Source: Cytophagales bacterium
GTDB lineage: Bacteria; Bacteroidota; Bacteroidia; Cytophagales; VRUD01
DNA: 64,000 bases
NCBI GenBank assembly: GCA_019456305.1
Contig: VRUD01000001.1
Span: forward strand, 9,717-73,716
Reading direction: 5' to 3'
Shown here: positions 1-64,000 of the stretch, one piece after another
Layout of the letters: each line of letters begins with the position of its first letter
Numbering within the stretch: position 1 is the first letter of the stretch
Notes under the pieces: model-generated
What the model was told of the DNA's origin: nothing
The model's database searches: none
Seen by the model: the letters and a program-made list of their open reading frames with translations, nothing else
Position numbers and translations under genes: made by a program

Positions 1-109
1 CATAAGGCCCATTGGTTTGCAGCCATTGGGCATTGGAGTTTATAGTTCCGAGTACAAAAATTAAACTGAGAAGGGAATAGATGGGAAGTTTTTTTATGTT
101 GTGTGCCAT
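1..109 (-). CDS. N-terminus of a secreted protein (partial, continues past left edge)
   Basis: The rc ATG at 107-109 gives MAHNIKKLPIYSLLSLIFVLGTINSNAQWLQTNGPY.., which looks like a signal peptide. It is missing from the ORF track because the window edge truncates it. Confidence 0.35.
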   Translation of the reverse strand, partial: MAHNIKKLPIYSLLSLIFVLGTINSNAQWLQTNGPY

Positions 110-175
110 ACTATTGATAATTATTTGTTTTTGCCTACTCTGTTTTAAGGATTTTCGGCTTGATCCTTTTGGTTG

Positions 176-205
176 CCCTGCACCCCGAGTACTCGGGGTG
201 CGGGG
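176..205. repeat. Hairpin carrying the CCCGAGTACTCGGG core (copy 1)
   Basis: GCACCCCGAGTACTCGGGGTGC is a perfect palindrome at 180-201, and CCC/GGG extends the stem. Confidence 0.8.
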
Positions 206-357
206 TAAAGATACTAAATTTAGTTCCTAAAAATCTAGATTAAAAAGAAAGAAAAGTGATTGTAAATGTTATGATACTTCCTTAATTTAGTTGCCGTAAA
301 AGTAAAAAATTAATAATTACACTAATTTAATTTGTGTAATTCGTGTAATTCGTGGTT

Positions 358-1998
358 TCATTCCCAAATTATTGACTCTTCCTGCTCATACCATGCCTCA
401 TACTTACCTGAATGAATTTTTTCCAGGTCATTTCTTTTAACCTTCATGGTTGGGGTTAATAGTTCGTTTTCGATGGTCCATTCTTCGTTCAGAACAATTA
501 ATTTTTTAATCAATTCATGGTGGTCAAGTCCGGAATTTACCTTTTCCAATGTTTCTTCAAGGCCCTTAGTTATTTCTTCTTTAGGCTTCTTTTTTGCATC
601 TTCAGATAGCACTATCAAGGCGATTGGCTGGGGAATTCCTATACCAACTACGCAAACTTGCTCGATATTAATGTTGGCTGAAAGTTTTGACTCAATAGGG
701 GAGGGAGCAATATATTTACCTTTACTGGTTTTAAATAAATCCTTAACCCTTCCAGTGATCTTCAAAAACCCTTCATCATCTATCTCTCCTTTATCGCCTG
801 TTCTTAAATAACCGTCTGTAAAAGTTTCAGCAGTCATTTCGGGTTCTTTATAATAACCGTCCATCAATGCTTCATGTTTGATCAGTATTTCCCCTTCTTC
901 ACTCAATTTGACGTCACAATAAGGCAAGGGTGCGCCAACATACCCTATCTTTATCTTGTCATTTAAAGATACATGAGAATAACAGGTATTCTCGGTCATA
1001 GCATAAGCTTCCTGTATCCTGATGCCTATTTTTTCAAACCATTTTATTAATGAAACAGGGGTGGGTGCCGCGCCTGTAAAGACATTGGTTGCCTCATTCA
1101 ATCCCAGTCCTGTCCTTATCTTCTTTTTTATAATACCTGACAAAATGGGAATTTTAAGAAATGTATCCAGTTTTTTCTGAGGCAGCTTGTTGAGAACTCC
1201 TTGCTGGAATTTGGTCCAAATTCTTGGCACACCGAGAAACACTGTGGGCTTGGATTCAGCCAGGTTTTTTGCAAATGTGTCTATTGATTCGGCAAAAGAT
1301 ACGGAGCCGCCTGTGTATATGCTGCCCATTTCTACCAATAATCTTTCAGCAATGTGGGCCAGGGGCAGATAGGAGAAAAACCGGGATCCATTTCCCATTC
1401 CCAGATATTTAAATGCATGGCTGCAAGTAAATGCAAAATTGTGAAACTTGTGCATAACGCCCTTAGGCATACCTGTTGTTCCAGATGTATAGATAATCGT
1501 TGCCAATTCGGCTGGGTCTCTTACTACGTTCTCTTTGACCGGCTCCACCTTGGCAGTAAGATCATCCCAGTTGTCGTATTCGGTGTGTGAATAAAAGGGG
1601 TATGTGATGCAATATACATCATCGGGCACGCCCGGTTTCATAGAGGGATAATCGTCTAATTTTCCCACGAACAACACCTTTGTTTCGCTGTGTTCGAGTA
1701 TTTGTCTTACTGAATTGGCTGACAGGTTGGGATACAAGGGAACGGATATATGATCCGCCATCATAATGGCAAGGTCGGAGAGCATCCAATGCACACAGTT
1801 TTTGGATAAAATGCCGATCTTACTTTTTGGAGGCAGGTTCAAGCCCTTCAAGACAGCCGCCATTTTTCTTACTTCTTCACCTGTTTGCTTCCATGTGTAT
1901 TCATGGTAAACATCATCAATAGGCTGGCGCATATATACCTTATCCGGTGTTTCGCTTTCCCATTGGTAAAGCATTTCAAGGGGTGATTTGAGTTCCAT
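358..1998 (-). CDS. fadD: Long-chain acyl-CoA synthetase (AMP-binding family)
   Basis: Contains the AMP-binding signature IIYTSGTTGMPKGV and a C-terminal TGD..DEDGF..GRxKD-like motif (LRTGDKGEIDDEGFLKITGRVKD). I chose the MELKSPLEMLY start at 1996-1998; the longer ORF N-terminus reads through a repeat. Confidence 0.85.
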   Translation of the reverse strand: MELKSPLEMLYQWESETPDKVYMRQPIDDVYHEYTWKQTGEEVRKMAAVLKGLNLPPKSKIGILSKNCVHWMLSDLAIMMADHISVPLYPNLSANSVRQILEHSETKVLFVGKLDDYPSMKPGVPDDVYCITYPFYSHTEYDNWDDLTAKVEPVKENVVRDPAELATIIYTSGTTGMPKGVMHKFHNFAFTCSHAFKYLGMGNGSRFFSYLPLAHIAERLLVEMGSIYTGGSVSFAESIDTFAKNLAESKPTVFLGVPRIWTKFQQGVLNKLPQKKLDTFLKIPILSGIIKKKIRTGLGLNEATNVFTGAAPTPVSLIKWFEKIGIRIQEAYAMTENTCYSHVSLNDKIKIGYVGAPLPYCDVKLSEEGEILIKHEALMDGYYKEPEMTAETFTDGYLRTGDKGEIDDEGFLKITGRVKDLFKTSKGKYIAPSPIESKLSANINIEQVCVVGIGIPQPIALIVLSEDAKKKPKEEITKGLEETLEKVNSGLDHHELIKKLIVLNEEWTIENELLTPTMKVKRNDLEKIHSGKYEAWYEQEESIIWE

Positions 1999-2065
1999 TA
2001 TTATTGAGATTAATTTATTAAGAGTAATTTTGTGCAAAAATATGATTAATTTATCTAATAAAAAA

Positions 2066-2218
2066 TGAGTCCACTCCAAAAAGTCAATTTTCGCCACAAA
2101 AGCACAAAAACACAAAATCCCACAAAAGTTATTTGATTGATTTTCAATGTTTTGTGGGATTTAGTGCTTTGGTGTTTTAGTGGCATTTTTTCTTTTTTAA
2201 CTTTTTGGAGTGGACTCA
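2066..2218. repeat. 153-bp imperfect hairpin of the GTG-N5 periodic / GTGGCA-ended family
   Basis: Left arm is TGAGTCCACTCCAAAAAG..GCCACAAAAGCACAAAAACACAAAATCCCACAAAAG. Right arm is its imperfect reverse complement and ends ..GGAGTGGACTCA. The 41 nt at 2150-2190 are identical to 46719-46759. Confidence 0.8.
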
Positions 2219-2227
2219 AAAATGTAT

Positions 2228-4333
2228 TTACAAACTTCTACCCAGATACTTCACAATCAAAAAAAGCATAACGAATCCTAATAAGTAATTAAAGTACCAT
2301 GGAATGCCCATATTCACAAACACCGCACAAACCAATAAGCTTACCACAGCCACAGTGATTGCATAAGGCAATTGCGTTCTCACATGATCTACATGATTAC
2401 AATTGGTTGCTAATGAGCTCAGGATGGTTGTGTCAGAAATGGGCGAGCAGTGGTCACCAAATACCGAACCGGCCAGCACTACGGAAATAACATTATAGAA
2501 TATCGGCATTGATTGCCCGGTTTCAAAACCACTTTGCTGGCATAATAGCCAGGTAGCGGGAAGCATCAAAGGGTATAAAATTGCCATCGTGCCCCAGCTT
2601 GATCCGGTTGAAAATGAGATCAGCGCTGCCAGGATAAAAACTACAGTGGGCATCCATACGGGAGAAATAGCACCGCTGAACAAGGAAGTAAGAAAATCGG
2701 CTGTATGCAGATCCCCGGTTATTTTTGCCAGCGACCATGCCAGGATCAGGATCAGTACTGCAGGAAGCATGGTTTTGAAACCAAATACTAATGTATCCAT
2801 TATTTTTCTTAGCGGCATGATCCTTTGAATGACGGTTAACAGAATGGCTAAAACGACACCTGATAATGACGCCCAGAGCAAAGCCACATAAGCATCAGCA
2901 TTGCCGATAATGATCCCGAGTTTCCTGAAAAATGCTACATCCTGTCCGTTGTTAAGATGGTAAAGGTTTTCCCATACATTCATAAAGGAATAATCCTGTA
3001 TGACAATTCCGGCCTCCAATAAATTATCAAAAGATTTGTGAGCGCCTGTAACCAAAAGCGCTGCTATTGTTACTAAGACTACTGATATAACGGGAATAAA
3101 TGCATTGTACCACTTTTGTTTTACACCCTCGACAGGGTCCAAATCTTTAAGTGATTCATTATTTTCGAATTTCGAATTTCGAGTTTCGAGTTTCGAGTTT
3201 CGAGTTTCGAATTTCGAATTTCGAGTTTCGAATTTCGAGTTTCGAATTTTGAGTTTCGTCCCGAGTACTCGGGATCGAATTTCAGCCTTATACATTGACC
3301 CGAAATCCTTTTTAAAGTATATCAAAAAGAACATAAATACCAGTGTGAAAATGGGATAGAAAGCATATTGCAGCGAATTCAAAAACATTGAATAAGCATT
3401 TTCATTGATCCTTAAGTTAACCGAAGCATCCTGGATATAACCAAGCTCAGCTCCGATCCAGGTGGTAATAAATGCGATAGCAGCTACAGGCGCTGCAGTA
3501 CTATCCACTATATAAGCAAGCTTTTCTCTGGATATCTTGAACTTATCTGTTACCGGGCGCATGGTGTTGCCAACGATAAGTGTATTGGCGTAATCGTCAA
3601 AGAAAATAGCAATGCCCAGAAACCAGGTAATAAATTGCGCACTTCTGGCAGACTTTGCGTATTTTGATAATTTGTCAACAACTCCTGCCATCCCTCCGTT
3701 TTTGGAAATGATCGCTACCATGCCGCCAATCAATGTTGAAAATAAAATTACCGACAAATGCCCTGTGTCCATCATTGCGTTAATGATATAATTATCAAGC
3801 ACGTTGTACATGGCTGGGATCCAGTTTTTAGGATGAAAGCCAAGTAATATAAGCGCTCCTGAAAATATACCCAGGAAAAGCGACACCAACACCTCTCTGA
3901 ATATCAGCGCCATGGCAATGGCAATAAGCGGAGGCAGAATGCTGAGCCAGGCAGGGATATGTCTGATTTTGAAAAATTTAGCTATTCCGGAGTCCGTGTC
4001 CTTTACCGTTATTTTCTTTGATCCGTCAATTATGACAGGTGCAATGCCCATCCCTTCTTTAAACAGGATGATCTTGTTTTTACCATCAAACTGAAATACA
4101 AATTTTCCTTTAATAGACCTGTCTCTGTTGTCGTTCCTGTCTAAAGCGGTTATTTTTACATCTACATTTTTCCTGAACACATATTCGGGCGCTTCTATTA
4201 CAAAGTTTTTGATCCTGAGGGCTTGGACAGAAATACTGTATGTATCTTTGTTTTGCCGGGTAATTTTGATATTTTGTGCACAGGTAAAAATTGAGCATAA
4301 TAACAGCAGGCTTATCAATTGTACCTTTTTCAT
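2228..4333 (-). CDS. NhaC-family Na+/H+ antiporter with an N-terminal extracytoplasmic domain
   Basis: Many TM segments plus the NhaC-type block YANTLIVGNTMRPVTDKFKISREKLAYIVDSTAAPVAA. Start is MKKVQLISLLLLCSIFTCAQ (4331-4333), or 12 nt upstream at 4345. The central loop carries a repeat insertion. Confidence 0.75.
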   Translation of the reverse strand: MKKVQLISLLLLCSIFTCAQNIKITRQNKDTYSISVQALRIKNFVIEAPEYVFRKNVDVKITALDRNDNRDRSIKGKFVFQFDGKNKIILFKEGMGIAPVIIDGSKKITVKDTDSGIAKFFKIRHIPAWLSILPPLIAIAMALIFREVLVSLFLGIFSGALILLGFHPKNWIPAMYNVLDNYIINAMMDTGHLSVILFSTLIGGMVAIISKNGGMAGVVDKLSKYAKSARSAQFITWFLGIAIFFDDYANTLIVGNTMRPVTDKFKISREKLAYIVDSTAAPVAAIAFITTWIGAELGYIQDASVNLRINENAYSMFLNSLQYAFYPIFTLVFMFFLIYFKKDFGSMYKAEIRSRVLGTKLKIRNSKFETRNSKFETRNSKLETRNSKFENNESLKDLDPVEGVKQKWYNAFIPVISVVLVTIAALLVTGAHKSFDNLLEAGIVIQDYSFMNVWENLYHLNNGQDVAFFRKLGIIIGNADAYVALLWASLSGVVLAILLTVIQRIMPLRKIMDTLVFGFKTMLPAVLILILAWSLAKITGDLHTADFLTSLFSGAISPVWMPTVVFILAALISFSTGSSWGTMAILYPLMLPATWLLCQQSGFETGQSMPIFYNVISVVLAGSVFGDHCSPISDTTILSSLATNCNHVDHVRTQLPYAITVAVVSLLVCAVFVNMGIPWYFNYLLGFVMLFLIVKYLGRSL
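3165..3285. repeat. Heptamer array (TCGAATT/TCGAGTT)n plus CCCGAGTACTCGGG core, inside the NhaC ORF
   Basis: About 13 tandem 7-mers at 3165-3258 followed by TCCCGAGTACTCGGGA at 3259-3274. On the - strand this translates as ..EIRSRVLGTKLKIRNSKFETRNSKFETRNSKLETRNSKFE.. with no stop codon. Confidence 0.85.
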
Positions 4334-4540
4334 ATTAAAAGTCATTTAATAATTTGGTGCGGGGTAAAATTATTCTTTTTTTGAAAGATTACTATATTAA
4401 TGTTGAGACAATTTACTACCTTTGATAGCTACATAAAAATAAGAGTTGGCAGCGGCAGCAGCAGGAGGCAGGACTGCCAACTGCCGCTGCCTACTGCTGC
4501 TTGTTTGTTTTGTTGTCATTTGTGTAGCTATTTTCCTACA

Positions 4541-7195
4541 ATGAAAAAACCACTTATCATATTCTTATTAATTTTATCGGGACTGCCTGCTGCCGGCTTA
4601 TTTTCTCAAACCCCTCCCGACAAATCGGGATCTCCGCTGCGCTCCGAAAAGATTGACAGCCTCCTGCAGGTCTTAAAAAATGCCAAAGAAGACACCACTA
4701 AAATAAAAACCCTCATTAATAAAGAGATTGGTAATAAGCAGGGCATTGCAGTTTCAAACATCAATATTGGAGTGATTTATACCGAGCAAAAGCAGTATGA
4801 TAAAGCGATAGAACGAATTAGTGAAGGTTTAAAACTGGCAAAAAACATTGGCCATAAAGAATGGATGCAGCTTGCTTATAAGAGTTTTACAGATTTGTAT
4901 GTAAAACAGAAGAATCATAAAAAAGCTTTAGAGTATCACCAACTTTATGTGCAGACAAAAGACAGCCTCTTCAACGAAGAAAAATCCAAAGACATAGGCA
5001 GGGTGGAAGCAAGGCACGAGACAGAAATGCAGATGATGGAAGAGCAGGCAAAGGTGAAGGCTGAAGCGGATAAGATAGAAAAGGAAAAAAAACGCAGGAA
5101 TTACTGGCAGTATTCGGCTATTTTTATCGTATTTGTTATTTTGTTTTTGAGTTTATTCCTGCTGACAAGGTTTCATATTCCCATAACTGTTGCAGAAGGG
5201 ATCATTTTCACTGTATTTCTGCTGTTTTTTGAGTTTATCCTGGTATTGGCTGAGCCATGGATAGAAGCTATCTCACACGGAGAACCGGCTATTATCCTTG
5301 CATGCAATGCAGCGCTTGCAGGAATGATTTTTCCCTTTCACAGTTTCTTTGAAGCTAAGGTGAAAGAAAGGATAGTAAAACAGTCGGCAGTTGGCAATAG
5401 GCAGTTGGCAAAAAGAAAATCCAATATTACAAAACTTACCATGTTGTTGATGATTGCCTTTACTAATAGCTTTTACAGCTATTCTCCTACTTACACAGAG
5501 TCGAACTTTTCTAAACCTATGAAGTTTAGGAAAGTTATTGTTAAGGGAGCGCTTAGTTTTTCCAATTCAGATAATCAAGCAAAAACCCAATTCGTAAATC
5601 GTAAGTCTGAAATCGTAAATCCTACCATTGATTCTCTTGAAAATATGCTCAAAGCCCTTTCTGTTGGTGAGGGACGGGGCAAAAATGAAATTTCCAGATT
5701 AAAAATTCTAACCCGACTCATCCTGGAATACGAATTAACTGACCCTAATAAAGCCTTGCAATACGGAATGGAGGGTTTGGCTTTAGCAAAGCGTATGGCA
5801 AATTTGCCTGATGCATTTTTAGCAAAAGAAGGTAAAATAGGTGTAGCATCTTGTTTAAATAATATGGGGCTGGTTCATCAGGCACAAGGCAGCTACCAAA
5901 AAGCTACGGATCAATTCCTCTATTCATTAAAAATTAAAAAAGAATTATTTAACTCCCTCCCTACTGGTAAGGACAGTGAATGGATTAAACATGGAATTGC
6001 CAACAGCTTAATCAATCTCGGAGAAGTAAACAGACTTCAGGGAAATTACGACAAAGCCATTGATTATGATCTGCAATCTTTACAAAATTATGAGCAGTTA
6101 AAAGAATCATCTTTCAAAGCTCTGGCAAGGTCTGGCCAAATAGGGATTTCAAATTGTTGGAATAATATTGCTATAATTTATTATTACCAGCGTAACTATG
6201 AAAAAACCCTGGATTATTTCTTTCAATCTATAAAAATTAAAGAGAAACTAGGCAATAAAAGATTAATTGCAGAAAATTTAGGTAATATAGGGGTTATTTA
6301 TAAAATTCAGGGTAAAATTGAAAAAGCAATGAAGTATTATATGAAATGTTTAACACTAAGAAAGCAATTGGGATCAACTGGAGGATTTTCCAGCATTTTG
6401 ATTAATATCGCAAATATTTATACCATGCAGGGTAAATATAAAAAAGCCCTAAACTACCACTTTCAGGCATTGAAAATTACTCAACAGTTAGGTTATAAAG
6501 ATCAATCTGCTTTATGTCTGGATAATATTGGGGATATATATTCAAAGCAAAAGTATTATAAAAAGGCCATCTTATACTTTCACAAAGGTATAAATATTGC
6601 AAAGGAGATTGGATCTAAAATAGTACTCATGGATAGCTATAAACACCTTTCTAATACGTATGCCCAACTGGTAGAACACCCTCTTGCTCCTATTACCAGG
6701 GCAGTTGCTTACAAGCAAGCTTTTGAATACCACAAATTATATGCAGCTATTAAAGACAGCCTGTTTAATGAAGAAAAATCAAAAGAGATCGGCAGGTTGG
6801 AAGAGCACTACCTGATAGAAAAGAAAATAGCGAAAGAAAAAGCTAAAGCCAAAGTAGAGGCGGTGATAAAATCCGAAAAAAAAGCGCAAAGGCATAGACT
6901 TCAATTTATGGGCAGCTTTATTGTCATTGTAGCATTGTTAATAGTTGTATTCACACTTGCCGGGGTTTATATTCCGATTGGTTTTGCAAAAATACTGATT
7001 TTCATTATCTTCGTGCTGTTATTTGAATTTATCCTGGTGTTGTTAGACCCAATGGTAGATGAATTTTCCGGTGGAGCACCGGCAATAAAGCTTGCTTTCA
7101 ATGCCATGGTGGCAGGGATGATGTATCCTTTACACAGGTTTCTTGAGTCTAAACTTAAAAGTATGATATTAAAAAAGAAAACGAAGAGAACATAA
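4541..7195 (+). CDS. TPR-repeat membrane protein; apparent fusion of two tandem paralogous units
   Basis: MKKPLIIFLLILSGLPAAGLFSQ is a signal-like start at 4541. The block TPR - DSLFNEEKSK(D/E)IGR coiled coil - 3 TM with LLFFEFILVL occurs twice (about 4541-5380 and about 5640-7195). The 4400 start of the track ORF reads through an upstream hairpin. Confidence 0.6.
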   Translation: MKKPLIIFLLILSGLPAAGLFSQTPPDKSGSPLRSEKIDSLLQVLKNAKEDTTKIKTLINKEIGNKQGIAVSNINIGVIYTEQKQYDKAIERISEGLKLAKNIGHKEWMQLAYKSFTDLYVKQKNHKKALEYHQLYVQTKDSLFNEEKSKDIGRVEARHETEMQMMEEQAKVKAEADKIEKEKKRRNYWQYSAIFIVFVILFLSLFLLTRFHIPITVAEGIIFTVFLLFFEFILVLAEPWIEAISHGEPAIILACNAALAGMIFPFHSFFEAKVKERIVKQSAVGNRQLAKRKSNITKLTMLLMIAFTNSFYSYSPTYTESNFSKPMKFRKVIVKGALSFSNSDNQAKTQFVNRKSEIVNPTIDSLENMLKALSVGEGRGKNEISRLKILTRLILEYELTDPNKALQYGMEGLALAKRMANLPDAFLAKEGKIGVASCLNNMGLVHQAQGSYQKATDQFLYSLKIKKELFNSLPTGKDSEWIKHGIANSLINLGEVNRLQGNYDKAIDYDLQSLQNYEQLKESSFKALARSGQIGISNCWNNIAIIYYYQRNYEKTLDYFFQSIKIKEKLGNKRLIAENLGNIGVIYKIQGKIEKAMKYYMKCLTLRKQLGSTGGFSSILINIANIYTMQGKYKKALNYHFQALKITQQLGYKDQSALCLDNIGDIYSKQKYYKKAILYFHKGINIAKEIGSKIVLMDSYKHLSNTYAQLVEHPLAPITRAVAYKQAFEYHKLYAAIKDSLFNEEKSKEIGRLEEHYLIEKKIAKEKAKAKVEAVIKSEKKAQRHRLQFMGSFIVIVALLIVVFTLAGVYIPIGFAKILIFIIFVLLFEFILVLLDPMVDEFSGGAPAIKLAFNAMVAGMMYPLHRFLESKLKSMILKKKTKRT

Positions 7196-7201
7196 CTTTG
7201 T

Positions 7202-7221
7202 AATCCGATAGCTATCGGATT
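7202..7221 (+). terminator. Perfect 20-bp palindrome just after the TPR gene stop
   Basis: AATCCGATAGCTATCGGATT begins 7 nt after the stop at 7195. Confidence 0.45.
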
Positions 7222-7430
7222 GATTTAAAAATTATTATGGATGTTATTTTTTGGATAAAATTGATCGCTTTCTGGGCATTTGCTCTTGTTTTCTGTTTAT
7301 TATTTGCCCCGGAAGGTGATACACTTATATTTGGAAATAAGCTAAAACGTGGGACAGTAATTAAAATTATGTATTTATTCTTTTGGATTCTCTCAAGCTT
7401 GTTAATTCTTTGGGGCGTCATATAAATATA

Positions 7431-7742
7431 GTTGGCAATCGGCAATCGGCAGTCGGCAGTCCACAATCGACAGTCCACAGTCGGCAGTTGGCAGTTGGCA
7501 GTCCACAGTCCACAATCGGCAGTTGGCAGTCCATCCCGAGTACTCGGGAGCAGTCGGCAATTGTTTTTTGCCGACTGGGGACTGCCGACTGCCGATTGAT
7601 TAAGTTAAGTTTCTAAATCCAGTTGCCATATTGTTTTAATGGTTTGATTGTTATTTTCTTTTTTGTCGACTGTGGACTGCCGACTGCCGACTGATTTTTT
7701 TGCCGACTGGAGACTGTAGATTGCCGACTGCCGACTGCCAAC
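7431..7742. repeat. ~310-bp foldback built from GGCAGTC/GGCAGTT/CCACAGT heptamers around a CCCGAGTACTCGGG core
   Basis: 7431-7533 holds heptamers in GGCAGTY orientation and the core is at 7534-7549. 7570-7606 and 7664-7742 hold the complementary words (CCGACTG, GACTGCC). It lies between convergent genes. Confidence 0.8.
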
Positions 7743-7745
7743 TTT

Positions 7746-9296
7746 TTATTCACTTATTCCCTTTCCCGGGAGTGCAGCAATTATTCTATTGGCCATCTTC
7801 TGTATATTATCACCGATGATCCGTTGGATGTTATTTGAGTTTGAGTTATAGAAGATCTTTATTTTGCTGCCTGCAATTTGTTTGCCCTCCCTGTTATAAA
7901 TGGAGTAATGAACTATAAAATCCCGTTCATAATCCTGCCTCGTCCTGTCTAAACAATGCTCATAATTGGTATTTACTTCAAATTGAGTAACGAAGATATA
8001 ATATCCCAGGTCGTATTTTTTGTTGAAGTATTCAAAAAATTTAGGGTCTTTGATCTTTGCTCCAAAATATTTATTTTCAAACTTCATCTTGCCAAACCTG
8101 CCTGAAAAAGGAGATTCAGGGCTTTTTTTTAATTTTCTTTTCACTGTTTCGAGAGATACAGGCAAAGCCTTTTCTTTTGGAGGGGCATAATTATCTACAT
8201 AATCCGGTTCATTGACCAAATCCTGGTAATTATAAGTTAACGACCTGTATATTTTATTCAGATCAGTTACCGAATCTTCAATGGAGCCTCCCATAAGATG
8301 CACGGTTTCATAATCAGGGGACTGGATCATTGTATTTAAGTTTTTACGGAAAACCTGCCTTACTTTAGTTCTTGGAATACCAGATGCAGCAGCGATCTCA
8401 TCATCAGCATCGGAAAAATATAAATAAGGGTCAAAAGGTACGACTAAAACTTTTTTCTGGGTTCCGGGAACTGGGTTCTTGTCGGAGCGAAGCATAGATC
8501 CCCCCGAGTACTCGGGGGGGGTATTGGTTTCTGGGTACTGATCATCTATTCCCTCTATTTCCCCTTTTACTTCTATTTCCGTATTTACTTCTTTTTCCTC
8601 TATTTCCTCTACATCCTCTACTTCCTTTACTTCCTTTATTTCCTTTACTTTCTTCATATCTTCTTTTTTGCGTGACTTTATATATTCCTTTGCTAACACT
8701 TTTTCCACTGTTTCAACTTCACCCTTTGCCTTATATCCAACAATAAGTTTCTGGCCTGCTTTTATATGCAGGTCATTCAATCCCATTAATTGATCAAGAG
8801 ATATATTGTATTTTTTTGATAAACTCCAAAGGGTCTCTCCTGGTTTTACAATATGAATTATAGCTTCTTTGAATGTTTGTTTTTCTACCAGTATTGTAGG
8901 TTGATGTTCTCCGGTTTCCACGATATGTATGATAATACCTTTTTCAGAAATTCCGGATCTTTTGATGACATCAGGATGATATGGAATGTTGATGACCTGC
9001 CCTGTTTTCAAACCGTTTTCCAATGCAGGATTAATTTCCAGTAGCCCGGCAATGGGTACGCCATGTTTTGTAGAAATTCCATAGATGGTCTCACCGGCAG
9101 AAACCAGGTATATGAGATGGAGCTTGCCTTTGATCTTCTGGACACCGATCGAATCGCAGGAAGGATATGGGGAAATAGAGGAATAGGGAAATAAGGATTT
9201 CGAGTTTCGAGTTAAGGGTATAAGAGTATGTGTTATAGCAGAATAAACTATTGAACTAAAAAAAAACAATAGAAAAATAACAGAATTGTATTTCAT
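7746..9296 (-). CDS. LysM-domain protein (2 LysM) with an acidic KE-rich linker and an unknown C-terminal domain
   Basis: Two LysM-like blocks: YLVSAGETIYGISTKHGVPIAGLLEINPAL..GQVINIP and HIVKPGETLWSLSKKYNISLDQLMGLNDL..GQKLIV. It has an N-terminal signal sequence. Confidence 0.7.
   Translation of the reverse strand: MKYNSVIFLLFFFSSIVYSAITHTLIPLTRNSKSLFPYSSISPYPSCDSIGVQKIKGKLHLIYLVSAGETIYGISTKHGVPIAGLLEINPALENGLKTGQVINIPYHPDVIKRSGISEKGIIIHIVETGEHQPTILVEKQTFKEAIIHIVKPGETLWSLSKKYNISLDQLMGLNDLHIKAGQKLIVGYKAKGEVETVEKVLAKEYIKSRKKEDMKKVKEIKEVKEVEDVEEIEEKEVNTEIEVKGEIEGIDDQYPETNTPPEYSGGSMLRSDKNPVPGTQKKVLVVPFDPYLYFSDADDEIAAASGIPRTKVRQVFRKNLNTMIQSPDYETVHLMGGSIEDSVTDLNKIYRSLTYNYQDLVNEPDYVDNYAPPKEKALPVSLETVKRKLKKSPESPFSGRFGKMKFENKYFGAKIKDPKFFEYFNKKYDLGYYIFVTQFEVNTNYEHCLDRTRQDYERDFIVHYSIYNREGKQIAGSKIKIFYNSNSNNIQRIIGDNIQKMANRIIAALPGKGISE
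8500..8519. repeat. CCCCCCGAGTACTCGGGGGG palindrome inside the LysM ORF
   Basis: Perfect 20-bp palindrome, translated in frame as ..PPEYSGGS.. Confidence 0.8.
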
Positions 9297-9303
9297 TGTT
9301 ACT

Positions 9304-10611
9304 TTAAAATAATTTCACCACATCATTTCCAATAACAAATGCCATAAAAGAGAATAATATTACCATTCCTATGACCTGTGCATTTATCATAAATTTATCA
9401 CTGAATTTTTTCCCCGAAACTGCTTCAATACTTAAGAAGGCGGCATGCCCTCCGTCTAAGGCAGGTATGGGCAGTACATTGATAAAAGCCAGGATCATAG
9501 ATAACATACCGGTAAGTAACCAAAATTTATACCACACCCATACCCCACCAAAATGTTTAGCAATGTCAATTGGGCCAGACACAGATTTTGAAAATGATAA
9601 TTCACCTCTGATGATCTTGCCAAAAGCTATTATATTTGCAAATAAAATATCCCAGGATTTAGAGTTTCCCTTTACAATAGATTCAAGAAGTCCGTATTCA
9701 ATATGTTTAAATTTAAAATCATCAGTTATTTCGGGGATGAACCCCAATTTACCATCATCATCAACTTGTGCTGATAATTTTATCTCTTTACCCTTTCGGT
9801 CAATTATTAAATTAGCCTTCTGGGCTTTATAATGTCCCAAAATCTCAACAATTTCATCGAAGAAATTAACAGGTTTGCCATTAACGGAAATTATCTTATC
9901 ATTCGCTAATAATCCTGCTTTTTGGGCATTACTACCCGGTATTACTTCTTTCACATAAAAAGTAAAGCGGTAATCAATAAATTTAGTTCCTTTGGTTTCT
10001 TGCATTCTTTCAAGAAAATCAGCAGGCAGAGGGACATCAATCATTTTACCACTTCTCTCTACATTCAGTACAACATTATCACCCAATAGAACTTTAGTGC
10101 TTGTCAGCTCACTAAACCGGTTAACCTTTTGACCATTTATTGCAATTATTTTATCTCCTGTTTGTAAACCGATTTCCTGACCAAGCTTATGGGCAACAAT
10201 ACCATATTTTGCCTGGTCAATCGGTAAGTAATTGTCGCCATATCTAAAAGTCATTAGTGAAAAAATGACAATGCCAAGGATCACATTGACCGTAACTCCG
10301 GCCAACATAACTATCAGCCGCTTCCAGGCTGGTTTGGATCGAAATTCCCAGGGCTGCGGAGGCTTTTTCATCGCGTCAGTGTCCATAGATTCATCGATCA
10401 TTCCGGCAATTTTAACATATCCACCTAACGGTAGCCAGCCAATGCCATATTCAGTATCTCCTTTTTTAAAACTAAAAAGCTTTACTCCCCAGGCATCGAA
10501 AAACAGGTAAAATTTTTCGACTTTAATTCCAAATATCCTGGCAGCTACATAATGACCTAATTCGTGCAAAATGACCAAAATTGATAAGGCCAGAAGCAAC
10601 TGGGCTATCAT
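9304..10611 (-). CDS. rseP: RIP metalloprotease RseP (site-2 protease)
   Basis: HELGHY zinc motif near the N-terminus, PDZ-like middle region, and a C-terminal LPIPALDGG motif. The start MIAQLLLALS (10609-10611) fits family spacing; the alternative start is at 10692. Confidence 0.8.
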   Translation of the reverse strand: MIAQLLLALSILVILHELGHYVAARIFGIKVEKFYLFFDAWGVKLFSFKKGDTEYGIGWLPLGGYVKIAGMIDESMDTDAMKKPPQPWEFRSKPAWKRLIVMLAGVTVNVILGIVIFSLMTFRYGDNYLPIDQAKYGIVAHKLGQEIGLQTGDKIIAINGQKVNRFSELTSTKVLLGDNVVLNVERSGKMIDVPLPADFLERMQETKGTKFIDYRFTFYVKEVIPGSNAQKAGLLANDKIISVNGKPVNFFDEIVEILGHYKAQKANLIIDRKGKEIKLSAQVDDDGKLGFIPEITDDFKFKHIEYGLLESIVKGNSKSWDILFANIIAFGKIIRGELSFSKSVSGPIDIAKHFGGVWVWYKFWLLTGMLSMILAFINVLPIPALDGGHAAFLSIEAVSGKKFSDKFMINAQVIGMVILFSFMAFVIGNDVVKLF

Positions 10612-10717
10612 AGTGGTGACACTTATGACCTTATCAAAATTCAATATTGATATGTCAAGTAATAAGTAAGTGGTATTTATTATTAGTTCCATATTTATTT
10701 AAGTTTTTCAAAGATGC

Positions 10718-11881
10718 CTACGAATTTACTAGTTCCAAGGCTTTATTCCTGGTTTCAGTATCTGTCTCTACATAATCTTCCAAAGACGGGCTGGCAATAT
10801 AGGGTACTTTATCCATACAACTTTCAATAATTTCTGAAATTTTCAGGAAATTTAATTTTTCCTTTAAAAAGGCGCTGACCGCGATTTCGTTGGCTGCATT
10901 TAATATACAAGCCGCGTTACCCCCTTTATTGAGTGCGAAATAAGCAAGGTCAAGGTTTTTGAAAGTATCCAGGTCTGGTTTTTCAAAAGTCAAATTGGGA
11001 TATTCTGTAAAACTGAACCTCGGAAAATCTGATTTTAGTCTGTATGGAAAACTTAAGGCATATTGTATAGGGATCCTCATATCGGGTAGTCCCATTTGAG
11101 CTTTCATAGAGCCGTCTTCAAACTGGACTATGGAATGAATAATTGATTGGGGATGAATGACTACCTCTATCTGGTTCGTTTCCACGTCAAACAACCACTT
11201 TGCCTCGATCACCTCAAAGCCCTTGTTCATTAATGTTGCCGAATCTATGGTGATCTTGGCGCCCATATCCCAATTAGGATGAGCCAAAGCCTTTTCCTTT
11301 GTTACTGTCTTAAGATCGTTTAATTTTTTCCCTCTGAACGGGCCGCCTGATGCGGTTAGAATGATCTTTTGTATGGGGTTATGATCTTCGCCTACTAAAC
11401 ACTGAAAAATTGCTGAATGTTCTGAATCTACGGGTAAAATTTTGACTTGCTTTTCTTCAGCAAGTTTGGTAATGAGCTCGCCTGCCACTACCAGCGTCTC
11501 TTTATTGGCAAGGGCTATTGTTTTACCTGATTCTATTGCTTGTAAGATAGGTTTTAAGCCTATATAACCTACAAGCGCAGTCAATACAATATCAATAGAA
11601 TCAAATTCAACTATTTGTGTCAAAGACTTTTCGCCTGCAAATACTTTAATCCCTTTTGGATCAAGGGCTTCAAAAACCTGTTTGTATTTTGTTTCATTTA
11701 CTATTACAACAGCGTTAGGGTTAAATTCAATCGCCTGCCTGATGAGCAGCTCAGCATTATTATTGGCGGTTAATATTTCTATCACAAAAAAATCAGGATT
11801 ATTACGAATAACATCCAATGCCTGTGTTCCGATAGAACCTGTTGAACCAAGGATGGCGATATGGCGTTTTTTGTTTGTCAT
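10718..11881 (-). CDS. dxr: 1-deoxy-D-xylulose 5-phosphate reductoisomerase
   Basis: ILGSTGSIGTQALDV NADPH-binding start, LANKE, and the DSEHSAIFQC and HPNWxMG motifs. Confidence 0.95.
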   Translation of the reverse strand: MTNKKRHIAILGSTGSIGTQALDVIRNNPDFFVIEILTANNNAELLIRQAIEFNPNAVVIVNETKYKQVFEALDPKGIKVFAGEKSLTQIVEFDSIDIVLTALVGYIGLKPILQAIESGKTIALANKETLVVAGELITKLAEEKQVKILPVDSEHSAIFQCLVGEDHNPIQKIILTASGGPFRGKKLNDLKTVTKEKALAHPNWDMGAKITIDSATLMNKGFEVIEAKWLFDVETNQIEVVIHPQSIIHSIVQFEDGSMKAQMGLPDMRIPIQYALSFPYRLKSDFPRFSFTEYPNLTFEKPDLDTFKNLDLAYFALNKGGNAACILNAANEIAVSAFLKEKLNFLKISEIIESCMDKVPYIASPSLEDYVETDTETRNKALELVNS

Positions 11882-11889
11882 TTGTAATT

Positions 11890-11944
11890 GACGAAGTACG
11901 AAACACGAATGATCCCGAGCACTCGGGATACTTCTTAATTCGTC
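11890..11944. repeat. Hairpin with ACGAA-word arms and a CCCGAGCACTCGGG core variant
   Basis: GACGAAGTACGAAACACGAATG-ATCCCGAGCACTCGGGAT-ACTTCTTAATTCGTC, located between the dxr start and the dehydratase stop. Confidence 0.7.
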
Positions 11945-11961
11945 ATTAGTAAAATGTTGTG

Positions 11962-12285
11962 TTATAACGCATCAATTTTTGCGGCTAAAATAAAATCATT
12001 TTCAGACAAGCCACCGATAGCATGCGTCCATAATACAATTGTTACTTCATTATAATGTATATGAATATCGGGATGATGTCCTTCTTTTTCAGCTAACTCA
12101 GCGAGTGAATTTACAAATTTCATCGCTTCAATGAAATCTTTAAATACAAAGTTGCGTTGAATTTTGGTTTCATCAATCACTTCCCACAGATTTTTAAGCT
12201 GCGAAAGATATTCCCGGATCTCTGTCCCTTTAATAGGAGGAATACCTCCTTCGCATGCCACACATTTTTTTTCAATAAGTTCCAT
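11962..12285 (-). CDS. Pterin-4-alpha-carbinolamine dehydratase
   Basis: EGHHPD...HY..V...WTH signature (EKEGHHPDIHIHYNEVTIVLWTHAIGGLSENDF). Starts with MELIEKKCVACEG at 12283-12285. Confidence 0.85.
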   Translation of the reverse strand: MELIEKKCVACEGGIPPIKGTEIREYLSQLKNLWEVIDETKIQRNFVFKDFIEAMKFVNSLAELAEKEGHHPDIHIHYNEVTIVLWTHAIGGLSENDFILAAKIDAL

Positions 12286-12368
12286 GATATTTGAAGTAAA
12301 AAGTAATTTATCCAGAAAAGAAAACACAAAATTATAAAAAAAAAGTTTGGCATAGGGGTAAAAAATAT

Positions 12369-12376
12369 TATATTTG
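12369..12376 (+). promoter_or_regulatory. Bacteroidota-type -7 box TATATTTG
   Basis: Matches TAnnTTTG and ends 19 nt upstream of the ATG at 12395. Confidence 0.35.
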
Positions 12377-12394
12377 TAAAAAAAAATAAAAATA

Positions 12395-13057
12395 ATGGAA
12401 ACTCAACAAAAACCCATAACGATTTACACAGAAGCCAACCCCAATCCAAACTCGCTGAAGTTTGTCGCTGATTTTATGTTGGCGCCTGAAGGCAGCAGCT
12501 TTGATTATCCCGATGTCAGCAGCGCTGCTGACGCACCATTGGCATTGGCGTTATTTCAGTTCCCGTTCGTAAGGCGTGTGTTTTTTGCATCCAATTTTGT
12601 TACCATCACAAAGGATGAGAATACAAGCTGGGAAGATATTGCTCCTTCGCTTAAAGATTTTATTAAGAGTTATCTTGAAGCAGGAAAGCCAATACCGCGC
12701 AGCAGCCCCCCTCTAACTCCCGGCCCACCTGAATCGGAGAAACGGGGAATCGGAGAAACGGAGAGAAGGAAAACGAAGCAATTCACCGATTCGGTAAGGA
12801 ATAGTGGAGGAGGGGCTCCTGATTCTGAAATAGTAAAGAAAATAAAGAATGTTTTAGAACAGTATGTCCGTCCTGCGGTTGAAATGGATGGCGGCAATAT
12901 TAGTTTTGACTCATTTCAGGATGGTGTTGTTAAGGTAAACCTGCAGGGCGCCTGCAGCGGCTGCCCTTCTTCTGCAATAACATTAAAGCAAGGGATAGAA
13001 AACCTTTTTAAACAGATGGTTCCGGAGGTGAAGGAAGTGGTGGCTGAGGGGGTTTGA
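12395..13057 (+). CDS. Nfu/NifU-like Fe-S cluster scaffold protein
   Basis: Nfu N-terminal domain (NPNSLKF...) and a C-terminal NifU domain with the CSGCPSS pair. The inter-domain linker carries a repeat insertion. Confidence 0.8.
   Translation: METQQKPITIYTEANPNPNSLKFVADFMLAPEGSSFDYPDVSSAADAPLALALFQFPFVRRVFFASNFVTITKDENTSWEDIAPSLKDFIKSYLEAGKPIPRSSPPLTPGPPESEKRGIGETERRKTKQFTDSVRNSGGGAPDSEIVKKIKNVLEQYVRPAVEMDGGNISFDSFQDGVVKVNLQGACSGCPSSAITLKQGIENLFKQMVPEVKEVVAEGV
12728..12807. repeat. CGGAGAAA-word hairpin element in frame in Nfu; homologous to 55450-55605
   Basis: CCTGAATCGGAGAAACGGGGAATCGGAGAAACGGAGAGAAGGAAAACGAAGCAATTCACCGATTCGGTAAGGAATAGTGG. It encodes PESEKRGIGETERRKTKQFTDSVRNSGG. Confidence 0.85.
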
Positions 13058-13083
13058 CTACCCTTAGATGAAAAGTCAGAGAT

Positions 13084-13335
13084 ATGTCTGTAAATTTACA
13101 TCCTCATGCGCTGGAGCGCATGCTATTACGCGGTGCTAATAAGAAAGAGGTAACAGCCACGGTTGAAAAAGGAGAAGTATTTCCTGCGAAATTAGGAAGA
13201 AAGGGTTTCAGGCGTAATTTCTCTTTTAAACAGCAGTGGAAGGGAAGATTTTATGAAACAAAACAAGTCGAAGTTTTTGCCGTAAAAGAAAATGATGATT
13301 GGCTTGTTATAACTGTTATTACCCGTTATTTTTAA
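13084..13335 (+). CDS. DUF4258-like small protein (putative toxin)
   Basis: The N-terminal HPHALERMLLRGANKKEV pattern (HA..RM..RGI..eeV) is typical of DUF4258. 83 aa, paired with the next ORF. Confidence 0.55.
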   Translation: MSVNLHPHALERMLLRGANKKEVTATVEKGEVFPAKLGRKGFRRNFSFKQQWKGRFYETKQVEVFAVKENDDWLVITVITRYF

Positions 13336-13345
13336 AAAAAATATT

Positions 13346-13603
13346 ATGAAATTAACATATGATCCCCGATATAATATCGCTTATATTTACTTCAAAGAAA
13401 AAAAAACAGAAGTTGAGTCTATAAAAATTAGTGATGAAGTAATAATAGATATTGATACTGATGGTAGTATATATGGTATTGAACTACTCAACGCTAATAA
13501 ACAATTATTACAAAATGGGGATAGGGGTAAAGTTCTTTTCGAGAATGAAGCTACAGGTGAAAAAAAAGAATTATCTATCCTGCCTTCAAAAATTTATTCC
13601 TAA
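13346..13603 (+). CDS. DUF2283-like small protein (putative antitoxin)
   Basis: MKLTYDPRYNIAYIYF...IIIDIDTDGSIYGIELLNA pattern. It starts 10 nt after the previous ORF. Confidence 0.6.
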   Translation: MKLTYDPRYNIAYIYFKEKKTEVESIKISDEVIIDIDTDGSIYGIELLNANKQLLQNGDRGKVLFENEATGEKKELSILPSKIYS

Positions 13604-13608
13604 GGTAC

Positions 13609-13715
13609 CTTCGGAAATTTCAGATGGAATATGGGAGGGAATTTCCGAAGTTTTCTTATTCCCAACACAAACTTCGGAAATCTCCTCCCTGCAGGCCACC
13701 TGAGATTTCCGAAGG
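13609..13715. repeat. Two tandem REP-like hairpins (CTTCGGAAAT stems)
   Basis: CTTCGGAAATT at 13609-13619 pairs with AATTTCCGAAG at 13640-13650. CTTCGGAAATCTC at 13672-13684 pairs with GAGATTTCCGAAG at 13702-13714. Confidence 0.75.
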
Positions 13716-13734
13716 TTTCCTGTCGAAACGTTTT

Positions 13735-13858
13735 TTTCTTTAACTTCTACCAAAAAATGAAAATGATTAGGCATCAGACAATATGACCATACATCCAGGT
13801 AATTTGAAAAATATTTATTACAAATACTTGTTTTTAAAAGAGATTTCTTACCTTTCAC
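13735..13858 (-). pseudogene. Relic of an IS200/RAYT-type Y1 (HUH) transposase
   Basis: ..YFSNYLDVWSYCLMPNHFHFLVEVKE.. contains the (C/V)xMPNHxHxL HUH block of REP-associated tyrosine transposases. The N-terminus and the catalytic-Tyr region are missing. Downstream in-frame codons are just the REP hairpins. Confidence 0.5.
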
Positions 13859-13882
13859 CCATTATTAACCTTCACTCCATTA

Positions 13883-13972
13883 GGGCATCTCTAAAAACTA
13901 CACCATACATTCCCCTCTATCAAGAGGGGCAAGGGGTGTGTTTTAAAAAATATGTAGTTTTTAGAGATGCCC
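13883..13972. mobile_element. 90-bp MITE-like element (copy 1), 20-bp perfect TIR GGGCATCTCTAAAAACTACA
   Basis: Identical at 90/90 positions to 49125-49214. It sits between the RAYT relic and the A2M start. Confidence 0.7.
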
Positions 13973-13993
13973 ATTAGATAATTTTTTATAATC

Positions 13994-16900
13994 ATGAAAA
14001 ATTCTATTAAAAACTTAGCAATTGCAGCCACCATGATCCTTGCTGCCTGCAGTGGCGGCAGATTAAAGGTCACTGATAAGAACTTTGCCGAAGAAATCGA
14101 GCTGCGGCAAAACCTGGTCTTTATTTTTAATAAAGACCTGATGCCCGATTCATTGTGTAACCTCTGGAATAAGACCGAATACATAAAATTTACACCTCCG
14201 GTGTTAGGTAAATTTCAATGGACCAGCCCCAGCGAATTAGTATTCTCTCCTGATCTTGGATTTGCTGCCAGCACAGAATATAAGGGTGAGTTTACTGAAA
14301 AATTATTGAATTTTGCAACGAAAGTCAATTCCTTACCGTCTGAACGGATTATTCCCTTCCACACTCCTTACCTTGACTTATTGGGTACAGATATCTTTTG
14401 GGCAAAAACTTCAGGAAAAATACAGGCGCGTATCAACCTGAATTTTAACTATAAGGTAAACCACCAGGAGCTTGCCCGGTTATTACACATAAAGGTTGAT
14501 GGCAAAGAAAGGGATTTTATTATGAACAGCTCCTCCATCGCACATACGATAGAAGTTGCGGTGGATGAACCTGCGGATAAGAAGTTTGATAACCTTTCAT
14601 TGAAAATAGTCATTGACAAAGGTTTAAAATGTATTGAAAGTGATTGGATAAGCAAGGAAAAGATTGAGCTGACAACCAAAATACCCGACAAAGGCAAATT
14701 CCAGATCACACAGGTGACCACCGAACACGATGGCGAACGGGGGATCATTCATGTTTATACCAACCAAGGTGTTGAAGATAAAAATATCAGAAGCCGGGTC
14801 ACTTTTCAGCCATACATTGCCTTCAAAATAGAAAAACTTGAATATGGCTTCCTGGTAAAAGGCGATTTTAAGACAGAAACTACGTATGAATTAACAATTT
14901 CTAAAGATATAAAAGGGATCTTCGGAAGCCGGTTAGGCAAAGACCATGAACAGTTCGTTGTTTTTGGTGAAGTGGAGCCTGACATAAGATTCACTGCTAA
15001 AAAAGCGATCTACCTTACCGGCAAAGGAACAAAAAATGTGGGGATCAAGATCGTCAATATTCCCACGGTTAATGTAAAAATTTACAAGATATATAAAAAT
15101 AATATCCTGGCCTTTCTGAAAAGTTCCGGCGCCTTCAATTACCATGACGACTATTATGATGATTATTATTGGTATGGCAGCTCAAATCTTGGTACATGGG
15201 GCGATGTGGTGCTCGACAGGGACTACAAAACTAAAGACCTCAAAAAGTTAAATGCGGCCAGCTTATTAAACCTGAATTTCCGTGATATTAACCAATTTAA
15301 GGGAATATTTGTAATAGAGGTAAGCTCCAAAGAAGACCGCTGGCTCAAGGCGTCCCAAACTGTTGCCATTTCTGATGTCGGGCTCATTGTTAAAGAAACA
15401 AAGAACGCCATCCTGGTATTTGCCAATTCAATTTTAACGGCAGAACCGTTGGCAGGCATTGATGTTGGATTGGTGAGTTCAAACAACCAGTTTGTTTACA
15501 ATCTAAACACAGATAATGACGGGGTGGCTGTTTTTAAAGACATCCGCAAAAAAGCTGCCGGCTTTAATATTAAAATGGTAACAGCCAGGGATGGCGAAGA
15601 TTTTACCTACCTGCATTTCAGGCAGTCAAAAGTTGAAAATTCAAGATACGAAGTGGGTGGCAGCCGGGAAAATCCTGCCGGCTACCAGGCGTTCATCTAT
15701 GGCGACCGCAATATTTACAGGCCGGGAGAAACCATCCATGTCAACACAATTATCAGGAATGAAAAATGGGAACCTGTGGGGAAGATCCCCATCAAGCTGA
15801 AATTGCTTTTACCCAATGGGAAAGAGTATAGATTGATCAAAGGCAAATTAAACAGCCAGGGTGCATTTGAAACTTCCATTGAGCTGTCTTCATCTACCGT
15901 TACCGGAACCTATACGTTAGAAGTTTATTCTTCAAATGATGTATTGCTGAATTCCGAATATATCAGCGTAGAAGAATTTATGCCCGACAGGATCAAGGTC
16001 AATGTTACCCTCAATAATGTTGTGGACGGGCGTGTGCGTCCATTACATCCGGGTGAAGACCTTGAAGTATCAGCAACTGCCTTAAACCTGTTCGGCCCGC
16101 CTGCTGCGAACAGGAATTATGAGATGGAAATGGTATTTAACAGGAAATATTTTTCGCCTAAAGGACTGCGGGATTATAACTTTTATATCAGCGGCACGGA
16201 TAATACCTCTTTTGACCGGGAATACCGGGAAGGTAAAACAGATGAGAATGGGGTAGCTATTGAGGAATTCCATATCCCTGAAGTATATGAAAACATGGGA
16301 ATGCTTTCAGGCAAAGTATATGTAACCGTATTTGATGAAACAGGCAGGCCTGTTAACAGGATCAATAGCTTCGATGTGGTCACGCAGGATGTTTTCTATG
16401 GTATCAAATATTTTGATACTTATGTTGCCACTAATAAGGCGTTGAGAATACCGCTCATTGCAATTAATAATGATGGAACGGTGTTGCAGAATATTCCGGC
16501 AAGGGTACAGATCATCAAAAGAACGTGGCATACCGTAATTGAGAAGCGAAGATCAGGAAAGTACCGTTATGTTTCTCAAAAGAAAGAAGAAGTGATGGAA
16601 GAGAGAATGATGGATATCAGCGGTATAAAAACATATTTTGCTTATAAGCCCACTATTTCCGGTGAATATGAAGTCAGGATTAGCAAGCAGGGAACAGATT
16701 CCTATGTAAAACAATATTTCTATGCCTATGGCTGGGGACGTACCGAATCCACATCATTTGAAGTTGACAAAGAAGGGCAGGTTACCATTGAGCTGGATAA
16801 AGACAAGTATAAGGTTGGTGACGATGCAAAGATACTGTTTAAAACGCCATTTTCTGGAAAGCTGCTGGTAACTGTAGAAAGAAATAAAGTTTTTGATCAT

Positions 16901-19405
16901 TTCTACGTCAATACGGATAAAAAATCGGCCTCCATATCATTGCCGGTCAAAGAGGAATATTTACCCAATGCTTATGTGACTGCTACCTTGATCAAGCCGG
17001 TAACAGATGACGCCATACCATTGACAGTAGCCCACGGCTTTGTTCCTTTGTTTGCAGAAAAGCAGGTTCATAAATTGCCGGTAACGATCCATGCCGTTGA
17101 AAAATCGCGTTCAAAAAGAAAACAAAAGATATGCATTAAAAGCCTTCCCAAATCCAATATTGAGCTTACTGTAGCGGTTGTTGATGAAGGAATTCTCCAG
17201 ATCAAGAATTATCAGACTCCCGACCCCTATAAATTCTTTTTCCGCAAAAAGGCCCTGGAGGTTAATTCCTATGACATATACCCGAAATTATTCCCTGAGC
17301 TGAGGATCAGCAAAGAAAGCTACGGAGCCGGGGGCTATGACCTGGAAAAACGCGTCAACCCGCTGACCAGTAAAAGGGTGAAGCTGCTGGCGTTCTGGAG
17401 TGGTATTTTGAAAACGAACAGCAAAGGAGAGGCATGCTATACGATAGATATCCCCCAATTTTCCGGTGATCTGAGGATCATGGCTGCTGCCTGGAAAGAT
17501 AATGCTTTTGGGGCTGCTGACAAGCATATGAAAGTAGCAGACCCTGTAGTAGTAAGCGCTGCACTGCCAAGGTTTTTAAGTCCTGGTGACACGGTGCTGG
17601 TACCTGTAACGATCACGAATACAACAGCCAAAAATACCAGTGCAAAAGCAACAATCAGCGTGAAAGGCCCGCTAAAAATAATCGGTAAAAAAGAACAAAG
17701 CGTGAACCTGAAGGCAAACAGTGAACGCCAGGTACAATTTAAAGTTTTTTCAAAACGTGAGATCGGTGCAGGTGAAGTAAAAGTGATTGTAAATGCATTA
17801 AATGAAAAATTCACAGAAAAAATTGACATCACTGTCAGGCCGGCCGCTTCTTTATTGAAGTTGAGCGGATCGGGTCTTGTACCTGCAGGAAAAAGCCAGA
17901 CCATAGACCTGGGAAACGACTTCATTCCCTCCACCGTGGAAGCTAAGCTGATCATCAGCAAATCGCCTATGATACAATTTACGGAAGACCTGAATTACCT
18001 GCTGGGCTATCCGTATGGCTGCATAGAGCAAACGGTTTCCAAAGCATTTCCCCAGATCTATTTCCATGACCTTGTGAAGTCAATAGGAATTAAGAAAATG
18101 CAGCGTTCCAATCCGAACTATAATGTACAGGAAGCGATCCGCAAGATACAGACCATGCAGTTGTACGATGGCTCATTAGCTTATTGGCCGGGAGGCAGCA
18201 GGGCAAGCTGGTGGTCAACGGTGTACGCAGCGCATTTCCTGTATGAAGCCAAAAAGGCTGGTTTTGAATTAGACGCCAAAATATTAGACAGGATATACAG
18301 CTATCTTGAAAAAAAGGTAAAAAATAAAAAAACAGAAAAATACTATTATTATGATGAGAGTGGCGTCTATAGAAGTAAAAAGATCGCACCCAAAGAAATT
18401 TTTTATTCTTTATATGTATTAACGATGGCCGGCAAGCGTGATCTTTCTACTATGAATTATTATAAGTCGCGCACGGATCTGATGGCGCTTGATTCAAGGT
18501 ATATGCTGGCCTGCAGCTATTTGTTATCCGGAGATGCATCGGGCTATAGAATATTGTTACCAAAAAATTTTTCGGGCGAGATATCCAAGCCTGTATTCGG
18601 TGGAAGCTTTTATTCTTACATAAGAGACGAAGCGATTGCCTTGAATGCGCTGCTGGAAGCTGACCCGCAAAATGTACAGATAGGGATCATGGCAAGGCAT
18701 TTATCACAGCAAATGAAAAAGAGCAGGTATTTATCTACCCAGGAAAGGTCTTTTGCTGTTCTTGCCTTGGGTAAATTGGCTCAAATGGCAAGTAAACACA
18801 ATATCACGGCAGATGTGAAAGTTAAAGGAAAACAGGTTGCAGGTTTCAGTGGTGAAGATTTGCATTTAAGTAAAGGTATAAAAGGGCAAAAAGTTACCGT
18901 TGTTGCCAAAGGAGAAGGCAATCTTTATTATTTCTGGGAAGTTGAAGGCCTTAGTGCGAGCGGAGAATATAAACAGGAGGATAGCTTTATCAAAGTGAGA
19001 AAATCTTTTTACGACAGAAATGGCCGTATGATCACCAATAATAGTTTCAGGCAAAATGACCTGGTTGTGGTTAAATTAACCATTAACTCTTTGGATGGTT
19101 CTACCATAGACAATGTAGTGATCACAGACATGCTGCCCGCAGGGTTTGAGATCGAAAACCCGCGCATCAACACCATGCCCGACCTAAAGCTGCCAGCTAC
19201 AGCTTCGTACCCCGAACACTTTGACATAAGGGATGACAGGATCAATCTGTTTACTACCGTTAGAGGGACTGCCCGGAACTATTACTATGTGGTGAGAGCA
19301 GTTTCCAAAGGTGTTTTCCAGATGGGCCCTGTTGGAGCCGATGCGATGTATAACGGGGAGTATCATTCTTATCATGGGGCGGGAACGGTGAGAATTTACG
19401 AATGA
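13994..19405 (+). CDS. Alpha-2-macroglobulin family lipoprotein (thioester-containing)
   Basis: 1803 aa with lipobox LAAC|SGG. Thioester motif GCIEQ (CIEQ at 18020-18031) in GYPYGCIEQTVSKAFP. Large MG-domain-like beta-rich body and a C-terminal receptor-binding-like domain. Confidence 0.9.
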   Translation: MKNSIKNLAIAATMILAACSGGRLKVTDKNFAEEIELRQNLVFIFNKDLMPDSLCNLWNKTEYIKFTPPVLGKFQWTSPSELVFSPDLGFAASTEYKGEFTEKLLNFATKVNSLPSERIIPFHTPYLDLLGTDIFWAKTSGKIQARINLNFNYKVNHQELARLLHIKVDGKERDFIMNSSSIAHTIEVAVDEPADKKFDNLSLKIVIDKGLKCIESDWISKEKIELTTKIPDKGKFQITQVTTEHDGERGIIHVYTNQGVEDKNIRSRVTFQPYIAFKIEKLEYGFLVKGDFKTETTYELTISKDIKGIFGSRLGKDHEQFVVFGEVEPDIRFTAKKAIYLTGKGTKNVGIKIVNIPTVNVKIYKIYKNNILAFLKSSGAFNYHDDYYDDYYWYGSSNLGTWGDVVLDRDYKTKDLKKLNAASLLNLNFRDINQFKGIFVIEVSSKEDRWLKASQTVAISDVGLIVKETKNAILVFANSILTAEPLAGIDVGLVSSNNQFVYNLNTDNDGVAVFKDIRKKAAGFNIKMVTARDGEDFTYLHFRQSKVENSRYEVGGSRENPAGYQAFIYGDRNIYRPGETIHVNTIIRNEKWEPVGKIPIKLKLLLPNGKEYRLIKGKLNSQGAFETSIELSSSTVTGTYTLEVYSSNDVLLNSEYISVEEFMPDRIKVNVTLNNVVDGRVRPLHPGEDLEVSATALNLFGPPAANRNYEMEMVFNRKYFSPKGLRDYNFYISGTDNTSFDREYREGKTDENGVAIEEFHIPEVYENMGMLSGKVYVTVFDETGRPVNRINSFDVVTQDVFYGIKYFDTYVATNKALRIPLIAINNDGTVLQNIPARVQIIKRTWHTVIEKRRSGKYRYVSQKKEEVMEERMMDISGIKTYFAYKPTISGEYEVRISKQGTDSYVKQYFYAYGWGRTESTSFEVDKEGQVTIELDKDKYKVGDDAKILFKTPFSGKLLVTVERNKVFDHFYVNTDKKSASISLPVKEEYLPNAYVTATLIKPVTDDAIPLTVAHGFVPLFAEKQVHKLPVTIHAVEKSRSKRKQKICIKSLPKSNIELTVAVVDEGILQIKNYQTPDPYKFFFRKKALEVNSYDIYPKLFPELRISKESYGAGGYDLEKRVNPLTSKRVKLLAFWSGILKTNSKGEACYTIDIPQFSGDLRIMAAAWKDNAFGAADKHMKVADPVVVSAALPRFLSPGDTVLVPVTITNTTAKNTSAKATISVKGPLKIIGKKEQSVNLKANSERQVQFKVFSKREIGAGEVKVIVNALNEKFTEKIDITVRPAASLLKLSGSGLVPAGKSQTIDLGNDFIPSTVEAKLIISKSPMIQFTEDLNYLLGYPYGCIEQTVSKAFPQIYFHDLVKSIGIKKMQRSNPNYNVQEAIRKIQTMQLYDGSLAYWPGGSRASWWSTVYAAHFLYEAKKAGFELDAKILDRIYSYLEKKVKNKKTEKYYYYDESGVYRSKKIAPKEIFYSLYVLTMAGKRDLSTMNYYKSRTDLMALDSRYMLACSYLLSGDASGYRILLPKNFSGEISKPVFGGSFYSYIRDEAIALNALLEADPQNVQIGIMARHLSQQMKKSRYLSTQERSFAVLALGKLAQMASKHNITADVKVKGKQVAGFSGEDLHLSKGIKGQKVTVVAKGEGNLYYFWEVEGLSASGEYKQEDSFIKVRKSFYDRNGRMITNNSFRQNDLVVVKLTINSLDGSTIDNVVITDMLPAGFEIENPRINTMPDLKLPATASYPEHFDIRDDRINLFTTVRGTARNYYYVVRAVSKGVFQMGPVGADAMYNGEYHSYHGAGTVRIYE

Positions 19406-19427
19406 TGAATTACGATTACAGAAAGGT

Positions 19428-20069
19428 TTAAGGAATTTCTTCAAGCAGACTATGCTGGATCACATAATGTGTTAATTGAGAATTGTTCTTTAGGTTCATT
19501 TTTTCTAAAATGCGGGCACGAAAAGTACTGATCGTTTTTACACTTAAAAATAATTCTTCAGCAATCTGAGAATTTGTTTTACCAGCCCCGATCAAACGTA
19601 GAACCTCAAACTCTCTGTCGGATAACAGCTCATGGGGTGGTTTATCATGCTCCCTATTCAGTTCATAAACTAATTGTTCAACAATTTCATTGCTAATATA
19701 TTTCCTCCCCGTAGAAACAACCCTGATAGTTTCTATAATTTTGTCAAGCTCCATATCTTTTGAAAGATATGCTGAAGCACCCGCCTTAAGTGAACGAACG
19801 GCAAACAGATCTTCACCATGTATGCTAAACATTATAACATAAAGTTTAGGAAAGTCTTTTTTTAGTTGTTTCAGTATTTCTATACCATTTAATCCAGGCA
19901 TTAATATATCCAAAATAAGAATGTTAGGAGCCAAAGACTGCACTTTTTCTATTGCCTCCATTCCGTCTACTGCCTCTCCTATTACTTTCATATCGAATTG
20001 CTCTCCAATCATCTGCTTTAAACCTACACGTACAATAGTATGATCATCAGCTATTAATATCTTTATCAT
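19428..20069 (-). CDS. NarL/LuxR-family response regulator (REC + HTH)
   Basis: ILIADDH...DILMPGLNG receiver motifs and a C-terminal LSDREFEVLRLIGAGKTNSQIAEELFLSVKTISTFRARILEKM LuxR HTH. No kinase gene is adjacent. Confidence 0.9.
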   Translation of the reverse strand: MIKILIADDHTIVRVGLKQMIGEQFDMKVIGEAVDGMEAIEKVQSLAPNILILDILMPGLNGIEILKQLKKDFPKLYVIMFSIHGEDLFAVRSLKAGASAYLSKDMELDKIIETIRVVSTGRKYISNEIVEQLVYELNREHDKPPHELLSDREFEVLRLIGAGKTNSQIAEELFLSVKTISTFRARILEKMNLKNNSQLTHYVIQHSLLEEIP

Positions 20070-20355
20070 AAACAGACTATTTAAATATATAGTAATTTCT
20101 ATTATTTTATATTGAGTTTAAACTTTTAAATTCATTTTCAATTGCCACATTGGTTAACAATAATTTTATTAATGAGTTTTACTTATACTTATAAATATAG
20201 AAAAATGTTTCAATATTTAGATAATATTTAGAAAAAGTAGTATTTTTTATAGTAATAAAAATAGAAAAGTTGTATTTTTTATAGAAAAAAACCACTGTCA
20301 GACTTTTTTGTTGTTTTCTTTTTTTCTTTTGGGCTTTTTAATTAGATCAGAAATG

Positions 20356-20591
20356 TTATTTTCCAATATATCGTTGATCGCTGCCAACAGAATGTATAGC
20401 AGTGATTAATTCTTCTTTATCAGTATCTTTGACAAATATCCGGAAGTACCTGTATCAATAGCCTTTATAACGTATTCCCCTTTATTGTGAATTGACAAAA
20501 TCAATACTTTAGTCAAGGGATAATTTTTGCTTATAGTTTTAGTAAGCTCTATTCCTGAAATTACAGGTATAGAAATATCACTAATTAATAC
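20356..20591 (-). pseudogene. Truncated, frameshifted second NarL-type receiver domain
   Basis: The - strand reads VLISDISIPVISGIELTKTISKNYPLTKVLILSIHNKGEYVIKAIDTGTSGYLSK. After a frameshift near 20425-20430 it continues DTDKEELITAIHSVGSDQRYIG. The first ~50 aa and the HTH are absent. It parallels the intact regulator residue for residue. Confidence 0.55.
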
Positions 20592-22504
20592 TTAACTAAT
20601 TTTGATCGAATGCTATTATTAGTCTCATTTTCCAACGCAATGAAATACATACCTTTTTGATAGCTCGAAACATTTATAACAATTTCATTAATTCCTTGCG
20701 TTGTTTCAAATGGATTATTCAACATAACTTCTCCATTCAGTTTATAAATTTTTAAAATTACTATTCCGGTAGCGTTAGAATTATAGGAAATGACTGCTAT
20801 TGCCTCAGTAGGATTAGGTTTCACATTTATAAGTTCAAATGATTCATTTGTTAATGTTACTGATACTATCTGAGAGTAGGAAAAATTACCATCAAAATCT
20901 GTCTGTTTAAGACGATAATAAGATATTCCATATAGAGGGTTTTCATCTCTGTAAGTATAATGCTGTTTAGTGTTGCTATTACCTGCCCCTTTAATTTCAG
21001 CGATGGATTCAAACGCTGCACTATTGTTACTTCTTTCGATCGTAAAGTAGTCATTATTTGTTTCCGTGTTAGTTTCCCATGTTAATAATACAGCATTGGG
21101 GTTGATGGTAGAACCAGAGAAAGAGAGCAGTTCTATCGGTAAGACTACATCCTTATTTAACGAGAGCACCCATACTGCTCCTCTACTGGTATTACCTGTA
21201 CCAGTTCCATCATCATCGCCATACGCACCTACAGCAATTTCAGGGAGACTGTCTCCATTCAGATCTCCGAGTGAGCCAACAGACCATCCCCAAAAATCAT
21301 CATTATTAAGAATGTCGGTAAAATTCCCCTGTGTAGAACTAATTTTTTGAAATGATTTTACACTACCGTCTGTATTTAAAAATAATACCCATACAGCACC
21401 CCTGTTATTTCCCCCATCATCATCTCCGAGAGTTCCTGCAAGGATATCGGTAACTCCATCTCCGTCCAGATCTCCGAGTGAGCTAATAGAATAACCCAAA
21501 AAATCATAATTATCCATGATCCCGGTAAAATTTCCCTGTGTATTGCTAATTTTTTGATGAGATTTTACCGTGCCGTCAGGATTCATAAATAATACCCAGA
21601 TTGCCCCCCTGTTATAACCGCCATCATCATCCTGGTAGGCTCCTATTATAATGTCTGTAACTCCATCTCCATCCAGATCTCCGATTGAGGCAACCGAGCT
21701 GCCGTAACTATCGGTATTATCAAGTATACCGGCAAAATTCCCCTGGGTATCACTGATTTTTTGATGTGATTTTACTGTTCCGTCTTGATTTAGAAATAAT
21801 ATCCAAACAGCGCCTCGGTTAGTGCCTCCATCGTCATCATTTTGTGCACCAACAGCAATATCAGTAATACCATCTCCATCCAGGTCTCCTAATGATGTAA
21901 CTGAATTTCCGAATAGATCTGTATCATCTAATGTTCCCGTGAATCCTCCTTTAGTATCACTGATCTTTTGATGTGATTTTACTGTACCGTTACTATTTAG
22001 AAATAATATCCAAACAGCTCCTCTGTCATTATTACCGCCAGGGCCGTCATCGTCAAACCTTGCGCCTGTTGCAATATCAGTAACTCCATCACCATCAAGG
22101 TCACCCAGTGAGGTAAGAGAACTTCCAAATCTGTCCGAGTTGTCTAAATTACCGGTAAAATTTCCCTTGGTATCACTGATTTTTTGATACGAGTTTACTG
22201 TTTTATCTGCGTTTAAAAATAGTATCCAAACAGCGCCTCTGTCATTGCCACCATCTTCATCGTCTAATGCTCCTATTGCAATATCGGTAATACCATCTCC
22301 ATCAAGGTCTCCTATTGAAGTGATAGAATAGCTAAAATGATCAGCAATATTTAGGGTACCTGAAAAATTTCCCTCAACAGCACTGATTTTCTGATAAGAG
22401 TTAACCGTACCGTGCTGAGCATAAGAATTAAAGATGAGCAGGACAAACGTAATGACCTGTAAGTACATCTTTTTTAAACCGGATTTGATCTTTGTTGTTT
22501 CCAT
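20585..22504 (-). CDS. FG-GAP/VCBS-repeat (7-blade propeller-like) secreted protein with T9SS C-terminal domain
   Basis: Seven repeats of GDLDGDGVTDI..DDDGG.NRGAVW(I/V)LFLN.DGTVKS.QKIS. The C-terminus (..YQKGMYFIALENETNNSIRSKLVKY) resembles a Por/T9SS sorting domain. Confidence 0.8.
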   Translation of the reverse strand: METTKIKSGLKKMYLQVITFVLLIFNSYAQHGTVNSYQKISAVEGNFSGTLNIADHFSYSITSIGDLDGDGITDIAIGALDDEDGGNDRGAVWILFLNADKTVNSYQKISDTKGNFTGNLDNSDRFGSSLTSLGDLDGDGVTDIATGARFDDDGPGGNNDRGAVWILFLNSNGTVKSHQKISDTKGGFTGTLDDTDLFGNSVTSLGDLDGDGITDIAVGAQNDDDGGTNRGAVWILFLNQDGTVKSHQKISDTQGNFAGILDNTDSYGSSVASIGDLDGDGVTDIIIGAYQDDDGGYNRGAIWVLFMNPDGTVKSHQKISNTQGNFTGIMDNYDFLGYSISSLGDLDGDGVTDILAGTLGDDDGGNNRGAVWVLFLNTDGSVKSFQKISSTQGNFTDILNNDDFWGWSVGSLGDLNGDSLPEIAVGAYGDDDGTGTGNTSRGAVWVLSLNKDVVLPIELLSFSGSTINPNAVLLTWETNTETNNDYFTIERSNNSAAFESIAEIKGAGNSNTKQHYTYRDENPLYGISYYRLKQTDFDGNFSYSQIVSVTLTNESFELINVKPNPTEAIAVISYNSNATGIVILKIYKLNGEVMLNNPFETTQGINEIVINVSSYQKGMYFIALENETNNSIRSKLVKY

Positions 22505-23370
22505 GATTAGTAGATTTTAGTTAATGTTAAATAATTTGTTTACGGAAAATTGTTTTGGCAGAAGGACTAAAACAGTCAGAGAGATTCTCTTTTTTTTGTG
22601 TAATTTAAATTGCCGGATTGTGTGATTTAAACTCTGATATTGTAGGATTTTGTTTTAATTTTTTGTAGGTTTTTATCCTACAATGATGATAAGAAAGATA
22701 TGTATAACAAGGATGAGAAGAAGCGTTTAGAGAAGTTTAAGCTTTAATCAGAAAAGTTTTAGAAGAGTTGTTAAAAGAGATGGTTGATCATGATTCTGGT
22801 TTCAGTGCTGTCAGGTGTTACCACCTGCCACCAAATCCTCATTGAACACTAAAATATTTTTTTACCGTATTTTAATTTTTTAAATTTTAATAAAATTAAC
22901 GGATCTACAAACGGTCATAAACAATAACCTGCCAAAATAATGTCTTATGATAAAAACATCTTTTAAAGCCATTTTTTATGATCAAATGCTTCCGTTTGAC
23001 AGCAACAAGTCATAATTCGCAGGTTTATTACGTACGCATATTTACGTATTTTCAAAATTACGTAAACTTTTTGTCAAAATAATCGTAATTTAATTTGTAT
23101 TTTAAAAACATTAATTTGTACTTTTAGGAAGATTTTTACTATTTGCATTTTTATCAAAGCTATTTGCATTCTATCAAAATGGAGTATTTAAGTTTTCTTA
23201 TGTGCCTGATATCATCCCAAGCTGCAAAATGCAGCTGTTTTTTTCTGAATAAAATTACCTGTCTGCGTCCCGGGCACTCGGGACAGGCAGGCAAGATCAG
23301 GAAATCTTCTGCTGATTATTCTTTTGGCGCATACGCATGGTATGGAGCAAAGGCCAAAGCGTTGAACGCC

Positions 23371-26300
23371 ATGCTCTATGCGCTATGCGCTATGCTCTTA
23401 CTCATCTCTACCACTTCGGTTAAAGCAGCAGTTCTAACTTCTATACAAACCGGCAATTGGACTGATGCTTCCACCTGGGATCTCGGCTATGTGCCTTTAG
23501 CCACTGATGATATAGTGATTGCAGCCGGCCATACGGTATCAATTCCAAATTCGGCAGGCAACCAAACCATTACCAATTTTACTATAAATACCGGAGGAAT
23601 TTTTAATAATAGTAATAAGAGAGTTATAGTGACAGGGAATTATACCAATAACGGCACCCATGCAGGCAGCATTGCAGCCAGAACCACTTTGAATACGCCA
23701 GGAGCTAGTGTAGATGGTATAGGAACCATACACTTTGGTGATTTTGTATTTGAAAACGGAGTTAAAACGATCTTATCAACCGCTAACCTTACCAAAGCAT
23801 TTGGCGATTTTGTGATTGGAAGCGGTGTTACCGTTACCAATAATGGTACCATTACTTCTGCTGAAAGATTGGATGGTGTGGATGCCACTACTTCTATATG
23901 GGTCAATGCAGTTGGTAGTACATTGAATTTTGGGGGTGATACCTTGCTGCCTGTTGGAGTATTAACCGCATCAGCTCCAGGCAATACGATTAATTACTAT
24001 AGCTCAGGTGACCAGCCAATAAAAATACCAACTGCCAACACCTATTACAATCTTTCCTTATCAGGGACAGGTATCAAAATCTTAATGGGTAATCTTATCA
24101 TAGCCGGTAATTTAGCCATTAACAGCGTTACTTTAGATGTTGATGTCACTAATAATTACAGCTTAAATATAGGTGGAGACTGGACAAACAGCGGAGTATT
24201 TGATGAACAATTAGGTACGGTTACTTTTGATGGTACTGCAGATCAAACAATTACAAATACCCTGGGAGAAACTTTTTATATTTTAAGAATTGATAAAACG
24301 GGCGGAAATTTGATCCTCAACGATAATATCACTGTCACCACAACACTTATTATGAACCAGGGTAATATTGTTACCGGTACAAATGTTATTACAGTTGGTA
24401 CCAGCATTGCGAATATCGGAGCGCTTGCTTACACTTCCGGAACCGTTGTTGGCCAATATAAAAAATGGGTAAATGCTATAGGTGTTGGCTACAATTTGCC
24501 GTTAGGTACAAGCGCTGATTACCGGCCTTTTAATTATACACTCACCAATTTGATGGGGGGAGGCGGTACCATTACCGGTGAGTTTATTTCATCTGCCCCT
24601 GGCAACAGTGGTTTGTCTTTAAGTGATGCAGGCGTTACAATTTACAATACTTTTGTAGAAGGATACTGGAGCTTAACAGGCGGTGATGGATTAAACACCA
24701 ACAGTTTTGATATTGAAGCTACCGGTAATGGTTTTACCAGCTTTACTATTGTTGCTTCTACCCGCTTATTAACGCGTGCCGATGCCGGAAGCCTCTGGAG
24801 CGCAGAAGGTACCCACGTTGCAGCAGTTGGCAATACTGCAAAACGTACCGGCACTTCCACCCTGCCAGCTCATTATGCCTTTGGTGATACCACAAATTGT
24901 ACAGGACCAGCTACATCAACGATTACAGGGCCTGACAGCGTATGTACCGATGTTACCGGTGTCCTTTATTATGTAACAGACAATCCGCCAAACTTTTATA
25001 GCTGGACAGTTACCGGAGGAACAAAGGTTTTAGATAATGGTGACAGCATCACTGTTGACTGGGGCTCTGCCGGTATGGTTGGAGATGTTACAGTGATTGA
25101 AACCAATACCTGTTCGGAGGGCGCTCCGGTCAGCCGTGCTGTAAATATTCATTCATTACCTACTTCTGTGATCACAGGTAAAGCAAACGTTGCTGCTTTT
25201 ACCACGGGTGTACCCTACTCTGTAACTGCAAGACCTGGTTATTCACCTTATACCTGGAGTGTAACAGGTGGTGGCACAATAGTATCCGGACAAGGTACAA
25301 ATAGTATTACAGTTGATTGGGGAGCTGCGGGTGCAGGTAATGTCAGCGTGGTTGCCAGCAGCGGGTGTGGTGATGCCCCCTCCGTTGGTCTTGATGTAAA
25401 TATTTATATAGTAATAAACAGCATCGTAAATGGTGCCTGGAACCTAACCGCTACGTGGGATTGCAATTGTGTTCCTGATTTTTTTGATAATATACGAATT
25501 CAGAATACGCATACCGTAACCCTGACCACAAATGAGGTAATAAATCATTTTGAAGTAGTAGCAGGAGGGGTCTTTGATGCTGCGGCTAAAAGGTTGGAAG
25601 TTACAGGCGATTTTAACTTAAATGGAGAATATAATGGTACTAATAACCTCACCTTAAGTGGTGCAGGTACAAACATTGATGGCGCCGGTAACATTTTCAA
25701 TACAGGAACATTGATAATATCAGGAGGGGCTAAAACTATATTATCAACGGCTGTGTTAACAAAATCTTCAGGAAGTTTTCAGATAGGCAGTGGTATTGCC
25801 GTTACAAATCAAGGAAATATTACACTTGGTGGTGATATTACAGGTGCAGCAAGCACAACAACCTGGGTAAATGATACACGCTCTACATTAAACATTGGTG
25901 GCATTATGTTAAGTACAGGAACGTTTTTTGCATCTGCTGCAAACAACTTAGTAAGTTATTATGGTGCTGTTGCTCAAAGTATAAAACTTCCAAATGCATC
26001 TACTTATCATGGTCTTTCAATTACAGGTTCGGGCATAAAAACCTTAACAGGCAATACCATCATAAATGGTGATGTGAATATCACAAGTACTTTTGATGTA
26101 GATGCTGCCAGCAATTATAGTATTGACATGCTGGGAAATTGGACCAATAGCGGAACTTTTAATGCTCAGATCGGCAAGGTAACTTTCAGAGGCTCTGCTG
26201 CACAATCAATTACAAACACCACTGGCGAATCCTTTTATGACCTGGTGATTAATAATAGCAGCGGGATCAATTTGGGCGGGCCTGTAACTGTAAACGATTC

Positions 26301-27414
26301 CCTGATACTTACCAATGGAATAGTCAATACCACATCTGCCAATATTTTGATCATTGCTGATAATGCAACCTCTACGAGCGGCTCATCTACAAGCTTTGTG
26401 GATGGACCTATGCGAAAAGTTGGTAATGATGCATTTGTTTTCCCTGTGGGGGACAGCATAATCTGGGCACGCATTGGAATTTCAGCGCCTGCTACGCTAA
26501 CTGCTGCCTTTGAGGCACAATATTTCAATGCTACGTATGCCAATACTGTCTCAGTAGGCACGCTTAACAATGTGAGCAAATTAGAACACTGGATATTGAA
26601 TCGTACTGCAGGAGTAGATGCTGTTACAGTTACCTTATACTGGGAAGATGGTACGCGTAGTGATATTAATGATCTGCCGGATTTAGTCGTTGCCAGATTT
26701 GATGGTACCAATTGGATTGATGAAACACAAGCCGGTGGTGTGACCGGAACAGTAGTAGCAGGTACTGTAACGAGCCAGGTTGTTTCTTCATTCAGTCCTT
26801 TTACGTTTGGGTCAAATAGCGCTGCTGTTAATGCATTACCTGTGGATCTGGTATTCTTCACTGCAGAGCTGGAAGGCGACAAAGTAGTGATTGAGTGGGC
26901 AACAGCAAGTGAAATTAATAACGATTATTTTACAGTGCAAAGAAGCGCTGATGGGGATATTTCACTAAGTTCAGTACAAGGTTTTGAAGATCTTGTTAAT
27001 ATAGATGGTGGCGGCACCAGCAATATGACGTTGTATTATACCGTAATTGACAATAATCCGATTTTCGGAACTTCTTATTATCGGCTCCTGCAGACCGATC
27101 ATGATGGACAGAGAGAATATTTTGATGCAATAAGAGTAAGTTATCTGCCTGAAAATCAAATTTTTAGTATATACCCTAACCCAACTAAGGGTGATGATCT
27201 GCATTTGACTATAAAAACAAGCAAGGATCAGCATTTACGAATAGTAATAACCGATGTAGTCGGCAAAAAATACTTCTTACAGGTAGTTGTATTGAATGAA
27301 GGTGAAAATTCTATTGAAATTGATGCTGCTGGTAAATTATCTCCGGGAGTATATAATCTCACCGGTACAATTGATGATAATTTTTTGTTTTTTAAGAAAT
27401 TTGTGGTTGAATAA
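23371..27414 (+). CDS. Large T9SS-secreted surface protein (two ~450-aa internal modules, two Ig/PKD-like domains, T9SS CTD)
   Basis: Signal-like MLYALCAMLLLISTTSVKAAV at 23371. Repeated NWxxxxTWD..VP modules. CT..TITGPDSVC..YSWTVTGG..ITVDWG domains occur twice. The C-terminus IYPNPTKGDDLHLTI...GVYNLTG is a T9SS CTD. The track start at 23143 reads through upstream hairpins. Confidence 0.7.
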   Translation: MLYALCAMLLLISTTSVKAAVLTSIQTGNWTDASTWDLGYVPLATDDIVIAAGHTVSIPNSAGNQTITNFTINTGGIFNNSNKRVIVTGNYTNNGTHAGSIAARTTLNTPGASVDGIGTIHFGDFVFENGVKTILSTANLTKAFGDFVIGSGVTVTNNGTITSAERLDGVDATTSIWVNAVGSTLNFGGDTLLPVGVLTASAPGNTINYYSSGDQPIKIPTANTYYNLSLSGTGIKILMGNLIIAGNLAINSVTLDVDVTNNYSLNIGGDWTNSGVFDEQLGTVTFDGTADQTITNTLGETFYILRIDKTGGNLILNDNITVTTTLIMNQGNIVTGTNVITVGTSIANIGALAYTSGTVVGQYKKWVNAIGVGYNLPLGTSADYRPFNYTLTNLMGGGGTITGEFISSAPGNSGLSLSDAGVTIYNTFVEGYWSLTGGDGLNTNSFDIEATGNGFTSFTIVASTRLLTRADAGSLWSAEGTHVAAVGNTAKRTGTSTLPAHYAFGDTTNCTGPATSTITGPDSVCTDVTGVLYYVTDNPPNFYSWTVTGGTKVLDNGDSITVDWGSAGMVGDVTVIETNTCSEGAPVSRAVNIHSLPTSVITGKANVAAFTTGVPYSVTARPGYSPYTWSVTGGGTIVSGQGTNSITVDWGAAGAGNVSVVASSGCGDAPSVGLDVNIYIVINSIVNGAWNLTATWDCNCVPDFFDNIRIQNTHTVTLTTNEVINHFEVVAGGVFDAAAKRLEVTGDFNLNGEYNGTNNLTLSGAGTNIDGAGNIFNTGTLIISGGAKTILSTAVLTKSSGSFQIGSGIAVTNQGNITLGGDITGAASTTTWVNDTRSTLNIGGIMLSTGTFFASAANNLVSYYGAVAQSIKLPNASTYHGLSITGSGIKTLTGNTIINGDVNITSTFDVDAASNYSIDMLGNWTNSGTFNAQIGKVTFRGSAAQSITNTTGESFYDLVINNSSGINLGGPVTVNDSLILTNGIVNTTSANILIIADNATSTSGSSTSFVDGPMRKVGNDAFVFPVGDSIIWARIGISAPATLTAAFEAQYFNATYANTVSVGTLNNVSKLEHWILNRTAGVDAVTVTLYWEDGTRSDINDLPDLVVARFDGTNWIDETQAGGVTGTVVAGTVTSQVVSSFSPFTFGSNSAAVNALPVDLVFFTAELEGDKVVIEWATASEINNDYFTVQRSADGDISLSSVQGFEDLVNIDGGGTSNMTLYYTVIDNNPIFGTSYYRLLQTDHDGQREYFDAIRVSYLPENQIFSIYPNPTKGDDLHLTIKTSKDQHLRIVITDVVGKKYFLQVVVLNEGENSIEIDAAGKLSPGVYNLTGTIDDNFLFFKKFVVE

Positions 27415-27420
27415 GTTTTC

Positions 27421-27497
27421 TTGCCACGAAGACACGAAGACACTAAGGTGTTATAAAAAAAATAACTTTGTGATTCTTTGTGTCTTAGTACCTTTGA
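27421..27497. repeat. GTGGCA-family hairpin after the T9SS gene
   Basis: TTGCCACGAAGACACGAAGACACTAAGGTG..loop..CTTTGTGATTCTTTGTGTCTTAGTACCTTTGAG. Its right arm repeats at 28516-28541. Confidence 0.7.
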
Positions 27498-27538
27498 GTT
27501 TGTTTAATCTTTAACAAAACGATGTCATCGCTATATCT

Positions 27539-27754
27539 TTGAATATTAACTTTAAAAAAAATAAAAATGAAAGAAATGAGATTTATGAGCAAATTTCTTC
27601 TGATCCTGAAATTATGCACGGAAAACCTTGTATTAAAGGAACAAGAATTCCAGTTCAATTGATAGTTTCAATGCTCGCTGATGGAATGTCTGAACAAGAA
27701 ATTATTAAAGAATATCCTTCATTGACAATCAATACTGTTTTAATTTTGCAGTAA
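27539..27754 (+). CDS. DUF433-like protein (TTG start, C-terminally short)
   Basis: ISSDPEIMHGKPCIKGTRIPVQLIVSMLADGMSEQEIIKEYPSLT matches the DUF433 core seen twice more at 62370 and 63037. It lacks the usual C-terminal helix. Confidence 0.55.
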   Translation: MNINFKKNKNERNEIYEQISSDPEIMHGKPCIKGTRIPVQLIVSMLADGMSEQEIIKEYPSLTINTVLILQ

Positions 27755-27772
27755 TTTCTTTATCTTTGAAGC

Positions 27773-28090
27773 ATGGATAAAATTGAAATAATAAAAGAAT
27801 TAAAAGAATTACTCATCAAATATTTCCCTGGCGAAATTGCTCAGGTAATATTATTTGGTTCCCAGGTAAACGGAGATGCGCGGGAATATTCTGATTATGA
27901 TGTGCTTATTGTTGTAAATCGTAATTATGATTGGAGATATGAAAGGAAAATATTAAGGGTTGTCTATAAGAATGATCTTAAATACCATATCCTTACTGAT
28001 TTCACACTTATTTCAAATAAAGAATTAAATACCCTTAAAGGTAAACAACCGGTCGTGCTTGAAGCATTTGAAAACGGTATTGTAATATGA
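27773..28090 (+). CDS. Nucleotidyltransferase-domain protein (MNT-type antitoxin)
   Basis: The FGSQVNGDAREYSDYDVLIVV motif is the minimal NTase GS..(D/E).D signature. 105 aa. Confidence 0.8.
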   Translation: MDKIEIIKELKELLIKYFPGEIAQVILFGSQVNGDAREYSDYDVLIVVNRNYDWRYERKILRVVYKNDLKYHILTDFTLISNKELNTLKGKQPVVLEAFENGIVI

Positions 28091-28491
28091 CACTTAAACA
28101 TGAAGATAGAGAGAGTTTGATCAGATACAGAACTGAGCAGGCAGAAGATGCCATTGAAGATGCTCAAATTTTGATCGCAAAAGACAGGTTGAAAGCGGCA
28201 GTAAACAGAATATATTATGCAGTGTACTATATTGTTTTTGCTTTAGCTCTTAAGCACAAATTTAAAGGTACAAAACATTTGCCCCTGATAGCATGGTTTG
28301 ATAAAAAGTTTGTAGAAACAAATGTAGTTGATGTAAAGTATGGCGAAATGTACAGGGAAGCATTTAAAAAACGTTCTGAAGCTGATTATGGAACTTTTAC
28401 AAAATTCACCAAAAAGCAGGTTCTGGATTTGTTTGATCAAATGATGGAATTTGTTAAAAAAATTAAACATCTCCTTTATTCTGATGATTGA
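28087..28491 (+). CDS. HEPN-domain protein (toxin partner of MNT)
   Basis: Four-nt ATGA overlap with the NTase gene. The helical 134-aa protein with ..AVNRIYYAVYY.. and ..KRSEADYG.. fits the HEPN family. Confidence 0.75.
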   Translation: MTLKHEDRESLIRYRTEQAEDAIEDAQILIAKDRLKAAVNRIYYAVYYIVFALALKHKFKGTKHLPLIAWFDKKFVETNVVDVKYGEMYREAFKKRSEADYGTFTKFTKKQVLDLFDQMMEFVKKIKHLLYSDD

Positions 28492-28515
28492 TTTAAATTT
28501 TAAATCTTAGTGAAA

Positions 28516-28541
28516 CTTTGTGTCTTAGTACCTTTGTGGCA
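28516..28541. repeat. Half GTGGCA-family element; 21-bp direct repeat of 27476-27496
   Basis: CTTTGTGTCTTAGTACCTTTG is identical at 27476-27496 and 28516-28536. Here it continues ..TGGCA. Confidence 0.8.
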
Positions 28542-28572
28542 TGAAGGCAATTTTAAGTAGTAGCTTTAAAAA

Positions 28573-29400
28573 ATGTTCTATTTATTGAGAAAATTAATTA
28601 GGTGTAGTATTATCATTTTGGTGTGGTGTCAGGTGTTTCCACCTGACACTCCTGTATTTGCACAGGCTGATAAAACAGCCCGGGAAAATACAGATATGAT
28701 CCCACTTGCTAATGATATGTATAATTTCAGGCATTTTAAAGATGCTCAGGATATCTACCTTAAAGTTCTGGAATTTGGTCCTGATAATGCTGCGGTCAAC
28801 TTGTTGGCAGGTTTATGTTATCTTAAAACAGTGAATAAAGTAAAAGCCATCCCGTATTTAAAAAAAGCACACCAATTGAACCCCGAAATATTGAAGCTAA
28901 TGGTTGATTATATTGAATTTAGCGATGAAGAATTAGCGCGGATCAATTCAACTGATTATATTATATATTTGATAGCAAAAGGATATCACCTGACTCATGA
29001 TTTTAACAAGGCGATAGAATATTATGAGCGTTACCATGATAGTGTTTTGCAAAGAGATTTTTTTAAATGGGGATACAGGTCAAGTGAAAAAAATGAGCTT
29101 ATTAATAAGATAAAGAGAAATATCTTTGAATGTAATAATGGAAAAGAATTTGTGAAGTACCCCGTAGGTGCGTTAATTGACAATATAGGAGTGCTGATCA
29201 ATACGCCTCATTCGGAATATGTACCCTTGATCTCTGCTGATGATTCTGTGCTGATCTTTACATCCAGAAGAATGGGAAGCACTGGCTGGAACAGGTCCGA
29301 AGATCATGACTTTTTTGAAGATATTTATATATCCCGTAAAAGAGGGAATTACTGGGTAAAACCGAAATATAGGCAGCGATATAAATTCTGCCTTACATGA
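28573..29400 (+). CDS. TPR + first PD40 (TolB-like) repeats; 5' part of a frameshifted OmpA-family gene
   Basis: Signal peptide ..VFA|QAD, then TPR-like helices, then ..FTSRRMGSTGW..EDIYIS..YWVKPK. The reading continues in the +1 frame from about 29365. Confidence 0.7.
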   Translation: MFYLLRKLIRCSIIILVWCQVFPPDTPVFAQADKTARENTDMIPLANDMYNFRHFKDAQDIYLKVLEFGPDNAAVNLLAGLCYLKTVNKVKAIPYLKKAHQLNPEILKLMVDYIEFSDEELARINSTDYIIYLIAKGYHLTHDFNKAIEYYERYHDSVLQRDFFKWGYRSSEKNELINKIKRNIFECNNGKEFVKYPVGALIDNIGVLINTPHSEYVPLISADDSVLIFTSRRMGSTGWNRSEDHDFFEDIYISRKRGNYWVKPKYRQRYKFCLT

Positions 29401-29521
29401 TGCCTGTATTGCTTTATCCCCTGATGCTGCGCAGTTATTTGTATATAAAACCAAAAGGAGCGGAGACATTTTTCTTTCTAATTTTAAAAACGGTCAATGG
29501 TCAAATCCTAAAAGTTTAGGG

Positions 29522-31837
29522 TTGCATATAAACAGCAATTGTACCGAACCATCCGTATCTGTCACTGCTGACGGTCAAACCTTATATTTTTCAAGTACAA
29601 AACCCGACATATACGGAGACCTTGATATTTTCGTCAGTCATAAAAAAAAGAATGGAAAATGGGGAAAATCAACCAGATTAGGACCTGAAATAAATACAGA
29701 ATATGATGAAGATGCGCCTTTTATACTTCCTGATGGGAAAACATTATATTTTAGCTCCAGAGGTCATAAGGGTATGGGCGATTATGATGTTTTCAGAACC
29801 ATATTGGATGAGAACGGAAAGTGGTCAGAGCCGGAAAATATAGGCTACCCGGTGAATACTGCAGAGAATGATATTTATTTTGTTTTTTCAAATGATGGCA
29901 AGCGAGGGTATTTTTCTTCTTACAGAAAAGAAGGATATGGTGAACAGGATATTTACGTTGTTAATCTGCCCGATTTATTTGCACTTTTTCAACGATTTGA
30001 TAATGATTCTTTAGCTTTAATAGCTATGATAAGATCTTATGGCGTTGAAAGTAATCGGCTGACCAACGAAATAGTTTTAAATGACATATTGGGCGCTGAA
30101 AAAGCAAAAAAAATGGCACAATACCTGGAAATAAAAAGGCTTACCCAAAGCGAAGCGAGGGAACTCGAAAAAGAATTTCTTCAAAAGGATTCAACAGAAG
30201 TTTTAGCTTTAGTAGTATTAGAGGAAGAGGGTAAAATAATAGTGATGGAAGAAGAAGAATTTATGCCTGCCTTTGATCCGCAGGATACAACTGCAACGAT
30301 CAAAGATACTTCTGTTGTAAAAAGTATTACTATTACTACTGACAGCATTGCTGAACAATTTAATGCTGGATTTATGTTCAGTTGTTATTATCGCCTTAGA
30401 ATAGTAGATAAATCAAAGATCACAGTTGAAGGCGGATACATCGTAGATGGAATTACCATCGGATACTATGACCAGGTGGGAGCATTTAACTTTGTTAAAC
30501 TTTCTCCCGATGAGCTCAGGAGACTTTCTGCTCCTGTAGGTTCAATGCTGACTGCCGACAGGGAATTGGTGGTTAATGATATTACTATTGGATACTACAG
30601 TGAAGATGGTGAATTTCACTATTCTAATCTTTCACCTGATGAGATCAGGAGGCTGAGTTCACGTAAGGGACCAGTGCTTACAGCAGACCGCAAATTAATG
30701 TTTGAGGGCGTTACTATTGCATACTACGATGTAGATGGTAAATTTCAGTTTGTCAATCTTTCACCTGATGAGATCAAGAGGCTTAGCTCACCTGAAGGCA
30801 CGATGCTGACGGCAGACAGGAAATACGTAGTGGATAATGTTGCTATCGGTCACTACGATAAAAAAGGAACATTTAAGTTTGCCAAACTTTCTAGTGATGA
30901 GATCAGGAAACTTACACCACCCCCTAAGAGCTCCTTGTTAACGGCAGATAGAAAATTGGTTGTTTATGGAATTACTCTTGGATATTACAATGAGCAGGGA
31001 GAATTTAATGTTTCAAATCTTTCTGCTGATGAACTGGACGAACTTAGTTCAATTGTCGCTGTTTCCCGGAATCAAGTCGATGAGATCACTGTTGGCTGCT
31101 ATGATGACCAGGGAGAATTTAAATATGTAGTACTTTCGCCTGATGAGATCAGATGGCTTACTTCAGTTGCAGGTGCAATGATCACAGCAGATGGAAAATA
31201 TGTAGTTGATGGCGTTACTATTGGATATAGCGCCAGTTCCCAGCCACCTGGCGGGGATAGTATTCCACCGCCTGATTCTCTCTATGGCCCATCTCTCTCT
31301 CCCGCACCCCCTGACCCTCCCGACCAAAGGTACGGGACAGGCCTGAAGGGGGAACGGCCTTCTAATGACTTAACAGTAATAGAGCTACACGAAACAAAAG
31401 ACTCTGCTGAAACTGAAATTGTTTCTGTCTCATCAGAATCTCCCGAAGGGGACCCTGATGATTTTAGCGGTAAAAGTATTGCTTGTGCCGAAGTAGGAAA
31501 AAGTATTAAATTTAAAAATATCCTTTTCAATTTTGACAACTATGCTTTAAGGTCTGCAGCATTTAAAGGATTAAATTATTTGAAAGATGTAATTGAGCCT
31601 TGCGATGAAGTAAAAATTACCATCATCGGGCATACAGATAATGTTGGTCCTGCTTCCTACAACCAGGCCTTATCAGAAAAAAGGGCAAAATCAGTATATG
31701 ATCAATTAATAAAAAAAGGTGTCCAGTCAAGTAAATTAACTTATAAGGGATATGGTGAAGAAAAACCGGTCGTGCCCAACGATACAAAAGAAAAACGGCA
31801 GCTTAACAGGAGGGTGGAGTTTGAAATTTTAAATTAA
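29522..31837 (+). CDS. PD40 repeats + six 44-aa novel repeats + OmpA C-terminal domain; 3' part of the same gene
   Basis: PD40 patterns (TADGQTLYFSS, LPDGKTLYFSS, SNDGKRGYFSS). C-terminal OmpA-like block FDNYALR...IIGHTDNVG...YNQALSEKRA..V...NRRVEF. The frame is open back to 29360. Confidence 0.8.
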   Translation: MHINSNCTEPSVSVTADGQTLYFSSTKPDIYGDLDIFVSHKKKNGKWGKSTRLGPEINTEYDEDAPFILPDGKTLYFSSRGHKGMGDYDVFRTILDENGKWSEPENIGYPVNTAENDIYFVFSNDGKRGYFSSYRKEGYGEQDIYVVNLPDLFALFQRFDNDSLALIAMIRSYGVESNRLTNEIVLNDILGAEKAKKMAQYLEIKRLTQSEARELEKEFLQKDSTEVLALVVLEEEGKIIVMEEEEFMPAFDPQDTTATIKDTSVVKSITITTDSIAEQFNAGFMFSCYYRLRIVDKSKITVEGGYIVDGITIGYYDQVGAFNFVKLSPDELRRLSAPVGSMLTADRELVVNDITIGYYSEDGEFHYSNLSPDEIRRLSSRKGPVLTADRKLMFEGVTIAYYDVDGKFQFVNLSPDEIKRLSSPEGTMLTADRKYVVDNVAIGHYDKKGTFKFAKLSSDEIRKLTPPPKSSLLTADRKLVVYGITLGYYNEQGEFNVSNLSADELDELSSIVAVSRNQVDEITVGCYDDQGEFKYVVLSPDEIRWLTSVAGAMITADGKYVVDGVTIGYSASSQPPGGDSIPPPDSLYGPSLSPAPPDPPDQRYGTGLKGERPSNDLTVIELHETKDSAETEIVSVSSESPEGDPDDFSGKSIACAEVGKSIKFKNILFNFDNYALRSAAFKGLNYLKDVIEPCDEVKITIIGHTDNVGPASYNQALSEKRAKSVYDQLIKKGVQSSKLTYKGYGEEKPVVPNDTKEKRQLNRRVEFEILN
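30440..31231 (+). repeat. Six tandem 132-bp (44-aa) coding repeats
   Basis: Units have the form V(D/N)xITIGYYdxxGeFxxxxLSPDEIRRLSSxxGxMLTADRKxV. Confidence 0.85.
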
Positions 31838-31865
31838 AAAGGTTTTCGTGGTGTCGGGTGTTTCC
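31701..31865. repeat. 165-bp direct repeat, copy 1 (last 46 codons of the OmpA gene plus left arm of its terminator hairpin)
   Basis: Matches 32642-32806 with 3 mismatches. Confidence 0.9.
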
Positions 31866-31872
31866 ACCCGAC

Positions 31873-31938
31873 AATCTCACAGGTACGATTGATGATAATT
31901 TTTTGTTTTTTAAGAAAATAGTGGTTGAATAAGTTTTT
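31873..31938 (+). pseudogene. Relic 3' end of a T9SS-CTD gene
   Basis: About 65 nt with 4 mismatches to 27355-27419. It encodes LTGTIDDNFLFFKKIVVE* versus LTGTIDDNFLFFKKFVVE*. Confidence 0.7.
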
Positions 31939-32041
31939 TTAACACCTTAAAATTTGGATATTTGCAAAAACTTTTTTGTAAGAAATACGTAGCAAGAACA
32001 ACGAACGGAAAACTTAAATACTATATTAGATTAATACTGAT

Positions 32042-32287
32042 ATGAAACCAGAAACTTTAGAAGATATTAAAGAATACAAATTTGTTGATATTTTCAAATT
32101 GACATCTAACGGCACGTTTGAACCAAGAAGGGCAATCAAGATAGAAGGATTGACAATTTATCCAGGACAATCTTTCCGGAAACTTGGAGGCGTTGATTGG
32201 TATGATTTTGTTAGCTATGACATTGGGGCGCTTGAAAGGGCTGATGGGATTTTGGAATTAAAAGGAATTTACGACTTCATTAAGTGA
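32042..32287 (+). CDS. Hypothetical 81-aa protein
   Basis: ATG ORF with no recognisable motif. First gene of a two-gene unit lying between the 165-bp direct repeats. Confidence 0.45.
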   Translation: MKPETLEDIKEYKFVDIFKLTSNGTFEPRRAIKIEGLTIYPGQSFRKLGGVDWYDFVSYDIGALERADGILELKGIYDFIK

Positions 32288-32610
32288 AACAGAGAAAGCT
32301 TTCCTCGCTTAAAAATTTATTCAAAGATGCTCCTTCTACCAAGAACATTGTTGACTTACACAAACGTATTGTCCGGACAGATACACTTGTTTATGTTGTC
32401 CTTATTGCTTTCTTTCTGGCTTTCTTAATGTTTGCATACGATTACTTCAAATTTACCTCTGAGAGCAGACAACGGCTCTACGATAAATTAGAACAAATGG
32501 AAGACACATTACAACAACAGAAAGACGACAGGCAGGACCAAGAAATTAAGCATCTAAAGGAACAAATAGACAATCTCCAACTTTCCATCGACACTACCCA
32601 ACTCCCGTAA
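32284..32610 (+). CDS. Hypothetical 108-aa membrane/coiled-coil protein
   Basis: GTG start overlaps the previous stop by 4 nt. One TM segment (LVYVVLIAFFLAFLMFAY) followed by a QE-rich coiled coil. Confidence 0.4.
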   Translation: MKQRKLSSLKNLFKDAPSTKNIVDLHKRIVRTDTLVYVVLIAFFLAFLMFAYDYFKFTSESRQRLYDKLEQMEDTLQQQKDDRQDQEIKHLKEQIDNLQLSIDTTQLP

Positions 32611-32641
32611 AACAAAAATAAAAAAACTGGGCATAACAATT

Positions 32642-32806
32642 ATCAATTAATAAAAAAAGGTGTTCAGTCAGGTAAATTAACTTATAAGGGATATGGTGAA
32701 GAAAAACCGGTTGTGCCCAACGATACAAAAGAAAAACGGCAGCTTAACAGGAGGGTGGAGTTTGAAATTTTAAATTAAAAAGGTTTTCGTGGTGTCGGGT
32801 GTTTCC
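32642..32806. repeat. 165-bp direct repeat, copy 2
   Basis: See 31701-31865. Confidence 0.9.
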
Positions 32807-32852
32807 TTGTAGAGACGTTGCATGCAACGTCTCTACAAGGAAACACCCGACA
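32793..32852. repeat. 60-bp perfect palindrome (nested hairpin elements)
   Basis: TGTCGGGTGTTTCCTTGTAGAGACGTTGCA|TGCAACGTCTCTACAAGGAAACACCCGACA is an exact reverse complement. It is followed by TCAGGTGGAAACACCTGA at 32859-32876. Confidence 0.9.
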
Positions 32853-32893
32853 TCCCTATCAGGTGGAAACACCTGACAGCACTGTATTAAAAA

Positions 32894-34285
32894 TCACAAA
32901 TGTATCACCTCCCCATAAGCCGCTGCTGCAGCTTCCATAATTGCCTCTGACATAGTAGGATGCGGATGCACTGTCTTGATTATTTCATGGCCTGTTGTTT
33001 CCAGCTTACGGGCAGCAACCGCTTCAGCGATCATCTCTGTTACATTGGCACCGATCATGTGTGCACCGAGCCATTCGCCATATTTGGCGTCAAAAATAAC
33101 CTTTATAAAACCTTCTTTTGTGCCGGCAGCGCTTGCTTTTCCGGAGGCTGAAAATGGAAATTTGCCAACTTTTATTTCATAGCCTGCTTCCTTAGCTGCT
33201 TTTTCGGTATAACCTACGGATGCGATTTCCGGCTGGCAATACGTACAATTAGGCAGGTTATTATAGTCTAACGGTTCAGGATCTTTCCCGGCAATTTTTT
33301 CAACGCAGATAATTCCTTCAGCAGACGCTACGTGGGCTAAAGCCGGCCCGTGAACGATGTCCCCGATTGCATATATCCCGGGAATATTGGTTTGATAAAA
33401 ATCATTCACCAATACTTTACCATTATCTGTTGCAACGCCACCTTCGGCTAACCCCAGGTTTTCTAAATTAGAGGTGATACCAACAGCCGAGATCACTATT
33501 TCGGCTTCAATATTTTGTGTACCTTTTTTAGTTTTTATTGAAACCTTGCAATTATTACCTTTCGTATCAATTTTTTCTACAGATGTGCTGGTTAGTACCT
33601 TCAACCCTGATCTTGTAAATAATTTTTCCAGCTCTCTGCAAATATCTTCGTCTTCTACGGGAACTATACGGTCCATGTATTCTACCATGGTAACTTTAGT
33701 TCCGATCGCATGATAAAAATAAGCAAACTCAACACCAATAGCCCCTGCCCCTACTACAACCATGGATTTGGGCTGTTTTTCAAGTATCATTGCTTCGCGG
33801 TATCCTATGATCTTTTTTCCGTCAATTGGTATAGAAGGCAGTTCCTTTGAGCGAGCTCCCGTAGCCAGGATGATGCTTTTGGCTGTTACTTCACTTTTTT
33901 TCCCATTCTTATCGGTAACTTCAATAGTATGATCGTTTTTCAAAGCCCCAGCTCCATTAATATGGTCTATCTTATTCTTTTTAAATAAGAATTGTATTCC
34001 TTTACACATATCACCAGCCGACTGCCGGCTTCTTTTGACCATTGCCTTAATATCAGGCCTAACATCCTTCACCGATATGCCATAATCACTTGCATGTTTC
34101 ATATATTCAAATACCTGGGCGCTTTTTAAAAGCGCTTTGGTAGGGATACAGCCCCAGTTCAGGCAAATACCTCCCAGCTCGGCTCTCTCCACTACGCCTA
34201 CTTTCATTCCTAATTGTGAAGCTCTGATGGCAGCTACGTAACCGCCTGGACCGCTGCCGATTACTAATAAATCGTATTGTGACAT
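32894..34285 (-). CDS. lpdA: Dihydrolipoyl dehydrogenase
   Basis: GSGPGGY FAD motif, redox-active GGICLNWGCIPTK disulfide, and C-terminal HPHPT..E interface motif. Confidence 0.95.
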   Translation of the reverse strand: MSQYDLLVIGSGPGGYVAAIRASQLGMKVGVVERAELGGICLNWGCIPTKALLKSAQVFEYMKHASDYGISVKDVRPDIKAMVKRSRQSAGDMCKGIQFLFKKNKIDHINGAGALKNDHTIEVTDKNGKKSEVTAKSIILATGARSKELPSIPIDGKKIIGYREAMILEKQPKSMVVVGAGAIGVEFAYFYHAIGTKVTMVEYMDRIVPVEDEDICRELEKLFTRSGLKVLTSTSVEKIDTKGNNCKVSIKTKKGTQNIEAEIVISAVGITSNLENLGLAEGGVATDNGKVLVNDFYQTNIPGIYAIGDIVHGPALAHVASAEGIICVEKIAGKDPEPLDYNNLPNCTYCQPEIASVGYTEKAAKEAGYEIKVGKFPFSASGKASAAGTKEGFIKVIFDAKYGEWLGAHMIGANVTEMIAEAVAARKLETTGHEIIKTVHPHPTMSEAIMEAAAAAYGEVIHL

Positions 34286-34339
34286 ATTATTTGTTTTTTT
34301 TTCTAAAATAATCGATTATAATAGAAGTGTCTAACAATA

Positions 34340-34573
34340 TCATTCTGTTCTCCATTTATTAAAATGGTCCCTTGAGTCATTAAAAGCTTTTAATTCTTCC
34401 TCACTCCAGGTTGGCCCTTTCAATAAAAGTTCCGTTAACTCTTGTTTAGAACTTTTTTTTTCTTCTTCTGTGGGTAATATAATTATTTGTACTTTCTTTG
34501 AAGTAAAATTTTTTGGTATTTTAATAACAACTTGTCCATTTTTTACTTCACTGTATTTTGATATTGCTTGCAT
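34340..34573 (-). CDS. Hypothetical 77-aa protein, possibly an orphan AbrB/MazE-like antitoxin
   Basis: The N-terminal GQVVIKIPKNFTSKKVQIIILP resembles a swapped-hairpin beta fold. No partner ORF is present. A CAAATTTA box (rc TAAATTTG) lies at 34603-34610. Confidence 0.35.
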   Translation of the reverse strand: MQAISKYSEVKNGQVVIKIPKNFTSKKVQIIILPTEEEKKSSKQELTELLLKGPTWSEEELKAFNDSRDHFNKWRTE

Positions 34574-34696
34574 TTCAAATAAATTTAGATTGTTTCATGC
34601 TGCAAATTTAATGATTTTCTTTACAGAAAAAATCTTATTTTAAAAAAAATCTGTGTAATCTGTGTAATCTGTGGTTAAACTTACTACTTTTGAATC

Positions 34697-35443
34697 ATGA
34701 ATTTATTAGAAGGTAAAACCACGCTCATCACGGGCGCTTTCAGAGGTATTGGAAGCGCCATAGCCCTTAAATTTGCGGGAGAAGGAGCCAATGTTGCTAT
34801 CTCGGATATTGCACGCGTAGATAATGCAAAACCTTTGGAAAAGGAACTTCTGAAAGCCGGTATCAAGGTAAAATGTTACTCCTCTGACGCATCAGATCTT
34901 AGCGCATCTGAAAAATTAATTGAAAATGTAGTATCGGATTTTGGCTCTCTGGATGTATTGGTCAACAATGCCGGCATCACCAAAGATGGCTTACTGATGA
35001 GAATGACAGAAGAACAATGGGATGCTGTGATCAGTGTAAATTTAAAATCTGTTTTTAATTTGACCAAGGCCGTATTACCCACCCTCATGCGGCAAAGATC
35101 CGGATCAATCATCAATATCTCGTCTGTGGTAGGAATAAGAGGTAATGCAGGGCAGGCGAATTATGCTGCTTCAAAAGCTGGTATTATCGGGTTCACTAAA
35201 TCGGTAGCTTTAGAGCTTGGTTCAAGGAATATCCGCTCAAATGCCATAGCGCCCGGCTTTATAGAAACAGAAATGACAGCGAAACTTGACCAAAAAGTGG
35301 TTGAAGAATGGAGAAAAGCCATCCCTTTAAAGAGAGGAGGCACCCCCGAAGATGTAGCCGATTGTGCTGCTTTTTTGGCTTCTGATTTGAGTAAATACAT
35401 TACCGGGCAGGTTATACAGGTTGATGGTGGAATGTTGACCTAG
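34697..35443 (+). CDS. fabG: 3-oxoacyl-ACP reductase
   Basis: TGAFRGIG cofactor motif, NNAG, and catalytic S...YAASK. 248 aa. Confidence 0.9.
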   Translation: MNLLEGKTTLITGAFRGIGSAIALKFAGEGANVAISDIARVDNAKPLEKELLKAGIKVKCYSSDASDLSASEKLIENVVSDFGSLDVLVNNAGITKDGLLMRMTEEQWDAVISVNLKSVFNLTKAVLPTLMRQRSGSIINISSVVGIRGNAGQANYAASKAGIIGFTKSVALELGSRNIRSNAIAPGFIETEMTAKLDQKVVEEWRKAIPLKRGGTPEDVADCAAFLASDLSKYITGQVIQVDGGMLT

Positions 35444-35460
35444 CGTTATGATTTCCTAAA

Positions 35461-35523
35461 GCGATATAAATATCGCGCTACAAGTAAAACGAAATTTTTT
35501 TGTAGCACGAAATTTATTTCGTG
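35461..35523 (+). terminator. Cluster of three small hairpins after fabG
   Basis: GCGATAT-AAA-TATCGC (35461-35476), CTACAA..TTGTAG (35478-35505) and CACGAAAT-TTAT-TTCGTG (35506-35523). Confidence 0.4.
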
Positions 35524-35571
35524 GAACAGTTATATAATAGTTACAATTTGCCTCAATAAATAATAAATAGA

Positions 35572-36630
35572 ATGAACTCACTGAAAGCATTAGGACTGAT
35601 TTACGCTGTTGTCATCTGGACAATTGTGGTGATATTAATAGGATTTTTGATTTATAGAATTTATAAAGTTTTCCTTAAAAAATCAGACAGAAAACCTATC
35701 GGACAGATTACCGGAAATTGGTATCCCAAAGTCCTAAAAATTCTATTCGGACTTTCAATGTTGCTAACAATTGTATACGCTCCGTTTTATGCTTATGTTG
35801 GCTCAGCATTTAAATTTATTATACCGAACTACCTAAACAACCTGCTTGTAATCATTACTTTCTTGGTTGCCGGTTTGGAATGTTTTCTCACTTTGACCAT
35901 TTCAGAAAAACTTATCCAGAAAATCTACAAAAAAGTCATCCTGACAATTATTGTAATTATTATGCTTCCTCTTTCTGTCTATCTGACAATCTACATACCT
36001 CACATGTTTGCGTATCTTTCAGAAAAGGAGTGCTATCTCGTTGACTTACCAGTAAAAGGCATATGGACAGCAGGACATGCAGGTGGTTCAGAAATTGTAA
36101 ACTATCACTGTGCTGTAAAAGCTCAAATGTATGCAATGGATATTGTTAAAGTAAATAATAATGGACAATTCTTTGAGGGAGAAGGAAAAGATATAACGGA
36201 TTTTTATACGATGGGAGAAAACATATACTCACCGGTATCAGGAATAGTAGTAAGTGTTGTTGATAGTTTACCAAATGCTGGTATTACTTTTATGCCAATG
36301 GACACTTTGAATCCAGCCGGAAACCATGTTGTAATAGAATTTAAAAAAGACAGATATGTTTTCCTTGCACACCTTGACAAAAAATCTGTTAAAGTTAAAG
36401 AAGGTGATCGAGTCAAAGCAGGTAACCTAATCGCACAAGCAGGTAACTCAGGAAATACTTCATGGCCTCATTTACACATGCACATCCAGGACAAATCAAT
36501 AATTGATAACGAAAACGCAATAGGATTTCCATACAGATTTAAAAAAATGGAAAGAAAGCGTTGGTTGACTTGGACGACAGTAACGAATGATTTTTTAGTG
36601 AGAAATGACTTTTTTAAAAATGCTGAATGA
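35572..36630 (+). CDS. Membrane-anchored M23 (LytM-type) peptidase
   Basis: About 5 N-terminal TM segments. The C-terminus has GNHVVIE..FLAHL and GNSGNTSWPHLHMHIQ, which are the M23 HxxxD / HxH-type motifs. Confidence 0.75.
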   Translation: MNSLKALGLIYAVVIWTIVVILIGFLIYRIYKVFLKKSDRKPIGQITGNWYPKVLKILFGLSMLLTIVYAPFYAYVGSAFKFIIPNYLNNLLVIITFLVAGLECFLTLTISEKLIQKIYKKVILTIIVIIMLPLSVYLTIYIPHMFAYLSEKECYLVDLPVKGIWTAGHAGGSEIVNYHCAVKAQMYAMDIVKVNNNGQFFEGEGKDITDFYTMGENIYSPVSGIVVSVVDSLPNAGITFMPMDTLNPAGNHVVIEFKKDRYVFLAHLDKKSVKVKEGDRVKAGNLIAQAGNSGNTSWPHLHMHIQDKSIIDNENAIGFPYRFKKMERKRWLTWTTVTNDFLVRNDFFKNAE

Positions 36631-36676
36631 CAATGAATTACTACTAATCCAAAACACTCACAAACTTTAATAAACC

Positions 36677-38044
36677 ATGATTGACTTAACAACAAACCTC
36701 GCAGGAATAAAATCCCCAAACCCCTTTTGGCTGGCATCTGCGCCACCGACCAATTCCGGATACCAGGTGATGAAAGCATTTGACAAGGGCTGGGGTGGAG
36801 CCGTATGGAAAACGGTAGGCGTACCCATTGTAAATGTCTCCAGCCGTTATGGTGGCGTGAATTACAACGGACAGCGCCTGATCGGGCTAAACAATATTGA
36901 ATTAATAACAGACCGCCCGCTCAAAGATAATTTGAAAGATATGGAAGAAGTAAAAAAGCACTTCCCCGATAATGCCGTTGTTGCTTCCTTAATGGTTGAA
37001 TCAAAAGAAGAATGGCATCAAATAGTAAAAGATGTTGAGAATGCAGGGGCAGATGGAATAGAGCTGAATTTCGGCTGCCCTCATGGCATGTGCGAACGCG
37101 GGATGGGCTCGGCTGTGGGCCAGGAACCTGAAGTGTTGACAACCATCGTATCCTGGGTGAAAGAAGCAGCTACTGTACCTGTAATTGTTAAATTAAGCCC
37201 CAATATTAGTTTCATCACAGACCCTGCTGTTGCTGCCAACAAAGGCGGAGGCGATGCGATCTCATTAGTAAATACTTTTCAGAGTCTTGTTGGCGTTGAC
37301 CTGGATAAATTTGTTCCTTACCCGGTAGTGAATGGGCAAAGTACAAATGGTGGTTATTGCGGTCCCGCAATTAAGCCCATTGCTTTAAATATGGTTAAAA
37401 ATTGCGCCCTGCATCCGGATGTGAGGCTGCCCATCTCCGGGATCGGTGGCATTTCAACCTGGCGGGATGCGGTAGAATTTATGCTTTTAGGCGCTTCTAA
37501 TGTACAGGTTTGCACTGCTGTGATGCATTTTGGTTTTGGAATAATAGATGAACTGATCAGCGGTTTGAAGATATACATGCAGGATAAAGGATTTACCAAA
37601 GTAACCGATCTTGTGGGCAAAGCTTTACCTAATGTATCGGAATGGGGTGACCTGGATCTAAGCTACAAGGTTATTGCTGAAATTAATAAAGATAAATGTA
37701 TTGGCTGCCAGCTTTGTTATATCGCTTGTGAAGACGGGGCACACCAGGCGATTGGATTAGTAGAACAGAATGATGTTCCGTTTAAAAAGGAGGATGGCAG
37801 CGAAGGCATTGGCAGCGACAGGGTTCCTTATATTATTGAAGAGAATTGTGTGGGATGTAATCTGTGCTCATTAGTTTGTCCTGTAGAGGATTGTATCACC
37901 ATGGTTGAAAGAGACACAGGCAAACCATCTGAAACCTGGAACCAACGGATTGAAAAAGGAACCATACCTACTGAATTTAATGATAAGCTTGCAGGGGGGA
38001 TTGGGCATTTTACTCCCAAACCTGCGGATGCGTTGAAAAAGTAA
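36677..38044 (+). CDS. preA: NAD-dependent dihydropyrimidine dehydrogenase subunit PreA-like (DHOD-like TIM barrel + 2x[4Fe-4S])
   Basis: N-terminal L.NPF.LASAP pattern plus two ferredoxin motifs, CIGCQLCYIACEDG and CVGCNLCSLVCPVEDC. No preT lies next to it. Confidence 0.8.
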   Translation: MIDLTTNLAGIKSPNPFWLASAPPTNSGYQVMKAFDKGWGGAVWKTVGVPIVNVSSRYGGVNYNGQRLIGLNNIELITDRPLKDNLKDMEEVKKHFPDNAVVASLMVESKEEWHQIVKDVENAGADGIELNFGCPHGMCERGMGSAVGQEPEVLTTIVSWVKEAATVPVIVKLSPNISFITDPAVAANKGGGDAISLVNTFQSLVGVDLDKFVPYPVVNGQSTNGGYCGPAIKPIALNMVKNCALHPDVRLPISGIGGISTWRDAVEFMLLGASNVQVCTAVMHFGFGIIDELISGLKIYMQDKGFTKVTDLVGKALPNVSEWGDLDLSYKVIAEINKDKCIGCQLCYIACEDGAHQAIGLVEQNDVPFKKEDGSEGIGSDRVPYIIEENCVGCNLCSLVCPVEDCITMVERDTGKPSETWNQRIEKGTIPTEFNDKLAGGIGHFTPKPADALKK

Positions 38045-38052
38045 GAAAAAAA

Positions 38053-38116
38053 TGCCACAAAGACGTACTAGATACACAAAGGTAATTTTACATATTTTGT
38101 GCCTTAGTTAGTGGCA
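38053..38116. repeat. GTGGCA-family hairpin between preA and the ABC operon
   Basis: TGCCACAAAGACGTACTAGATACACAAAGG..loop..TTTTGTGCCTTAGTTAGTGGCA. Confidence 0.7.
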
Positions 38117-38123
38117 AGAAAAA

Positions 38124-39002
38124 ATGGAATTAAAAATCAATAATCTATCAAAAACTTATCCGAATGGTGTAGAGGCGTTAAAAAATGTCTCCTTAACGAT
38201 TCCTACTGGCATGTTTGGTTTACTTGGGCCGAATGGCGCAGGTAAATCAACCTTAATGCGCATCATTGCTACTTTACAGCAAGCAGATACGGGTTCTGTT
38301 TATCTTGATGATCTAAACGTATTGGACCAAAAGGATGAAGTTAGAAAATTATTGGGATATCTACCGCAGGAATTTGGCTTGTACCCAAAAGTAACTGCTG
38401 AAGGTTTGTTGAATCATTTTGCAGTATTAAAAGGTGTTTCTAATCCTAAAGAAAGAAAAGAAGTGATCCATGGTTTACTTCAATTAACCAATTTATATGA
38501 GGTGAGAAAGAAAAATCTGGGAACTTTTTCCGGAGGTATGAAACAACGGTTTGGTATTGCACAAGCACTTTTAGGCGACCCAAAGTTGATCATTGTAGAT
38601 GAACCTACGGCAGGGTTAGACCCTGCTGAGCGCATACGGTTTCATAACCTGCTGAGTGAAATCGGGGAAAATGTCATTGTTATACTTTCTACGCATATTG
38701 TGGATGATGTAAGTGATCTATGCAGCAGCATGGCAATCATTCATCTTGGAGAGGTGCTCTTAACCGGAAGCCCTTTGCAGCTTATGAATGATCTGAAAGG
38801 CAAAGTGTGGGAAAAAGTAATTGAGAAAGATCAGCTAAAAGCGTATAAGGATAAATTTAATGTTATCTCTGCCAGGTTGTTTGCCGGCAAGTCCCTGATC
38901 CATGTGTATAGTGAACAAAAACCGGATAAATCTTTTGAGACGGTACCACCTGAATTGGAAGATGTATATTTTTCTACTATTACAAAAGATATTCATGTTT
39001 AA
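38124..39002 (+). CDS. ABC transporter ATP-binding protein
   Basis: Walker A GPNGAGKST, signature FSGGMKQR, Walker B LIIVDEPTAGLD. Confidence 0.9.
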   Translation: MELKINNLSKTYPNGVEALKNVSLTIPTGMFGLLGPNGAGKSTLMRIIATLQQADTGSVYLDDLNVLDQKDEVRKLLGYLPQEFGLYPKVTAEGLLNHFAVLKGVSNPKERKEVIHGLLQLTNLYEVRKKNLGTFSGGMKQRFGIAQALLGDPKLIIVDEPTAGLDPAERIRFHNLLSEIGENVIVILSTHIVDDVSDLCSSMAIIHLGEVLLTGSPLQLMNDLKGKVWEKVIEKDQLKAYKDKFNVISARLFAGKSLIHVYSEQKPDKSFETVPPELEDVYFSTITKDIHV

Positions 39003-42000
39003 AGAAATTTTCTTTTTTGAACTTAAATACCGCTTCAAGCGCCCTGCCAATTACATATATTTTGGCATTTTCTTTTTGCTGACTTTCCTGGCAGTGAATG
39101 GAATGGCCGGGGGTTTCAAAGGAGTGGTCATCAGTGTTGGCAGCGGAGGCGGAGGGAAAGTACTGGCAAACTCACCATATCAAATTTATCTCCTGATAAC
39201 TCTTCTAAGTTATTTTGGCATTTTGGTGACTTCAGCCATTATGGGCAATCCTGTTTACAGGGATTTTGAACACCAAACGCATTCTTTATTCTATTCAAAA
39301 CCTATTTCTAAATTCGGATATTTAGCGGGCAGGTTTTTGGGTTCATTGGTAATTGCTTTTTTGGTTTTTTTAGGTCTTGGAATAGGGATTTTAACTGCTT
39401 CATGGATGCCGTGGTTAGACCAGGATTATATTGGTCCATTTTATGCAATGGCTTATGTGCAGCCCTATTTAGTTACAGTACTTCCCAACCTGATATTTAC
39501 AGGCGCTATCTTTTTTGCATTAGCCACGCTCACCAGGAATATTCTTTCTACTTATGTTGGAAGTGTTGTTTTCTTAGTCTTGTATTTTATGGGGCTCAGC
39601 CTTCTTTCTGACCTGGAAAATGAAACTATTGCAGCATTATTAGATCCATTTGGAGAAAGCGCTACCGGATTAGCAACAAAATATTGGACAGTAGCTGAAA
39701 AGAATACATTGATCATTCCATTTACCGGGCACTTATTTTTCAACAGAATTATCTGGTTAAGTGCCGGTGTATTGATCTTTGCTTTTGCATATAAAAAATT
39801 CAGCTTCTCTTATTTTATTTCAGAAAAGAGATCTAGGAAAAAATTGAAGCAGCAAACTTTAGAAACTGAAACAATAGATTGGGCAGGGAAATTTTTAATA
39901 CCACGAGCAACCAGGATATTTTCCTTTTCTACAAATTTAGTACAATATATTAAACTTACAGGGCAGGAATTAAAAGGAATTGTAAAGAACGTTTACTTTA
40001 TAGCCATACTATTTGCCGGTGTAGTGCTGATGTTTGTTAATGGAAGCCAGGTTGGAAAGTTTTATGGAACAACTACCTATCCCGTTACCTACCAGGTTAT
40101 TTCAATAATAAGCGGCTCTTTCGGCTTGTTTTTTCTTATTATTATTATCTTTTATGCCGGTGAATTGGTTTGGAGAGAACGTACAACCAAGATCAATCAG
40201 ATTTTTGATGCCCTACCCATCCCTAACTGGGTGCCGTTTAGTTCTAAATTAACTGCTTTGATCCTGCTTCAGGTCGTATTACTCTTAGTAGTAATGCTGT
40301 GTGGTTTAATCATCCAGGTATTTAAGGGGTATTATCATTTTGAGACCGGTCTATATGTAAAATCATTATTCGGATTACAATTTATAGAACTTGCCTTGCT
40401 TTGTGTATTAGCCATGCTGGTCCAGGTAATCGTAAATCATAAATATCTTGGACATTTTATCATGGTTGTATATTTTTTGGTGAGCATTTTTATGGCGCAA
40501 TTTGGTTGGGAACATAAACTATATGATTACGCTGATGATCCGGGATATACCTATTCTGATATGAATGGCTTTGGACATTTTATCTTGCCGATTGGGTGGT
40601 TTAAAATTTACTGGACGGCTTTTGCAGTATCATTAGCGATATTGTCTAACCTTTTCTGGGTACGGGGGTTGGAAACAAGCCTTAAATGGCGGACTCAACT
40701 TGCAAGAAGACAATTTGTTAAGCCCACAAAAATAGCTTTTATCTTAGCTTTATTGGTATTCTTTATTTCCGGTGGTTTTATTTTTTACAATACCAATATC
40801 TTAAATGAATATATGACCAGCAACGAAAGAGAAGAACTAAGTGTAGAATATGAAAAGCGATATAAAAAGTTTGAAAATTCACCACAACCGCGTATAACAG
40901 ATGTAAATGTCAACGTAGATATCTACCCACTTAGCAGAGATGTTGCATTTAAAGGACATTATATTTTAAAAAATAAAACCAACGAGGCTATTGATTCTAT
41001 CCATATTGATATAAATCGCAACATAACTATTAATGATATGTCTTTTGACAGGAATCATAAAATGGTTTTGGAAGATGAGAAGATAGGGTACTACATAGTT
41101 GAATTATCAAAACCATTATTGCCGGGTGAAAATGTAGTGCTTCAATTTGATTTAGCTTTCACTACGAAAGGGTTCAAAAATAGCGGCTCCAATACAAGTA
41201 TCGTTGAAAACGGGACATTTTTACATAGTAACAGCTATTTACCCGCTATTGGCTACAACGAAGGCGGAGAATTAAGTGATGATGATACCCGTAAAAAACA
41301 TGGCCTGAAACCTAAAGAACGTATGGCTTTAGTAAATGACAGCAATGCAAGGTTGAATAATTATATCTCACATGATGCTGATTGGATTACTTTTGAAGCT
41401 ACTATAAGTACCAGCCCGGATCAGATTGCTATAGCGCCTGGTTATTTACAACGTGAATGGACAGAGGGTAACAGAAGATACTTTCATTATAAAATGGACT
41501 GTAAAATTTTGAATTTTTATTCTTTCCTATCTGCAAGGTATGAAGTTATAAGAGATAGCTACGGCCCTACCAGCCCCCCTAACAGCCCCCCTAAATCCCC
41601 CCAAAGGGGGGCTGTTAGGGGGGCTATTGAAATTTATTACCATAAAGGACATGAATACAACCTGGATGCTATGGTAAAAGCTATTAAAAGATCTTTGGAT
41701 TATTATACAGAAAATTTCTCACCCTACCAGCATAAGCAAGTCAGGATACTGGAATTTCCCCGCTATGCTTCATTTGCACAATCATTTCCTAATACCATTC
41801 CTTATTCAGAAGCAATAGGTTTTATTGCACAGGTAGATGAGGATGATGAAGATGATATTGATTATCCCTTTTATGTTACAGCCCATGAAGTAGCGCACCA
41901 ATGGTGGGCTCACCAGGTGATAGGAGGGAATGTACAAGGCGCTACGGTGATGTCTGAAACCATGTCTCAATATTCAGCCTTGATGGTGATGGAAAAAGAG

Positions 42001-42732
42001 TTTGGAAAGGAAAAAATGAAGAAATTTCTTAAATATGAATTGGACAGATATTTAAGAGGTAGAAGTTTTGAACGAAAAAAGGAACTGCCGTTGATATTGG
42101 TAGAAGGACAGGGATATATTCATTATCAGAAAGGTGGGTTGGTAATGTACGCATTGCGTGATTACATAGGAGAGGATTCATTAAATGAAGCGTTAAGAAA
42201 ATATATCAAAGCAGTAGCTTATCAACAACCCCCATATACCAATTCACTGGAATTTTTAAGCTATATCAAATCAGCTACCCCCGATTCTCTGCAATATATA
42301 ATAAAGGATATGTTTGAAACGATTACCTTGTATGAAAACAAAACCAATGAAGCTGTACTTAAAAAACGCCCGGATGGTAAGTATGCTGTTAAGATTAAGG
42401 TAGCGTCTAAAAAGTTACGGGCTGACAGTTTGGGAAATGAAAAAGAGATCCCTGTTAACGACTGGATAGATATTGGGATATTTGGTAAATCCGAATTGAA
42501 AGCAGAGACGCCCAATTTGGACGTCTCTGCTTTCAATTCGGAAAAAAACTCTAATTCGGATAAATCCTCTATTGGTAAGCCTTTGTACCTGAAAAAACAT
42601 AAAATTAACCAGCCGGAAATGGAATTTGAAATTATTGTAGACGAGCTTCCCTGGAAAGCCGGCATAGATCCCTATAATAAATTAATTGACCGTGATTCGG
42701 GAGATAATGTAAAGAAGGTAGGGGCTGGTTGA
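38995..42732 (+). CDS. ABC-2-type permease fused to an M1-family zinc aminopeptidase domain
   Basis: The ATG at 38995 overlaps the ATPase stop (ATGTTTAA). About 12 TM segments run to roughly 40800. Then comes a peptidase domain with HEVAHQWW...E zinc site. Two hairpin insertions are carried in frame. Confidence 0.8.
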   Translation: MFKEIFFFELKYRFKRPANYIYFGIFFLLTFLAVNGMAGGFKGVVISVGSGGGGKVLANSPYQIYLLITLLSYFGILVTSAIMGNPVYRDFEHQTHSLFYSKPISKFGYLAGRFLGSLVIAFLVFLGLGIGILTASWMPWLDQDYIGPFYAMAYVQPYLVTVLPNLIFTGAIFFALATLTRNILSTYVGSVVFLVLYFMGLSLLSDLENETIAALLDPFGESATGLATKYWTVAEKNTLIIPFTGHLFFNRIIWLSAGVLIFAFAYKKFSFSYFISEKRSRKKLKQQTLETETIDWAGKFLIPRATRIFSFSTNLVQYIKLTGQELKGIVKNVYFIAILFAGVVLMFVNGSQVGKFYGTTTYPVTYQVISIISGSFGLFFLIIIIFYAGELVWRERTTKINQIFDALPIPNWVPFSSKLTALILLQVVLLLVVMLCGLIIQVFKGYYHFETGLYVKSLFGLQFIELALLCVLAMLVQVIVNHKYLGHFIMVVYFLVSIFMAQFGWEHKLYDYADDPGYTYSDMNGFGHFILPIGWFKIYWTAFAVSLAILSNLFWVRGLETSLKWRTQLARRQFVKPTKIAFILALLVFFISGGFIFYNTNILNEYMTSNEREELSVEYEKRYKKFENSPQPRITDVNVNVDIYPLSRDVAFKGHYILKNKTNEAIDSIHIDINRNITINDMSFDRNHKMVLEDEKIGYYIVELSKPLLPGENVVLQFDLAFTTKGFKNSGSNTSIVENGTFLHSNSYLPAIGYNEGGELSDDDTRKKHGLKPKERMALVNDSNARLNNYISHDADWITFEATISTSPDQIAIAPGYLQREWTEGNRRYFHYKMDCKILNFYSFLSARYEVIRDSYGPTSPPNSPPKSPQRGAVRGAIEIYYHKGHEYNLDAMVKAIKRSLDYYTENFSPYQHKQVRILEFPRYASFAQSFPNTIPYSEAIGFIAQVDEDDEDDIDYPFYVTAHEVAHQWWAHQVIGGNVQGATVMSETMSQYSALMVMEKEFGKEKMKKFLKYELDRYLRGRSFERKKELPLILVEGQGYIHYQKGGLVMYALRDYIGEDSLNEALRKYIKAVAYQQPPYTNSLEFLSYIKSATPDSLQYIIKDMFETITLYENKTNEAVLKKRPDGKYAVKIKVASKKLRADSLGNEKEIPVNDWIDIGIFGKSELKAETPNLDVSAFNSEKNSNSDKSSIGKPLYLKKHKINQPEMEFEIIVDELPWKAGIDPYNKLIDRDSGDNVKKVGAG
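41572..41625. repeat. 54-bp hairpin in frame in the M1 domain
   Basis: AGCCCCCCTAACAGCCCCCC (41572-41591) is the perfect reverse complement of GGGGGGCTGTTAGGGGGGCT (41606-41625). It encodes ..SPPNSPPKSPQRGAVRGA.. Confidence 0.9.
42491..42541. repeat. 51-bp hairpin (AGACG-CCCAATTTGG-CGTCT core family) in frame in the M1 domain
   Basis: CCGAATTGAAAGCAGAGACG (42491-42510) is the perfect reverse complement of 42522-42541, with loop CCCAATTTGGA. It encodes SELKAETPNLDVSAFNS. Confidence 0.9.
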
Positions 42733-42759
42733 TCTGTTTAGAAATTAATAATGATAATT

Positions 42760-43239
42760 TTAGTAATTTCTATCAACCAACTCAAGCAGCTCAATAAATT
42801 TTTTGCTTCTCAGAGACACGATCTTTCTCTCTGCCCCGATCATTGCTTTCATATAACCGCCTTTATAGTAGCGCCTGAAGAAAGGGCCGGTAAAAAGTAT
42901 TGCATCTAAAACGGTGTATTCAAACGCGAAGTACACACCGGCAGCTACAAGCAGTCCATTTAAAACAAACGAGTTGATCCCATTTTTAATATCACCATAG
43001 TAAATCTGTCCGGCACCGGGCAATAGCATACTTAAATTCTTTGCTGCTCGGGGCCTGATCTTATTGACCTTATTTATTTCACTAAATATTTTGACGATTT
43101 TGGCGCTGTCTGATCTTTCTGTGAGCTGTTTGAAATAACGTTCAGATGAGTTAAGCGCTCCGATTTTAAAATTAATGACAGCCAGATAAAAAAGTTTTTT
43201 CCTGTAAAAATATCCGGAGAGTGAATCATTGATGTCCAA
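42760..43239 (-). CDS. Hypothetical membrane protein (LPGAGQIYYG motif); probably the 3' part of a frameshifted gene
   Basis: TTG start only. A 55-aa ATG ORF (43284-43451, MEFYPLKYAKHL..) lies directly upstream in another frame and reads on sensibly into this frame (..SLIFPLQNDYHYALLRLLDINDSL..). Confidence 0.45.
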   Translation of the reverse strand: MDINDSLSGYFYRKKLFYLAVINFKIGALNSSERYFKQLTERSDSAKIVKIFSEINKVNKIRPRAAKNLSMLLPGAGQIYYGDIKNGINSFVLNGLLVAAGVYFAFEYTVLDAILFTGPFFRRYYKGGYMKAMIGAERKIVSLRSKKFIELLELVDRNY

Positions 43240-43589
43240 TAAACGGAGGAGTGCATAGTGATAGTCATTTTGTAAGGGAAATATTAATGATCGTCAACAA
43301 TAATAGCTTCAATTTCATTGTTTAGATTTTTTTTAAATATGGAATCAACATGTGGATAGAAAAAGGCAAGTCGTTCGTATTCCCTGGAAGCTAACAGGTG
43401 CTTTTGTGAAGCAGACAAATGTTTTGCATATTTTAATGGATAAAATTCCATATTCACTGCAGGAAGGATGAAAATTACATATACCTGTCAGATCTTGTGA
43501 TGAAATAAAATATTTATAGTAATATTGTTTTGACCAAATTGTTTGTAAAAAAATACTTTTTTATTTTGAAACCAAGTAATGAATATTTC

Positions 43590-44003
43590 ATGAAAGAAGC
43601 ATACAAGCAGGCAAAGTATGCTTTTGATGAGGGAGAAATACCTATCGGAGCTGTGATTGTGTGTAATAATAAAGTGATCGCACGGGCACATAACCAGTCT
43701 GAAATATTGAGGGATTTTACTGCGCATGCTGAAATGATCGCTTTTACGGCTGCTTCGGATTACCTTGGTGGAAAAAATCTCAGCGATTGTACTTTATACG
43801 TAACCCTTGAGCCTTGCCTGATGTGTGCAGGCGCCTGCTATTGGGCCCAGATAAAAAAACTTGTAGTTGGCGCTCCCGATCCAAAAAGAGGTTTTAAAAA
43901 GGTCAAAGCAAATATTTTACATCCTAAAACAGAAATTGTTTCCGGAATAATGGATAGAGAATGTGGGAAACTGATCACTGATTTTTTTGATAAAATAAGG
44001 TAG
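43590..44003 (+). CDS. tadA: tRNA-specific adenosine deaminase
   Basis: HAEM(I) and PCLMCAGA zinc-binding motifs of CDA-fold deaminases. Starts with MKEAYKQAKYAFDEGEIPIGAV at 43590. Confidence 0.9.
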   Translation: MKEAYKQAKYAFDEGEIPIGAVIVCNNKVIARAHNQSEILRDFTAHAEMIAFTAASDYLGGKNLSDCTLYVTLEPCLMCAGACYWAQIKKLVVGAPDPKRGFKKVKANILHPKTEIVSGIMDRECGKLITDFFDKIR

Positions 44004-44368
44004 TTTATCACTATTGTCCGGGAAAATTTAGAACATAACTTTCCCTGTCTGTCTCAGGCAGATAAGTTGTTTAAAAATAATAGTTGGTCCCGCCTCAGGC
44101 GGGAGCAGCAAGCAGTTGGCAAAATGGTAGTTCGCAACAAGAAAACAAAGAACTTCGCAACAAGTCAGAAGAAGTAGGACGAATGTTGAATCACATGATA
44201 GAAAATCCTGAAAAGTATCGATCAAGATAGTAGGCAATTTTGCCAATTGCCCATTGCCAACTGCCAACTTCTCTATAAAGCCGACTGCTCCCGAGTACTC
44301 GGGATGTATAATTTTTTTTAATCTATTTTCAAAGTATATGTTCTTTTGTGGTTTTGCTATATAGTTCT

Positions 44369-44376
44369 TATATTTG
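44369..44376 (+). promoter_or_regulatory. -7 box TATATTTG upstream of SOD
   Basis: TAnnTTTG match about 39 nt before the ATG at 44415. Confidence 0.35.
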
Positions 44377-44414
44377 CAAAATTAAATATGTACCACCTCT
44401 AAAAACAGAAAATT

Positions 44415-45044
44415 ATGGAAAATGTAGCTGCAAAAACAGCATTCGAACTGCCGGCTTTGCCTTATGCACCTGACGCATTGGAGCCGCATATCGATAAAAT
44501 GACCATGGAAATACATCGTGGCAAGCACCACAATGCTTATACCACTAAATTAAATGACGCTATTGATGGCACTGAATTGGCTGATAAGTCTATTGAGGAG
44601 ATATTGAAAAATATCAGCAAACATTCCGGAGCGGTCAGGAATAACGGTGGCGGTTATTATAATCATAGTCTTTTTTGGACCATCATGTCTCCTAACGGTG
44701 GCGGACAACCTTCAGGCGACCTGTTAAACGCAATTAATGGTAGCTTTGGTTCTTTTGATAAGTTCAGGGAAGAATTTTCAAACGCTGCTGCCACCAGGTT
44801 CGGTTCCGGCTGGGCATGGCTGGGTGTGAAAAATGATGGCAATCTTTGCGTTTGCTCCACTCCCAACCAGGATAATCCACTGATGGATATTGCTGAATGT
44901 GCCTGCACACCCATTTTAGGTTTGGATGTATGGGAACATGCTTACTATTTAAACTATCAGAACAGACGACCTGATTACATTGCAGCCTGGTGGAATGTGG
45001 TGAGTTGGGAGGAAGTATCCCGAAGGTTTGCAGAGGTTAAATAA
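44415..45044 (+). CDS. Fe/Mn superoxide dismutase
   Basis: FELPALPY start, HHxKHH-like block ([10 protein letters not shown]), and the DVWEHAYYL metal-binding motif. Confidence 0.95.
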
Positions 45045-45045
45045 A

Positions 45046-45342
45046 ATGAACTACTCTAAAACCATAGACGGATTAAGTGACCAGGCATTCTGGGATGTGC
45101 ATTTTGATAAGCTGGACCCGAAGCGACATAATAACTTTATCGTGATGAAGGTTTTTGATTATGGTAATTGGGATGACGTATTATCGGTTTTGGGTTATTA
45201 TGGAAAAGATAGAGTGCGAAAGTGCTTGATTAATGCAGATTACTTGCAGGAGCATTCAATTGATTTGGCCAGATGGCTTTTAGATGTAAAACCTTCCGAT
45301 TTTAAATGCTTTACGAAAAAACAGTTACATCAGACATCCTAA
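45046..45342 (+). CDS. Small protein upstream of AbiEii (putative cognate antitoxin; family not recognised)
   Basis: ATG at 45046. 98 aa. Overlaps the following NTase-toxin gene by 37 nt. Confidence 0.5.
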   Translation: MNYSKTIDGLSDQAFWDVHFDKLDPKRHNNFIVMKVFDYGNWDDVLSVLGYYGKDRVRKCLINADYLQEHSIDLARWLLDVKPSDFKCFTKKQLHQTS

Positions 45343-46001
45343 GAGTGCTGGAAAAAATAAGTGGGATAGATGAATTAGAAAAATTCCAGCTTGTAGGGGG
45401 AACGGCTCTTGCCTTGCAACTAGGTCATCGTCAGTCGTTTGACCTTGATTTTTTTGCTGAAAGGGGCTTCAATAAAGAATACCTGGAATTACGGCTTAGA
45501 GCGCTGTTCCCTGAAAAAAAAGATTTAAGTCAGTCAATTAATGGCTTCTCCTGTAAGTTAGACGGAGTGAGATGTGATTTTTACGATTGGAAAACGGGTT
45601 ATATAAGGGAGCCGGTAGATTTTAAGGGAATAAAAATCGCGTCAACAGAAGATATTGCTGCTTTTAAATTGGATGCTATAACCAGGCGTACAACAATCAA
45701 AGATTTTTGGGATATTGCTGAGTTATTGGATAGGTATTCTATCAAGGAAATGATAATGTTTTACAAAGAAAAGTACCCATACCAGGATATAAGAATTGTT
45801 ATGGATTCGTTGCCCAAAGTTGAAAAAATAACAGAAAAGCCAGAGTATAAGATATTTAAGAATTGCACTTTAAAAGACGTAAATAAAAAGATAGAAACAG
45901 CAACGAAAGAATATATTGCAAATCAAATAAAGCAGAAAAAGGAAAAACAAGAGGAGCGGGTAAAAAAAGCAGAAAAACTTATAGAGCGAAAACAGTTGTG
46001 A
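45306..46001 (+). CDS. AbiEii/AbiGii-family nucleotidyltransferase toxin-like protein
   Basis: FQLVGGTALALQLGHRQSFDLDFF is the characteristic N-terminal NTase block of DUF1814/AbiEii. It has a lysine-rich tail. Confidence 0.7.
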   Translation: MLYEKTVTSDILRVLEKISGIDELEKFQLVGGTALALQLGHRQSFDLDFFAERGFNKEYLELRLRALFPEKKDLSQSINGFSCKLDGVRCDFYDWKTGYIREPVDFKGIKIASTEDIAAFKLDAITRRTTIKDFWDIAELLDRYSIKEMIMFYKEKYPYQDIRIVMDSLPKVEKITEKPEYKIFKNCTLKDVNKKIETATKEYIANQIKQKKEKQEERVKKAEKLIERKQL

Positions 46002-46040
46002 TTTGCTTTCAAAATGTATCTTTGACGTATTGATAAACTT

Positions 46041-46631
46041 TTAAGACACTTTTTTCTTTTTAATCTGCTCCGCTATTCTTACAATAAAATTCTCTATCGT
46101 TTCCCCAGCTTGTATTTTATTGTTTTCCAGTGCTCCGGAGAAACTGTCTAAAAGGCCCTTATATTCCGCGAATGTCTTTTCCAGCAGTTTTTCATCTCCG
46201 GTTTCCCAATAGTGGCCTTCATCGGTTAAAGAAAAATCCTGCAGGTATTTTTTGCTGACATGACGTAAAAAATTAATGATTGTTTTATGAACATCCACCC
46301 CTGCATACTGTGTTTTAGTGAAGATTGAATAAATAAGTTCTTTATCCTTTTCATTTCCCGTTTTCAGGTAATACTCCAGCATGAAAGGGTTTGCCATAAT
46401 CCCGTTGGAAAGGAAACAAAGCATCACCGGTTCGCTTTGAGGAGGAGAAAAGAGGCAGCCGTAGATGTCTTCATTAAAAGACTTCTTTCCAAAACATTTC
46501 ACAGGGAATGTCCTTTTAAAAATGTGATACTTCCATTTGTGTATTTCCGCGGTATCTTTTACTTCGTCTATCATTTTTGAAAGCGAAGCGTTGCTGCGAA
46601 ACTTGCCTTTGTAATAAATGCTTAGTCCCAT
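46041..46631 (-). CDS. Hypothetical 196-aa protein
   Basis: Clean ATG ORF with no motif I recognise. Confidence 0.5.
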   Translation of the reverse strand: MGLSIYYKGKFRSNASLSKMIDEVKDTAEIHKWKYHIFKRTFPVKCFGKKSFNEDIYGCLFSPPQSEPVMLCFLSNGIMANPFMLEYYLKTGNEKDKELIYSIFTKTQYAGVDVHKTIINFLRHVSKKYLQDFSLTDEGHYWETGDEKLLEKTFAEYKGLLDSFSGALENNKIQAGETIENFIVRIAEQIKKKKVS

Positions 46632-46660
46632 TGATTTTGGTTAGTTGGAAAGTGTTTTTT

Positions 46661-46787
46661 GCCACAAAAGCACAAAAGCACTAAATCCCACTAAAAATTA
46701 ACTAATTGATTTTCAGGGTTTTGTGGGATTTAGTGCTTTGGTGTTTTAGTGGCATTTTTATTTTTTGGACTTTTTAGAGTGGACTCA
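46661..46787. repeat. Second copy of the 2066-2218 hairpin (outer left arm missing)
   Basis: GCCACAAAAGCACAAAAGCACTAAATCCCAC..loop..TTTTGTGGGATTTAGTGCTTTGGTGTTTTAGTGGCATTTTT..GAGTGGACTCA. Confidence 0.8.
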
Positions 46788-47047
46788 AATAGTAAAATTA
46801 AATTCATGGCAAAAGTACTTCATCTCTCACAGAATATCAACCAAATTTATTTTATAAAAAAAACATCACTAAAAATTTGTATATTAAAAAACCATCCAAT
46901 ACCTTCGCCCGCAATTTTTGATCCACGCCTGTAGGCGCGGGATCAATATTTAATTTATTATTTAAACAAACACGGAACACGGAACGTACAGACGCCCAAA
47001 TTGGGCGTCTCAACATTCCTCAAATTCCTCAAAACAAATTAATTATC

Positions 47048-47587
47048 ATGAACAAGACAATAAAAAAAATTTTAGCAATTACAGCAATAGCTTTGATTGC
47101 TATGCCTTTGTTTTACAGTTGTAAGAAAGGCGAAAATGACCCGTTTATTTCTTTACGTTCCAGGGATAAACGAATTACCGGGGAATGGAAATTGGTTTCA
47201 GCTGAAGAAACTTCTACTTGGAGTCGTGACTTTGGATTTGGCGCTACTAGTGGTTCAACTACTACTATTTATGATGGTAAGACATCAGTTACAACCGGGG
47301 GTGGTTCTTCCTTATACACATTAACCATAACTTTTGAAAAAGATGGAACTGCCACTTATAAGGAAGATGATGATGGTGATATTGAAGACGTCACAGACGA
47401 ATGGTTTTGGTTAGATTCGAAGAAAAACAAAACGACCATTTCTCATCCATTTGGATTTTTTGTAGTTGATCAACTTAAGAACAAAGAATTAATTTTAAAA
47501 GATTCCGGAACAAATAATCAAAGTGGGTCTGGATGGTATGACAATAATTCATGGGAAGAAACCTGGACTTTTGAAAAACAAAAGTAA
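47048..47587 (+). CDS. Lipocalin-like lipoprotein (paralog family A)
   Basis: Lipobox ..PLFYSC|KKGEND and ITGEWKLVS motif. 179 aa. Confidence 0.6.
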   Translation: MNKTIKKILAITAIALIAMPLFYSCKKGENDPFISLRSRDKRITGEWKLVSAEETSTWSRDFGFGATSGSTTTIYDGKTSVTTGGGSSLYTLTITFEKDGTATYKEDDDGDIEDVTDEWFWLDSKKNKTTISHPFGFFVVDQLKNKELILKDSGTNNQSGSGWYDNNSWEETWTFEKQK

Positions 47588-47610
47588 ATTTCTTCATAAA
47601 GGAATATAAT

Positions 47611-47652
47611 AAAAAAGCCCTGCTCCCGAGTACTCGGGACGGGGCTTTTTTT
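47611..47652 (+). terminator. Intrinsic-terminator-like hairpin with the CCCGAGTACTCGGG core in its loop
   Basis: AAAAAAGCCCTGC-TCCCGAGTACTCGGGA-CGGGGCTTTTTTT, 24 nt after the stop. Confidence 0.7.
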
Positions 47653-48104
47653 CAACTACATGAATGTTTTTTTAAAAGAATAAAAATCGTTAAATTTGAT
47701 TAGTACAATCAGAGTCTCCCGGAAATCCTAAATTCAAACATATTACTATCTTAAAAAGGGGACTCTGATGGGACTCCTTAAAAATATTAGAATATATTTT
47801 TCGCACACATCAGAGTCCCCTGTTCAGGTTTTTGGTATGACTGCCTGCAACGTGTAGGCTTTTCGAAAGGCAAGCAGGTACGAAGTTTGTATTGGCGGGA
47901 GACTCTGATGGGACTGAAATTTATTTTATAAAAAAACATCACTAAAAATTTGTATATTAAAAAACCATCCAATACCTTTGCCCGCAGTTTTTGATCCACG
48001 CCTGTAGGCGCGGGATAAATATTTAACTTATTATTTAAACAAACACGGAACGTACAGACGCCCAAATTGGGCGTCTCAACATTCCTCAAAACAAATTAAT
48101 TATC

Positions 48105-48950
48105 ATGAAAACAATTAAAAGATCTTTAGTGGTAATAGCCACTTGTTTATTGGTTTTAGCAGTTATGGAAAGTTGTAAAAAAACCGCAACACCAAAAAAG
48201 TTAGACGGTAAATGGAAAGCTACAAAAGGTACGAGTACTCGTACAAGTACACAAAAATTGACGTGGTTGGGGTGTACACCAAATGATTGCAGCAGTACCT
48301 CAACTACTACCGAAACTTTTGATGGTGCTACCTGGACGGGTACAATGACATCTTCGAGTACTGATGGGAATGGAATTGTCACACCTAATCCGGACGTACC
48401 CATTGATGATAAGGAAACCATGTCTTTATCTTTTGATAAAAAGAACGGTACCTTTGAGCAATCATTTGTAGGGACTAATACTTATAAAAATCCTTATTGG
48501 AGCAATGTATATGATGATACTACCGCAGCTCCTCTATATAATGGTGGCGCTCTGGATCGAAAAGATGTTACTTCATCAACCGGAACGATGAAAGGAGATT
48601 TTCAGGTTACGGGAGGACTTGGTGATACTGATAAGAAATCTCAGTTTATTCTTTTTGGGACATCATGGACTGATAATTGGACTTCAACTTATTCCTACTT
48701 CCTGACTGGTACTGATAGTTCTGTTAATGTTACGAATTTGTATGTCCAAGATTGGCCTAATTATATTAAAGTGCCAACATCTGAATCAGGTACAGATGGT
48801 TCAATCGGAGAATCAAGTGATGGAGATGTATGGACTGTAACAGAGAACAAAAAAGGTACAATGACAATGAACCAAACTGAAAGTTCTACTAATTCAGATG
48901 GAAGCAACACCTCTTCTTATACCGAGGAATTAACTCTGGAAAAGGAATAA
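48105..48950 (+). CDS. Thr/Ser-rich lipoprotein (paralog family A)
   Basis: Lipobox ..AVMESC|KKTATPKK and LDGKWKAT motif. 281 aa. It shares 5' and 3' flanks with 47048-47587. Confidence 0.6.
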   Translation: MKTIKRSLVVIATCLLVLAVMESCKKTATPKKLDGKWKATKGTSTRTSTQKLTWLGCTPNDCSSTSTTTETFDGATWTGTMTSSSTDGNGIVTPNPDVPIDDKETMSLSFDKKNGTFEQSFVGTNTYKNPYWSNVYDDTTAAPLYNGGALDRKDVTSSTGTMKGDFQVTGGLGDTDKKSQFILFGTSWTDNWTSTYSYFLTGTDSSVNVTNLYVQDWPNYIKVPTSESGTDGSIGESSDGDVWTVTENKKGTMTMNQTESSTNSDGSNTSSYTEELTLEKE

Positions 48951-49026
48951 TATCAGTTTTAGTTGATAAAATAGTGTAGTAGAGGCTATTTTTGAGAGTT
49001 TAAAAAATTGTTGTACTTATTTATAT

Positions 49027-49066
49027 AAAAAGCCCTGATCCCGGGTATTCGGGAGGGGCTTTTTTT
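49027..49066 (+). terminator. Terminator-like hairpin with core variant CCCGGGTATTCGGG
   Basis: AAAAAGCCCTGA-TCCCGGGTATTCGGGA-GGGGCTTTTTTT. Confidence 0.65.
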
Positions 49067-49124
49067 CAACTACATGAATGTTTTTTTAAAAGAATAAAAA
49101 TCGTTAAATTAGTAATTACCTTTT

Positions 49125-49214
49125 GGGCATCTCTAAAAACTACACCATACATTCCCCTCTATCAAGAGGGGCAAGGGGTGTGTTTTAAAAAATATGTAGT
49201 TTTTAGAGATGCCC
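49125..49214. mobile_element. 90-bp MITE-like element (copy 2) with a 12-bp target-site duplication
   Basis: Identical to 13883-13972. It is flanked by TAATTACCTTTT at 49113-49124 and 49215-49226. Confidence 0.8.
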
Positions 49215-49693
49215 TAATTACCTTTTTTAAAAAACACCCCCATCCCCAGCCTGAACACAAACGCATTTGATAGAACATAATAGTCTGCATTTGCCTCAAC
49301 AGCCCAGTGATCGTTAAGCATAAAATCATTTCCCAGACCGAATGAAACATCAAAACTACTTCCCTTTAGTGGGGCTTTTACCAAATAATAACCTTTACTT
49401 CTTAAAAAAAAGGTTTCAGAAAAATATAACCTTAGACCGAGCGCTGCAGCGCTTCTGCTTAAAGAATTAAAATACTCAAAACCCCCGGATAAGGCGAATT
49501 TATCAGCAGCAAAGTAGTTAAGGTCAAATCCAAAGCCAACGCTTTTACCAAAATTCTTGAATGGCTTTTTGTTGTTTGTATTGTATAGATTAACCCCACC
49601 GTTTAGCAGAAAATCTCCCTGGTAAGGTTGGGCATTTGCTGTTAAAACACAACTCATTGCCGCTACAAAGACAGAAAATTTGAATGCTTTCAT
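49214..49693 (-). CDS. Small outer-membrane beta-barrel protein
   Basis: Signal peptide MKAFKFSVFVAAMSCVLTANA|Q followed by alternating beta-strand pattern. 159 aa. Its stop codon TAG is formed at the MITE junction. Confidence 0.65.
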   Translation of the reverse strand: MKAFKFSVFVAAMSCVLTANAQPYQGDFLLNGGVNLYNTNNKKPFKNFGKSVGFGFDLNYFAADKFALSGGFEYFNSLSRSAAALGLRLYFSETFFLRSKGYYLVKAPLKGSSFDVSFGLGNDFMLNDHWAVEANADYYVLSNAFVFRLGMGVFFKKGN

Positions 49694-49732
49694 AGACACA
49701 AAGGTATGAAAAAAATCTGAATAAGAATTAAA

Positions 49733-51769
49733 TCACAACATCTTCTTAAGCTCAAAAAAATCATCCCTCAACCTTGCTGCTTCCAAAAAATCAAGCTCTT
49801 TAGCAGCTTTTGCCATCTGCTTTTGTGTTTTATCAACTAGTTTTTTGATCTCTATTTTAGACATATAAGCCACTACAGGGTCTGCTGCAATGGTTGGCTC
49901 TATATCAGTATAATATTTTTGGGGTCTCTCATTTCGTTTCAAGAAGGGCTTTTTGACATCTGCTATCATTGTTTGCTCCAGTATCTCTTCTTTGGTTTTG
50001 AAGATTGTCTCAGGGGTGATATTGTTAAGACTGTTATACTCCTGCTGGATCATTCTTCTTCTGTTTGTTTCGTCTATTGCTTTTTGCATGGACCCGGTTA
50101 CGGTATCTGCATAAAGGAGTACCTTGCCATTCTTGTTGCGTGCAGCTCTGCCAATGGTCTGTATCAACGACCTTTGATTCCTTAAAAAGCCTTCTTTGTC
50201 TGCATCTAAAATTGCTACCAGCGACACCTCAGGCAGATCCAGACCTTCACGCAATAAGTTTACCCCCACCAATACATCAAAAATACCTAGTCTCAGCTCC
50301 CTTAATATTTCAACCCTGTCCAGCGTATGGACTTCGGAATGGATATAGCGGCATTTGATATTGATCTTATCCAGGAATGTTGCAAGTTCTTCAGCCATTC
50401 TTTTGGTAAGCGTGGTTATCAATACTTTTTCATTCACCTTTATCCTCTCATCTATTTCCTCAAGCAGGTCATCAATCTGGTTGGTGCTTGGCCTTACATC
50501 AATTTCAGGATCAAGCAGGCCGGTAGGCCTGATGATTTGCTCCACGATCACGCCTTCCGATCTTTGTAATTCATGATCAGCAGGAGTGGCGCTTACATAG
50601 ATTACCTGATCTAACAATGATTCAAATTCGTTGAAAGTAAGCGGCCTGTTGTCAAGCGCTGCGGGTAACCGGAATCCGTAATCAACAAGATTGATCTTTC
50701 TTGAGCGGTCACCTCCCCACATTCCCTTCACCTGGGGGATGGTAGCGTGGCTTTCATCTATGATCATCAGGAAATCCTGCGGGAAATAGTTCAAAAGACA
50801 GAATGGCCTTTCACCGGGTTTGCGCCTGTCAAAATACCTTGAATAGTTCTCTATACCGGAGCAATAACCAAGCTCCTTCATCATTTCCACATCAAATTCA
50901 GTGCGTTGTTTTATCCTTTTTGCTTCTTCAGCCCTTTTCTCATCTTCAAAAAAATCGGTCTGTAACGACAGGTCATTTTGTATTTCTGTTAATGCAAGTT
51001 CCATTACATCCTTGCCGGTTACAAAAAGGTTTGCAGGAAAGAGGGCCACAGCGCTTTCTTCAATGATCCGTTTCCCGCTTTCAGGATCGATCCTGTGAAT
51101 AGCTTCTATTTCATCACCGAAAAAAAATATCCTGTAAGCAAAATCAGCGTATGCAGGATAAACATCTACCGTATCCCCTTTTACCCTGAAGGTTCCTCTT
51201 TTAAACTCATCGGCAGTACGACTGTATAGAATATCAACAAATTTGAATAAGAGTTGATTGCGATTGATCTTCTGGCTAACAGACAACCTGATCACATTTT
51301 TACCAAATTCTTCAGGATTGCCGATGCCGTAAATGCAGGATACCGAAGCGACAACAATCACATCCCGTCTTCCTGATAACAAGGCAGAGGTAGCGCTTAA
51401 TCGTAATTTATCAATTTGCTCATTAATAGAAAGGTCTTTTTCTATATACAAGTTGCTTACAGGGAGGTAAGCTTCCGGTTGATAGTAGTCATAATAAGAA
51501 ACGAAATATTCAACGGCATTTTCAGGAAAAAACTGTTTGAATTCGCCATAAAGCTGCGCTGCAAGAGTCTTATTATGACTTAATACCAGCGCAGGTTTGT
51601 TGACATTGGCAATAACATTAGCAATCGTAAATGTTTTACCCGAGCCGGTAACTCCCAGTAGGGTCTGATGCTTATCACCACGATGGATTCCTTCCACCAA
51701 TTGGGCAATTGCATAGGGCTGGTCGCCAGTGGGTTGGTAGTCGGAAGATAGGTTGAAGGTGGATTGCAC
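49733..51769 (-). CDS. uvrB: Excinuclease ABC subunit B
   Basis: YQPTGDQPYAI start, GVTGSGKT Walker A, DESH box, and a C-terminal UVR domain (LDFLEAARLRD). GTG start. Confidence 0.95.
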   Translation of the reverse strand: MQSTFNLSSDYQPTGDQPYAIAQLVEGIHRGDKHQTLLGVTGSGKTFTIANVIANVNKPALVLSHNKTLAAQLYGEFKQFFPENAVEYFVSYYDYYQPEAYLPVSNLYIEKDLSINEQIDKLRLSATSALLSGRRDVIVVASVSCIYGIGNPEEFGKNVIRLSVSQKINRNQLLFKFVDILYSRTADEFKRGTFRVKGDTVDVYPAYADFAYRIFFFGDEIEAIHRIDPESGKRIIEESAVALFPANLFVTGKDVMELALTEIQNDLSLQTDFFEDEKRAEEAKRIKQRTEFDVEMMKELGYCSGIENYSRYFDRRKPGERPFCLLNYFPQDFLMIIDESHATIPQVKGMWGGDRSRKINLVDYGFRLPAALDNRPLTFNEFESLLDQVIYVSATPADHELQRSEGVIVEQIIRPTGLLDPEIDVRPSTNQIDDLLEEIDERIKVNEKVLITTLTKRMAEELATFLDKINIKCRYIHSEVHTLDRVEILRELRLGIFDVLVGVNLLREGLDLPEVSLVAILDADKEGFLRNQRSLIQTIGRAARNKNGKVLLYADTVTGSMQKAIDETNRRRMIQQEYNSLNNITPETIFKTKEEILEQTMIADVKKPFLKRNERPQKYYTDIEPTIAADPVVAYMSKIEIKKLVDKTQKQMAKAAKELDFLEAARLRDDFFELKKML

Positions 51770-51977
51770 GTTATATTGAAAAAAGTAATATTATAAACGG
51801 TGTGGTATTCACCAAAGAATTTTTTGAATATGTCGAATTTTAAACAATTGAAACTGCGGTTATTAGCAAAAATCTTTAACAATTTTTTATCGCTAATACA
51901 ATTAATTCTTTAGAGCTGTTTATTAAACGTATACGTAAAATTATAGAAAATGGTATTAATCCAAAAAGATATTACCC

Positions 51978-52763
51978 TTAAATGCAGTATCTATTCCATA
52001 TCTCCCATGCCTTCTCCGCCTGCAAATACAACATTTCAAGCCCGTTTTTAATTTTAGCTCCTTTTTCTTTTCCTTTCCTTAGAAACAAAGTTTCTTCGGG
52101 ATTATACACAAGGTCAAAAAGGAAATGCGAATGATCAATTGCCTTGTATGGTATGTCAGGGCATTTATTCACATCCGGGAACATGCCTAAAGGTGTTGCG
52201 TTGATTATTAATTTATGTTGTTTTACTATTTCTTCAGTTAGTTCATTATATTGGGTACTGAGTTCTGGGTTCTCGGTGCTGGGTTTTTGGCGGGAAACAA
52301 GTTGATAATCTATACCAAGGTTTTTAAATACTATGCTGACAGCTTTTGCCCCTCCCCCGGTTCCCAGGATCATTGCTACTAAATTTTTGGACGAATCTCC
52401 TGGCAAAAATTTCAACAAAGATTCTTTGAAACTAACTACATCTGTGTTGTAACCAATAAGCTTTGAACTTTGAACTTTGAACTCTGAACTCTGAACTTTT
52501 ATCGTATTAACAGCACCAGCTTCTTCAGCTATTTCATCCAGTTCATCTAAATAAGGAATGATTGATTCTTTATAGGGAATGGTAACATTTAAACCGGTTA
52601 TATCCGGATTATTTTTTATAAAATCAGGAAAATCACTTATTTGTTTTAATTCAAATAGTTCATAACAAGCATTTTTTATGCTTCCTTTATTAAACTTTTC
52701 TGTAAAATACTGTGATGAAAAAGAATGGGTGAGGGGAAAACCTATTAATCCAAAAGTTCTCAA
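51978..52763 (-). CDS. aroE: Shikimate dehydrogenase
   Basis: GLIG.PL.HS.S, NVTIPYK, GAVNTI...GYNTD and GTGGGAKA motifs. It carries two heptamer-repeat tracts in frame. Confidence 0.9.
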   Translation of the reverse strand: MRTFGLIGFPLTHSFSSQYFTEKFNKGSIKNACYELFELKQISDFPDFIKNNPDITGLNVTIPYKESIIPYLDELDEIAEEAGAVNTIKVQSSEFKVQSSKLIGYNTDVVSFKESLLKFLPGDSSKNLVAMILGTGGGAKAVSIVFKNLGIDYQLVSRQKPSTENPELSTQYNELTEEIVKQHKLIINATPLGMFPDVNKCPDIPYKAIDHSHFLFDLVYNPEETLFLRKGKEKGAKIKNGLEMLYLQAEKAWEIWNRYCI

Positions 52764-52871
52764 AATAGTTTTTGGTTTATTATACTCTAAATGAGATAAA
52801 TTCGTGTATTCTAACTAAAAACTGACCAACCATAACCGGAAACCATCAAACTAAAACTATTAACCAATAAA

Positions 52872-53807
52872 CTAATAACCATTTTTTTGTTCTGCAAATT
52901 TTTCAATGCCCCAAATAGTCAAAACACCAATAATCATTAAGGCGACAGCCACCAGGGTCGCTCCGGATAAATCTGGAATGAACCACTGATAACTCTGTAC
53001 AAGAGGTTCTCCATGACGCAAAATGCTATTTCCGTATTCATCTTTCAGATATATTTCGTTTTTCCACGGCCATAAAATACTCAATGAACCCAATATAAAA
53101 CCGGTTAAAATAGCTATGGTTCCCTCCTTGTAATGTTTGAAAACATAAGATAATAGATGTGAAAATGCCAGTAAGCCGAACACACATCCTAAAGCAAATG
53201 GAATCAATACAACCATGTTAAGCTCGGTTATTGACGTCAATACGAGCATATAATTGCCCATGAGGAGCAAAACGAACGAACCCGACAAACCGGGCACTAT
53301 CATACTGCTTATCGCAGCAATACCACAAATAAAGAGATAGACAGTATTGTGATTTTCACCTGCCGGGTTGAATAAAGAGATACCCGCAGCAATAGCGGTT
53401 CCCGTCACCAACATAAGAAAAACACCAACAGACCATTTGCCTATTGTCTTGCCCACAAAGAATACTGATGCCAGGATAAGCCCGAAGAAGAACGACCATA
53501 AAAGCACAGGGTGATTTTCGAACAGCCATTCAAGCAATTTGGCTAAACTAATTATGCTGATGGCTATTCCAATAAAGACGGCTAGAAGAAATTCTAAATT
53601 TATATGTTTGGAAAGCCGGGCGATTTTACCCCCTGCCAGCAGCTTAACTGCCTGCATATCAAAGGACTTTAAAGAGTCAATCAATGTCTCATATATCCCT
53701 GTTATAAAGGCAATTGTGCCACCGGAAACACCTGGGATAACATTTGCAGCGCCCATTGCCATTCCCTTGAAAGCGAGTATTAAATAATGTCGAAAGGGTT
53801 TGCTCAT
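52872..53807 (-). CDS. DUF368-family membrane protein (polyprenyl-phosphate transporter family)
   Basis: PGVSGGTIAFITGIYE near the N-terminus and a second PGLSGSF half-repeat. About 8 TM segments. Confidence 0.75.
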   Translation of the reverse strand: MSKPFRHYLILAFKGMAMGAANVIPGVSGGTIAFITGIYETLIDSLKSFDMQAVKLLAGGKIARLSKHINLEFLLAVFIGIAISIISLAKLLEWLFENHPVLLWSFFFGLILASVFFVGKTIGKWSVGVFLMLVTGTAIAAGISLFNPAGENHNTVYLFICGIAAISSMIVPGLSGSFVLLLMGNYMLVLTSITELNMVVLIPFALGCVFGLLAFSHLLSYVFKHYKEGTIAILTGFILGSLSILWPWKNEIYLKDEYGNSILRHGEPLVQSYQWFIPDLSGATLVAVALMIIGVLTIWGIEKFAEQKNGY

Positions 53808-53925
53808 AAAAAAGTAGGTAGCAGCAATTGACAGTGGTAGTCCCTACGCCTACGAATTACGAATTTCCCGAATTACGAATTCGTAATTCTTAGGAAAGGC
53901 GCTCTATGAAAAAAATAAACATAGA

Positions 53926-54693
53926 TTATTTATCAGAATCTAAAAAAAAGGTCAAAGTGTCGCTTCTCAAACCTAACCGTAAAGTTTCAAGGGGGATAAC
54001 TTCCCTGGGTGCGATATTTCCGAGATTTACGTTTGTGCCGAGCAGCTTAATAAACCAAACCTGTTGCGCTTTTTGGGGCGCTTCCCAGATTATTTTTTCA
54101 AAAGGTATTTTTGTGAGTATCTCTTCAACCAATCCACTCCTGACTTCTCCGGTAGATCTGAAAAGCCCCACATTTCCACTTTCGCGGGCTTCTCCAATCA
54201 CTTTCCATGCTCCTGCTTCTAATTCTTTCTCCATCAGCTCAATCCACTTATAGGGAGGGATGATCTTTTCAGCATCTTTTGAACCAACTTCTGACAGCAC
54301 CGTAACCTGCCCGCAAAGCTTCCGGATATATTCACATTTTTGATCATGGTCTATTTCTATTGAACCATCAGATACTTCGGCAAAGGTCATGTTATATTTG
54401 TCCAGCACCTTTCTATAATCATCAAACTGGTCTCTGAGGATAAAGGTTTCAAAAAGGGTGCCTCCAAAATAAACAGGAATACCGGCTTTACGATAAACTT
54501 CAAGTTTTTCTTTAAGGTTTGGTGTTACAAAAGAGGTACCCCAACCCAGCTTTATAATATCAATATAATCGCTTGAAACTTCAAGTAAATCCTCAGCTTC
54601 TCTAACACTGAGTCCTTTATCCATTACCATTGTGTAGCCGTATTCACGTTTTTTTTTCGTTCTTTCAGGTATGTTAGTCAGGATGTAGTTCAT
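53926..54693 (-). CDS. comA: Phosphosulfolactate synthase (ComA) family protein
   Basis: The pattern GYTMVMDKGLS....DLLEVSSDYIDIIKLGWGTS......L..K...Y...GI.VYFGGTLFE is typical of PF02679. Confidence 0.75.
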   Translation of the reverse strand: MNYILTNIPERTKKKREYGYTMVMDKGLSVREAEDLLEVSSDYIDIIKLGWGTSFVTPNLKEKLEVYRKAGIPVYFGGTLFETFILRDQFDDYRKVLDKYNMTFAEVSDGSIEIDHDQKCEYIRKLCGQVTVLSEVGSKDAEKIIPPYKWIELMEKELEAGAWKVIGEARESGNVGLFRSTGEVRSGLVEEILTKIPFEKIIWEAPQKAQQVWFIKLLGTNVNLGNIAPREVIPLETLRLGLRSDTLTFFLDSDK

Positions 54694-54752
54694 TTTATTA
54701 TGATAAGCTAAGGTTTAAAATTAAGTTTGGCAAATATCTGAAAAAAAATTTA

Positions 54753-54804
54753 AAATGCCTAAAAGAAGAAATGCCTAAAATGAAAAATGCCTAAAATTTT
54801 AGGC
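54753..54804. repeat. Three AATGCCTAAAA words ending in the palindrome TGCCTAAAATTTTAGGCA
   Basis: Words at 54754, 54770 and 54786. Perfect 18-bp palindrome at 54787-54804, just downstream of the epimerase stop. Confidence 0.75.
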
Positions 54805-54817
54805 AATATAAGCATTT

Positions 54818-55975
54818 TTACAAGCCATACCTTCTTTTTAATTCATCACACGTCCATCTTATGGTGTCATTGATGTCTCTGAAATTCAAGCCTTCTTTTC
54901 CGTTAGACAGGCTTAATAAATTCCTTATCTTTCCATTATTGTAATGCAATGAATTTAAAGATGATTTTACAATATCTTTAGTGACCAAGGGCGGCTTTCC
55001 TGTGAAAAGAGATCTTATTATTTCAAATCTCCATGCAATACCACCCCAAAATGGTGATACCATGATATTGGGTTTTCTTTTATCAAAATTCAGCGCAATA
55101 ATATCAAATAATTCCTTATAAGATATTTTACCGGCAAAAATTAAGTACCTTTCATTATTTATCCCGGTATTGATCAACTGCAGCGTGATTTCAGCCAGAT
55201 CCCTCACATCAATATAATGCACCTCCCGGGTAGTATAAAAAGGATATTGTTTCCATACATATTGAAATATTTTTGAACTGCCTTTTTTCCAATTACCAGG
55301 ACCTAATACCACTGCCGGGTTTAATATAACGGCATTGAGTCCTTCTTCTATGCCTCGCCATACTTCCATTTCCGCAAGATATTTTGTTTGGGCGTATAAT
55401 GACACTTCTTCATAGACTGAAAATTGGATTTTTTCATTAATACCAGCCTTCCCCCCACTATTCCTTACCGAATCGGTGAATGGGTGAATCGGTGAATCGG
55501 TGAATTGCTTCGTTTTTCTTCTCTCCGTTTCTCCGATTCCCCGTTTCTCCGTTTCAGGAGGGCTGGTGTGGCTGCCGCTTATTCCCCGTTTCTCCGATTC
55601 AGGGAGGCTGGTAGGTTTGCCTATTGCCGCAACCGAACTTAAATGACAAAGTTTTTTTACACCTTTTTTGATACATACATTTACAATATTTGAGGTACCC
55701 TCTACATTTGTTTTGAATATTAATTTCTTGTCATGGTAAGATAATGAAACCATGGCAGCCGTATGGATAACCGTATCAACGCCTTCAATACTTTTTTCTA
55801 AACCCGTAATATCAAGTATATCTCCTTCTATCCACTCGATTTTATCAGCAATATCAGCAACGAGAGACAGATCGCTCGTTTTTCTTTTTAAAGCGCGCAG
55901 GCGATTGCCTTGCTGTAGTAATTTTCTGGCTATAAAACTCCCTACCAAACCAGTGCAGCCGGTGATGAAAAACAT
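54818..55975 (-). CDS. NAD-dependent epimerase/dehydratase (SDR) family protein
   Basis: GCTGLVG Rossmann motif at the N-terminus and a YAQTK catalytic Y..K. An insertion of about 50 aa lies between SSVAAIG and the YxxxK region. Confidence 0.8.
   Translation of the reverse strand: MFFITGCTGLVGSFIARKLLQQGNRLRALKRKTSDLSLVADIADKIEWIEGDILDITGLEKSIEGVDTVIHTAAMVSLSYHDKKLIFKTNVEGTSNIVNVCIKKGVKKLCHLSSVAAIGKPTSLPESEKRGISGSHTSPPETEKRGIGETERRKTKQFTDSPIHPFTDSVRNSGGKAGINEKIQFSVYEEVSLYAQTKYLAEMEVWRGIEEGLNAVILNPAVVLGPGNWKKGSSKIFQYVWKQYPFYTTREVHYIDVRDLAEITLQLINTGINNERYLIFAGKISYKELFDIIALNFDKRKPNIMVSPFWGGIAWRFEIIRSLFTGKPPLVTKDIVKSSLNSLHYNNGKIRNLLSLSNGKEGLNFRDINDTIRWTCDELKRRYGL
55450..55605. repeat. Expanded copy of the CGGAGAAA-word element, in frame in the epimerase
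   Basis: Its rc contains CCTGAATCGGAGAAACGGGGAAT...CGGAGAAACGGAGAGAAGAAAAACGAAGCAATTCACCGATTC..GGTAAGGAATAGTGG. It encodes ..PESEKRGISGSHTSPPETEKRGIGETERRKTKQFTDSPIHPFTDSVRNSGG.. Confidence 0.85.
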
Positions 55976-56009
55976 ATTTCTGATTATTAGTTGTTATACC
56001 CGATGCCAA

Positions 56010-56046
56010 CCCTGTTAAATAATCCCGAGTACTCAGGATAACAGGG
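56010..56046. repeat. Hairpin CCCTGTTA..ATCCCGAGTACTCAGGAT..TAACAGGG
   Basis: Core at 56022-56039, located between the epimerase start and the kmo stop. Confidence 0.75.
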
Positions 56047-56089
56047 TAAATATACGAATGAATGTGAATTATACGAATTTAATCCAAAA

Positions 56090-57571
56090 CTAAATATCTG
56101 ATGGTATAAACGACTGGGCATATTTGTTCCGAATCAATTCATCAATGAGACTTTCAACTTCCTCACTATCCCATTTTTGTTCTATATCCTCAATAGTAGT
56201 GATTTCTTTGAGCATTTTATCCTGTTCTTTGCCGATCCGCATAGCTTCAGCATAGGGGATATGGCTAAACATGACCATAGAATATAAGGGAGTAAATTTA
56301 TCAGGGTATGATTTATGGATCTTTCTTTCAAGATTTTTTCGTACTAAAAATTTAGGGTCTCCTACCAGGTCGCGCATTTCAATAAAATTCTGAAGTGCCA
56401 GTTCTGAAATGGCATCCGTATTGGGTTTACGGTTTTTTTCATATTCCTTAAAAATAGTTTCCCACCGTTCTCCCCCGATTGGGTCGTTCCTGCCATCTGG
56501 GCAGGCATACTTTCCCATCAGTTCATTTAGCACTGTTATGTCTTCAAAGCCAGCGATCATTCCCTGGCCGTAAAAGGGAACGATAGCGTGGGCAGCATCA
56601 CCGATCATAGCTACCTTATCTTTGTATGTCCATGGAAAGCAGCGAATATAGCAGAGTGATGAGGTAGGGTTGGCAAAATAAGTTTCAGTCAAAGCAGGCA
56701 TCAAGTCCGCGGCATCAGGGAAGGTTTGAAAAAACTTCAGCAGATCCGATCCTGTTTTTATGGAGTCAAAAGAGGTTGTATCAGTGCCTGTTCCGGAAGA
56801 ATCAGTAGTGTCAGGTGTTTGGTAGAGACGCCCAATTTGGTCGTCTCTACCAAACACCTGACGCCAAGGTAAAAATAAGGTACAGGTAAAGCTCCCATCT
56901 GCATTGGGCAGGGCGATCAGCATATAGTGTTTTCTAGGCCAGATATGTAAGGCATTTTTTTCCATAGCCCAACTGCCGTCAGCGGCAGGCGGAATGGTCA
57001 ATTCTTTATAACCATGTTCAATATAAGTTTGTGCATAATTAAAACGATCGGTCATTTGCATTACACTCCGTATTTGTGAAAAGGTGCCATCAGCGCCAAA
57101 TACCAGGTCACTTTTTACATCTGAGACAGCTCCTGTCTTTTGATTTTCTACTTTGATCACAGCTTCTTCCAAATCAACATCCACGCATTTTTCGTTGAAA
57201 TGAATGGTAGTGTTAGAATTTTTTTCAGCATGGTTCATCAGCGTTTTATTGAGCCCGCTGCGAGAAACAGCGTATATGGCGTCATCTTCTTTTCCGTAGG
57301 GTTGAAAAGAAAGTTCGCCATTGACTGCATGTATCATCCTGCCGCGCATGGGTATGGCTGCCTTGCGGACTTCTTCACCAATGCCCGCATCATCCAGCGC
57401 TTTCCAGCCCCTGGTAGAGCAGGCAAGGTTAATAGACCTGCCGGCAGGTATTTTTGCTTTTCGCATATCGGACCTGCTTTCATAAACATCTACCTGATAG
57501 CCCTTTCTTCCCAGGTATATGGAGAGCAGTGAGCCGATAAGCCCTGCGCCTGTTATGGTGATGTGCTTCAT
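56090..57571 (-). CDS. kmo: Kynurenine 3-monooxygenase (FAD-dependent)
   Basis: ITITGAGLIGSLLSIYLGRKGY FAD fold, GDAAHAIVPFYGQGM motif, and a C-terminal helical region. It carries a hairpin insertion in frame. Confidence 0.85.
   Translation of the reverse strand: MKHITITGAGLIGSLLSIYLGRKGYQVDVYESRSDMRKAKIPAGRSINLACSTRGWKALDDAGIGEEVRKAAIPMRGRMIHAVNGELSFQPYGKEDDAIYAVSRSGLNKTLMNHAEKNSNTTIHFNEKCVDVDLEEAVIKVENQKTGAVSDVKSDLVFGADGTFSQIRSVMQMTDRFNYAQTYIEHGYKELTIPPAADGSWAMEKNALHIWPRKHYMLIALPNADGSFTCTLFLPWRQVFGRDDQIGRLYQTPDTTDSSGTGTDTTSFDSIKTGSDLLKFFQTFPDAADLMPALTETYFANPTSSLCYIRCFPWTYKDKVAMIGDAAHAIVPFYGQGMIAGFEDITVLNELMGKYACPDGRNDPIGGERWETIFKEYEKNRKPNTDAISELALQNFIEMRDLVGDPKFLVRKNLERKIHKSYPDKFTPLYSMVMFSHIPYAEAMRIGKEQDKMLKEITTIEDIEQKWDSEEVESLIDELIRNKYAQSFIPSDI
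56810..56862. repeat. 53-bp nested hairpin in frame in kmo
   Basis: GTCAGGTGTTTGGTAGAGACG (56810-56830) is the perfect reverse complement of 56842-56862, with loop CCCAATTTGGT. It encodes ..RQVFGRDDQIGRLYQTPD.. Confidence 0.9.
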
Positions 57572-57622
57572 TTGAATAATACAAATTTACGAAAATATCA
57601 TTTTTAAAATAAATTTTTTAAC

Positions 57623-57630
57623 TAAATTTG
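57623..57630 (+). promoter_or_regulatory. -7 box TAAATTTG within a ~30-bp motif duplicated at 58342-58372
   Basis: TTTTTTAACTAAATTTGCGTTACTTTGTATGTA versus CTTTTTAATTAGATTTGCGTTACATAGTATGTA. Confidence 0.4.
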
Positions 57631-57668
57631 CGTTACTTTGTATGTAAAAAATATTTACTGATATTACT

Positions 57669-57893
57669 ATGAAAATTAAGGAAAAAAAACTAACAAATTT
57701 ACAGTTAGAGTTATTAGAACTATTTAATTATGGCCTAACCGAGCAACAACTAAAGGATATAAAGTATCTATTGACTAAATACTTCGCTAAAAATGCCACT
57801 GATGAGATGGATAAGATTTGGAAGGAGAAAAGGCTAACCAATAAGACTATGGATGAGTGGTTAGATGAGCATTTAAGAACTCCATATAAATAG
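57669..57893 (+). CDS. Putative antitoxin of the PIN toxin
   Basis: 74-aa helical protein ending 9 nt before the PIN gene. Confidence 0.5.
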   Translation: MKIKEKKLTNLQLELLELFNYGLTEQQLKDIKYLLTKYFAKNATDEMDKIWKEKRLTNKTMDEWLDEHLRTPYK

Positions 57894-57902
57894 TGTCAAC
57901 TA

Positions 57903-58316
57903 ATGAAGGTAGTTTTAGACACTAATATTTTACTTGTTTCAATCCCTAAGAAGTCAAAATATAGATTGATTTTTGATGGTGTGATTGATATGAGATATGA
58001 TTTGGTTGTGAGTCATGAAATTTTATTGGAGTATGAAGAAATAATTATACAGAAAACAAGTCAAATTGTCGCAAGTAATATTGTTGAATTGCTTGTAAAG
58101 GCTGATAATGTTGAAAAAAGAGAAATATTTTATAAATGGAATTTAATTGAGGCAGACAAAGAAGATAATAAGTTTGTAGATTGTGCGATTGCTGGCGGAG
58201 TTGATTACCTGGTATCCAATGATAGCCATTTTGACGTGTTGAAAAATATTCATTTTCCTCCTGTTACCCTCCTTAAAATAGATGAATTTATGAAAATTTT
58301 GAAAAACCTTGAATAA
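57903..58316 (+). CDS. PIN-domain toxin (TIGR00305-like)
   Basis: The VVLDTNILLVSIP start and ..EDNKFVDCAIAGGVDYLVSNDSHF supply the acidic PIN residues. Confidence 0.75.
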   Translation: MKVVLDTNILLVSIPKKSKYRLIFDGVIDMRYDLVVSHEILLEYEEIIIQKTSQIVASNIVELLVKADNVEKREIFYKWNLIEADKEDNKFVDCAIAGGVDYLVSNDSHFDVLKNIHFPPVTLLKIDEFMKILKNLE

Positions 58317-58672
58317 AAAAAGGAGAAATCTGGGAAATAAACTTTTTAATTAGATTTGCGTTACATAGTATGTATGGATAAACAGATAAAATAGAAGATA
58401 AATATGATTACTATATTAAAATCAGAATTAAACAAAATAATGAAGATTTTGAAACATGGGATGACTATATAGAATGGAAAGCATACAATGAATTGTTAAA
58501 GGATATCAACAGTGGAAATATTAAAATTGCTGGAGAATGGTGAAAATATAGATTCGTATACTATATTGGATTTTAGGAAATGGAAAGATGGTTTTTATTA
58601 CAATGAAAGTTACGAAATATCATTGGAAGATGTTTTAACAATTATTGAAAGAACTTTTGACTCTGACCAATA

Positions 58673-58707
58673 AAAAAAGGGGCGCTCTGTGATTGCCCCT
58701 TTTTTTT
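58673..58707. terminator. Bidirectional intrinsic terminator
   Basis: AAAAAAAGGGGC-GCTCTGTGATT-GCCCCTTTTTTTT between convergent transcription units. Confidence 0.6.
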
Positions 58708-58725
58708 GAAAATTTTTCATCAAGA

Positions 58726-59199
58726 TTATTTTTGGACGTAAATTTGATAATCTTGAGGATCCTGGTCTTTAGTTGTTACACCACCAAGCCACATTTCTTT
58801 ACTCTTAAGTTTAAGGATCTTGGTACCCCAAAAATCATTACTACCTTCCAATTTTAGCATAAGTTCCGTCTTATCATCACTAAATTCCCAAACTCCATTT
58901 GCGGTAGTGGTAACAACATTGCCAGTAATAGGATCGATAGAGCCATTAATCCATACAGCTTTTCCATCTTTTGTATATTCAGTGGAACCAGCGTCCCTGA
59001 TTTTTTGACAATCTGCGTCACATGTAACTTCTACGCCATCGCTAAAAACTTTGTCAAGTTTCCAGACGTTAACTACTCTGCCTTTTTTACCGGCAAGGCT
59101 TAATGCCGGCCCTTCTTCATATTTTTTACAAGAAGAGAATGAAAACGCCATTGCAAAACCCATCGCAACAGCAATTAATTTTAAATTTACTTTTTTCAT
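58726..59199 (-). CDS. Lipocalin-like lipoprotein (paralog family A)
   Basis: Lipobox ..FSFSSC|KKYEEGP and VVNVWKLDKV motif. 157 aa. Confidence 0.6.
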   Translation of the reverse strand: MKKVNLKLIAVAMGFAMAFSFSSCKKYEEGPALSLAGKKGRVVNVWKLDKVFSDGVEVTCDADCQKIRDAGSTEYTKDGKAVWINGSIDPITGNVVTTTANGVWEFSDDKTELMLKLEGSNDFWGTKILKLKSKEMWLGGVTTKDQDPQDYQIYVQK

Positions 59200-59406
59200 G
59201 ATTTAGTATGTTTAAGTTAAAATGTTAAAAATTTTTGCAAAAGTAGGTATAAATATTTACAATGCAAATATTTTGGAAAGTTTTTTAAAAAAAAAATGTC
59301 TGAACTATGATTCTCAAGATTAAAGGTAAATTGTTATTACAAGTGACATGTTATCCATTGTTTCTAAAATTGTTAAACCTGTGAAATCATTACGCTCTAC
59401 CCTATG

Positions 59407-59424
59407 CCCCGCCAGCTGGCGGGG
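59407..59424. terminator. Perfect palindrome CCCCGCCAGCTGGCGGGG downstream of the SPOR-like gene
   Basis: 18-bp perfect palindrome flanked by CTATGC(G/C) words. Confidence 0.45.
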
Positions 59425-59441
59425 CCATGCTCTATGCGCAA

Positions 59442-60077
59442 TCACATCGCACCTTCCAGCACTTCTTTAATAGGCACTCTCTTGCCATCTTTGTAGGAGA
59501 CGATCCAGGCATCCTTTACGCCCATCTCGCGGAGATATTTTTTAAACCTGTCAGCTTCCCAGTAATCTCTGAAGACCATGAGCGTATATTTTTTAACGCC
59601 ATCCTCGTCAACATCACCGGTGAAATTTGGGTGGTCTTCGAAATATTTAGTCAGGTCTTTATTTCGGAATGCACCGATCTGCACTTTGAAGACTACGCCT
59701 TTAAAGGATTGGTCCAGGTCAGGTGGAGCATCTGCTACTTCAGGCGCTTTCTCGGATTCAGTCTTTTCTAATTTTTCTTTTATTAACACATATCTCTGCT
59801 CTGAGTCTTCAAGTTTTTTCTTCATCTTTTTGATCGTATTATCTTTTGTTTTCGTTTCTTGTTCCAGGTCCGATATCCGGCCGTTCAAATTACTTACCTT
59901 GCCCTTCAGAGAACCAAGCTCTTCCACCATCCTTTTATAATCAAGCGGGTCAAGCTTTTTCTTCTTTTTCTTCCAGGTTTTATATTCCCTCTTTCTTTCT
60001 TTTTTACTCTGCGCTGCAGTATCTGTAAAAAGTGATAGTGCAAAGAGTACGGACATTAAGATTATTATCTTTTTCAT
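59442..60077 (-). CDS. Coiled-coil protein with a C-terminal SPOR-like domain
   Basis: Signal MKKIIILMSVLFALSLFTDTAAQ, then a KE-rich coiled coil. The C-terminal FKVQIGAFRNK...Y.....F......A......L...G..DAWIV fits SPOR. Confidence 0.6.
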   Translation of the reverse strand: MKKIIILMSVLFALSLFTDTAAQSKKERKREYKTWKKKKKKLDPLDYKRMVEELGSLKGKVSNLNGRISDLEQETKTKDNTIKKMKKKLEDSEQRYVLIKEKLEKTESEKAPEVADAPPDLDQSFKGVVFKVQIGAFRNKDLTKYFEDHPNFTGDVDEDGVKKYTLMVFRDYWEADRFKKYLREMGVKDAWIVSYKDGKRVPIKEVLEGAM

Positions 60078-60470
60078 ATTGTTTGAATTTATTTCCACGA
60101 TAATACGCAAAAATACATTAATTGTTTGATTAATTTGCAAATAATTAGATAGCTTTTCAGGGCTCTTTATCCTTCAGGTTAATTATACATCTATGATACC
60201 TGCCATTACCAGAATAGCTAAAATCATAAATAATACTCATACAATTGTCGTTTTCTAACCCTATTTTTTATTCTTCAGGTTTTTGGCAAAGAACTCTATG
60301 TAGATGATTCCCGCTAATGCGAAAATACCTGCTACAATGAAAAAAATTGTTAAATATATTATTTTACACCTCCTTTAAATCTAATCTGCTTGCAAATATA
60401 AACAACATAATACTAACAAGCAAGCCAGCAGAGAATAAATAGATAATGAAACAATAGAACAATGCAACAG

Positions 60471-61862
60471 TTATTTACTACCAACCATTTTCTCAGGTTT
60501 TACCCATTCATCAAACTGTTTATCAGTCACCAATCCAAGCCCGATAGCTGTTTCACGAAGCGTTTTACCCTCTTTGTGTGCTTTTTTAGCAATTTTAGCC
60601 GCGTTTTCATATCCTATATGGGTGTTCAATGCGGTTACAAGCATCAGGGAATTTTCAAGATTTTCCTTTATCACTGCTTCATTTGGCTTAATACTCACTG
60701 CACAGTTCTTATTGAATGAATCACAGGCATCTCCCAAAAGACGTGCAGAGGAAAGCAGGTTAAATATCATCATGGGTTTGAATACGTTTAGCTCAAAATG
60801 CCCGTTCATACCGCCCACATTGATGGCAGCATCATTACCGATCACCTGTGCACAGACCATTGTCAATGCCTCTGCCTGAGTAGGGTTTACCTTCCCGGGC
60901 ATAATGGATGACCCGGGTTCATTTTCAGGAATTAAAATTTCACCGATGCCGCACCTTGGTCCTGAAGCAAGCATACGGATATCATTGGCAATTTTCATCA
61001 GGCTCACAGCCAATTGTTTTAATGCTCCGGAAGTCTCTACAATAGCATCGTGTGCTGCTAAAGCTTCAAATTTGTTCTCAGCAGTTCGGAAGGGTAAACC
61101 GGTAAGTCCTGCGATCTTTTTAGCTACCAGTTCAGCAAAACCTTTCGGAGCATTTAAGCCTGTGCCCACAGCAGTGCCACCCAATGCCAACTCGCCCAGG
61201 TGGTCTAATGTATTATTTAATGCTTTTAATCCATGATCAATCTGTGATACATAACCTGAGAACTCCTGCCCCAACGTTAGAGGCGTAGCATCCATAAAGT
61301 GCGTTCTGCCGATCTTTACTACGTCCATAAATTTCTTTGTCTTCTCATCCAAAGTATTACGCAATTTCTTTACAAAAACGATCGTATTGTCTGTGATCAT
61401 TTTATATGCAGCAATGTGCATAGCGGTAGGAAATGTATCATTGGAGGATTGAGATTTATTTACATCATCATTGGGGTGGATCTTTTTTTTCTCATCATCT
61501 AATTTTCCGCCCAGCAAAACATGGGCTCTGTTGGCAATTACCTCATTCACATTCATATTTGTTTGTGTTCCTGATCCGGTCTGCCATACAACAAGGGGAA
61601 ATTGGTCATCATGTTTGCCTTCTGATATTTCATCACATACTTTCATGATAATATCTGCCTTATCTTTTGGGAGCGTTCCCAACTCACAATTCGTTTGAGC
61701 GGCAGCTTTTTTAAGAATTGCAAATGCGTAAATAATTTCAATGGGCATCTTTTGCCCTCCGATGGTGAAATTTTGTTTAGACCGTTGAGTTTGAGCGCCC
61801 CAATATTTATCAGACGGTACCTCCACTGTGCCCATGGTGTCTTTTTCCATTCTGGTATTCAT
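60471..61862 (-). CDS. fumC: Class II fumarate hydratase
   Basis: [13 protein letters not shown] signature loop and the EKDTMG..VP....YGAQTQRS start. 463 aa. Confidence 0.95.
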
Positions 61863-61867
61863 TGTTA

Positions 61868-62287
61868 TTAAGCTATTTGAAATTGCTCTGTTTGTATTTC
61901 TTTAAGTTTATATTCCACGGATAGTAATTGTATTGGTATTTTAAGTAACTTGCTCAAACCCCTGATATTATCCAGACTTAATCTCCTCTTAAGATTTAGT
62001 ATTTTGGAAATATTACCTTTATTACCAAATATCTCTATCAAATCCTTCGGTTCTTTTGATATTTGCTCCATTCTCATTTTAATCAGTGAAACAGGATGTG
62101 CTTTCGGCAATGGTTCTAATTTCTCATCCTCATTATCATACTTTGTAATCAAAAGTTTAAGTATCTGATACTCATTATATGCTACACTCCCTTTTGGCTT
62201 AGGTAAATCCATAAGCTCATCAATGCTTTTCAATGCGGCTATATATTCTTTTTTATTCTCTATTATTTTGAGTGAATTTGTCATCAT
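61868..62287 (-). CDS. HigA-2/COG5499-like HTH antitoxin (no toxin partner visible)
   Basis: N-terminal I.N..EY..AL..I..LMD pattern. C-terminal HTH ..[37 protein letters not shown]. It ends 5 nt upstream of fumC. Confidence 0.55.
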
Positions 62288-62369
62288 ATTTGTTTATTTT
62301 TCGTAAAATTAGAAAAAATTATTCGTTTATTATCAATAAATTCATAACTTTACCCAAAATGTAATAGAT

Positions 62370-62609
62370 ATGGAATGGCAAGAACATATTCACTCTGACC
62401 CCAAGATTCGTTTAGGCAAGCCAGTCATTAAAGGAACCCGGCTTTCAGTAGATTTTCTATTGGGCTTATTTGCTTCCGGATGGACTGAAAAACAAGTATT
62501 GGATAATTATCCTGGTTTGAGTAAGGAAAATATTCAAGCGATTTTTGCATATGCCAAAGAATGTTTGGAAGATGGATTGTTATATGAATCACCTAAAGAG
62601 CATGATTAA
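62370..62609 (+). CDS. DUF433-domain protein (antitoxin-like)
   Basis: IHSDPKIRLGKPVIKGTRLSVDFLLGLFASGWTEKQVLDNYPGLSKENIQAIFAYA. Confidence 0.75.
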   Translation: MEWQEHIHSDPKIRLGKPVIKGTRLSVDFLLGLFASGWTEKQVLDNYPGLSKENIQAIFAYAKECLEDGLLYESPKEHD

Positions 62610-62962
62610 TGAAATTTTTAGCTGATGAAGATTTCCCTATCTTTGGTGTTAAGTTAATTGACAATACTGGGCATGATATAAGAAGTATACGAATTGATTC
62701 ACCTGGAATTGAAGATGAGGAAGTACTGGAATTAGCCTTGAAAGAAAAGAGAATAATTCTTACCTTTGACAAAGATTATGGGGAATTAATTTACCATAAA
62801 GGATATACACCTTCTCCTGGCTTGATTTTTTTCCGATTAATCACATATTATCCTCAAGAACCTGCTGAAATTTTACTAAAGTTAATTGAGCAAAAAACTA
62901 TCAAGTTAGAAAATATGTTTACAGTGGTTAAACGTAATAAGATCAGACAGCGCCCTTTGTGA
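62609..62962 (+). CDS. DUF5615-like PIN-fold protein (toxin-like partner of DUF433)
   Basis: MKFLADEDFP start and ..RIILTFDKDYGELIY. One-nt TAATG overlap with the DUF433 gene. Confidence 0.65.
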   Translation: MKFLADEDFPIFGVKLIDNTGHDIRSIRIDSPGIEDEEVLELALKEKRIILTFDKDYGELIYHKGYTPSPGLIFFRLITYYPQEPAEILLKLIEQKTIKLENMFTVVKRNKIRQRPL

Positions 62963-63036
62963 AATTTACGATAGTATTACTCTATCAACTACTTCCATAT
63001 AAGTTAGTAAGTTTACAGTTAAATCGATACAAGATA

Positions 63037-63261
63037 ATGCCCACAATGTGGAAAGACCATATCGTAAGCGATATAAAAATTTTAAAAGGTAAACCCTGTA
63101 TCAAAGGAACCAGGATACCTGTAGCTCTTATTTTAGGATATTTGGCTAATGGTAACACTTTTGAGGAAATATTAATTGAATTTCCTGGTCTTAAAAGAGA
63201 GCATATTGCAGCTTGCTTAGATTATGCACGTGAATTATCTGAATTTGAGATTGTAACTTGA
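63037..63261 (+). CDS. DUF433-domain protein (third copy)
   Basis: IVSDIKILKGKPCIKGTRIPVALILGYLANGNTFEEILIEFPGLKREHIAACLDYA. ATG at 63037. Confidence 0.7.
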   Translation: MPTMWKDHIVSDIKILKGKPCIKGTRIPVALILGYLANGNTFEEILIEFPGLKREHIAACLDYARELSEFEIVT

Positions 63262-63302
63262 TGAAATTAAGATTCTTTGCAGATCATTTTGTGAATTCGT
63301 AA
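63261..63302 (+). pseudogene. 13-codon stump of a DUF5615 gene cut off by a GTGAATTCGTAAATTCAC repeat
   Basis: TGATG overlap as in the intact pair. It reads MKLRFFADHFVNS* (compare MKFLADEDFP), and the stop lies inside the repeat words. Confidence 0.45.
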
Positions 63303-63350
63303 ATTCACAACTCGTAAAAAATAGGATTTTTTATTTATTAATTTTAAGTT

Positions 63351-63509
63351 ATGGAAACATTAAACATTTTATGCTTCAGCTTGCCGGGTGGTATGGAATG
63401 GATCATTATTATTGCAATTTTTTTAATTCCTATTGCAGTTTATTTGCCGTTTCTTCCTGTGTATCTAATTATATTGTTGATACGCTTCATAAAGAGAATC
63501 ATGAAGTAA
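63351..63509 (+). CDS. Possible 52-aa small membrane protein
   Basis: METLNILCFSLPGGMEWIIIIAIFLIPIAVYLPFLPVYLIILLIRFIKRIMK. It is below the ORF-track cutoff and the only support is hydrophobicity plus the ATG. Confidence 0.25.
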   Translation: METLNILCFSLPGGMEWIIIIAIFLIPIAVYLPFLPVYLIILLIRFIKRIMK

Positions 63510-63543
63510 TTTTTTATAAAGATATTTTTGTACCTTTCGAATA

Positions 63544-64000
63544 ATGCCCAAAACAAAAACCACCTTTTTCTGCCAAAACTGCGGAGCCCAATCGGCTAAA
63601 TGGATTGGTAAATGTCCTTCTTGCGAACAGTGGAATACCTATGTAGAAGAGATCATTCAGAAAGAAGACGGGAACGGGAAATCATCCTGGAGATCAGCTG
63701 CAAAATTCAAGGTATCCAGCAACAAGCCAAAAGTGATCAGCGAAATAAGTTATGATGGGGAAATAAGAATACAGGTTCCTGATAAGGAATTGAACAGGGT
63801 ATTAGGAGGCGGTATCGTGCCAGGATCTTTGGTGATGATCGGGGGTGAGCCGGGCATAGGGAAGTCAACACTGTTGTTGCAACTCGCATTAAAGCTCCAT
63901 GATCTGAAGATCTTGTATGTGACAGGTGAAGAAAGTGAGCAGCAGATCAAGATGCGGGCTGAGAGATTGAATAGCAGTGGCAGCAGCAGTCAAAATAATT
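63544..64000 (+). CDS. radA: DNA repair protein RadA/Sms (5' part, runs off right edge)
   Basis: N-terminal zinc ribbon CQNCG...KCPSCEQWN and Walker A GGEPGIGKSTLLLQ. It is absent from the ORF track because there is no stop in the window. Confidence 0.9.
   Translation, partial: MPKTKTTFFCQNCGAQSAKWIGKCPSCEQWNTYVEEIIQKEDGNGKSSWRSAAKFKVSSNKPKVISEISYDGEIRIQVPDKELNRVLGGGIVPGSLVMIGGEPGIGKSTLLLQLALKLHDLKILYVTGEESEQQIKMRAERLNSSGSSSQNN

Follow-up and report, generated by a model that had tools for sequence, protein, structure and literature searches.

The window analysed here, a 64-kb stretch of a Cytophagales MAG, carries ten copies of a short palindrome dispersed at a density of ~1 per 6 kb (Table 1). 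All ten copies given in the preliminary description were recovered, with their variants and coordinates, as matches to CCCGAGTACTCGGG at 0–2 mismatches (10 versus 0.02 expected); in the composition-shuffle check, run on the 64-kb window, the family stands far above 100 shuffles, none of which reached 10 matches. The repeat is a perfect palindrome of 16 nt (the 16-mer), TCCCGAG-TA-CTCGGGA, with constant stems and a variable central dinucleotide (TA >> CA > AC, GC, CG, AA). Half-sites alone are almost absent, with one solitary TCCCGAGT at 2914 in the window; this near-absence, together with the constant stems, establishes the palindrome as the unit. Beyond ~16–22 nt the window copies have nothing in common, except for copies 8 and 9, which are one duplicated terminator-like cassette with the next 56 nt 100% identical. 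The earlier view that no REP, BIME or MITE family fits is upheld: gathering and E-value scans of the window against Rfam gave no match at any copy, and the 12-mer/14-mer core sequence was not found in the literature searched. A DNA uptake sequence (DUS/USS) does not fit: such motifs abound as single copies in both orientations and pair up as inverted repeats only in part, whereas the 64 kb hold just one TCCCGAGT/ACTCGGGA apart from the palindrome.

Eight of the ten copies are intergenic, most of them 35–340 nt downstream of a gene 3′ end. The other two (3260 and 8503) lie in frame within called genes, a point on which the preliminary description was silent. Copy 2 encodes ...IRSRVLGTKLKIRNSKFETRNSKFETRNSKLETRNSKFEN... 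in a loop of the NhaC-type antiporter that is ~20 residues shorter in 13 homologues, and copy 4 encodes PPEYSGG in a low-complexity linker of the LysM protein. Also missed were the relatives at 4615 and 48229 and the looser one at 44088. The sequence at 48229 has the core's central 10-mer CGAGTACTCG, with the outer 3 bp altered on both arms and the palindrome kept; membership of the 44088 sequence in the family is uncertain.

Table 1. Copies of the palindrome and candidate relatives in the 64-kb window
Feature	Position	Strand	Match to CCCGAGTACTCGGG at	Sequence and structure	Location
Copy 1	176–205	−	184	core 184–197 inside perfect 22-nt palindrome GCACCCCGAGTACTCGGGGTGC (180–201); outer stem GCCCTGCAC/GTGCGGGGT; fold −33.3 kcal/mol, z −5.2	~160 nt downstream of AMP-binding gene 3′ end (358–2115, minus strand)
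Copy 2	3163–3274	−	3260	core TCCCGAGTACTCGGGA (3259–3274) abutting heptamer array TTTCGAG/TTTCGAA (13.7 units, 3163–3258)	array and core in frame within NhaC-type antiporter gene (2228–4345, minus strand)
Variant copy TCCCGACAAATCGGGA	4615–4630	+		identical 6-bp stem, loop CAAA	encodes PPDKSGS directly past signal peptide of TPR protein (gene called from 4541)
Copy 3	7430–7595	.	7535	core 7534–7549, side hairpin of three-way junction formed by heptamer array 7430–7533 (units CAGTCGG/CAGTCCA/CAGTTGG) and its inverted counterpart (TGCCGAC units, 7569–7595); fold −72 kcal/mol, z −9.3	between convergent genes
Copy 4	8500–8519	−	8503	20-nt palindrome CCCCCCGAGTACTCGGGGGG	in frame within LysM protein gene (7746–9296, minus strand)
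Copy 5	11912–11929	−	11914	ATCCCGAGCACTCGGGAT; T-to-C change in loop	35 nt downstream of pterin-4a dehydratase gene, 33 nt upstream of dxr (both minus strand)
Copy 6	23257–23292	+	23269	core TCCCGGGCACTCGGGA (23268–23283); outer stem CCTGTCTG/CAGGCAGG; stem change A-to-G giving G·T on plus strand	~100 nt upstream of probable start (~23372) of PKD/Por_Secre_tail gene
Looser relative (uncertain) TCCCGCCTCAGGCGGGA	44088–44104	+		TCCCG/CGGGA ends as in core	85 nt after deaminase stop
Copy 7	44240–44304	+	44290	core 44289–44304; almost no outer stem; 21 nt after short heptamer array TTGCCAA ×4 (44240–44267)	286 nt downstream of deaminase gene, 110 nt upstream of sodA
Copy 8	47612–47651	+	47625	terminator-like hairpin AAAAAGCCCTGC-TCCCGAGTACTCGGGA-CGGGGCTTTTTT; z −6.3	37 nt past stop of ORF 47048–47587
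Possible diverged relative GTACGAGTACTCGTAC	48229–48244	.		central 10-mer as in core	inside ORF 48105–48950
Copy 9	49027–49066	+	49040	core TCCCGGGTATTCGGGA, T-run after; paralogue of copy 8; two transitions, both giving G·T pairs on plus (sense) strand	
Copy 10	56010–56046	−	56024	CCCTGTTA...TCCCGAGTACTCAGGA...TAACAGGG; single stem change giving G·U on minus (sense) strand	between two minus-strand genes, 52 nt after FAD-binding gene

Each core had been placed at the tip of a different larger hairpin. This holds for about seven of the ten copies and fails for three: the core at 7535 is a side branch in the heptamer-array hairpin, and those at 44290 and 8503 have almost no locus-specific outer stem. 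The pair at 47625 and 49040 share a duplicated cassette and are not independent. The stem and T-run hairpins of copies 8 and 9, the CCCTGTTA/TAACAGGG outer stem of copy 10 and the heptamer arrays of copies 2 and 3 were all confirmed. In predicted folds, the terminator form (a G+C-rich stem followed by a T-run) is found at copies 8 and 9 and weakly at copy 7; copies 1, 5, 6 and 10 have no T-run, and the genic copies do not take this form either. Elsewhere, six loci (L003, L029, L094, L095, L100 and L229) have a G+C-rich stem and then a T-run downstream of a gene. Stem transitions are G·U-compatible on the inferred sense strand in six cases out of six (copies 6, 9 and 10, and loci L155 and L158), with a binomial p of ~0.016 on only six substitutions.

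Of 121–123 copies, 10% have an outer stem that pairs perfectly over 5 bp or more, against 0.2% of control positions; ~3/4 of copies in other genomes are without a clear outer stem. In the same set the flanks have a symmetric preference (YCR-core-YGR), and just 24% of copies fall within open frames 120 codons or longer, the background being 82%. Close to copies (within 25 nt), arrays of period 7 are over-represented (13 of 29 arrays there versus 146 of ~760 elsewhere). Hairpins are not universal, and some copies sit in heptamer arrays or coding linkers.

The identical 16-mer occurs in at least 120 genome stretches, including 73 from Bacteroidota, 23 from Patescibacteria and nine from one Aminicenantia MAG, and in 15 phage contig stretches. 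Since the scan covered 596 Gb, where by an arithmetic estimate ~40–140 such 16-mers are expected by chance, lone matches in odd taxa (e.g. Streptomyces) are meaningless. Carriers among cultured isolates are Marivirga aurantiaca, two Maribellus species, Aestuariivivens and Natronoflexus; no cyanobacterium is among the 120 genome matches listed. Independent contigs totalling 848 kb, mostly from Flavobacteriia and fetched by an unrelated pattern, contain no 16-mer. A search of the copy neighbourhoods gave no recurrent protein family, and Pfam assignments of most genes in the window (64 kb of the genome only) include no transposase family. Inverted doublets are rare, with one (L109) among ~135 copies in other genomes.

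Three orthologous comparisons show relatives whose hairpin has an ordinary loop, while one lineage has the 16-mer instead. At a TonB terminator, relatives L369, L371 and L373 have GCACCAC-CTGTTTATA-GTGGTGC and a T-run, and L003 has GCACCA, the 16-mer, TGGTGC and a T-run. At a phage terminator (L229 versus L236 and L231), L236 reads GCAGTCAC-TGAAAATC-GTGACTGC and L229 reads GGCAG, the 16-mer, CTGC. The third case is a helix, backed by covariation (9 of 12 pairs compensatory), that lies upstream of the reverse transcriptase of a phage; L152 carries ACGAAAGC and L150 the 16-mer. The reverse transcriptases are 100% identical, and the 410 aligned nt otherwise differ solely by a 4-nt patch within a second loop. 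In all three pairs only the hairpin apex differs, without target-site duplication, and the exchanged segment is the loop, sometimes with 1–4 of the top base pairs. The preliminary description had proposed a short element landing in the loops of pre-existing hairpins and a search for empty sites. The hairpins with ordinary loops in other genomes are such sites, and the proposal gains support from them in a refined form, namely loop replacement. The loop is replaced by the 16-mer and not simply interrupted.

These alignments show the 16-mer at the apex of hairpins that, by comparison with the relatives, predate its arrival, the direction of change being inferred from which state is commoner. The phage-family differences could also result from homologous recombination between already differing phages instead of a fresh event. 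All this evidence comes from other genomes; the window lineage has no close relatives in databases (its best NhaC homologue is 59% identical), and because of this no empty site was found for the window's own copies.

Other settings of the 16-mer are diverse. It occupies arms of degenerating tRNA copies and the variable arm in a larger mobile repeat, lies inside or beside heptamer arrays, and occurs in frame in hydrophilic protein linkers; it thus turns up at any site that can tolerate a short, stable hairpin. A GIY-YIG gene (Pfam PF01541) is inserted beside tRNA-Asp or tRNA-Asn at two loci, L082 (Sphingobacteriales) and L097 (labelled Saccharibacteria), next to a duplicated partial tRNA with arm segments of 4, 7 and 12 nt replaced by TCCCGAG-NN-CTCGGGA. 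In Polaribacter (L050), the 16-mer lies within a 104-nt insertion bordered by a 7-bp direct duplication (AATTTAC), and four relatives, 90–95% identical, are without the entire insertion. The element has no Rfam match and is one of the copies of a repeat that is very common in Flavobacteriia, with stems that are conserved and arms that vary. In most copies of that repeat an A+T-rich hairpin unrelated to the core forms the arm; the core fills it only rarely, and hence entered this element secondarily. Several copies in the Aminicenantia MAG, in Patescibacteria STB_112 and in Bacteroidales MAGs have longer flanks in common. Together with the Polaribacter carrier, these larger genome-specific repeats indicate that some of the spread is hitch-hiking.

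As it has replaced the loops of existing hairpins, the 16-mer resembles in its behaviour a mobile DNA module of very small size. On balance, TCCCGAG-TA-CTCGGGA is probably a tiny dispersed palindromic hairpin cap, copied between places and between genomes. The hairpin would be present first, and its loop would be exchanged for the 16-mer with the flanks otherwise unchanged. Movement would occur at the DNA level, directed by structure and not by cut-and-paste transposition: either a stalled nascent strand would switch template to a donor hairpin and back, or an extruded loop would be cleaved and then patched by repair from another copy. Copies might persist because their G+C-rich 6-bp stem keeps or strengthens a hairpin in the RNA transcribed from the host locus, such as a terminator or a 3′ stabiliser, which fits with the G·U-compatible substitutions on the sense strand. 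In the Cytophagales genome, amplification has brought the module to its present density.

It is tempting to go further and propose, as a possibility held tentatively, a new class of mobile DNA in which a 16-nt palindrome spreads within and between phyla (FCB group, Patescibacteria and phages) by structure-directed loop replacement, making use either of replication or repair by the host or of a small nuclease that acts in trans. The SLX1-like GIY-YIG cassettes are the single lead to such a nuclease. If true, no horizontally shared mobile element smaller than this 16-nt palindrome would be known, and it would act as a general force in the remodelling of terminators, structured RNAs and protein linkers.

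The 16-mer might instead be an internal piece of longer, lineage-specific MITE-like repeats, with no mobility of the core itself. The Polaribacter insertion with its duplication, the abundance of the Flavobacteriia repeat to which it belongs and the extended shared flanks of the Aminicenantia, STB_112 and Bacteroidales copies all agree with this. It is nevertheless unlikely, since the core only rarely fills the arm of that repeat, the window copies are unlike outside the palindrome (the duplicated cassette excepted) and only the apex differs in the orthologous comparisons. Selection on a functional signal that is not mobile, either a protein binding or processing site or an optimal terminator cap with copies arising by local mutation, would account for the intergenic bias with its preference for gene 3′ ends, the two copies with T-runs, the G·U-compatible stem changes and the position of the 16-mer at the apex of a conserved phage RNA helix. 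However, relatives differ by discrete, length-changing replacements in otherwise identical sequence and not by stepwise mutation. Identical 16-mers are found in unrelated phyla, pseudo-tRNA fragments and protein-coding linkers, and are missing from 848 kb of related Flavobacteriia DNA. To our knowledge, GUAC is not a specially stable tetraloop, and equally stable caps number in the thousands. Selection of this type is thus quite improbable, and replacement of loops by a mobile cap is preferred.

The loop-replacing cap might also be a site recognised by a selfish structure-specific nuclease (SLX1/YhbQ-like GIY-YIG) or a restriction-type enzyme, or a scar of repair that such an enzyme leaves behind. 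The core consists of two CYCGRG sites around a 2-nt centre, whose variability would suit a 2-nt staggered cut, and the nucleases of L082 and L097, each beside a tRNA and partial tRNA arms replaced by the 16-mer, are only 40% identical to each other, which suggests more than coincidence. Such an origin is nonetheless very unlikely, since a GIY-YIG gene lies within 8 kb at just two of ~120 loci and at none in the window, the neighbourhoods of copies have no recurrent protein family, and the pseudo-tRNA arms may simply be neutral hairpins that can be invaded. An artefact of metagenome assembly (adapter, linker or misassembly) could be suspected because the carriers are mostly MAGs; this reading is effectively refuted by the cultured isolates listed above, by assemblies from many laboratories and platforms, by the existence of copies that are mutated or that code in frame, by compensatory patterns, and by concordant independent assemblies of the same locus.

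Several known systems resemble the mobile cap in part. Rickettsia palindromic elements are mobile, palindromic and G+C-rich, and lie in genomes rich in A+T. In quasi-palindrome correction by template switching (Ripley; Lovett), replication copies within one hairpin, rewrites its arms and apex, and produces perfect palindromes with no duplication of the target; for the 16-mer, the apex copied would be foreign and constant and would need to come from another locus. The GC clusters, mobile G+C-rich palindromes in the A+T-rich mitochondrial genomes of yeast, duplicate a short stretch of their target (PMC4478555). Like GC clusters and Rickettsia elements, the 16-mer lands in intergenic DNA and occasionally in frame without destroying genes, but these elements are longer (~30–150 nt) and each is confined to one organelle or genus. 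REP/REPIN sequences, mobilised by RAYT transposases, are imperfect palindromes with a GTAG or CGTC head, usually arranged as inverted doublets, species-specific and linked to a RAYT gene (PMC3116915; PMC3733652). They too are short palindromic extragenic repeats, often downstream of genes, that can act as RNA hairpins, whereas the 16-mer is a perfect palindrome starting with TCCC, flanked as described above and without GTAG or CGTC, and its window copies are all single. Intrinsic (Rho-independent) terminators are not a sequence family; most 16-mer copies have no T-run, and some are in coding DNA or 5′ regions. MITEs differ by their target-site duplication, which the three orthologous pairs lack and the 104-nt Polaribacter carrier has.

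Small mobile modules of this kind appear to have been described previously only in cyanobacteria, with the small dispersed repeats (SDRs) as the closest known analogue; the preliminary description did not name this close conceptual relative. The SDRs of Nostoc punctiforme were reportedly proposed by Elhai et al. in 2008 (Genome Res 18:1484) to be among the smallest mobile elements. SDR1–8 are hairpin-capable dispersed repeats of N. punctiforme and relatives (PMC5861425; PMC4390886; bioRxiv 10.64898/2026.06.24.733823). SDRs are described as 21–27 nt long (SDR5 21 nt) against 16 nt for the 16-mer, or ~22 with degenerate flanks. They are reported only in Nostocaceae, whereas the 16-mer has a Cytophagales host, is identical across several phyla and phages, and has no cyanobacterial carrier among the matches listed. 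The insertion point of SDR5 within HIP1 is fixed, whereas the 16-mer replaces a hairpin loop. The two are alike in being very short (tens of nt), dispersed, hairpin-capable and without an associated gene, and in being embedded in tandem heptamer repeats, small mobile repeats and short palindromes. Both of the first two embeddings, typical of SDRs, are found for the 16-mer: heptamer arrays border copies 2, 3 and 7 of the window, and the Polaribacter core lies inside a mobile repeat.

The core is a palindrome, TCCCGAG-NN-CTCGGGA, mostly with TA at its centre (the 16-nt pattern TCCCGAGNNCTCGGGA). At up to two mismatches, CCCGAGTACTCGGG has 10 matches in the 64-kb window against 0.02 expected from shuffles, and the ten copies listed in the preliminary description are borne out together with their coordinates. 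Inspection of the flanks indicates that the unit kept at most copies is the 16-mer TCCCGAGTACTCGGGA. The palindrome is the unit because half-sites are nearly always paired: the solo half-site TCCCGAGT occurs just once in the window, and eight of the ten CCCGAG hexamers found there are parts of the copies. One family variant and two possible relatives had been missed (see table).

Upon folding, ∼7 copies have a locus-specific outer stem. The claim that each copy tips a larger hairpin holds for these and fails elsewhere: the core at 7535 is a side hairpin in a three-way junction formed between a heptamer array and an inverted partner array, and copies 44290 and 8503 have little outer stem. Nor is the hairpin different at each copy, as had been stated, since 47625 and 49040 both lie in a duplicated cassette and represent one context. 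The near-identical parts of this cassette cover ∼210 nt upstream and ∼85 nt downstream, with 56 nt past the hairpin identical; its two adjacent ORFs, of 179 and 281 aa, are unrelated to each other in a repeat scan and neither has a Pfam match. The arrangement resembles a cassette with exchanged coding content. The heptamer arrays, the hairpins made of a stem and a T-run and the CCCTGTTA/TAACAGGG stem described earlier are all real.

Core copies, related sequences and neighbouring features (positions without a locus name refer to the window)
Position	Feature	Sequence or remark
184, 3260, 7535, 8503, 11914, 23269, 44290, 47625, 49040, 56024	Core copies 1-10
Copies 6, 9, 10; phage loci L155, L158	Stem transitions
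4615	Family variant	TCCCGACAAATCGGGA; stem unchanged, loop CAAA
48229	Relative	GTACGAGTACTCGTAC; central 10-mer shared with core
44088	Looser relative	TCCCGCCTCAGGCGGGA
3163-3258, 7430-7533	Heptamer arrays
47612-47651, 49027-49066	Stem plus T-run hairpins
56010-56046	CCCTGTTA/TAACAGGG stem
46844-47052 / 47917-48109	Duplicated cassette, upstream part
47612-47696 / 49027-49110	Duplicated cassette, downstream part
132-168, minus strand	DUF805b RNA motif, Rfam RF02914	41.6 bits, gathering score 35.6; 16 nt from copy 1
45028-46001 and 27773-28491	Toxin-antitoxin-type pairs	DUF6922 + AbiEii, nucleotidyltransferase + HEPN
32793-32852	Perfect 60-nt palindrome, spacerless	TGTCGGGTGTTTCCTTGTAGAGACGTTGCA followed by TGCAACGTC...; between convergent genes
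7202-7221	Palindrome	AATCCGATAGCTATCGGATT; 7 nt past TPR gene stop
5381-5410, 5592-5621, 23367-23395, 52461-52499, 53851-53889, 9198-9213	Short heptamer arrays	Differing units
53870-53889	Junction of two opposed heptamer arrays
L050 7287-7397	Insertion with core (Polaribacter)
L082 5847-6730; L097 1-560	GIY-YIG cassettes

The window has a G+C content of ∼38% and ordinary housekeeping and toxin-antitoxin genes, with no transposase among the Pfam assignments that cover most of its genes. A cyanobacterial origin, suggested at first by the heptamer arrays, was rejected: identical DNA lies on a metagenome scaffold that encodes Por_Secre_tail proteins, and a Cytophagales MAG has an annotated protein 100% identical to one of the window. 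Eight copies are intergenic, seven of them 35-340 nt past the 3′ end of a gene; the exception, 23269, precedes the likely start of a PKD-domain gene by ∼100 nt. The two canonical copies within genes are both in frame. At 3260, the core and 96 nt of heptamer array code for ...IRSRVLGTKLKIRNSKFETRNSKFETRNSKLETRNSKFEN..., part of a hydrophilic loop that is ∼20 residues shorter in 13 homologues of this NhaC antiporter; at 8503, the core codes for PPEYSGG in the linker of a LysM protein. The variant at 4615 codes for PPDKSGS directly after a signal peptide. Near the left end, any DUF805 gene downstream of the DUF805b motif would lie beyond the window.

The proposal that the element enters the loops of pre-existing hairpins is upheld by three pairs of empty sites (hairpins with an ordinary loop) and filled sites (orthologous hairpins with the 16-mer), in which the loop is replaced. 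All three lie at loci of other genomes; for the window itself, the nearest homologue of one of its proteins is 59% identical, too distant for an empty/filled comparison. Downstream of a TonB gene, relatives at 92-94% identity carry the hairpin AAAGCACCAC-CTGTTTATA-GTGGTGCTTTTTT, one with a compensatory change in the stem, where the filled locus L003 has AAAAAGCACCA-TCCCGAGTACTCGGGA-TGGTGCTTTTTTTT. Downstream of an orthologous phage gene, one contig (L236) has GCAGTCAC-TGAAAATC-GTGACTGC followed by a T-run, another (L231) a different plain hairpin and two more (L233 and L248) GCAGTCAG-CTCCGATGAATCGGGA-CTGACTGC; the filled counterpart, L229, has GGCAG-TCCCGAGTACTCGGGA-CTGC and a T-run. The third case is a covarying helix that precedes a phage reverse-transcriptase gene (Pfam RVT_1), with compensatory changes in 9 of 12 pairs among 41 sequences and an apex usually made of a 2-bp stem and a GNRA loop. 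This apex is ACGAAAGC in contig L152 and the 16-mer in L149-L151, which encode a reverse transcriptase 100% identical to that of L152 and differ from it over 410 aligned nt by just one further change, a 4-nt patch in another loop. Mutated versions of the 16-mer are found at the same helix in five other contigs (L155 and L158-L161).

The loop is exchanged in all three cases, in some together with the top of the stem, and none of the three shows a target duplication. We infer the direction of change, from empty to filled, by taking the commoner state as the older one. The phage differences could stem from recombination among phages instead of fresh events. As to the phage locus itself, the conserved RNA helix lies ∼30-100 nt upstream of the start and has a hypervariable apex in 80 IMG/VR contigs (L149-L228); the reverse transcriptase does not reach the thresholds of the group II, retron or DRT families, and we suspect a candidate diversity-generating retroelement.

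The core sequence is demonstrably copied between unrelated loci and genomes, and it takes over the apex of hairpins present beforehand. As no duplication is left and the loss of loop and stem is variable, the process resembles a structure-directed replacement of patches more than it does transposition. An insertion with a duplication is seen at one locus, L050 of Polaribacter, where 111 nt missing from four relatives 90-95% identical consist of a 104-nt element with the core and a 7-bp duplication, AATTTAC; this fresh insertion with its target duplication split two overlapping genes. Here the core has travelled along with a larger element, of the family GTCAGTTCGAGTAA-[variable hairpin]-TTGTATCGAGAA...TTCTCGATAC-[variable hairpin]-CACTCGAAnTGAC. 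The core is a secondary occupant of the variable arm, because this arm mostly holds an unrelated A+T-rich hairpin. The repeat, cloverleaf-like, ∼100 nt long and without an Rfam match, abounds in Flavobacteriia contigs of marine and freshwater origin (at least 120 matches, L249-L368). Another hairpin repeat, GTCATTGCGAGGA...GACGAAGCAATC or GTCATTCCGAG...GAGGAATC, is found in several phyla and has the core as its apex in six loci (L069, L250, L052, L079, L089 and L122); the GTCATTCCGAG... superfamily was rejected as the general context of the core, accounting for 5% of copies only.

Patch replacement might proceed by template switching between hairpins at replication, or by cleavage of the loop and subsequent repair off another copy. 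Perfect symmetry, including the palindromic centres GC and CG in variants, indicates a DNA-level process. Retention of the copies would appear to operate on the RNA: each of the six stem transitions seen leaves a G·U pair when read on the sense strand of the adjacent transcript (p ∼0.016 by our own arithmetic, on a small sample).

Known families differ from the core in several respects. REP/REPIN elements have a GTAG/CGTC head, occur as doublets and are associated with a RAYT gene, whereas the core is without such a head, its window copies are not in doublets and no RAYT gene was seen among the window genes. Classical MITEs leave a duplication and the core itself leaves none, in agreement with the earlier remark that the element could not be matched to a known REP/BIME/MITE family, as far as REP/REPIN and classical MITE features go. 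An uptake sequence was rejected, since half-sites do not stand alone. Rfam has no family at the core copies, and the motif string had no match in the literature searched, where topic searches gave analogues only. Closest in behaviour, by description and not by sequence, are the Nostocaceae small dispersed repeats (SDRs); a looser resemblance is to the GC clusters of yeast mitochondria and to the palindromic elements of Rickettsia. To our knowledge, cyanobacterial SDRs are the sole described very short mobile repeats of this kind, their mechanism is not known and they are believed to be limited to one family. Such repeats are poorly understood, and the core is shorter, is found in other phyla and stays unchanged across distant phyla and phages.

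The exact 16-mer occurs in at least 120 stretches of a species-representative genome collection. Chance alone would give roughly 40-140 matches in 596 Gb (our own arithmetic), so the raw count proves nothing and the evidence is carried by taxonomic skew and context statistics. Among the matches listed, 73 are from Bacteroidota, 23 from Patescibacteria, 9 from one Aminicenantia MAG and 11 from other taxa, with 4 lacking a taxon name; several MAGs have 3-9 copies. Perfect outer stems of 5 bp or more surround 10% of copies versus 0.2% of control positions, the three flanking bases show a symmetric preference (YCR before and YGR after the core), and long open frames hold just 24% of copies versus a background of 82%. 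The stems are constant and the central dinucleotide varies (TA >> CA > AC, GC, CG, AA). With TRF, period 7 is the commonest tandem period in core-bearing loci and is enriched next to copies. An independent 848 kb, mainly Flavobacteriia contigs fetched via an unrelated pattern, holds 0 copies; the element is therefore sporadic overall and greatly amplified in the genome of the window. Phages were rejected as a major vector, as the 16-mer was found in just 15 viral stretches, of which several, high in G+C and coding, are probably due to chance.

A tRNA scan of all loci found no core inside an intact tRNA. In two loci, L082 and L097, a small GIY-YIG (SLX1/YhbQ-like) gene is inserted directly after tRNA-Asp or tRNA-Asn, within cassettes that each include a second copy of the tRNA 3′ part and of the terminator and that form a tandem repeat in L082. 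In the partial tRNA duplicates, 12, 7 or 4 nt of the anticodon arm or T-loop are replaced by TCCCGAG-NN-CTCGGGA. The cassette looks like a selfish nuclease gene aimed at the tRNA. A GIY-YIG gene near the core is limited to 2 loci, and all-against-all clustering of 3,376 ORFs of the loci gave no protein family repeatedly near copies.

The core gives terminators stable stems, changes the arms of functional RNAs and gives proteins extra in-frame residues, NhaC and LysM being examples; it can also mislead gene callers and repeat-based binning. Clean empty/filled pairs with only the hairpin loop swapped offer a testable system for hairpin rewriting in vivo, and cultured isolates among the carriers (Marivirga aurantiaca and Maribellus species) make experiments feasible.

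Other palindromes were noted in passing. In the fetched loci, a sample itself selected by the core, no other palindrome family is abundant. One such locus holds a palindrome of 28 nt with the same centre as the 60-nt one, GTTGCATGCAAC; this hints at a second apex module. The palindrome AATCCGATAGCTATCGGATT resembles two others: CCCGATAACTATCGGG, which two unrelated MAGs (L013 and L070) carry ∼20 nt away from the core, and GCCCGATGAAAATCGGGC, situated at the apex of a phage helix (L187); palindromes of this type may be a sister family of the core. Several of the short heptamer arrays are coding (in the genes for the TPR protein and shikimate dehydrogenase, and in the PKD gene's signal peptide), and the two opposed arrays join as a perfect palindrome.

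Follow-up and report, generated by a model that had tools for sequence, protein, structure and literature searches.

The 153-bp foldback at positions 2066-2218 of the window (the whole stretch of 64,000 nucleotides analysed here) is a miniature transposon (MITE) tied to an IS1182-like insertion sequence (IS), and it carries a hairpin module of about 92 nt built of GTG words. With a probability of roughly three in four, we read this element and its relatives as non-autonomous mobile DNA, moved by a DDE transposase with the module as its cargo, and as the remnants of such DNA, in an uncultured Cytophagales-like Bacteroidota genome. The short look-alikes in the window are decayed or half copies, and the whole is selfish DNA rather than a novel type of terminator. 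This reading is supported here by terminal inverted repeats (TIRs), a target-site duplication (TSD), an autonomous partner, dispersal in many copies, decay at one orthologous site and a lack of RNA-type constraint. The original prediction described the foldback as one of a superfamily of periodic hairpins and overlooked that it is a transposon derivative with TIRs, a 6-bp TSD and an autonomous partner.

The intact element, copy A, has the following parts.
2061-2066, unstranded: left copy of the TSD, AAAAAT, read directly; the hexamer is repeated at 2218-2223.
2067-2217, unstranded: complete 151-bp MITE, consisting of TIR, short linker, GTG-word hairpin module, T-rich linker and TIR.
2067-2084, plus strand: left TIR, GAGTCCACTCCAAAAAGT, 18 bp, which also bounds transposase-encoding elements of 1.8-1.9 kb.
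2093-2127, plus strand: A-rich module arm, GCCAC A AAAGCAC A AAAACAC A AAATCCCAC AAAA.
2150-2185, plus strand: T-rich module arm, TTTTGTGGGATTTAGTGCTTTGGTGTTTTAGTGGCA, which fits the pattern GTGYTTTKGTGYTTTWGTGGC.
2200-2217, minus strand: right TIR, ACTTTTTGGAGTGGACTC as read on the plus strand.
2218-2223, unstranded: right copy of the TSD, AAAAAT.

The outermost arms of copy A (2066-2087 and 2197-2218) are 95% complementary. They enclose an inner quasi-palindrome at 2093-2184, GCCAC-A-AAAGCAC-A-AAAACAC-A-AAATCCCAC ... GTGGGATTT-A-GTGCTTT-G-GTGTTTT-A-GTGGC, in which the base separating successive words is mismatched. Read on the strand that is antisense to both neighbouring genes, the module is followed by a T-run; the closest homologue of the flanking antiporter gene is 59% identical. 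The architecture and size class of copy A are common to 20 other copies from genomes and metagenomes, and a search of plasmids with the stretch 2060-2225 (166 bases) gave no match. The window copy thus shows all the hallmarks of a MITE that could be tested, namely TIRs, a TSD of fixed length, small size without an ORF, multiple copies and an autonomous partner. Because it shares its ends with transposase-encoding elements, copy A is a non-autonomous derivative that needs their transposase in trans.

The family to which copy A belongs is defined by its ends. Elements bounded by the outer repeats and having a GTG-word interior are 150-153 bp long, contain no ORF and occur in several copies per MAG. 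A TIR of 17-18 bp is common to 17 elements from genomes and 43 from metagenomes. In the genome set, perfect 6-bp direct repeats lie exactly at the ends of 10 of the 17 paired elements, and a mean of 5.18 of the 6 positions are identical; there were no perfect repeats at other offsets, and permuted partners gave 0.66. The metagenome set is an independent sample, ascertained by TIR alone, and perfect 6-bp TSDs flank 20 of its 43 short elements (90-318 bp). The same TIRs bound many other interiors, in elements of 90-186 bp with size classes near 130, 141, 152 and 165 bp. Within the GTG-word sub-family the layout is constant (TIR, short T-rich linker, TGCCAC arm, TTGAT-containing loop, GTGGCA arm, T-run, TIR), and the words drift among AAAGCAC, AAGACAC and AAGACTC, with termini such as TACCAC/TGACAC. 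One MITE of this backbone, at locus L159, has 9-nt words, GCCAC AGATTACTC TGATTATCAC, the reverse complement of the GTGTAATCT array in the window; the words at L115 and L097 are similar to it. The presence of period-9 words in the same MITE backbone supports counting the period-9 sites of the window among its relatives.

The same ends lead to the autonomous partner. Twelve elements of 1802-1895 bp, all from metagenomes, terminate in these TIRs and encode a single ORF of about 540 aa with PF05598 (DUF772) and PF01609 (DDE_Tnp_1), both above the Pfam cut-offs. The nearest NCBIfam model is IS1182 (NF033551), with 104.5 and 101.6 bits over positions 34-487 of 488; these scores do not reach the curated cut-off of 270, and the transposase is therefore placed outside the IS1182/IS5 group, as a distant relative. 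The element at L164, whose transposase ORF spans 2124-3746 of that locus, is flanked by the perfect 6-bp TSD AAGGGT, and homologues of the transposase, at 34-57% identity, are present at 20 further loci ascertained by the TIR. Only 2 of the 12 full-length IS copies (L164 and L135) have a perfect direct TSD, and several have reverse-complementary flanks instead. The 64-kb window holds no transposase homologue, which we count as evidence against the MITE reading as regards present mobility in this genome. The possibility that the words were copied from a parent IS by slippage in gap repair was rejected, as the full-length IS copies contain no GTG words beside their TIRs.

The relatives of copy A in the window were assessed with a covariance model built from 39 full hairpins, whose scores are given in bits below.
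46660-46754, unstranded: GTG-word hairpin module of copy B, TGCCAC...GTGGCA, with a right arm identical to that of copy A; 90.7 bits.
46769-46786, minus strand: right TIR of copy B, ACTTTTTAGAGTGGACTC.
27420-27503, unstranded: degenerate module with words GAAGACAC / GTGTCTT; z -4.4; 38 bits, E 4e-7.
28506-28541, plus strand: lone T-rich arm ending in GTGGCA.
38051-38118, unstranded: strongly decayed module with both termini kept, TGCCAC...GTGGCA; 23 bits, E 0.002.
334-355, plus strand: lone period-9 arm, GTGTAATTC GTGTAATTC GTGG, with related words in L115, L097 and L159.
34653-34674, plus strand: lone period-9 arm, GTGTAATCT GTGTAATCT GTGG, the reverse complement of the L159 MITE word type, GCCAC AGATTAC...

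The sequences quoted in the original prediction are all present where it placed them, and its pairing of the two long hairpins (2066-2218 and 46661-46787) holds well. The 41-nt stretch that they were said to share, TTTTGTGGGATTTAGTGCTTTGGTGTTTTAGTGGCATTTTT, is exact at 2150-2190 and 46719-46759, occurs only at these two places, and was found 0 times in shuffles. Both hairpins fold far better than shuffled sequence: the predicted RNA fold of 2060-2225 (copy A) has -69.2 kcal/mol (z -10.4) and that of 46640-46795 (copy B) -55.3 kcal/mol (z -7.3). Copy B (46660-46786) keeps the inner palindrome, the T-rich linker and the right outer repeat; no left TIR could be recognised, and copy B is for that reason a one-ended relic.

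The proposed periodicity is likewise far from chance. Arrays of the form GTG-N5/6-GTG-N5/6-GTGG number 7 in the window against 0.06 +/- 0.28 expected from 100 dinucleotide shuffles, and GTG/CAC is the most over-represented trinucleotide at period 8, by about 84-fold. Taken alone, GTGGCA shows no enrichment in the window (27 occurrences vs 22.3 expected). All seven sites had been grouped in one superfamily of hairpins. Four of them stand as such, being recognised by the covariance model with 88-91 bits for the two long copies, 38 bits for 27420-27503 and 23 bits for 38051-38118; the other three (28506-28541, 334-355 and 34653-34674) gave zero matches and are lone arms, with at most a weak 8-bp stem at 335-357 and a plain tandem repeat without a partner arm at 34652-34676. 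The shorter sites of the window fall in one superfamily with copies A and B, some as hairpins in decay and others as arms standing alone. At 27420-27503, TGCCAC is kept on the left arm and GTGGCA is lost from the right; the right arm (27466-27496) and the lone arm at 28506-28541 have 21 identical bases in common (CTTTGTGTCTTAGTACCTTTG). The sites do lie near stop or start codons as claimed, at distances of 0-57 nt, in a genome region where intergenic spacers are short anyway, and several lie 0-10 nt past a stop codon. In sum, the superfamily defined by periodic arms and a TGCCAC/GTGGCA terminus is supported, period-9 relatives inside the same MITE backbone elsewhere included, and so is the assertion that these are not simple terminators, given the TIRs and TSDs, the lack of a preference for gene 3′-ends and the antisense placement of the T-run side by 11:1. 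What the original prediction missed is the identity of the element; three of its hairpins are single arms.

Some features of the surroundings deserve mention in their own right. The degenerate module at 27420-27503 lies 5 nt past a T9SS/PKD gene, and T9SS Por_Secre_tail genes are present in the window, whose proteins have matches in a metagenome scaffold and in an NCBI "Cytophagales bacterium" MAG. A DUF433 / NTP_transf_2 (MNT) / HEPN cassette is bracketed by the T-arms at 27466-27496 and 28506-28541; the idea of integron-like cassettes was dropped, as ORFs between neighbouring elements at other loci encode unrelated housekeeping and membrane proteins. In the window, tandem arrays of 7-9-nt words also flank several CCCGAGTACTCGGG mini-palindromes, and small palindromes nest even within a transporter gene.

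The module has a distribution of its own. It is a quasi-palindrome of about 92 nt, TGCCAC(NAAARCAC)n...(GTGYTTTN)nGTGGCA, whose arms consist of two to four tandem 8-nt words (CAC-N-AAA-R on one side, Y-TTT-N-GTG on the other) closed by TGCCAC and GTGGCA. Among the matches listed from species-representative genomes, the arm pattern GTGYTTTKGTGYTTTWGTGGC occurs in more than 120 stretches, with up to 6-7 per genome. Most of these listed matches fall in Bacteroidota (Bacteroidales, Prolixibacteraceae/Draconibacterium, Saprospiraceae/Lewinellaceae and Chitinophagaceae), and others in Balneolaceae, Ignavibacteria, a few Planctomycetota and further phyla; AT-rich and GC-rich genomes alike, across several phyla, have these same words. 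The covariance model recognises 76 hairpins across 100 of the listed stretches, and the arm pattern has 0 matches in 2.9 million viral contigs. A second, unrelated MITE backbone of 135-142 bp, with TIR GGCAATGTCATTAAGTTAAGG, carries the same module. At one locus (L050) a module copy is flanked by inverted heptamer arrays, and at another (L035) modules stand in tandem arrays. There are also 26 "naked" modules, typically with a T-run before and an A-run after, which have no IS-type TIR and no TSD at lengths of 3-8 bp and offsets of 0-3. The module is thus separate from the IS, a passenger in at least two MITE backbones and also found alone. It was also considered whether the arms are the ends of a larger IS, and this was rejected: no locus has an A-arm and a T-arm paired 0.5-4 kb apart. 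No linked gene emerged when 712 ORFs from 120 loci were clustered: none of the families extended beyond 9 loci, and none was a transposase.

The separateness of the module raises the question of whether it has an enzyme of its own. One answer would be that the GTG-word hairpin is itself REP/REPIN-like, a palindromic doublet of a unit of about 35 nt copied as single-stranded hairpin DNA, with an HUH (RAYT-like) or other enzyme reading the 8-nt words and the MITEs having captured the module or been invaded by it. Its occurrence as single arms, inverted doublets and tandem clusters would parallel REP singlets, REPINs and BIMEs, which are likewise extragenic and form imperfect hairpins, and the naked modules lack a TSD as such elements would (PMC3116915, PMC3733652, PMC6006769). 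In Neolewinella antarctica, whose strain DSM 105096 has a genome rich in the module, both arms are well kept around wholly unrelated cores, which simple copying and decay does not predict. Palindromes are nested in palindromes, and the mismatches recur at regular intervals; irregular hairpins are known to be read by HUH enzymes, and RAYTs with "atypical" REPs have been reported, including from Bacteroidetes (subclass 2.6) and Planctomycetes (class 3) (PMC6006769). Against this, the foot of the hairpin has no GTAG/GTGG or CGTC tag, and the arms, of 35 nt, are made of AT-rich words with TGCCAC/GTGGCA termini in place of a GC-rich stem of 20-40 nt; subclass 2.6 REPs as published, short hairpins of 20-35 nt rich in GC, do not resemble these arms (PMC6006769). 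No flanking RAYT was found: no protein family recurs beside the elements at the 120 loci, and there is no Y1 transposase among ten scanned ORFs of the window or among those of its genes listed with precomputed Pfam hits. Moreover, the window copy moved by a DDE-type mechanism that leaves TIRs and a TSD, and one arm decays freely at an orthologous site. We consider a REPIN-like nature unlikely.

Doubtful to the same degree is that the hairpin represents an independent palindromic class spanning phyla, in which a putative dedicated enzyme recognises the arms, or even lays them down, one word at a time. The signs that point this way partly coincide with those just given: arms kept around unrelated cores of 12-40 nt in one genome, naked copies without a TSD, and nested palindromes. 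In addition, sets of words change together within an arm, and the base between words is systematically unpaired. If this is true, Bacteroidota and Planctomycetota would have a system akin to REPIN/RAYT or to end addition.

In the MITE reading, the effect of the module on its neighbours is a consequence of insertion. The reverse view, that the hairpins evolved in place as host terminators or mRNA-stabilising stem-loops and that the words are a lineage-specific style of terminator, is highly improbable. Its attractions are the very stable stems, the T-run (GTGGCATTTTTTCTTTTTT) that follows one side of the module in the MITE, the location of several window sites just past stop codons, and the strong orientation bias of the T-run, which implies a transcriptional effect. 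Yet TIRs and TSDs mark insertion and not evolution in situ, and the gene context is the wrong one for terminators. Of 66 hairpins, 42 lie between tandem genes, 19 between divergent and 5 between convergent ones, near the proportions of intergenic bases. Flanking co-directional genes run antisense to the T-run side by 11:1, and that side lies downstream of a gene 3′-end in only 1 of 16 cases. Naked copies have an A-run after the hairpin on both strands, and a scan for consensus terminators at copies A and B found none. The 11:1 bias does indicate that the elements are not transcriptionally inert, and we infer that it arises because sense-oriented copies are selected against for a polar, terminator-like effect. 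As to lone arms, a role as promoter elements was rejected: 17 face a gene start and 12 a stop, showing no bias.

The periodicity could also be imagined as an array of 8-bp boxes for a host protein that binds double-stranded DNA, such as an RHH operator or centromere binder or a nucleoid protein. RHH proteins use an 8-bp box period, as in the metboxes of MetJ and in ParG/parH. The idea accommodates the observation that the word consensus of each arm is maintained with no compensating change in the other, and that the same words recur in AT-rich and GC-rich genomes of several phyla. It is at odds with the lack of an associated gene, the random placement relative to promoters and genes, the passive carriage of the module in transposons and the state of the GTG anchor: in 24-43% of MITE copies its centre is mismatched, GTG having become GAG in one arm. 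A further objection is that copies decay at an orthologous site. At L003 and L020, in two MAGs, the flanking proteins are 91-92% identical and the hairpin is kept at the same site. Of its two arms, the one that played no part in ascertainment matches at only about 74% and no longer has its CAC anchors, which indicates decay and not strong constraint. Such protein-binding arrays are thus, in our judgement, highly improbable.

RNA-level constraint was sought in several ways. Rfam contains no family that matches at the gathering or E-value threshold, the nearest being generic long-hairpin miRNA models (best 48 vs 94 bits), and the two strands of the module score alike with the covariance model. 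In the pattern-ascertained alignment, 80.0% of cells are paired vs 80.4% after shuffling, inter-word positions are paired in 23-38% of copies, and variation at the R/Y position of one arm is independent of that in the other. On transcribed strands A-C mismatches outnumber G-U pairs (14 vs 6). A broader alignment of 21 MITEs gave a covariation of 0.147 vs 0.119 shuffled (0 of 500 shuffles); this excess rests on a few A-T to G-C switches that could have been inherited, and it includes the transposase-bound repeats. Coordinated changes of the arms nevertheless leave room for some selection on pairing. It is extremely improbable that the module encodes a structured non-coding RNA, be it a small RNA or a substrate for processing: its exceptionally stable predicted fold and wide distribution would suit one, and against it stand the equal scores of the two strands, covariation no greater than relatedness would give, the excess of mismatches on the transcribed strand, the lack of an Rfam match at threshold and the variable cores.

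We return to the reading as DDE-mobilised, non-autonomous mobile DNA, for which the following course of events is proposed. A DDE transposase of 540 aa, supplied in trans from an IS of 1.8-1.9 kb distantly related to IS1182/IS5, would recognise the 18-bp TIRs of copy A and would have inserted it with duplication of a 6-bp A/T-rich target. The interior of the MITE would not derive from the IS; instead, a separate module of about 92 nt would hitch-hike in MITE backbones. Copy B would be the same MITE minus its left end. Copies are presumably neutral or mildly harmful, and the module with its T-run may act as an orientation-dependent terminator, such that the surviving copies would be those antisense to neighbouring genes. 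The periodicity of the words would stem from tandem duplication of words, or from recognition by a protein, rather than from a function in RNA.

This arrangement has parallels among known elements. Bacterial MITEs derived from DDE-type elements include Correia/NEMIS of Neisseria, ERIC and RUP. Like these, copy A is small (151 bp), has no ORF, has TIRs identical to those of an IS and a fixed TSD, is intergenic and multicopy, and forms a long hairpin; polar effects on transcription, a further likeness, are here suggested by the orientation bias. It differs in that its interior is an independent palindromic module and not a deletion remnant of the parent IS, in that alternative interiors exist, and in that the module also occurs outside the MITE. 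The partner resembles the IS1182/IS5 group in its 1.8-1.9 kb length, its single ORF with DUF772 and DDE_Tnp_1, and its end-to-end alignment to the model; it is unlike called IS1182 members in its score (104 bits vs 270), and it comes from metagenomes, not from the window. Cyanobacterial STRR heptamers and nested small dispersed repeats have tandem words of 7-9 nt in intergenic and even intragenic positions, with nested palindromes, and eukaryotic foldback transposons have long arms of sub-repeats with a conserved terminus. The likeness to these is one of resemblance only, as phylum, words and enzymes differ. The closest precedent in Bacteroidota is BrickBuilt of Porphyromonas gingivalis, a MITE with direct tandem repeats of 23 nt in one orientation that is restricted to its species (PMC4596501). 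BrickBuilt too is an intergenic, multicopy Bacteroidota MITE with an interior of short tandem repeats and influences transcription (PMC4596501); the present elements differ in their 8-nt words, set in two inverted arrays which together make a hairpin, and in occurring in several phyla. Literature on MITEs and REPs of Bacteroidetes (BrickBuilt, GTAG/CGTC REPs, the HUH survey) does not describe them, and full-text searches with the arm and TIR strings yielded nothing but primers matching by chance.

What is new, then, is a palindrome of about 92 nt that crosses phyla, is composed of 8-nt GTG words with regular mismatches, and is exchanged among MITE backbones; neither Rfam nor the literature searched contains it. 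The finding explains conspicuous long intergenic hairpins in environmental Bacteroidota genomes as transposon-borne, and such hairpins should be masked or annotated as repeats and not as terminators, small RNAs or regulatory sites. It also provides a concrete pair of IS and MITE, with TIR, 6-bp TSD and a 540-aa transposase, in which one IS family shuttles many hairpin "cassettes", the GTG-word module being one common to several phyla. The antisense T-run suggests that insertions are filtered by their polar effect, which is relevant to operon prediction in these genomes. Finally, the periodicity of the words and the nesting of palindromes may point to a repeat-generating process not previously described for this phylum.

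The mini-palindrome CCCGAGTACTCGGG occurs 10 times in the window, 6 times perfectly, versus 0.02 occurrences expected, and appears to be a small element whose insertion targets are the tips of hairpins. Eight of the 10 copies cap larger hairpins, whose stem sequence varies from site to site.

Copies of the mini-palindrome CCCGAGTACTCGGG in the window
184, capping a larger hairpin
3260, capping a larger hairpin, flanked by heptamer arrays
7535, capping a larger hairpin, flanked by heptamer arrays
8503, no evident local stem
11914, capping a larger hairpin, flanked by heptamer arrays
23269, capping a larger hairpin
44290, no evident local stem, flanked by heptamer arrays
47625, on a terminator-like stem
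49040, on a terminator-like stem
56024, capping a larger hairpin

The hairpin at 175-206, which carries the first copy, adjoins a DUF805b RNA motif (RF02914; 132-168, minus strand) that scores 41.6 bits, above the gathering score.

The copy at 3260 and the heptamer array (TTTCGAG)x13.7 together span 3163-3275, in frame within a gene for an NhaC-type Na+/H+ antiporter (ORF 2228-4345, minus strand), and encode the peptide (FETRNSK)n. The resulting insert of about 30 amino acids, positioned in a variable loop, is absent from five homologues (54-59% identity). Further tandem arrays of 7- to 9-nt words lie inside ORFs, among them 54818-55975, 51978-52763 and 7746-9296 (all minus strand) and a TPR gene.

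Further word arrays inside ORFs
5381-5410, tandem array
5592-5621, tandem array
8545-8650, tandem array
12731-12775, array in a NifU-like gene
52461-52499, tandem array
55470-55555, two arrays, GAATCGGT and TCTCCGTT, in mutually inverted orientation

An intergenic 300-bp block (7430-7743) is built of the heptamer words CAGTCGG, CAGTTGG, CAGTCCA and CAATCGG and the inverse CCGACTG, and forms several alternative long hairpins around CCCGAGTACTCGGG; it recalls the STRR heptamers of cyanobacteria.

Outside the window, related Lewinellaceae/Phaeodactylibacter MAGs (L013 and L070) share a lone GTG-word arm upstream of an orthologous flank, and one of them has an additional GC-rich insert of about 26 nt (..cccgtccatgcggccgggtaaaagtt..) immediately before the arm. 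This difference is a mini-palindrome insertion polymorphism. In a Saprospiraceae MAG (L035), the GTG-word hairpin is repeated head to tail in four or more copies with a period of about 102 bp (7081-7419), in an array that begins immediately 3′ of a gene stop codon; the right arm of every copy contains a mini-palindrome that is GC-rich. The GCCGATAGCTATCGGC palindromes nested within the GTG arms of this MAG are near-identical to a tight window palindrome, AATCCGATAGCTATCGGATT, at 7198-7225, directly past the stop of the TPR gene. At another locus (L107), the arms face outward, as T-arm GTGGC, a 38-nt spacer and GCCAC A-arm, an order opposite to the hairpin layout of the family; two such units lie about 630 bp from each other (6960-7075 and 7590-7690). 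Within the window, two T-rich GTG-word arms in the same orientation (27466-27496 and 28506-28541) lie on both sides of a DUF433/nucleotidyltransferase (MNT)/HEPN toxin-antitoxin cassette (27539-28491).

The window also holds near-perfect palindromes of 50-60 bp with cores ..GTAGAGACG.. / ..CGTCTCTAC...

Near-perfect palindromes with these cores
32793-32852
42490-42542
49122-49217
56810-56862

They are reminiscent of CGTC-tagged REPs (PMC3733652) and of a Pedobacter saltans RAYT-2.6 REP, CCGTAGAG..CGTCTCTACGG (PMC6006769, Table S1).

The IS1182-like terminal inverted repeats shared by the window MITE and transposase-encoding elements enclose other hairpin interiors at further loci (L127, L151, L211 and L218; L186, L192, L241 and L170), for example ..CTGAGCGGAGTCGAAGG.. 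/ ..CCTTCGACTCCGCTCAG.. and ..CCCCTTCAGGGGTCGGGG... The IS family bearing these repeats seems to ferry around a whole collection of unrelated palindromic modules.

Follow-up and report, generated by a model that had tools for sequence, protein, structure and literature searches.

The window analysed here is a 64-kb stretch of a Cytophagales metagenome-assembled genome for which there is no isolate. It carries several families of very small repeats. Family A is a palindrome of 16–22 nt, CCCGAGTACTCGGG, with 10 copies in the window versus 0.02 expected (up to 2 mismatches). Families B (GTAGAGACGCCC-like) and C (TGTCAGGTGTTTCC-like) are present in 13 and 11 copies, versus 1.2 and 4.5 expected, respectively. 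Both are hairpins that nest in one another (GTAGAGACG..., TGTCAGGTGTTTCC), and this nesting produces perfect palindromes of 53–60 nt. Family N is a hairpin whose arms are made of octamer repeats. More than 12 tandem arrays with a period of 7 were detected by Tandem Repeats Finder, the longest having 13.7 copies. Five heptamer arrays are located inside open reading frames (ORFs), and all five keep the frame despite a unit length that three does not divide.

The majority of the family copies are intergenic. At the reference locus 7430..7750, heptamer arrays in direct and inverted orientation (CAGTCGG/CCGACTG) accompany a family A palindrome (7534-7549), and another intergenic CAGTYGG array is located at 44238-44269. 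A perfect 60-nt palindrome at 32793..32852 has family C arms with a family B core nested between them. At 47612..47651, a terminator-like hairpin (AAAAAGCCC...GGGGCTTTTTT) bears a family A palindrome at its apex, a second copy being at 49027-49066. The preliminary description stated that the families found in genes also occur between them. This holds in the window for families A, B and C and the CAGTYGG heptamers, but not for family N, the hairpin at the first M1 site described below, or the TTTCGAG and CTTTGAA arrays. Three of the nine B/C loci are genic. Family A is under-represented in genes, with 2–3 of its 10 window copies being genic versus 85% coding sequence (binomial tail probability ~1e-4). 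No transposase of any kind, including Y1/RAYT, was found within the 64-kb window, which counts against the explanation favoured below.

Thirteen sites had been listed as repeat DNA inside ORFs, with a count of at least ten in-frame inserts. All 13 are indeed located in long ORFs, and the host families were confirmed by Pfam, but one of them (aroE site a) holds no significant repeat. Comparison with homologs revealed extra sequence at seven sites in six unrelated genes: NhaC, Nfu, an ABC2-M1 fusion (two sites), aroE (site b), an SDR epimerase, and KMO. Ten inserts were accordingly not demonstrated. The hosts are full length and free of frameshifts, and they retain their catalytic motifs as previously claimed (HEVAH in M1, YAQTK in the SDR epimerase, CSGCPSS in Nfu, and NT...NTD in AroE). 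Because there is no close relative, the best orthologs being 57–67% identical, the comparison defines neither an empty site nor an exact insert boundary.

The possibility that the segments reflect mis-assembly of a metagenome bin, or that the hosts are young pseudogenes, appears very unlikely. The bin has no isolate behind it, and the ENA scaffold stops at about window position 44419, beside a repeat locus. However, the ENA and NCBI records, both from the same sample, are identical at every base in the compared stretches (window 1-39400). In addition, the inserts have sequence in common with family members dispersed elsewhere, as local chimeras would not have, and the intact state of all hosts argues against decay.

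In the NhaC gene, the insert (3163..3285, minus strand) comprises 13.7 heptamers, TTTCGAG/TTTCGAA on the plus strand, at 3163-3258, followed at 3259-3274 by the family A palindrome TCCCGAGTACTCGGGA. The insert codes for residues ~354–394 (...SRVLGTKLKIRNSKFETRNSKFETRNSKLETRNSKFE), and the protein is longer by about 22 aa than 18 orthologs. The palindrome itself adds no residues. Instead, it overlies a conserved motif, which reads AEIRSRVLG here and AEIRARVTG in the orthologs. This position of the palindrome is unexplained by simple insertion and counts against the explanation that we favour below.

Family N is present in two unrelated enzymes. The copy in Nfu (12712..12816, plus strand) is composed of octamer repeats (GAATCGGA/GAAACGGG...ATTCACCG) and translates as PESEKRGIGETERRKTKQFTDSVRNSGG. 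It falls in the linker that joins the Nfu_N domain to the NifU domain and adds 26 aa relative to 16 orthologs. The copy in the SDR epimerase (55432..55625, minus strand; folding z = -4.6) is longer by three octamers (24 nt) and by the duplication of a 5' segment. It is located between the strand holding the catalytic Ser and the YxxxK helix and adds about 47 aa, query residues 136-182 being without a match in 3wj7. The DNA identity of the two elements is 95–100%, and ~98% in the shared core of ~95 nt, which includes the non-repetitive loop. They differ by indels in multiples of three and are read in the same frame, which is the sole frame that is stop-free in both copies. A search of 5.8 billion proteins gave no other carrier of the N peptide.

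The ABC2-M1 fusion holds two inserts on the plus strand. Site a (41572..41625) is a hairpin with 12-nt periodic arms that occurs as a single copy in the window. It translates as SPPNSPPKSPQRGAVRGA and adds 17 aa relative to most of 15 orthologs. Site b (42490..42542) is a palindrome of 53 nt that contains the family B core AGAGACGCCCAATTTGGACGTCTCT; it translates as SELKAETPNLDVSAFNSE and adds 20 aa relative to the 15 orthologs. Although both sites had been assigned to the interior of the M1 peptidase domain, they lie on either side of the catalytic match to M1 in Pfam (residues 927-1120). The KMO insert (56810..56862, minus strand) is another palindrome of 53 nt. It has family C arms around a nested family B core, the architecture also seen in the intergenic palindrome at 32793..32852. 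It translates as RQVFGRDDQIGRLYQTPD and adds 29 aa, residues 238-266 having no equivalent in the KMO structures that match best (6lkd_A and 5x68_A). The hairpins in M1 (41572-41625 and 42490-42542) and KMO (56810-56862) have perfect 21-bp stems, and their folding z values range from -6.9 to -11.9.

Site b of aroE (52461..52499, minus strand) is an array of 5.6 heptamers (CTTTGAA on the plus strand), which translates as KVQSSEFKVQSSK and is stop-free in this orientation only. It adds 7 aa, and the best PDB homologs have a 7-aa gap. Site a (52257..52288, minus strand) was rejected as an insert because the protein has the same length as its PDB homologs there, and as a repeat because it is absent from the Tandem Repeats Finder output even at a score of 30.

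The structures of NhaC and of a fragment of the ABC2-M1 fusion were predicted with AlphaFold2 (overall pLDDT 89.5 and 82.7, respectively). Residues 363-395 of NhaC, between transmembrane helices, have pLDDT values <50. The same is true of residues 96-104 of the M1 fragment (site a), a coil between two beta strands, and residues 402-422 (site b), a coil between strands. Apart from the N-terminal end of NhaC, the inserts are the only stretches with pLDDT <50 in both models. The models of these three sites bear out the earlier expectation that the inserts fall in loops or linkers.

The remaining sites are candidates. In a TPR protein (plus strand), site a (5381..5410) consists of 4.3 CAGTYGG heptamers, a family shared with the intergenic arrays at 7430-7750 and 44238-44269, and site b (5591..5622) consists of 4.3 degenerate TCGTAAA heptamers. 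A perfect array of the latter would be expected to contain an in-frame TAA, which the third unit, TCTGAAA, avoids. In a LysM protein (minus strand), site a (8500..8519) is a family A palindrome extended to CCCCCCGAGTACTCGGGGGG; it translates as PPEYSGG and has 80% G+C, compared with ~36% in the gene region. Site b (9198..9213) is short, with 2.3 copies of TTTCGAG directly after the signal peptide, and translates as LTRNSKS in the same peptide register as in NhaC. The family C hairpin GTGTCAGGTGTTTCCACCTGACAC at 28626..28649 (plus strand) is located in a putative signal-like segment at the N terminus of a TPR-repeat ORF of 275 aa. This ORF sits upstream of the PD40/OmpA gene, to which the site had been attributed in error.

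The TPR, LysM and 28626 sites are in regions of low complexity and poor conservation, with natural variation in the length of loops, as would be expected if the segments were ancestral or lineage-specific protein loops that merely look repetitive. Such an origin is nevertheless hardly credible, because 15–18 orthologs per protein (Nfu, NhaC and M1) are without the segments, the DNA matches intergenic families, and the N peptide is unique. For the seven sites at which homologs were found to lack the segment, an ancestral origin is already contradicted. The absence of the segments from homologs, the intergenic family copies, and the near-identical DNA element in two unrelated enzymes support the initial proposal that they are DNA elements and not protein domains.

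Beyond the window, more than 120 exact copies of family A were found, mostly in Bacteroidota and also in Patescibacteria, Aminicenantia and others. The palindrome is a repeat family of many Bacteroidota and other phyla. In 0.8 Mb around the exact copies, there are 35 more near-copies versus 1.25 expected. Family A is often located at the apex of a hairpin whose stem differs from copy to copy, or in heptamer arrays (at 3259 and 7534 in the window, and at loci L037, L067, L094 and L106 in other phyla), and both contexts recur in several phyla. Comparison of locus L052 with window 7600-7698 reveals an occupied and an empty site within a common 109-nt repeat. In other genomes, family A is likewise depleted from genes, as 18 of 123 copies are inside open frames of at least 150 codons, and such frames cover 75% of the sequence. 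The in-frame copies use all three frames (SRVLG, PEYSG and PSTR). The family A sequence has no match in the open-access literature and none in Rfam.

These data bear on whether the segments are local filler DNA that was never transposed but arose from slippage and snap-back (strand-switching) synthesis as breaks were repaired or DNA was replicated. Such synthesis would produce periodic arms and perfect palindromes. Many loci are built as a tandem array, a loop and an inverted array (N, M1a, 7430-7750, 53854-53889 and several metagenome loci), the palindromes are perfect over 21–30 bp, and the apical position of family A on copy-specific stems fits the same process. We consider this origin unlikely, because local synthesis leaves unexplained the identical 16-nt cores in many genomes and phyla. 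It also does not account for an element of ~95 nt that is 98% identical in two distant genes, including its non-repetitive loop.

The intragenic repeats could alternatively be functional switches or regulators. The heptamers in ORFs would then be contingency loci, in which slippage by one unit causes a frameshift and turns the gene off, and the long hairpins would be RNA or DNA regulatory structures. The 13–14 near-perfect heptamers of NhaC should be slippage-prone, the hairpins are very stable, and a role as regulatory sites has been put forward for heptamer arrays of other bacteria (PMC4679880). However, on/off control makes little sense for AroE, Nfu and KMO, which are single-copy housekeeping enzymes, and the same families occur in many unrelated contexts. 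No T run follows any intragenic hairpin on the sense strand (sequence read at 42542 and 56810), and there are no length variants between the two public records (window 1-39400, same sample). A switch function therefore seems quite improbable.

Rickettsia palindromic elements (RPE; Ogata et al. 2000, 2002), as outlined in PMC10969869 and PMC3733652, are ~100-150 bp long, occur in an obligate intracellular alphaproteobacterium, and each code for a conserved peptide. As with RPE, the present families occur between genes, with the exceptions given above, and in frame in unrelated, apparently functional genes, where they are predicted to contribute hydrophilic segments at tolerant positions. Unlike RPE, they are mostly 16–54-nt palindromes or tandem arrays of 7–8 nt in a Cytophagales host, and their insert density in the window is higher, with at least seven inserts in six of ~50 genes. 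They are set apart from RPE by host and element size.

In-frame elements had been described to us as established for Rickettsia; the comparison with RPE stands, but the phenomenon is not restricted to that genus. Intragenic GTAG- or CGTC-tagged REPs (Di Nocera et al. 2013) are hairpins of 20-40 bp or their dimers, mostly extragenic, with a minority in frame coding for ~20-30 aa, and examples come from Opitutus terrae, Thauera, Pseudomonas, Stenotrophomonas and others (PMC3733652). GTAG REPs were unreported for Bacteroidetes in that survey (PMC3733652). Families B and C are likewise mostly extragenic with an in-frame minority, and the family B stems start with GTAGAGACG in the KMO and 32793 copies. 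In contrast to GTAG REPs, the GTAG is base-paired inside the stem here and is present in only two of five family B copies; the tetranucleotide is otherwise GCAG in M1b and GTAC or GTTG in the 46986 and 48052 copies. The nesting of B and C hairpins into long perfect palindromes is also unlike REPs, and no REP-associated tyrosine transposase (RAYT), the cognate gene of REPIN-RAYT systems, was found in the window. PMC10969869 deals with intragenic ERIC elements and MITEs in Coxiella.

Arrays of heptanucleotide simple-sequence repeats (Mrazek et al. 2007, as reviewed in PMC4679880), among them TAACTGA arrays in Beggiatoaceae, Cyanobacteria and five Bacteroidetes (PMC4679880), are almost all intergenic. 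The arrays in the window are likewise 7-nt tandem arrays longer than expected by chance, with a sporadic phylogenetic distribution including Bacteroidetes, but five of them are in frame within ORFs. Nematomorpha mitochondrial genes contain coding palindromes of up to 284 bp, which are organellar and have no dispersed intergenic family (PMC6649704). They resemble the present inserts in having long perfect inverted repeats in coding sequence with both arms translated (here predicted).

The small dispersed repeats of cyanobacteria (Elhai et al. 2008) are reportedly tiny stem-loops in heptamer arrays, nested, and confined to one cyanobacterial subgroup. Small stem-loops in heptamer arrays with nesting are also found here, family A occupying such arrays and family B being nested in family C (32793, 56810). 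Unlike SDR1 to SDR8, family A is a 16-nt perfect palindrome distributed across phyla, its hosts including Bacteroidota, Patescibacteria and Aminicenantia, and it is set apart by hosts and description. No account of in-gene elements of this kind in Bacteroidota, or of these sequences, was found in open-access text, in agreement with the preliminary description.

Taken together, this genome has probably been colonised by very small repeat families (A, B/C, N and heptamers), whose in-gene copies persist as translated passengers. The repeats would spread or expand at the DNA level, mostly between genes, and a transposase acting in trans, or slippage and strand switching during replication or repair, are candidates for their movement. 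Copies that land or grow in a gene would persist if the net length change keeps the reading frame, if the strand and frame in use are stop-free, and if the site is a loop or linker tolerant of extra hydrophilic residues. Because most family copies are intergenic, the genic copies look like survivors of selection. The surviving copies would be transcribed and translated within the host protein as passengers without their own function; we infer that the peptides are made and that the inserts are neutral or nearly so. At several of the sites the repeat is a heptamer microsatellite array; slippage can lengthen such arrays, and they need not be discrete inserted elements.

The kind of phenomenon is already known from Rickettsia RPEs and from intragenic REPs in several phyla. 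The novelty lies in the phylum, in the families and in how densely they occur. More tentatively, TCCCGAGTACTCGGGA may be the core of an undescribed ultra-small mobile element common to Bacteroidota, Patescibacteria, Aminicenantia and others, which would prefer hairpin apices and heptamer arrays and would nest with other hairpins to give long perfect palindromes. In heavily colonised genomes such as this one, the element might regularly supply housekeeping proteins with new residues in their loops.

The repeats in the window are real. The 16-nt family A palindrome CCCGAGTACTCGGG occurs 10 times with at most two mismatches against an expectation of 0.02, and the nesting hairpins of families B (GTAGAGACGCCC-like) and C (TGTCAGGTGTTTCC-like) occur 13 and 11 times against 1.2 and 4.5 expected, respectively. 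Copies of family A are found at 184, 3259, 7534, 8502, 44289, and 47624. The B core lies inside the C arms at both 32793-32852, an intergenic perfect palindrome of 60 nt, and 56810-56862, the palindrome within the KMO gene. Family N, a hairpin whose arms are built of octamer repeats, is common to the genes for Nfu (12712-12816, plus strand) and an SDR epimerase (55432-55625, minus strand), with 95-100% DNA identity. More than a dozen heptamer arrays were reported by Tandem Repeats Finder, the longest of which (13.7 copies) is in the NhaC gene. In the genes for the ABC2-M1 fusion protein (M1) and KMO, the hairpin stems are perfect over 21 bp, and the folding z-scores are -6.9 to -11.9. No Rfam family matches any of these elements; the sole Rfam match in the window, a DUF805b RNA (132-168, minus strand, 41.6 bits), adjoins a palindrome at 180-201.

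The window also holds larger repeats. Two intergenic positions (13877-13983 and 49114-49218) carry a MITE-like element approximately 96 nt long, with perfect terminal inverted repeats of 20 bp (GGGCATCTCTAAAAACTACA) and 100% identity between its copies over 90 nt. The family B stem resembles these ends at 10 of 12 bases (TTAGAGATGCCC), a likeness that could be due to chance and that we treat as a lead only. A 134-nt dispersed repeat (2088-2220 and 46656-46789, 89% identity) contains an internal hairpin of CACAAAAG-type octamers, and one of its copies overlaps the start of an AMP-binding gene. Direct repeats of 30-180 nt bracket small gene cassettes (27466-27496/28506-28536, 31698-31865/32639-32806, 46843-47024/47917-48090, and 47612-47696/49027-49110), which include a DUF433-nucleotidyltransferase-HEPN module and ORFs without known function. 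The OmpA-family gene has its 3' end duplicated in one of the bracketing repeats. In a contig from elsewhere (L064, 5540-6580), a DUF433/DUF5615 pair lies between repeats of about 65 nt that contain the family A palindrome.

The proteins of the window match the metagenome-assembled 'Cytophagales bacterium' records MBW8048743-8788 (locus tag FVQ77), and the window is also matched by the ENA scaffold ZHAO22-1_SAMN11268109 scaffold_409. Over the range compared (1-39400), the ENA loci are identical to the window and show no gaps. For the host proteins, the best orthologs come from Cytophagales or other Bacteroidota and share only 57-67% identity. A 3-kb contig binned as Solirubrobacterales (L052) was considered as a close relative that might supply empty sites and was rejected, because all that it has in common with the window is one 109-nt dispersed repeat, which is not surrounded by orthologous genes. 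The two copies of this intergenic repeat (7600-7698 in the window and 314-422 in L052, 86% identity) form an occupied/empty pair, in which the 16-nt palindrome of L052 replaces one heptamer of the window copy.

All 13 sites listed in the preliminary description are contained in long ORFs, and the host families were confirmed by Pfam. Alignment of the host proteins with homologs indicates, on solid grounds, that seven of these sites are extra sequence. The additions are about 22 residues in a hydrophilic loop of NhaC (18 orthologs), 26 residues in the inter-domain linker of Nfu (16 orthologs), and 17 and 20 residues at the first (41572-41625) and second (42490-42542) M1 sites, respectively (15 orthologs). 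The second aroE site (52461-52499) adds seven residues, encoded by three heptamers, relative to the best PDB homologs. In the SDR epimerase, residues 136-182, between the catalytic Ser strand and YxxxK, have no match in 3wj7, and residues 238-266 of KMO have no counterpart in the two best PDB KMO chains (6lkd_A and 5x68_A). Catalytic motifs flank the inserts on both sides, in line with the earlier statement that the hosts keep their family motifs. The first aroE site (52257-52288) was rejected as a repeat insert because the protein has the same length there as the best PDB homologs and Tandem Repeats Finder reported no repeat. The original count of at least ten in-frame insertions is thus partly confirmed, with seven sites absent from homologs and one refuted. 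The element at 28626-28649, which had been placed in the signal peptide of the OmpA-family gene, belongs instead to a 275-residue TPR ORF upstream of the PD40/OmpA gene.

The palindrome of NhaC (3259-3285, residues 354-362) adds no residues. Its peptide SRVLG overlies the ortholog motif AEIRARVTG and retains the conserved R and G, which is not explained by simple insertion. Two repeats lie at the 5' end of the PKD/Por-tail gene. One is a variant palindrome (CCCGGGCACTCGGG, 23269-23282) that forms part of a longer hairpin; the other, missing from the initial list, is a (CGCTATG)x4 heptamer array (23367-23395) that overlaps the probable true start and signal peptide (MLYALCAMLLL). Neither the palindrome at 23269 nor an array at 4474-4501 was counted as a further intragenic site, as both are probably upstream of the true start codons.

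Ortholog alignments were used to build AlphaFold2 models of the M1 C-terminal fragment and NhaC. For the M1 fragment, the mean pLDDT was 89.5, and values below 50 appeared only in the two inserts (residues 96-104 and 402-422), both modelled as coil between beta strands. In the NhaC model (mean pLDDT 82.7), the heptamer-encoded peptide (residues 363-395) has a pLDDT below 50 and lies between transmembrane helices. These predictions, together with the linker position in Nfu, agree with the earlier suggestion that inserts occupy loops or linkers.

The evidence favours a DNA element rather than a protein domain as the nature of the inserts. The N copies in the two unrelated enzymes, Nfu and the SDR epimerase, are approximately 98% identical in their shared core. 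Three octamers (a block of 24 nt) and another duplicated segment account for the difference between them, and both copies thereby remain in frame. They share one reading frame, the sole frame that is free of stop codons in both. A search for the N peptide among 5.8 billion proteins retrieved two candidates with shared words, neither of which scored, leaving no other carrier and no further in-frame copies; a protein domain was therefore rejected, as the preliminary description had anticipated. The 23-nt octamer core of N (GAAACGGGGAATCGGAGAAACGG) is present in 26 metagenome contigs of 33% to 69% G+C, mostly at intergenic positions, where the array is often followed by an inverted array as in the arms of a hairpin. 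The core in these contigs adjoins other arrays with 7-8-nt units. Hairpins with periodic arms of this type are a widespread class.

Species-representative genomes contain the exact family A 16-mer TCCCGAGTACTCGGGA in at least 120 stretches; among the matches listed, most are from Bacteroidota and some from Patescibacteria, Aminicenantia, Cloacimonadota, Ignavibacteria, and others. The 0.8 Mb flanking the listed matches holds 35 further near-copies against 1.25 expected, so the palindrome family is carried by many genomes. Family A is frequently at the apex of longer hairpins, including terminator-like ones, with stems that vary from copy to copy (extension by at least 5 bp in 12 of the 127 copies listed), and it also occurs within heptamer arrays whose unit sequence varies between phyla. 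In Sphingobacteriales bacterium TSM_CSM (L083, 5430-6380), three tandem partial tRNA-Asp copies are spaced by 139 nt and a fourth follows a GIY-YIG gene, which itself adjoins palindromes. In these copies, 12 nt of tRNA sequence are replaced by the palindrome, which directly follows anticodon-loop position 37. The intact tRNA-Asp is at 5847-5921.

Coding sequence makes up 85% of the window, and only two to three of the 10 family A copies and three of the nine B/C loci are genic. The statement that the repeat families are also intergenic holds for A and B/C. In the DNA compared from other genomes, 75% is covered by open frames of 150 codons or more, and 18 of the 123 family A copies listed lie within them. 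Each of the three frames is used among these genic copies (SRVLG, PEYSG, and PSTR), whose host proteins can be recognised, with methyltransferases, a histidine kinase, and a radical-SAM enzyme among them. Because a heptamer array passes through all three frames in succession, it can survive only when its cyclic unit is free of sense-strand stop codons. Of its two orientations, the aroE array (CTTTGAA) occurs in the one that lacks a stop codon, and direct reading of the TPR array at 5591-5622 shows substitutions precisely at the positions that would form TAA in a perfect TCGTAAA array. We propose that small repeats would spread or expand at the DNA level. The genic copies are best explained as survivors of purifying selection, persisting in frame, without stop codons, and in tolerant loops, and would be translated as passenger residues.

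No transposase of any kind was found within the 64-kb window. The recurrent architecture of array, loop, and inverted array and the perfect palindromes leave room for slippage plus strand-switching as a means of spread. This process cannot account for identical cores across genomes. A GIY-YIG nuclease was rejected as the mobilising enzyme of family A, as tblastn placed it at only two of approximately 120 loci and it is absent from the window. A target-site duplication was not convincing either; flanking direct repeats of at least 3 nt accompany nine of the 127 family A copies listed, mostly in periodic arrays.

Elhai et al. (2008) reportedly described small dispersed repeats in cyanobacteria with heptamer-array embedding and nested hairpins, to which family A in heptamer arrays and the nested hairpins of the window are alike. 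The behaviour of the window repeats matches that of the Rickettsia palindromic elements, as had been recognised, and that of the intragenic GTAG/CGTC REPs, short stem-loop repeats known from Opitutus, Thauera, Pseudomonas, and others (PMC3733652, PMC10969869). Such in-frame elements are thus of a kind already known, and not limited to Rickettsia. Heptamer arrays were noted earlier in Bacteroidetes, nearly all of them intergenic (PMC4679880). A search of open-access text yielded no account of these sequences, or of elements carried in frame in Bacteroidota, in agreement with the presumed lack of an earlier description. The initial interpretation is partly supported, and the finding is notable for its density and for the variety of its families.

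Verified inserts are present in six of approximately 50 genes over 64 kb, including those for AroE, Nfu, KMO, and a transporter. In practice, they lengthen proteins and can mislead the annotation of Bacteroidota metagenome bins, including the calling of domains. In-frame selfish repeats reveal how far proteins tolerate random insertions and are one origin of new loops. If this rate held genome-wide, hundreds of proteins would be hit, well above the rates reported for Rickettsia, and the lineage would be a natural experiment on which insert positions are tolerated, whether frameshifts are frequent at heptamer arrays inside ORFs, and what mobilises 16-nt palindromes.
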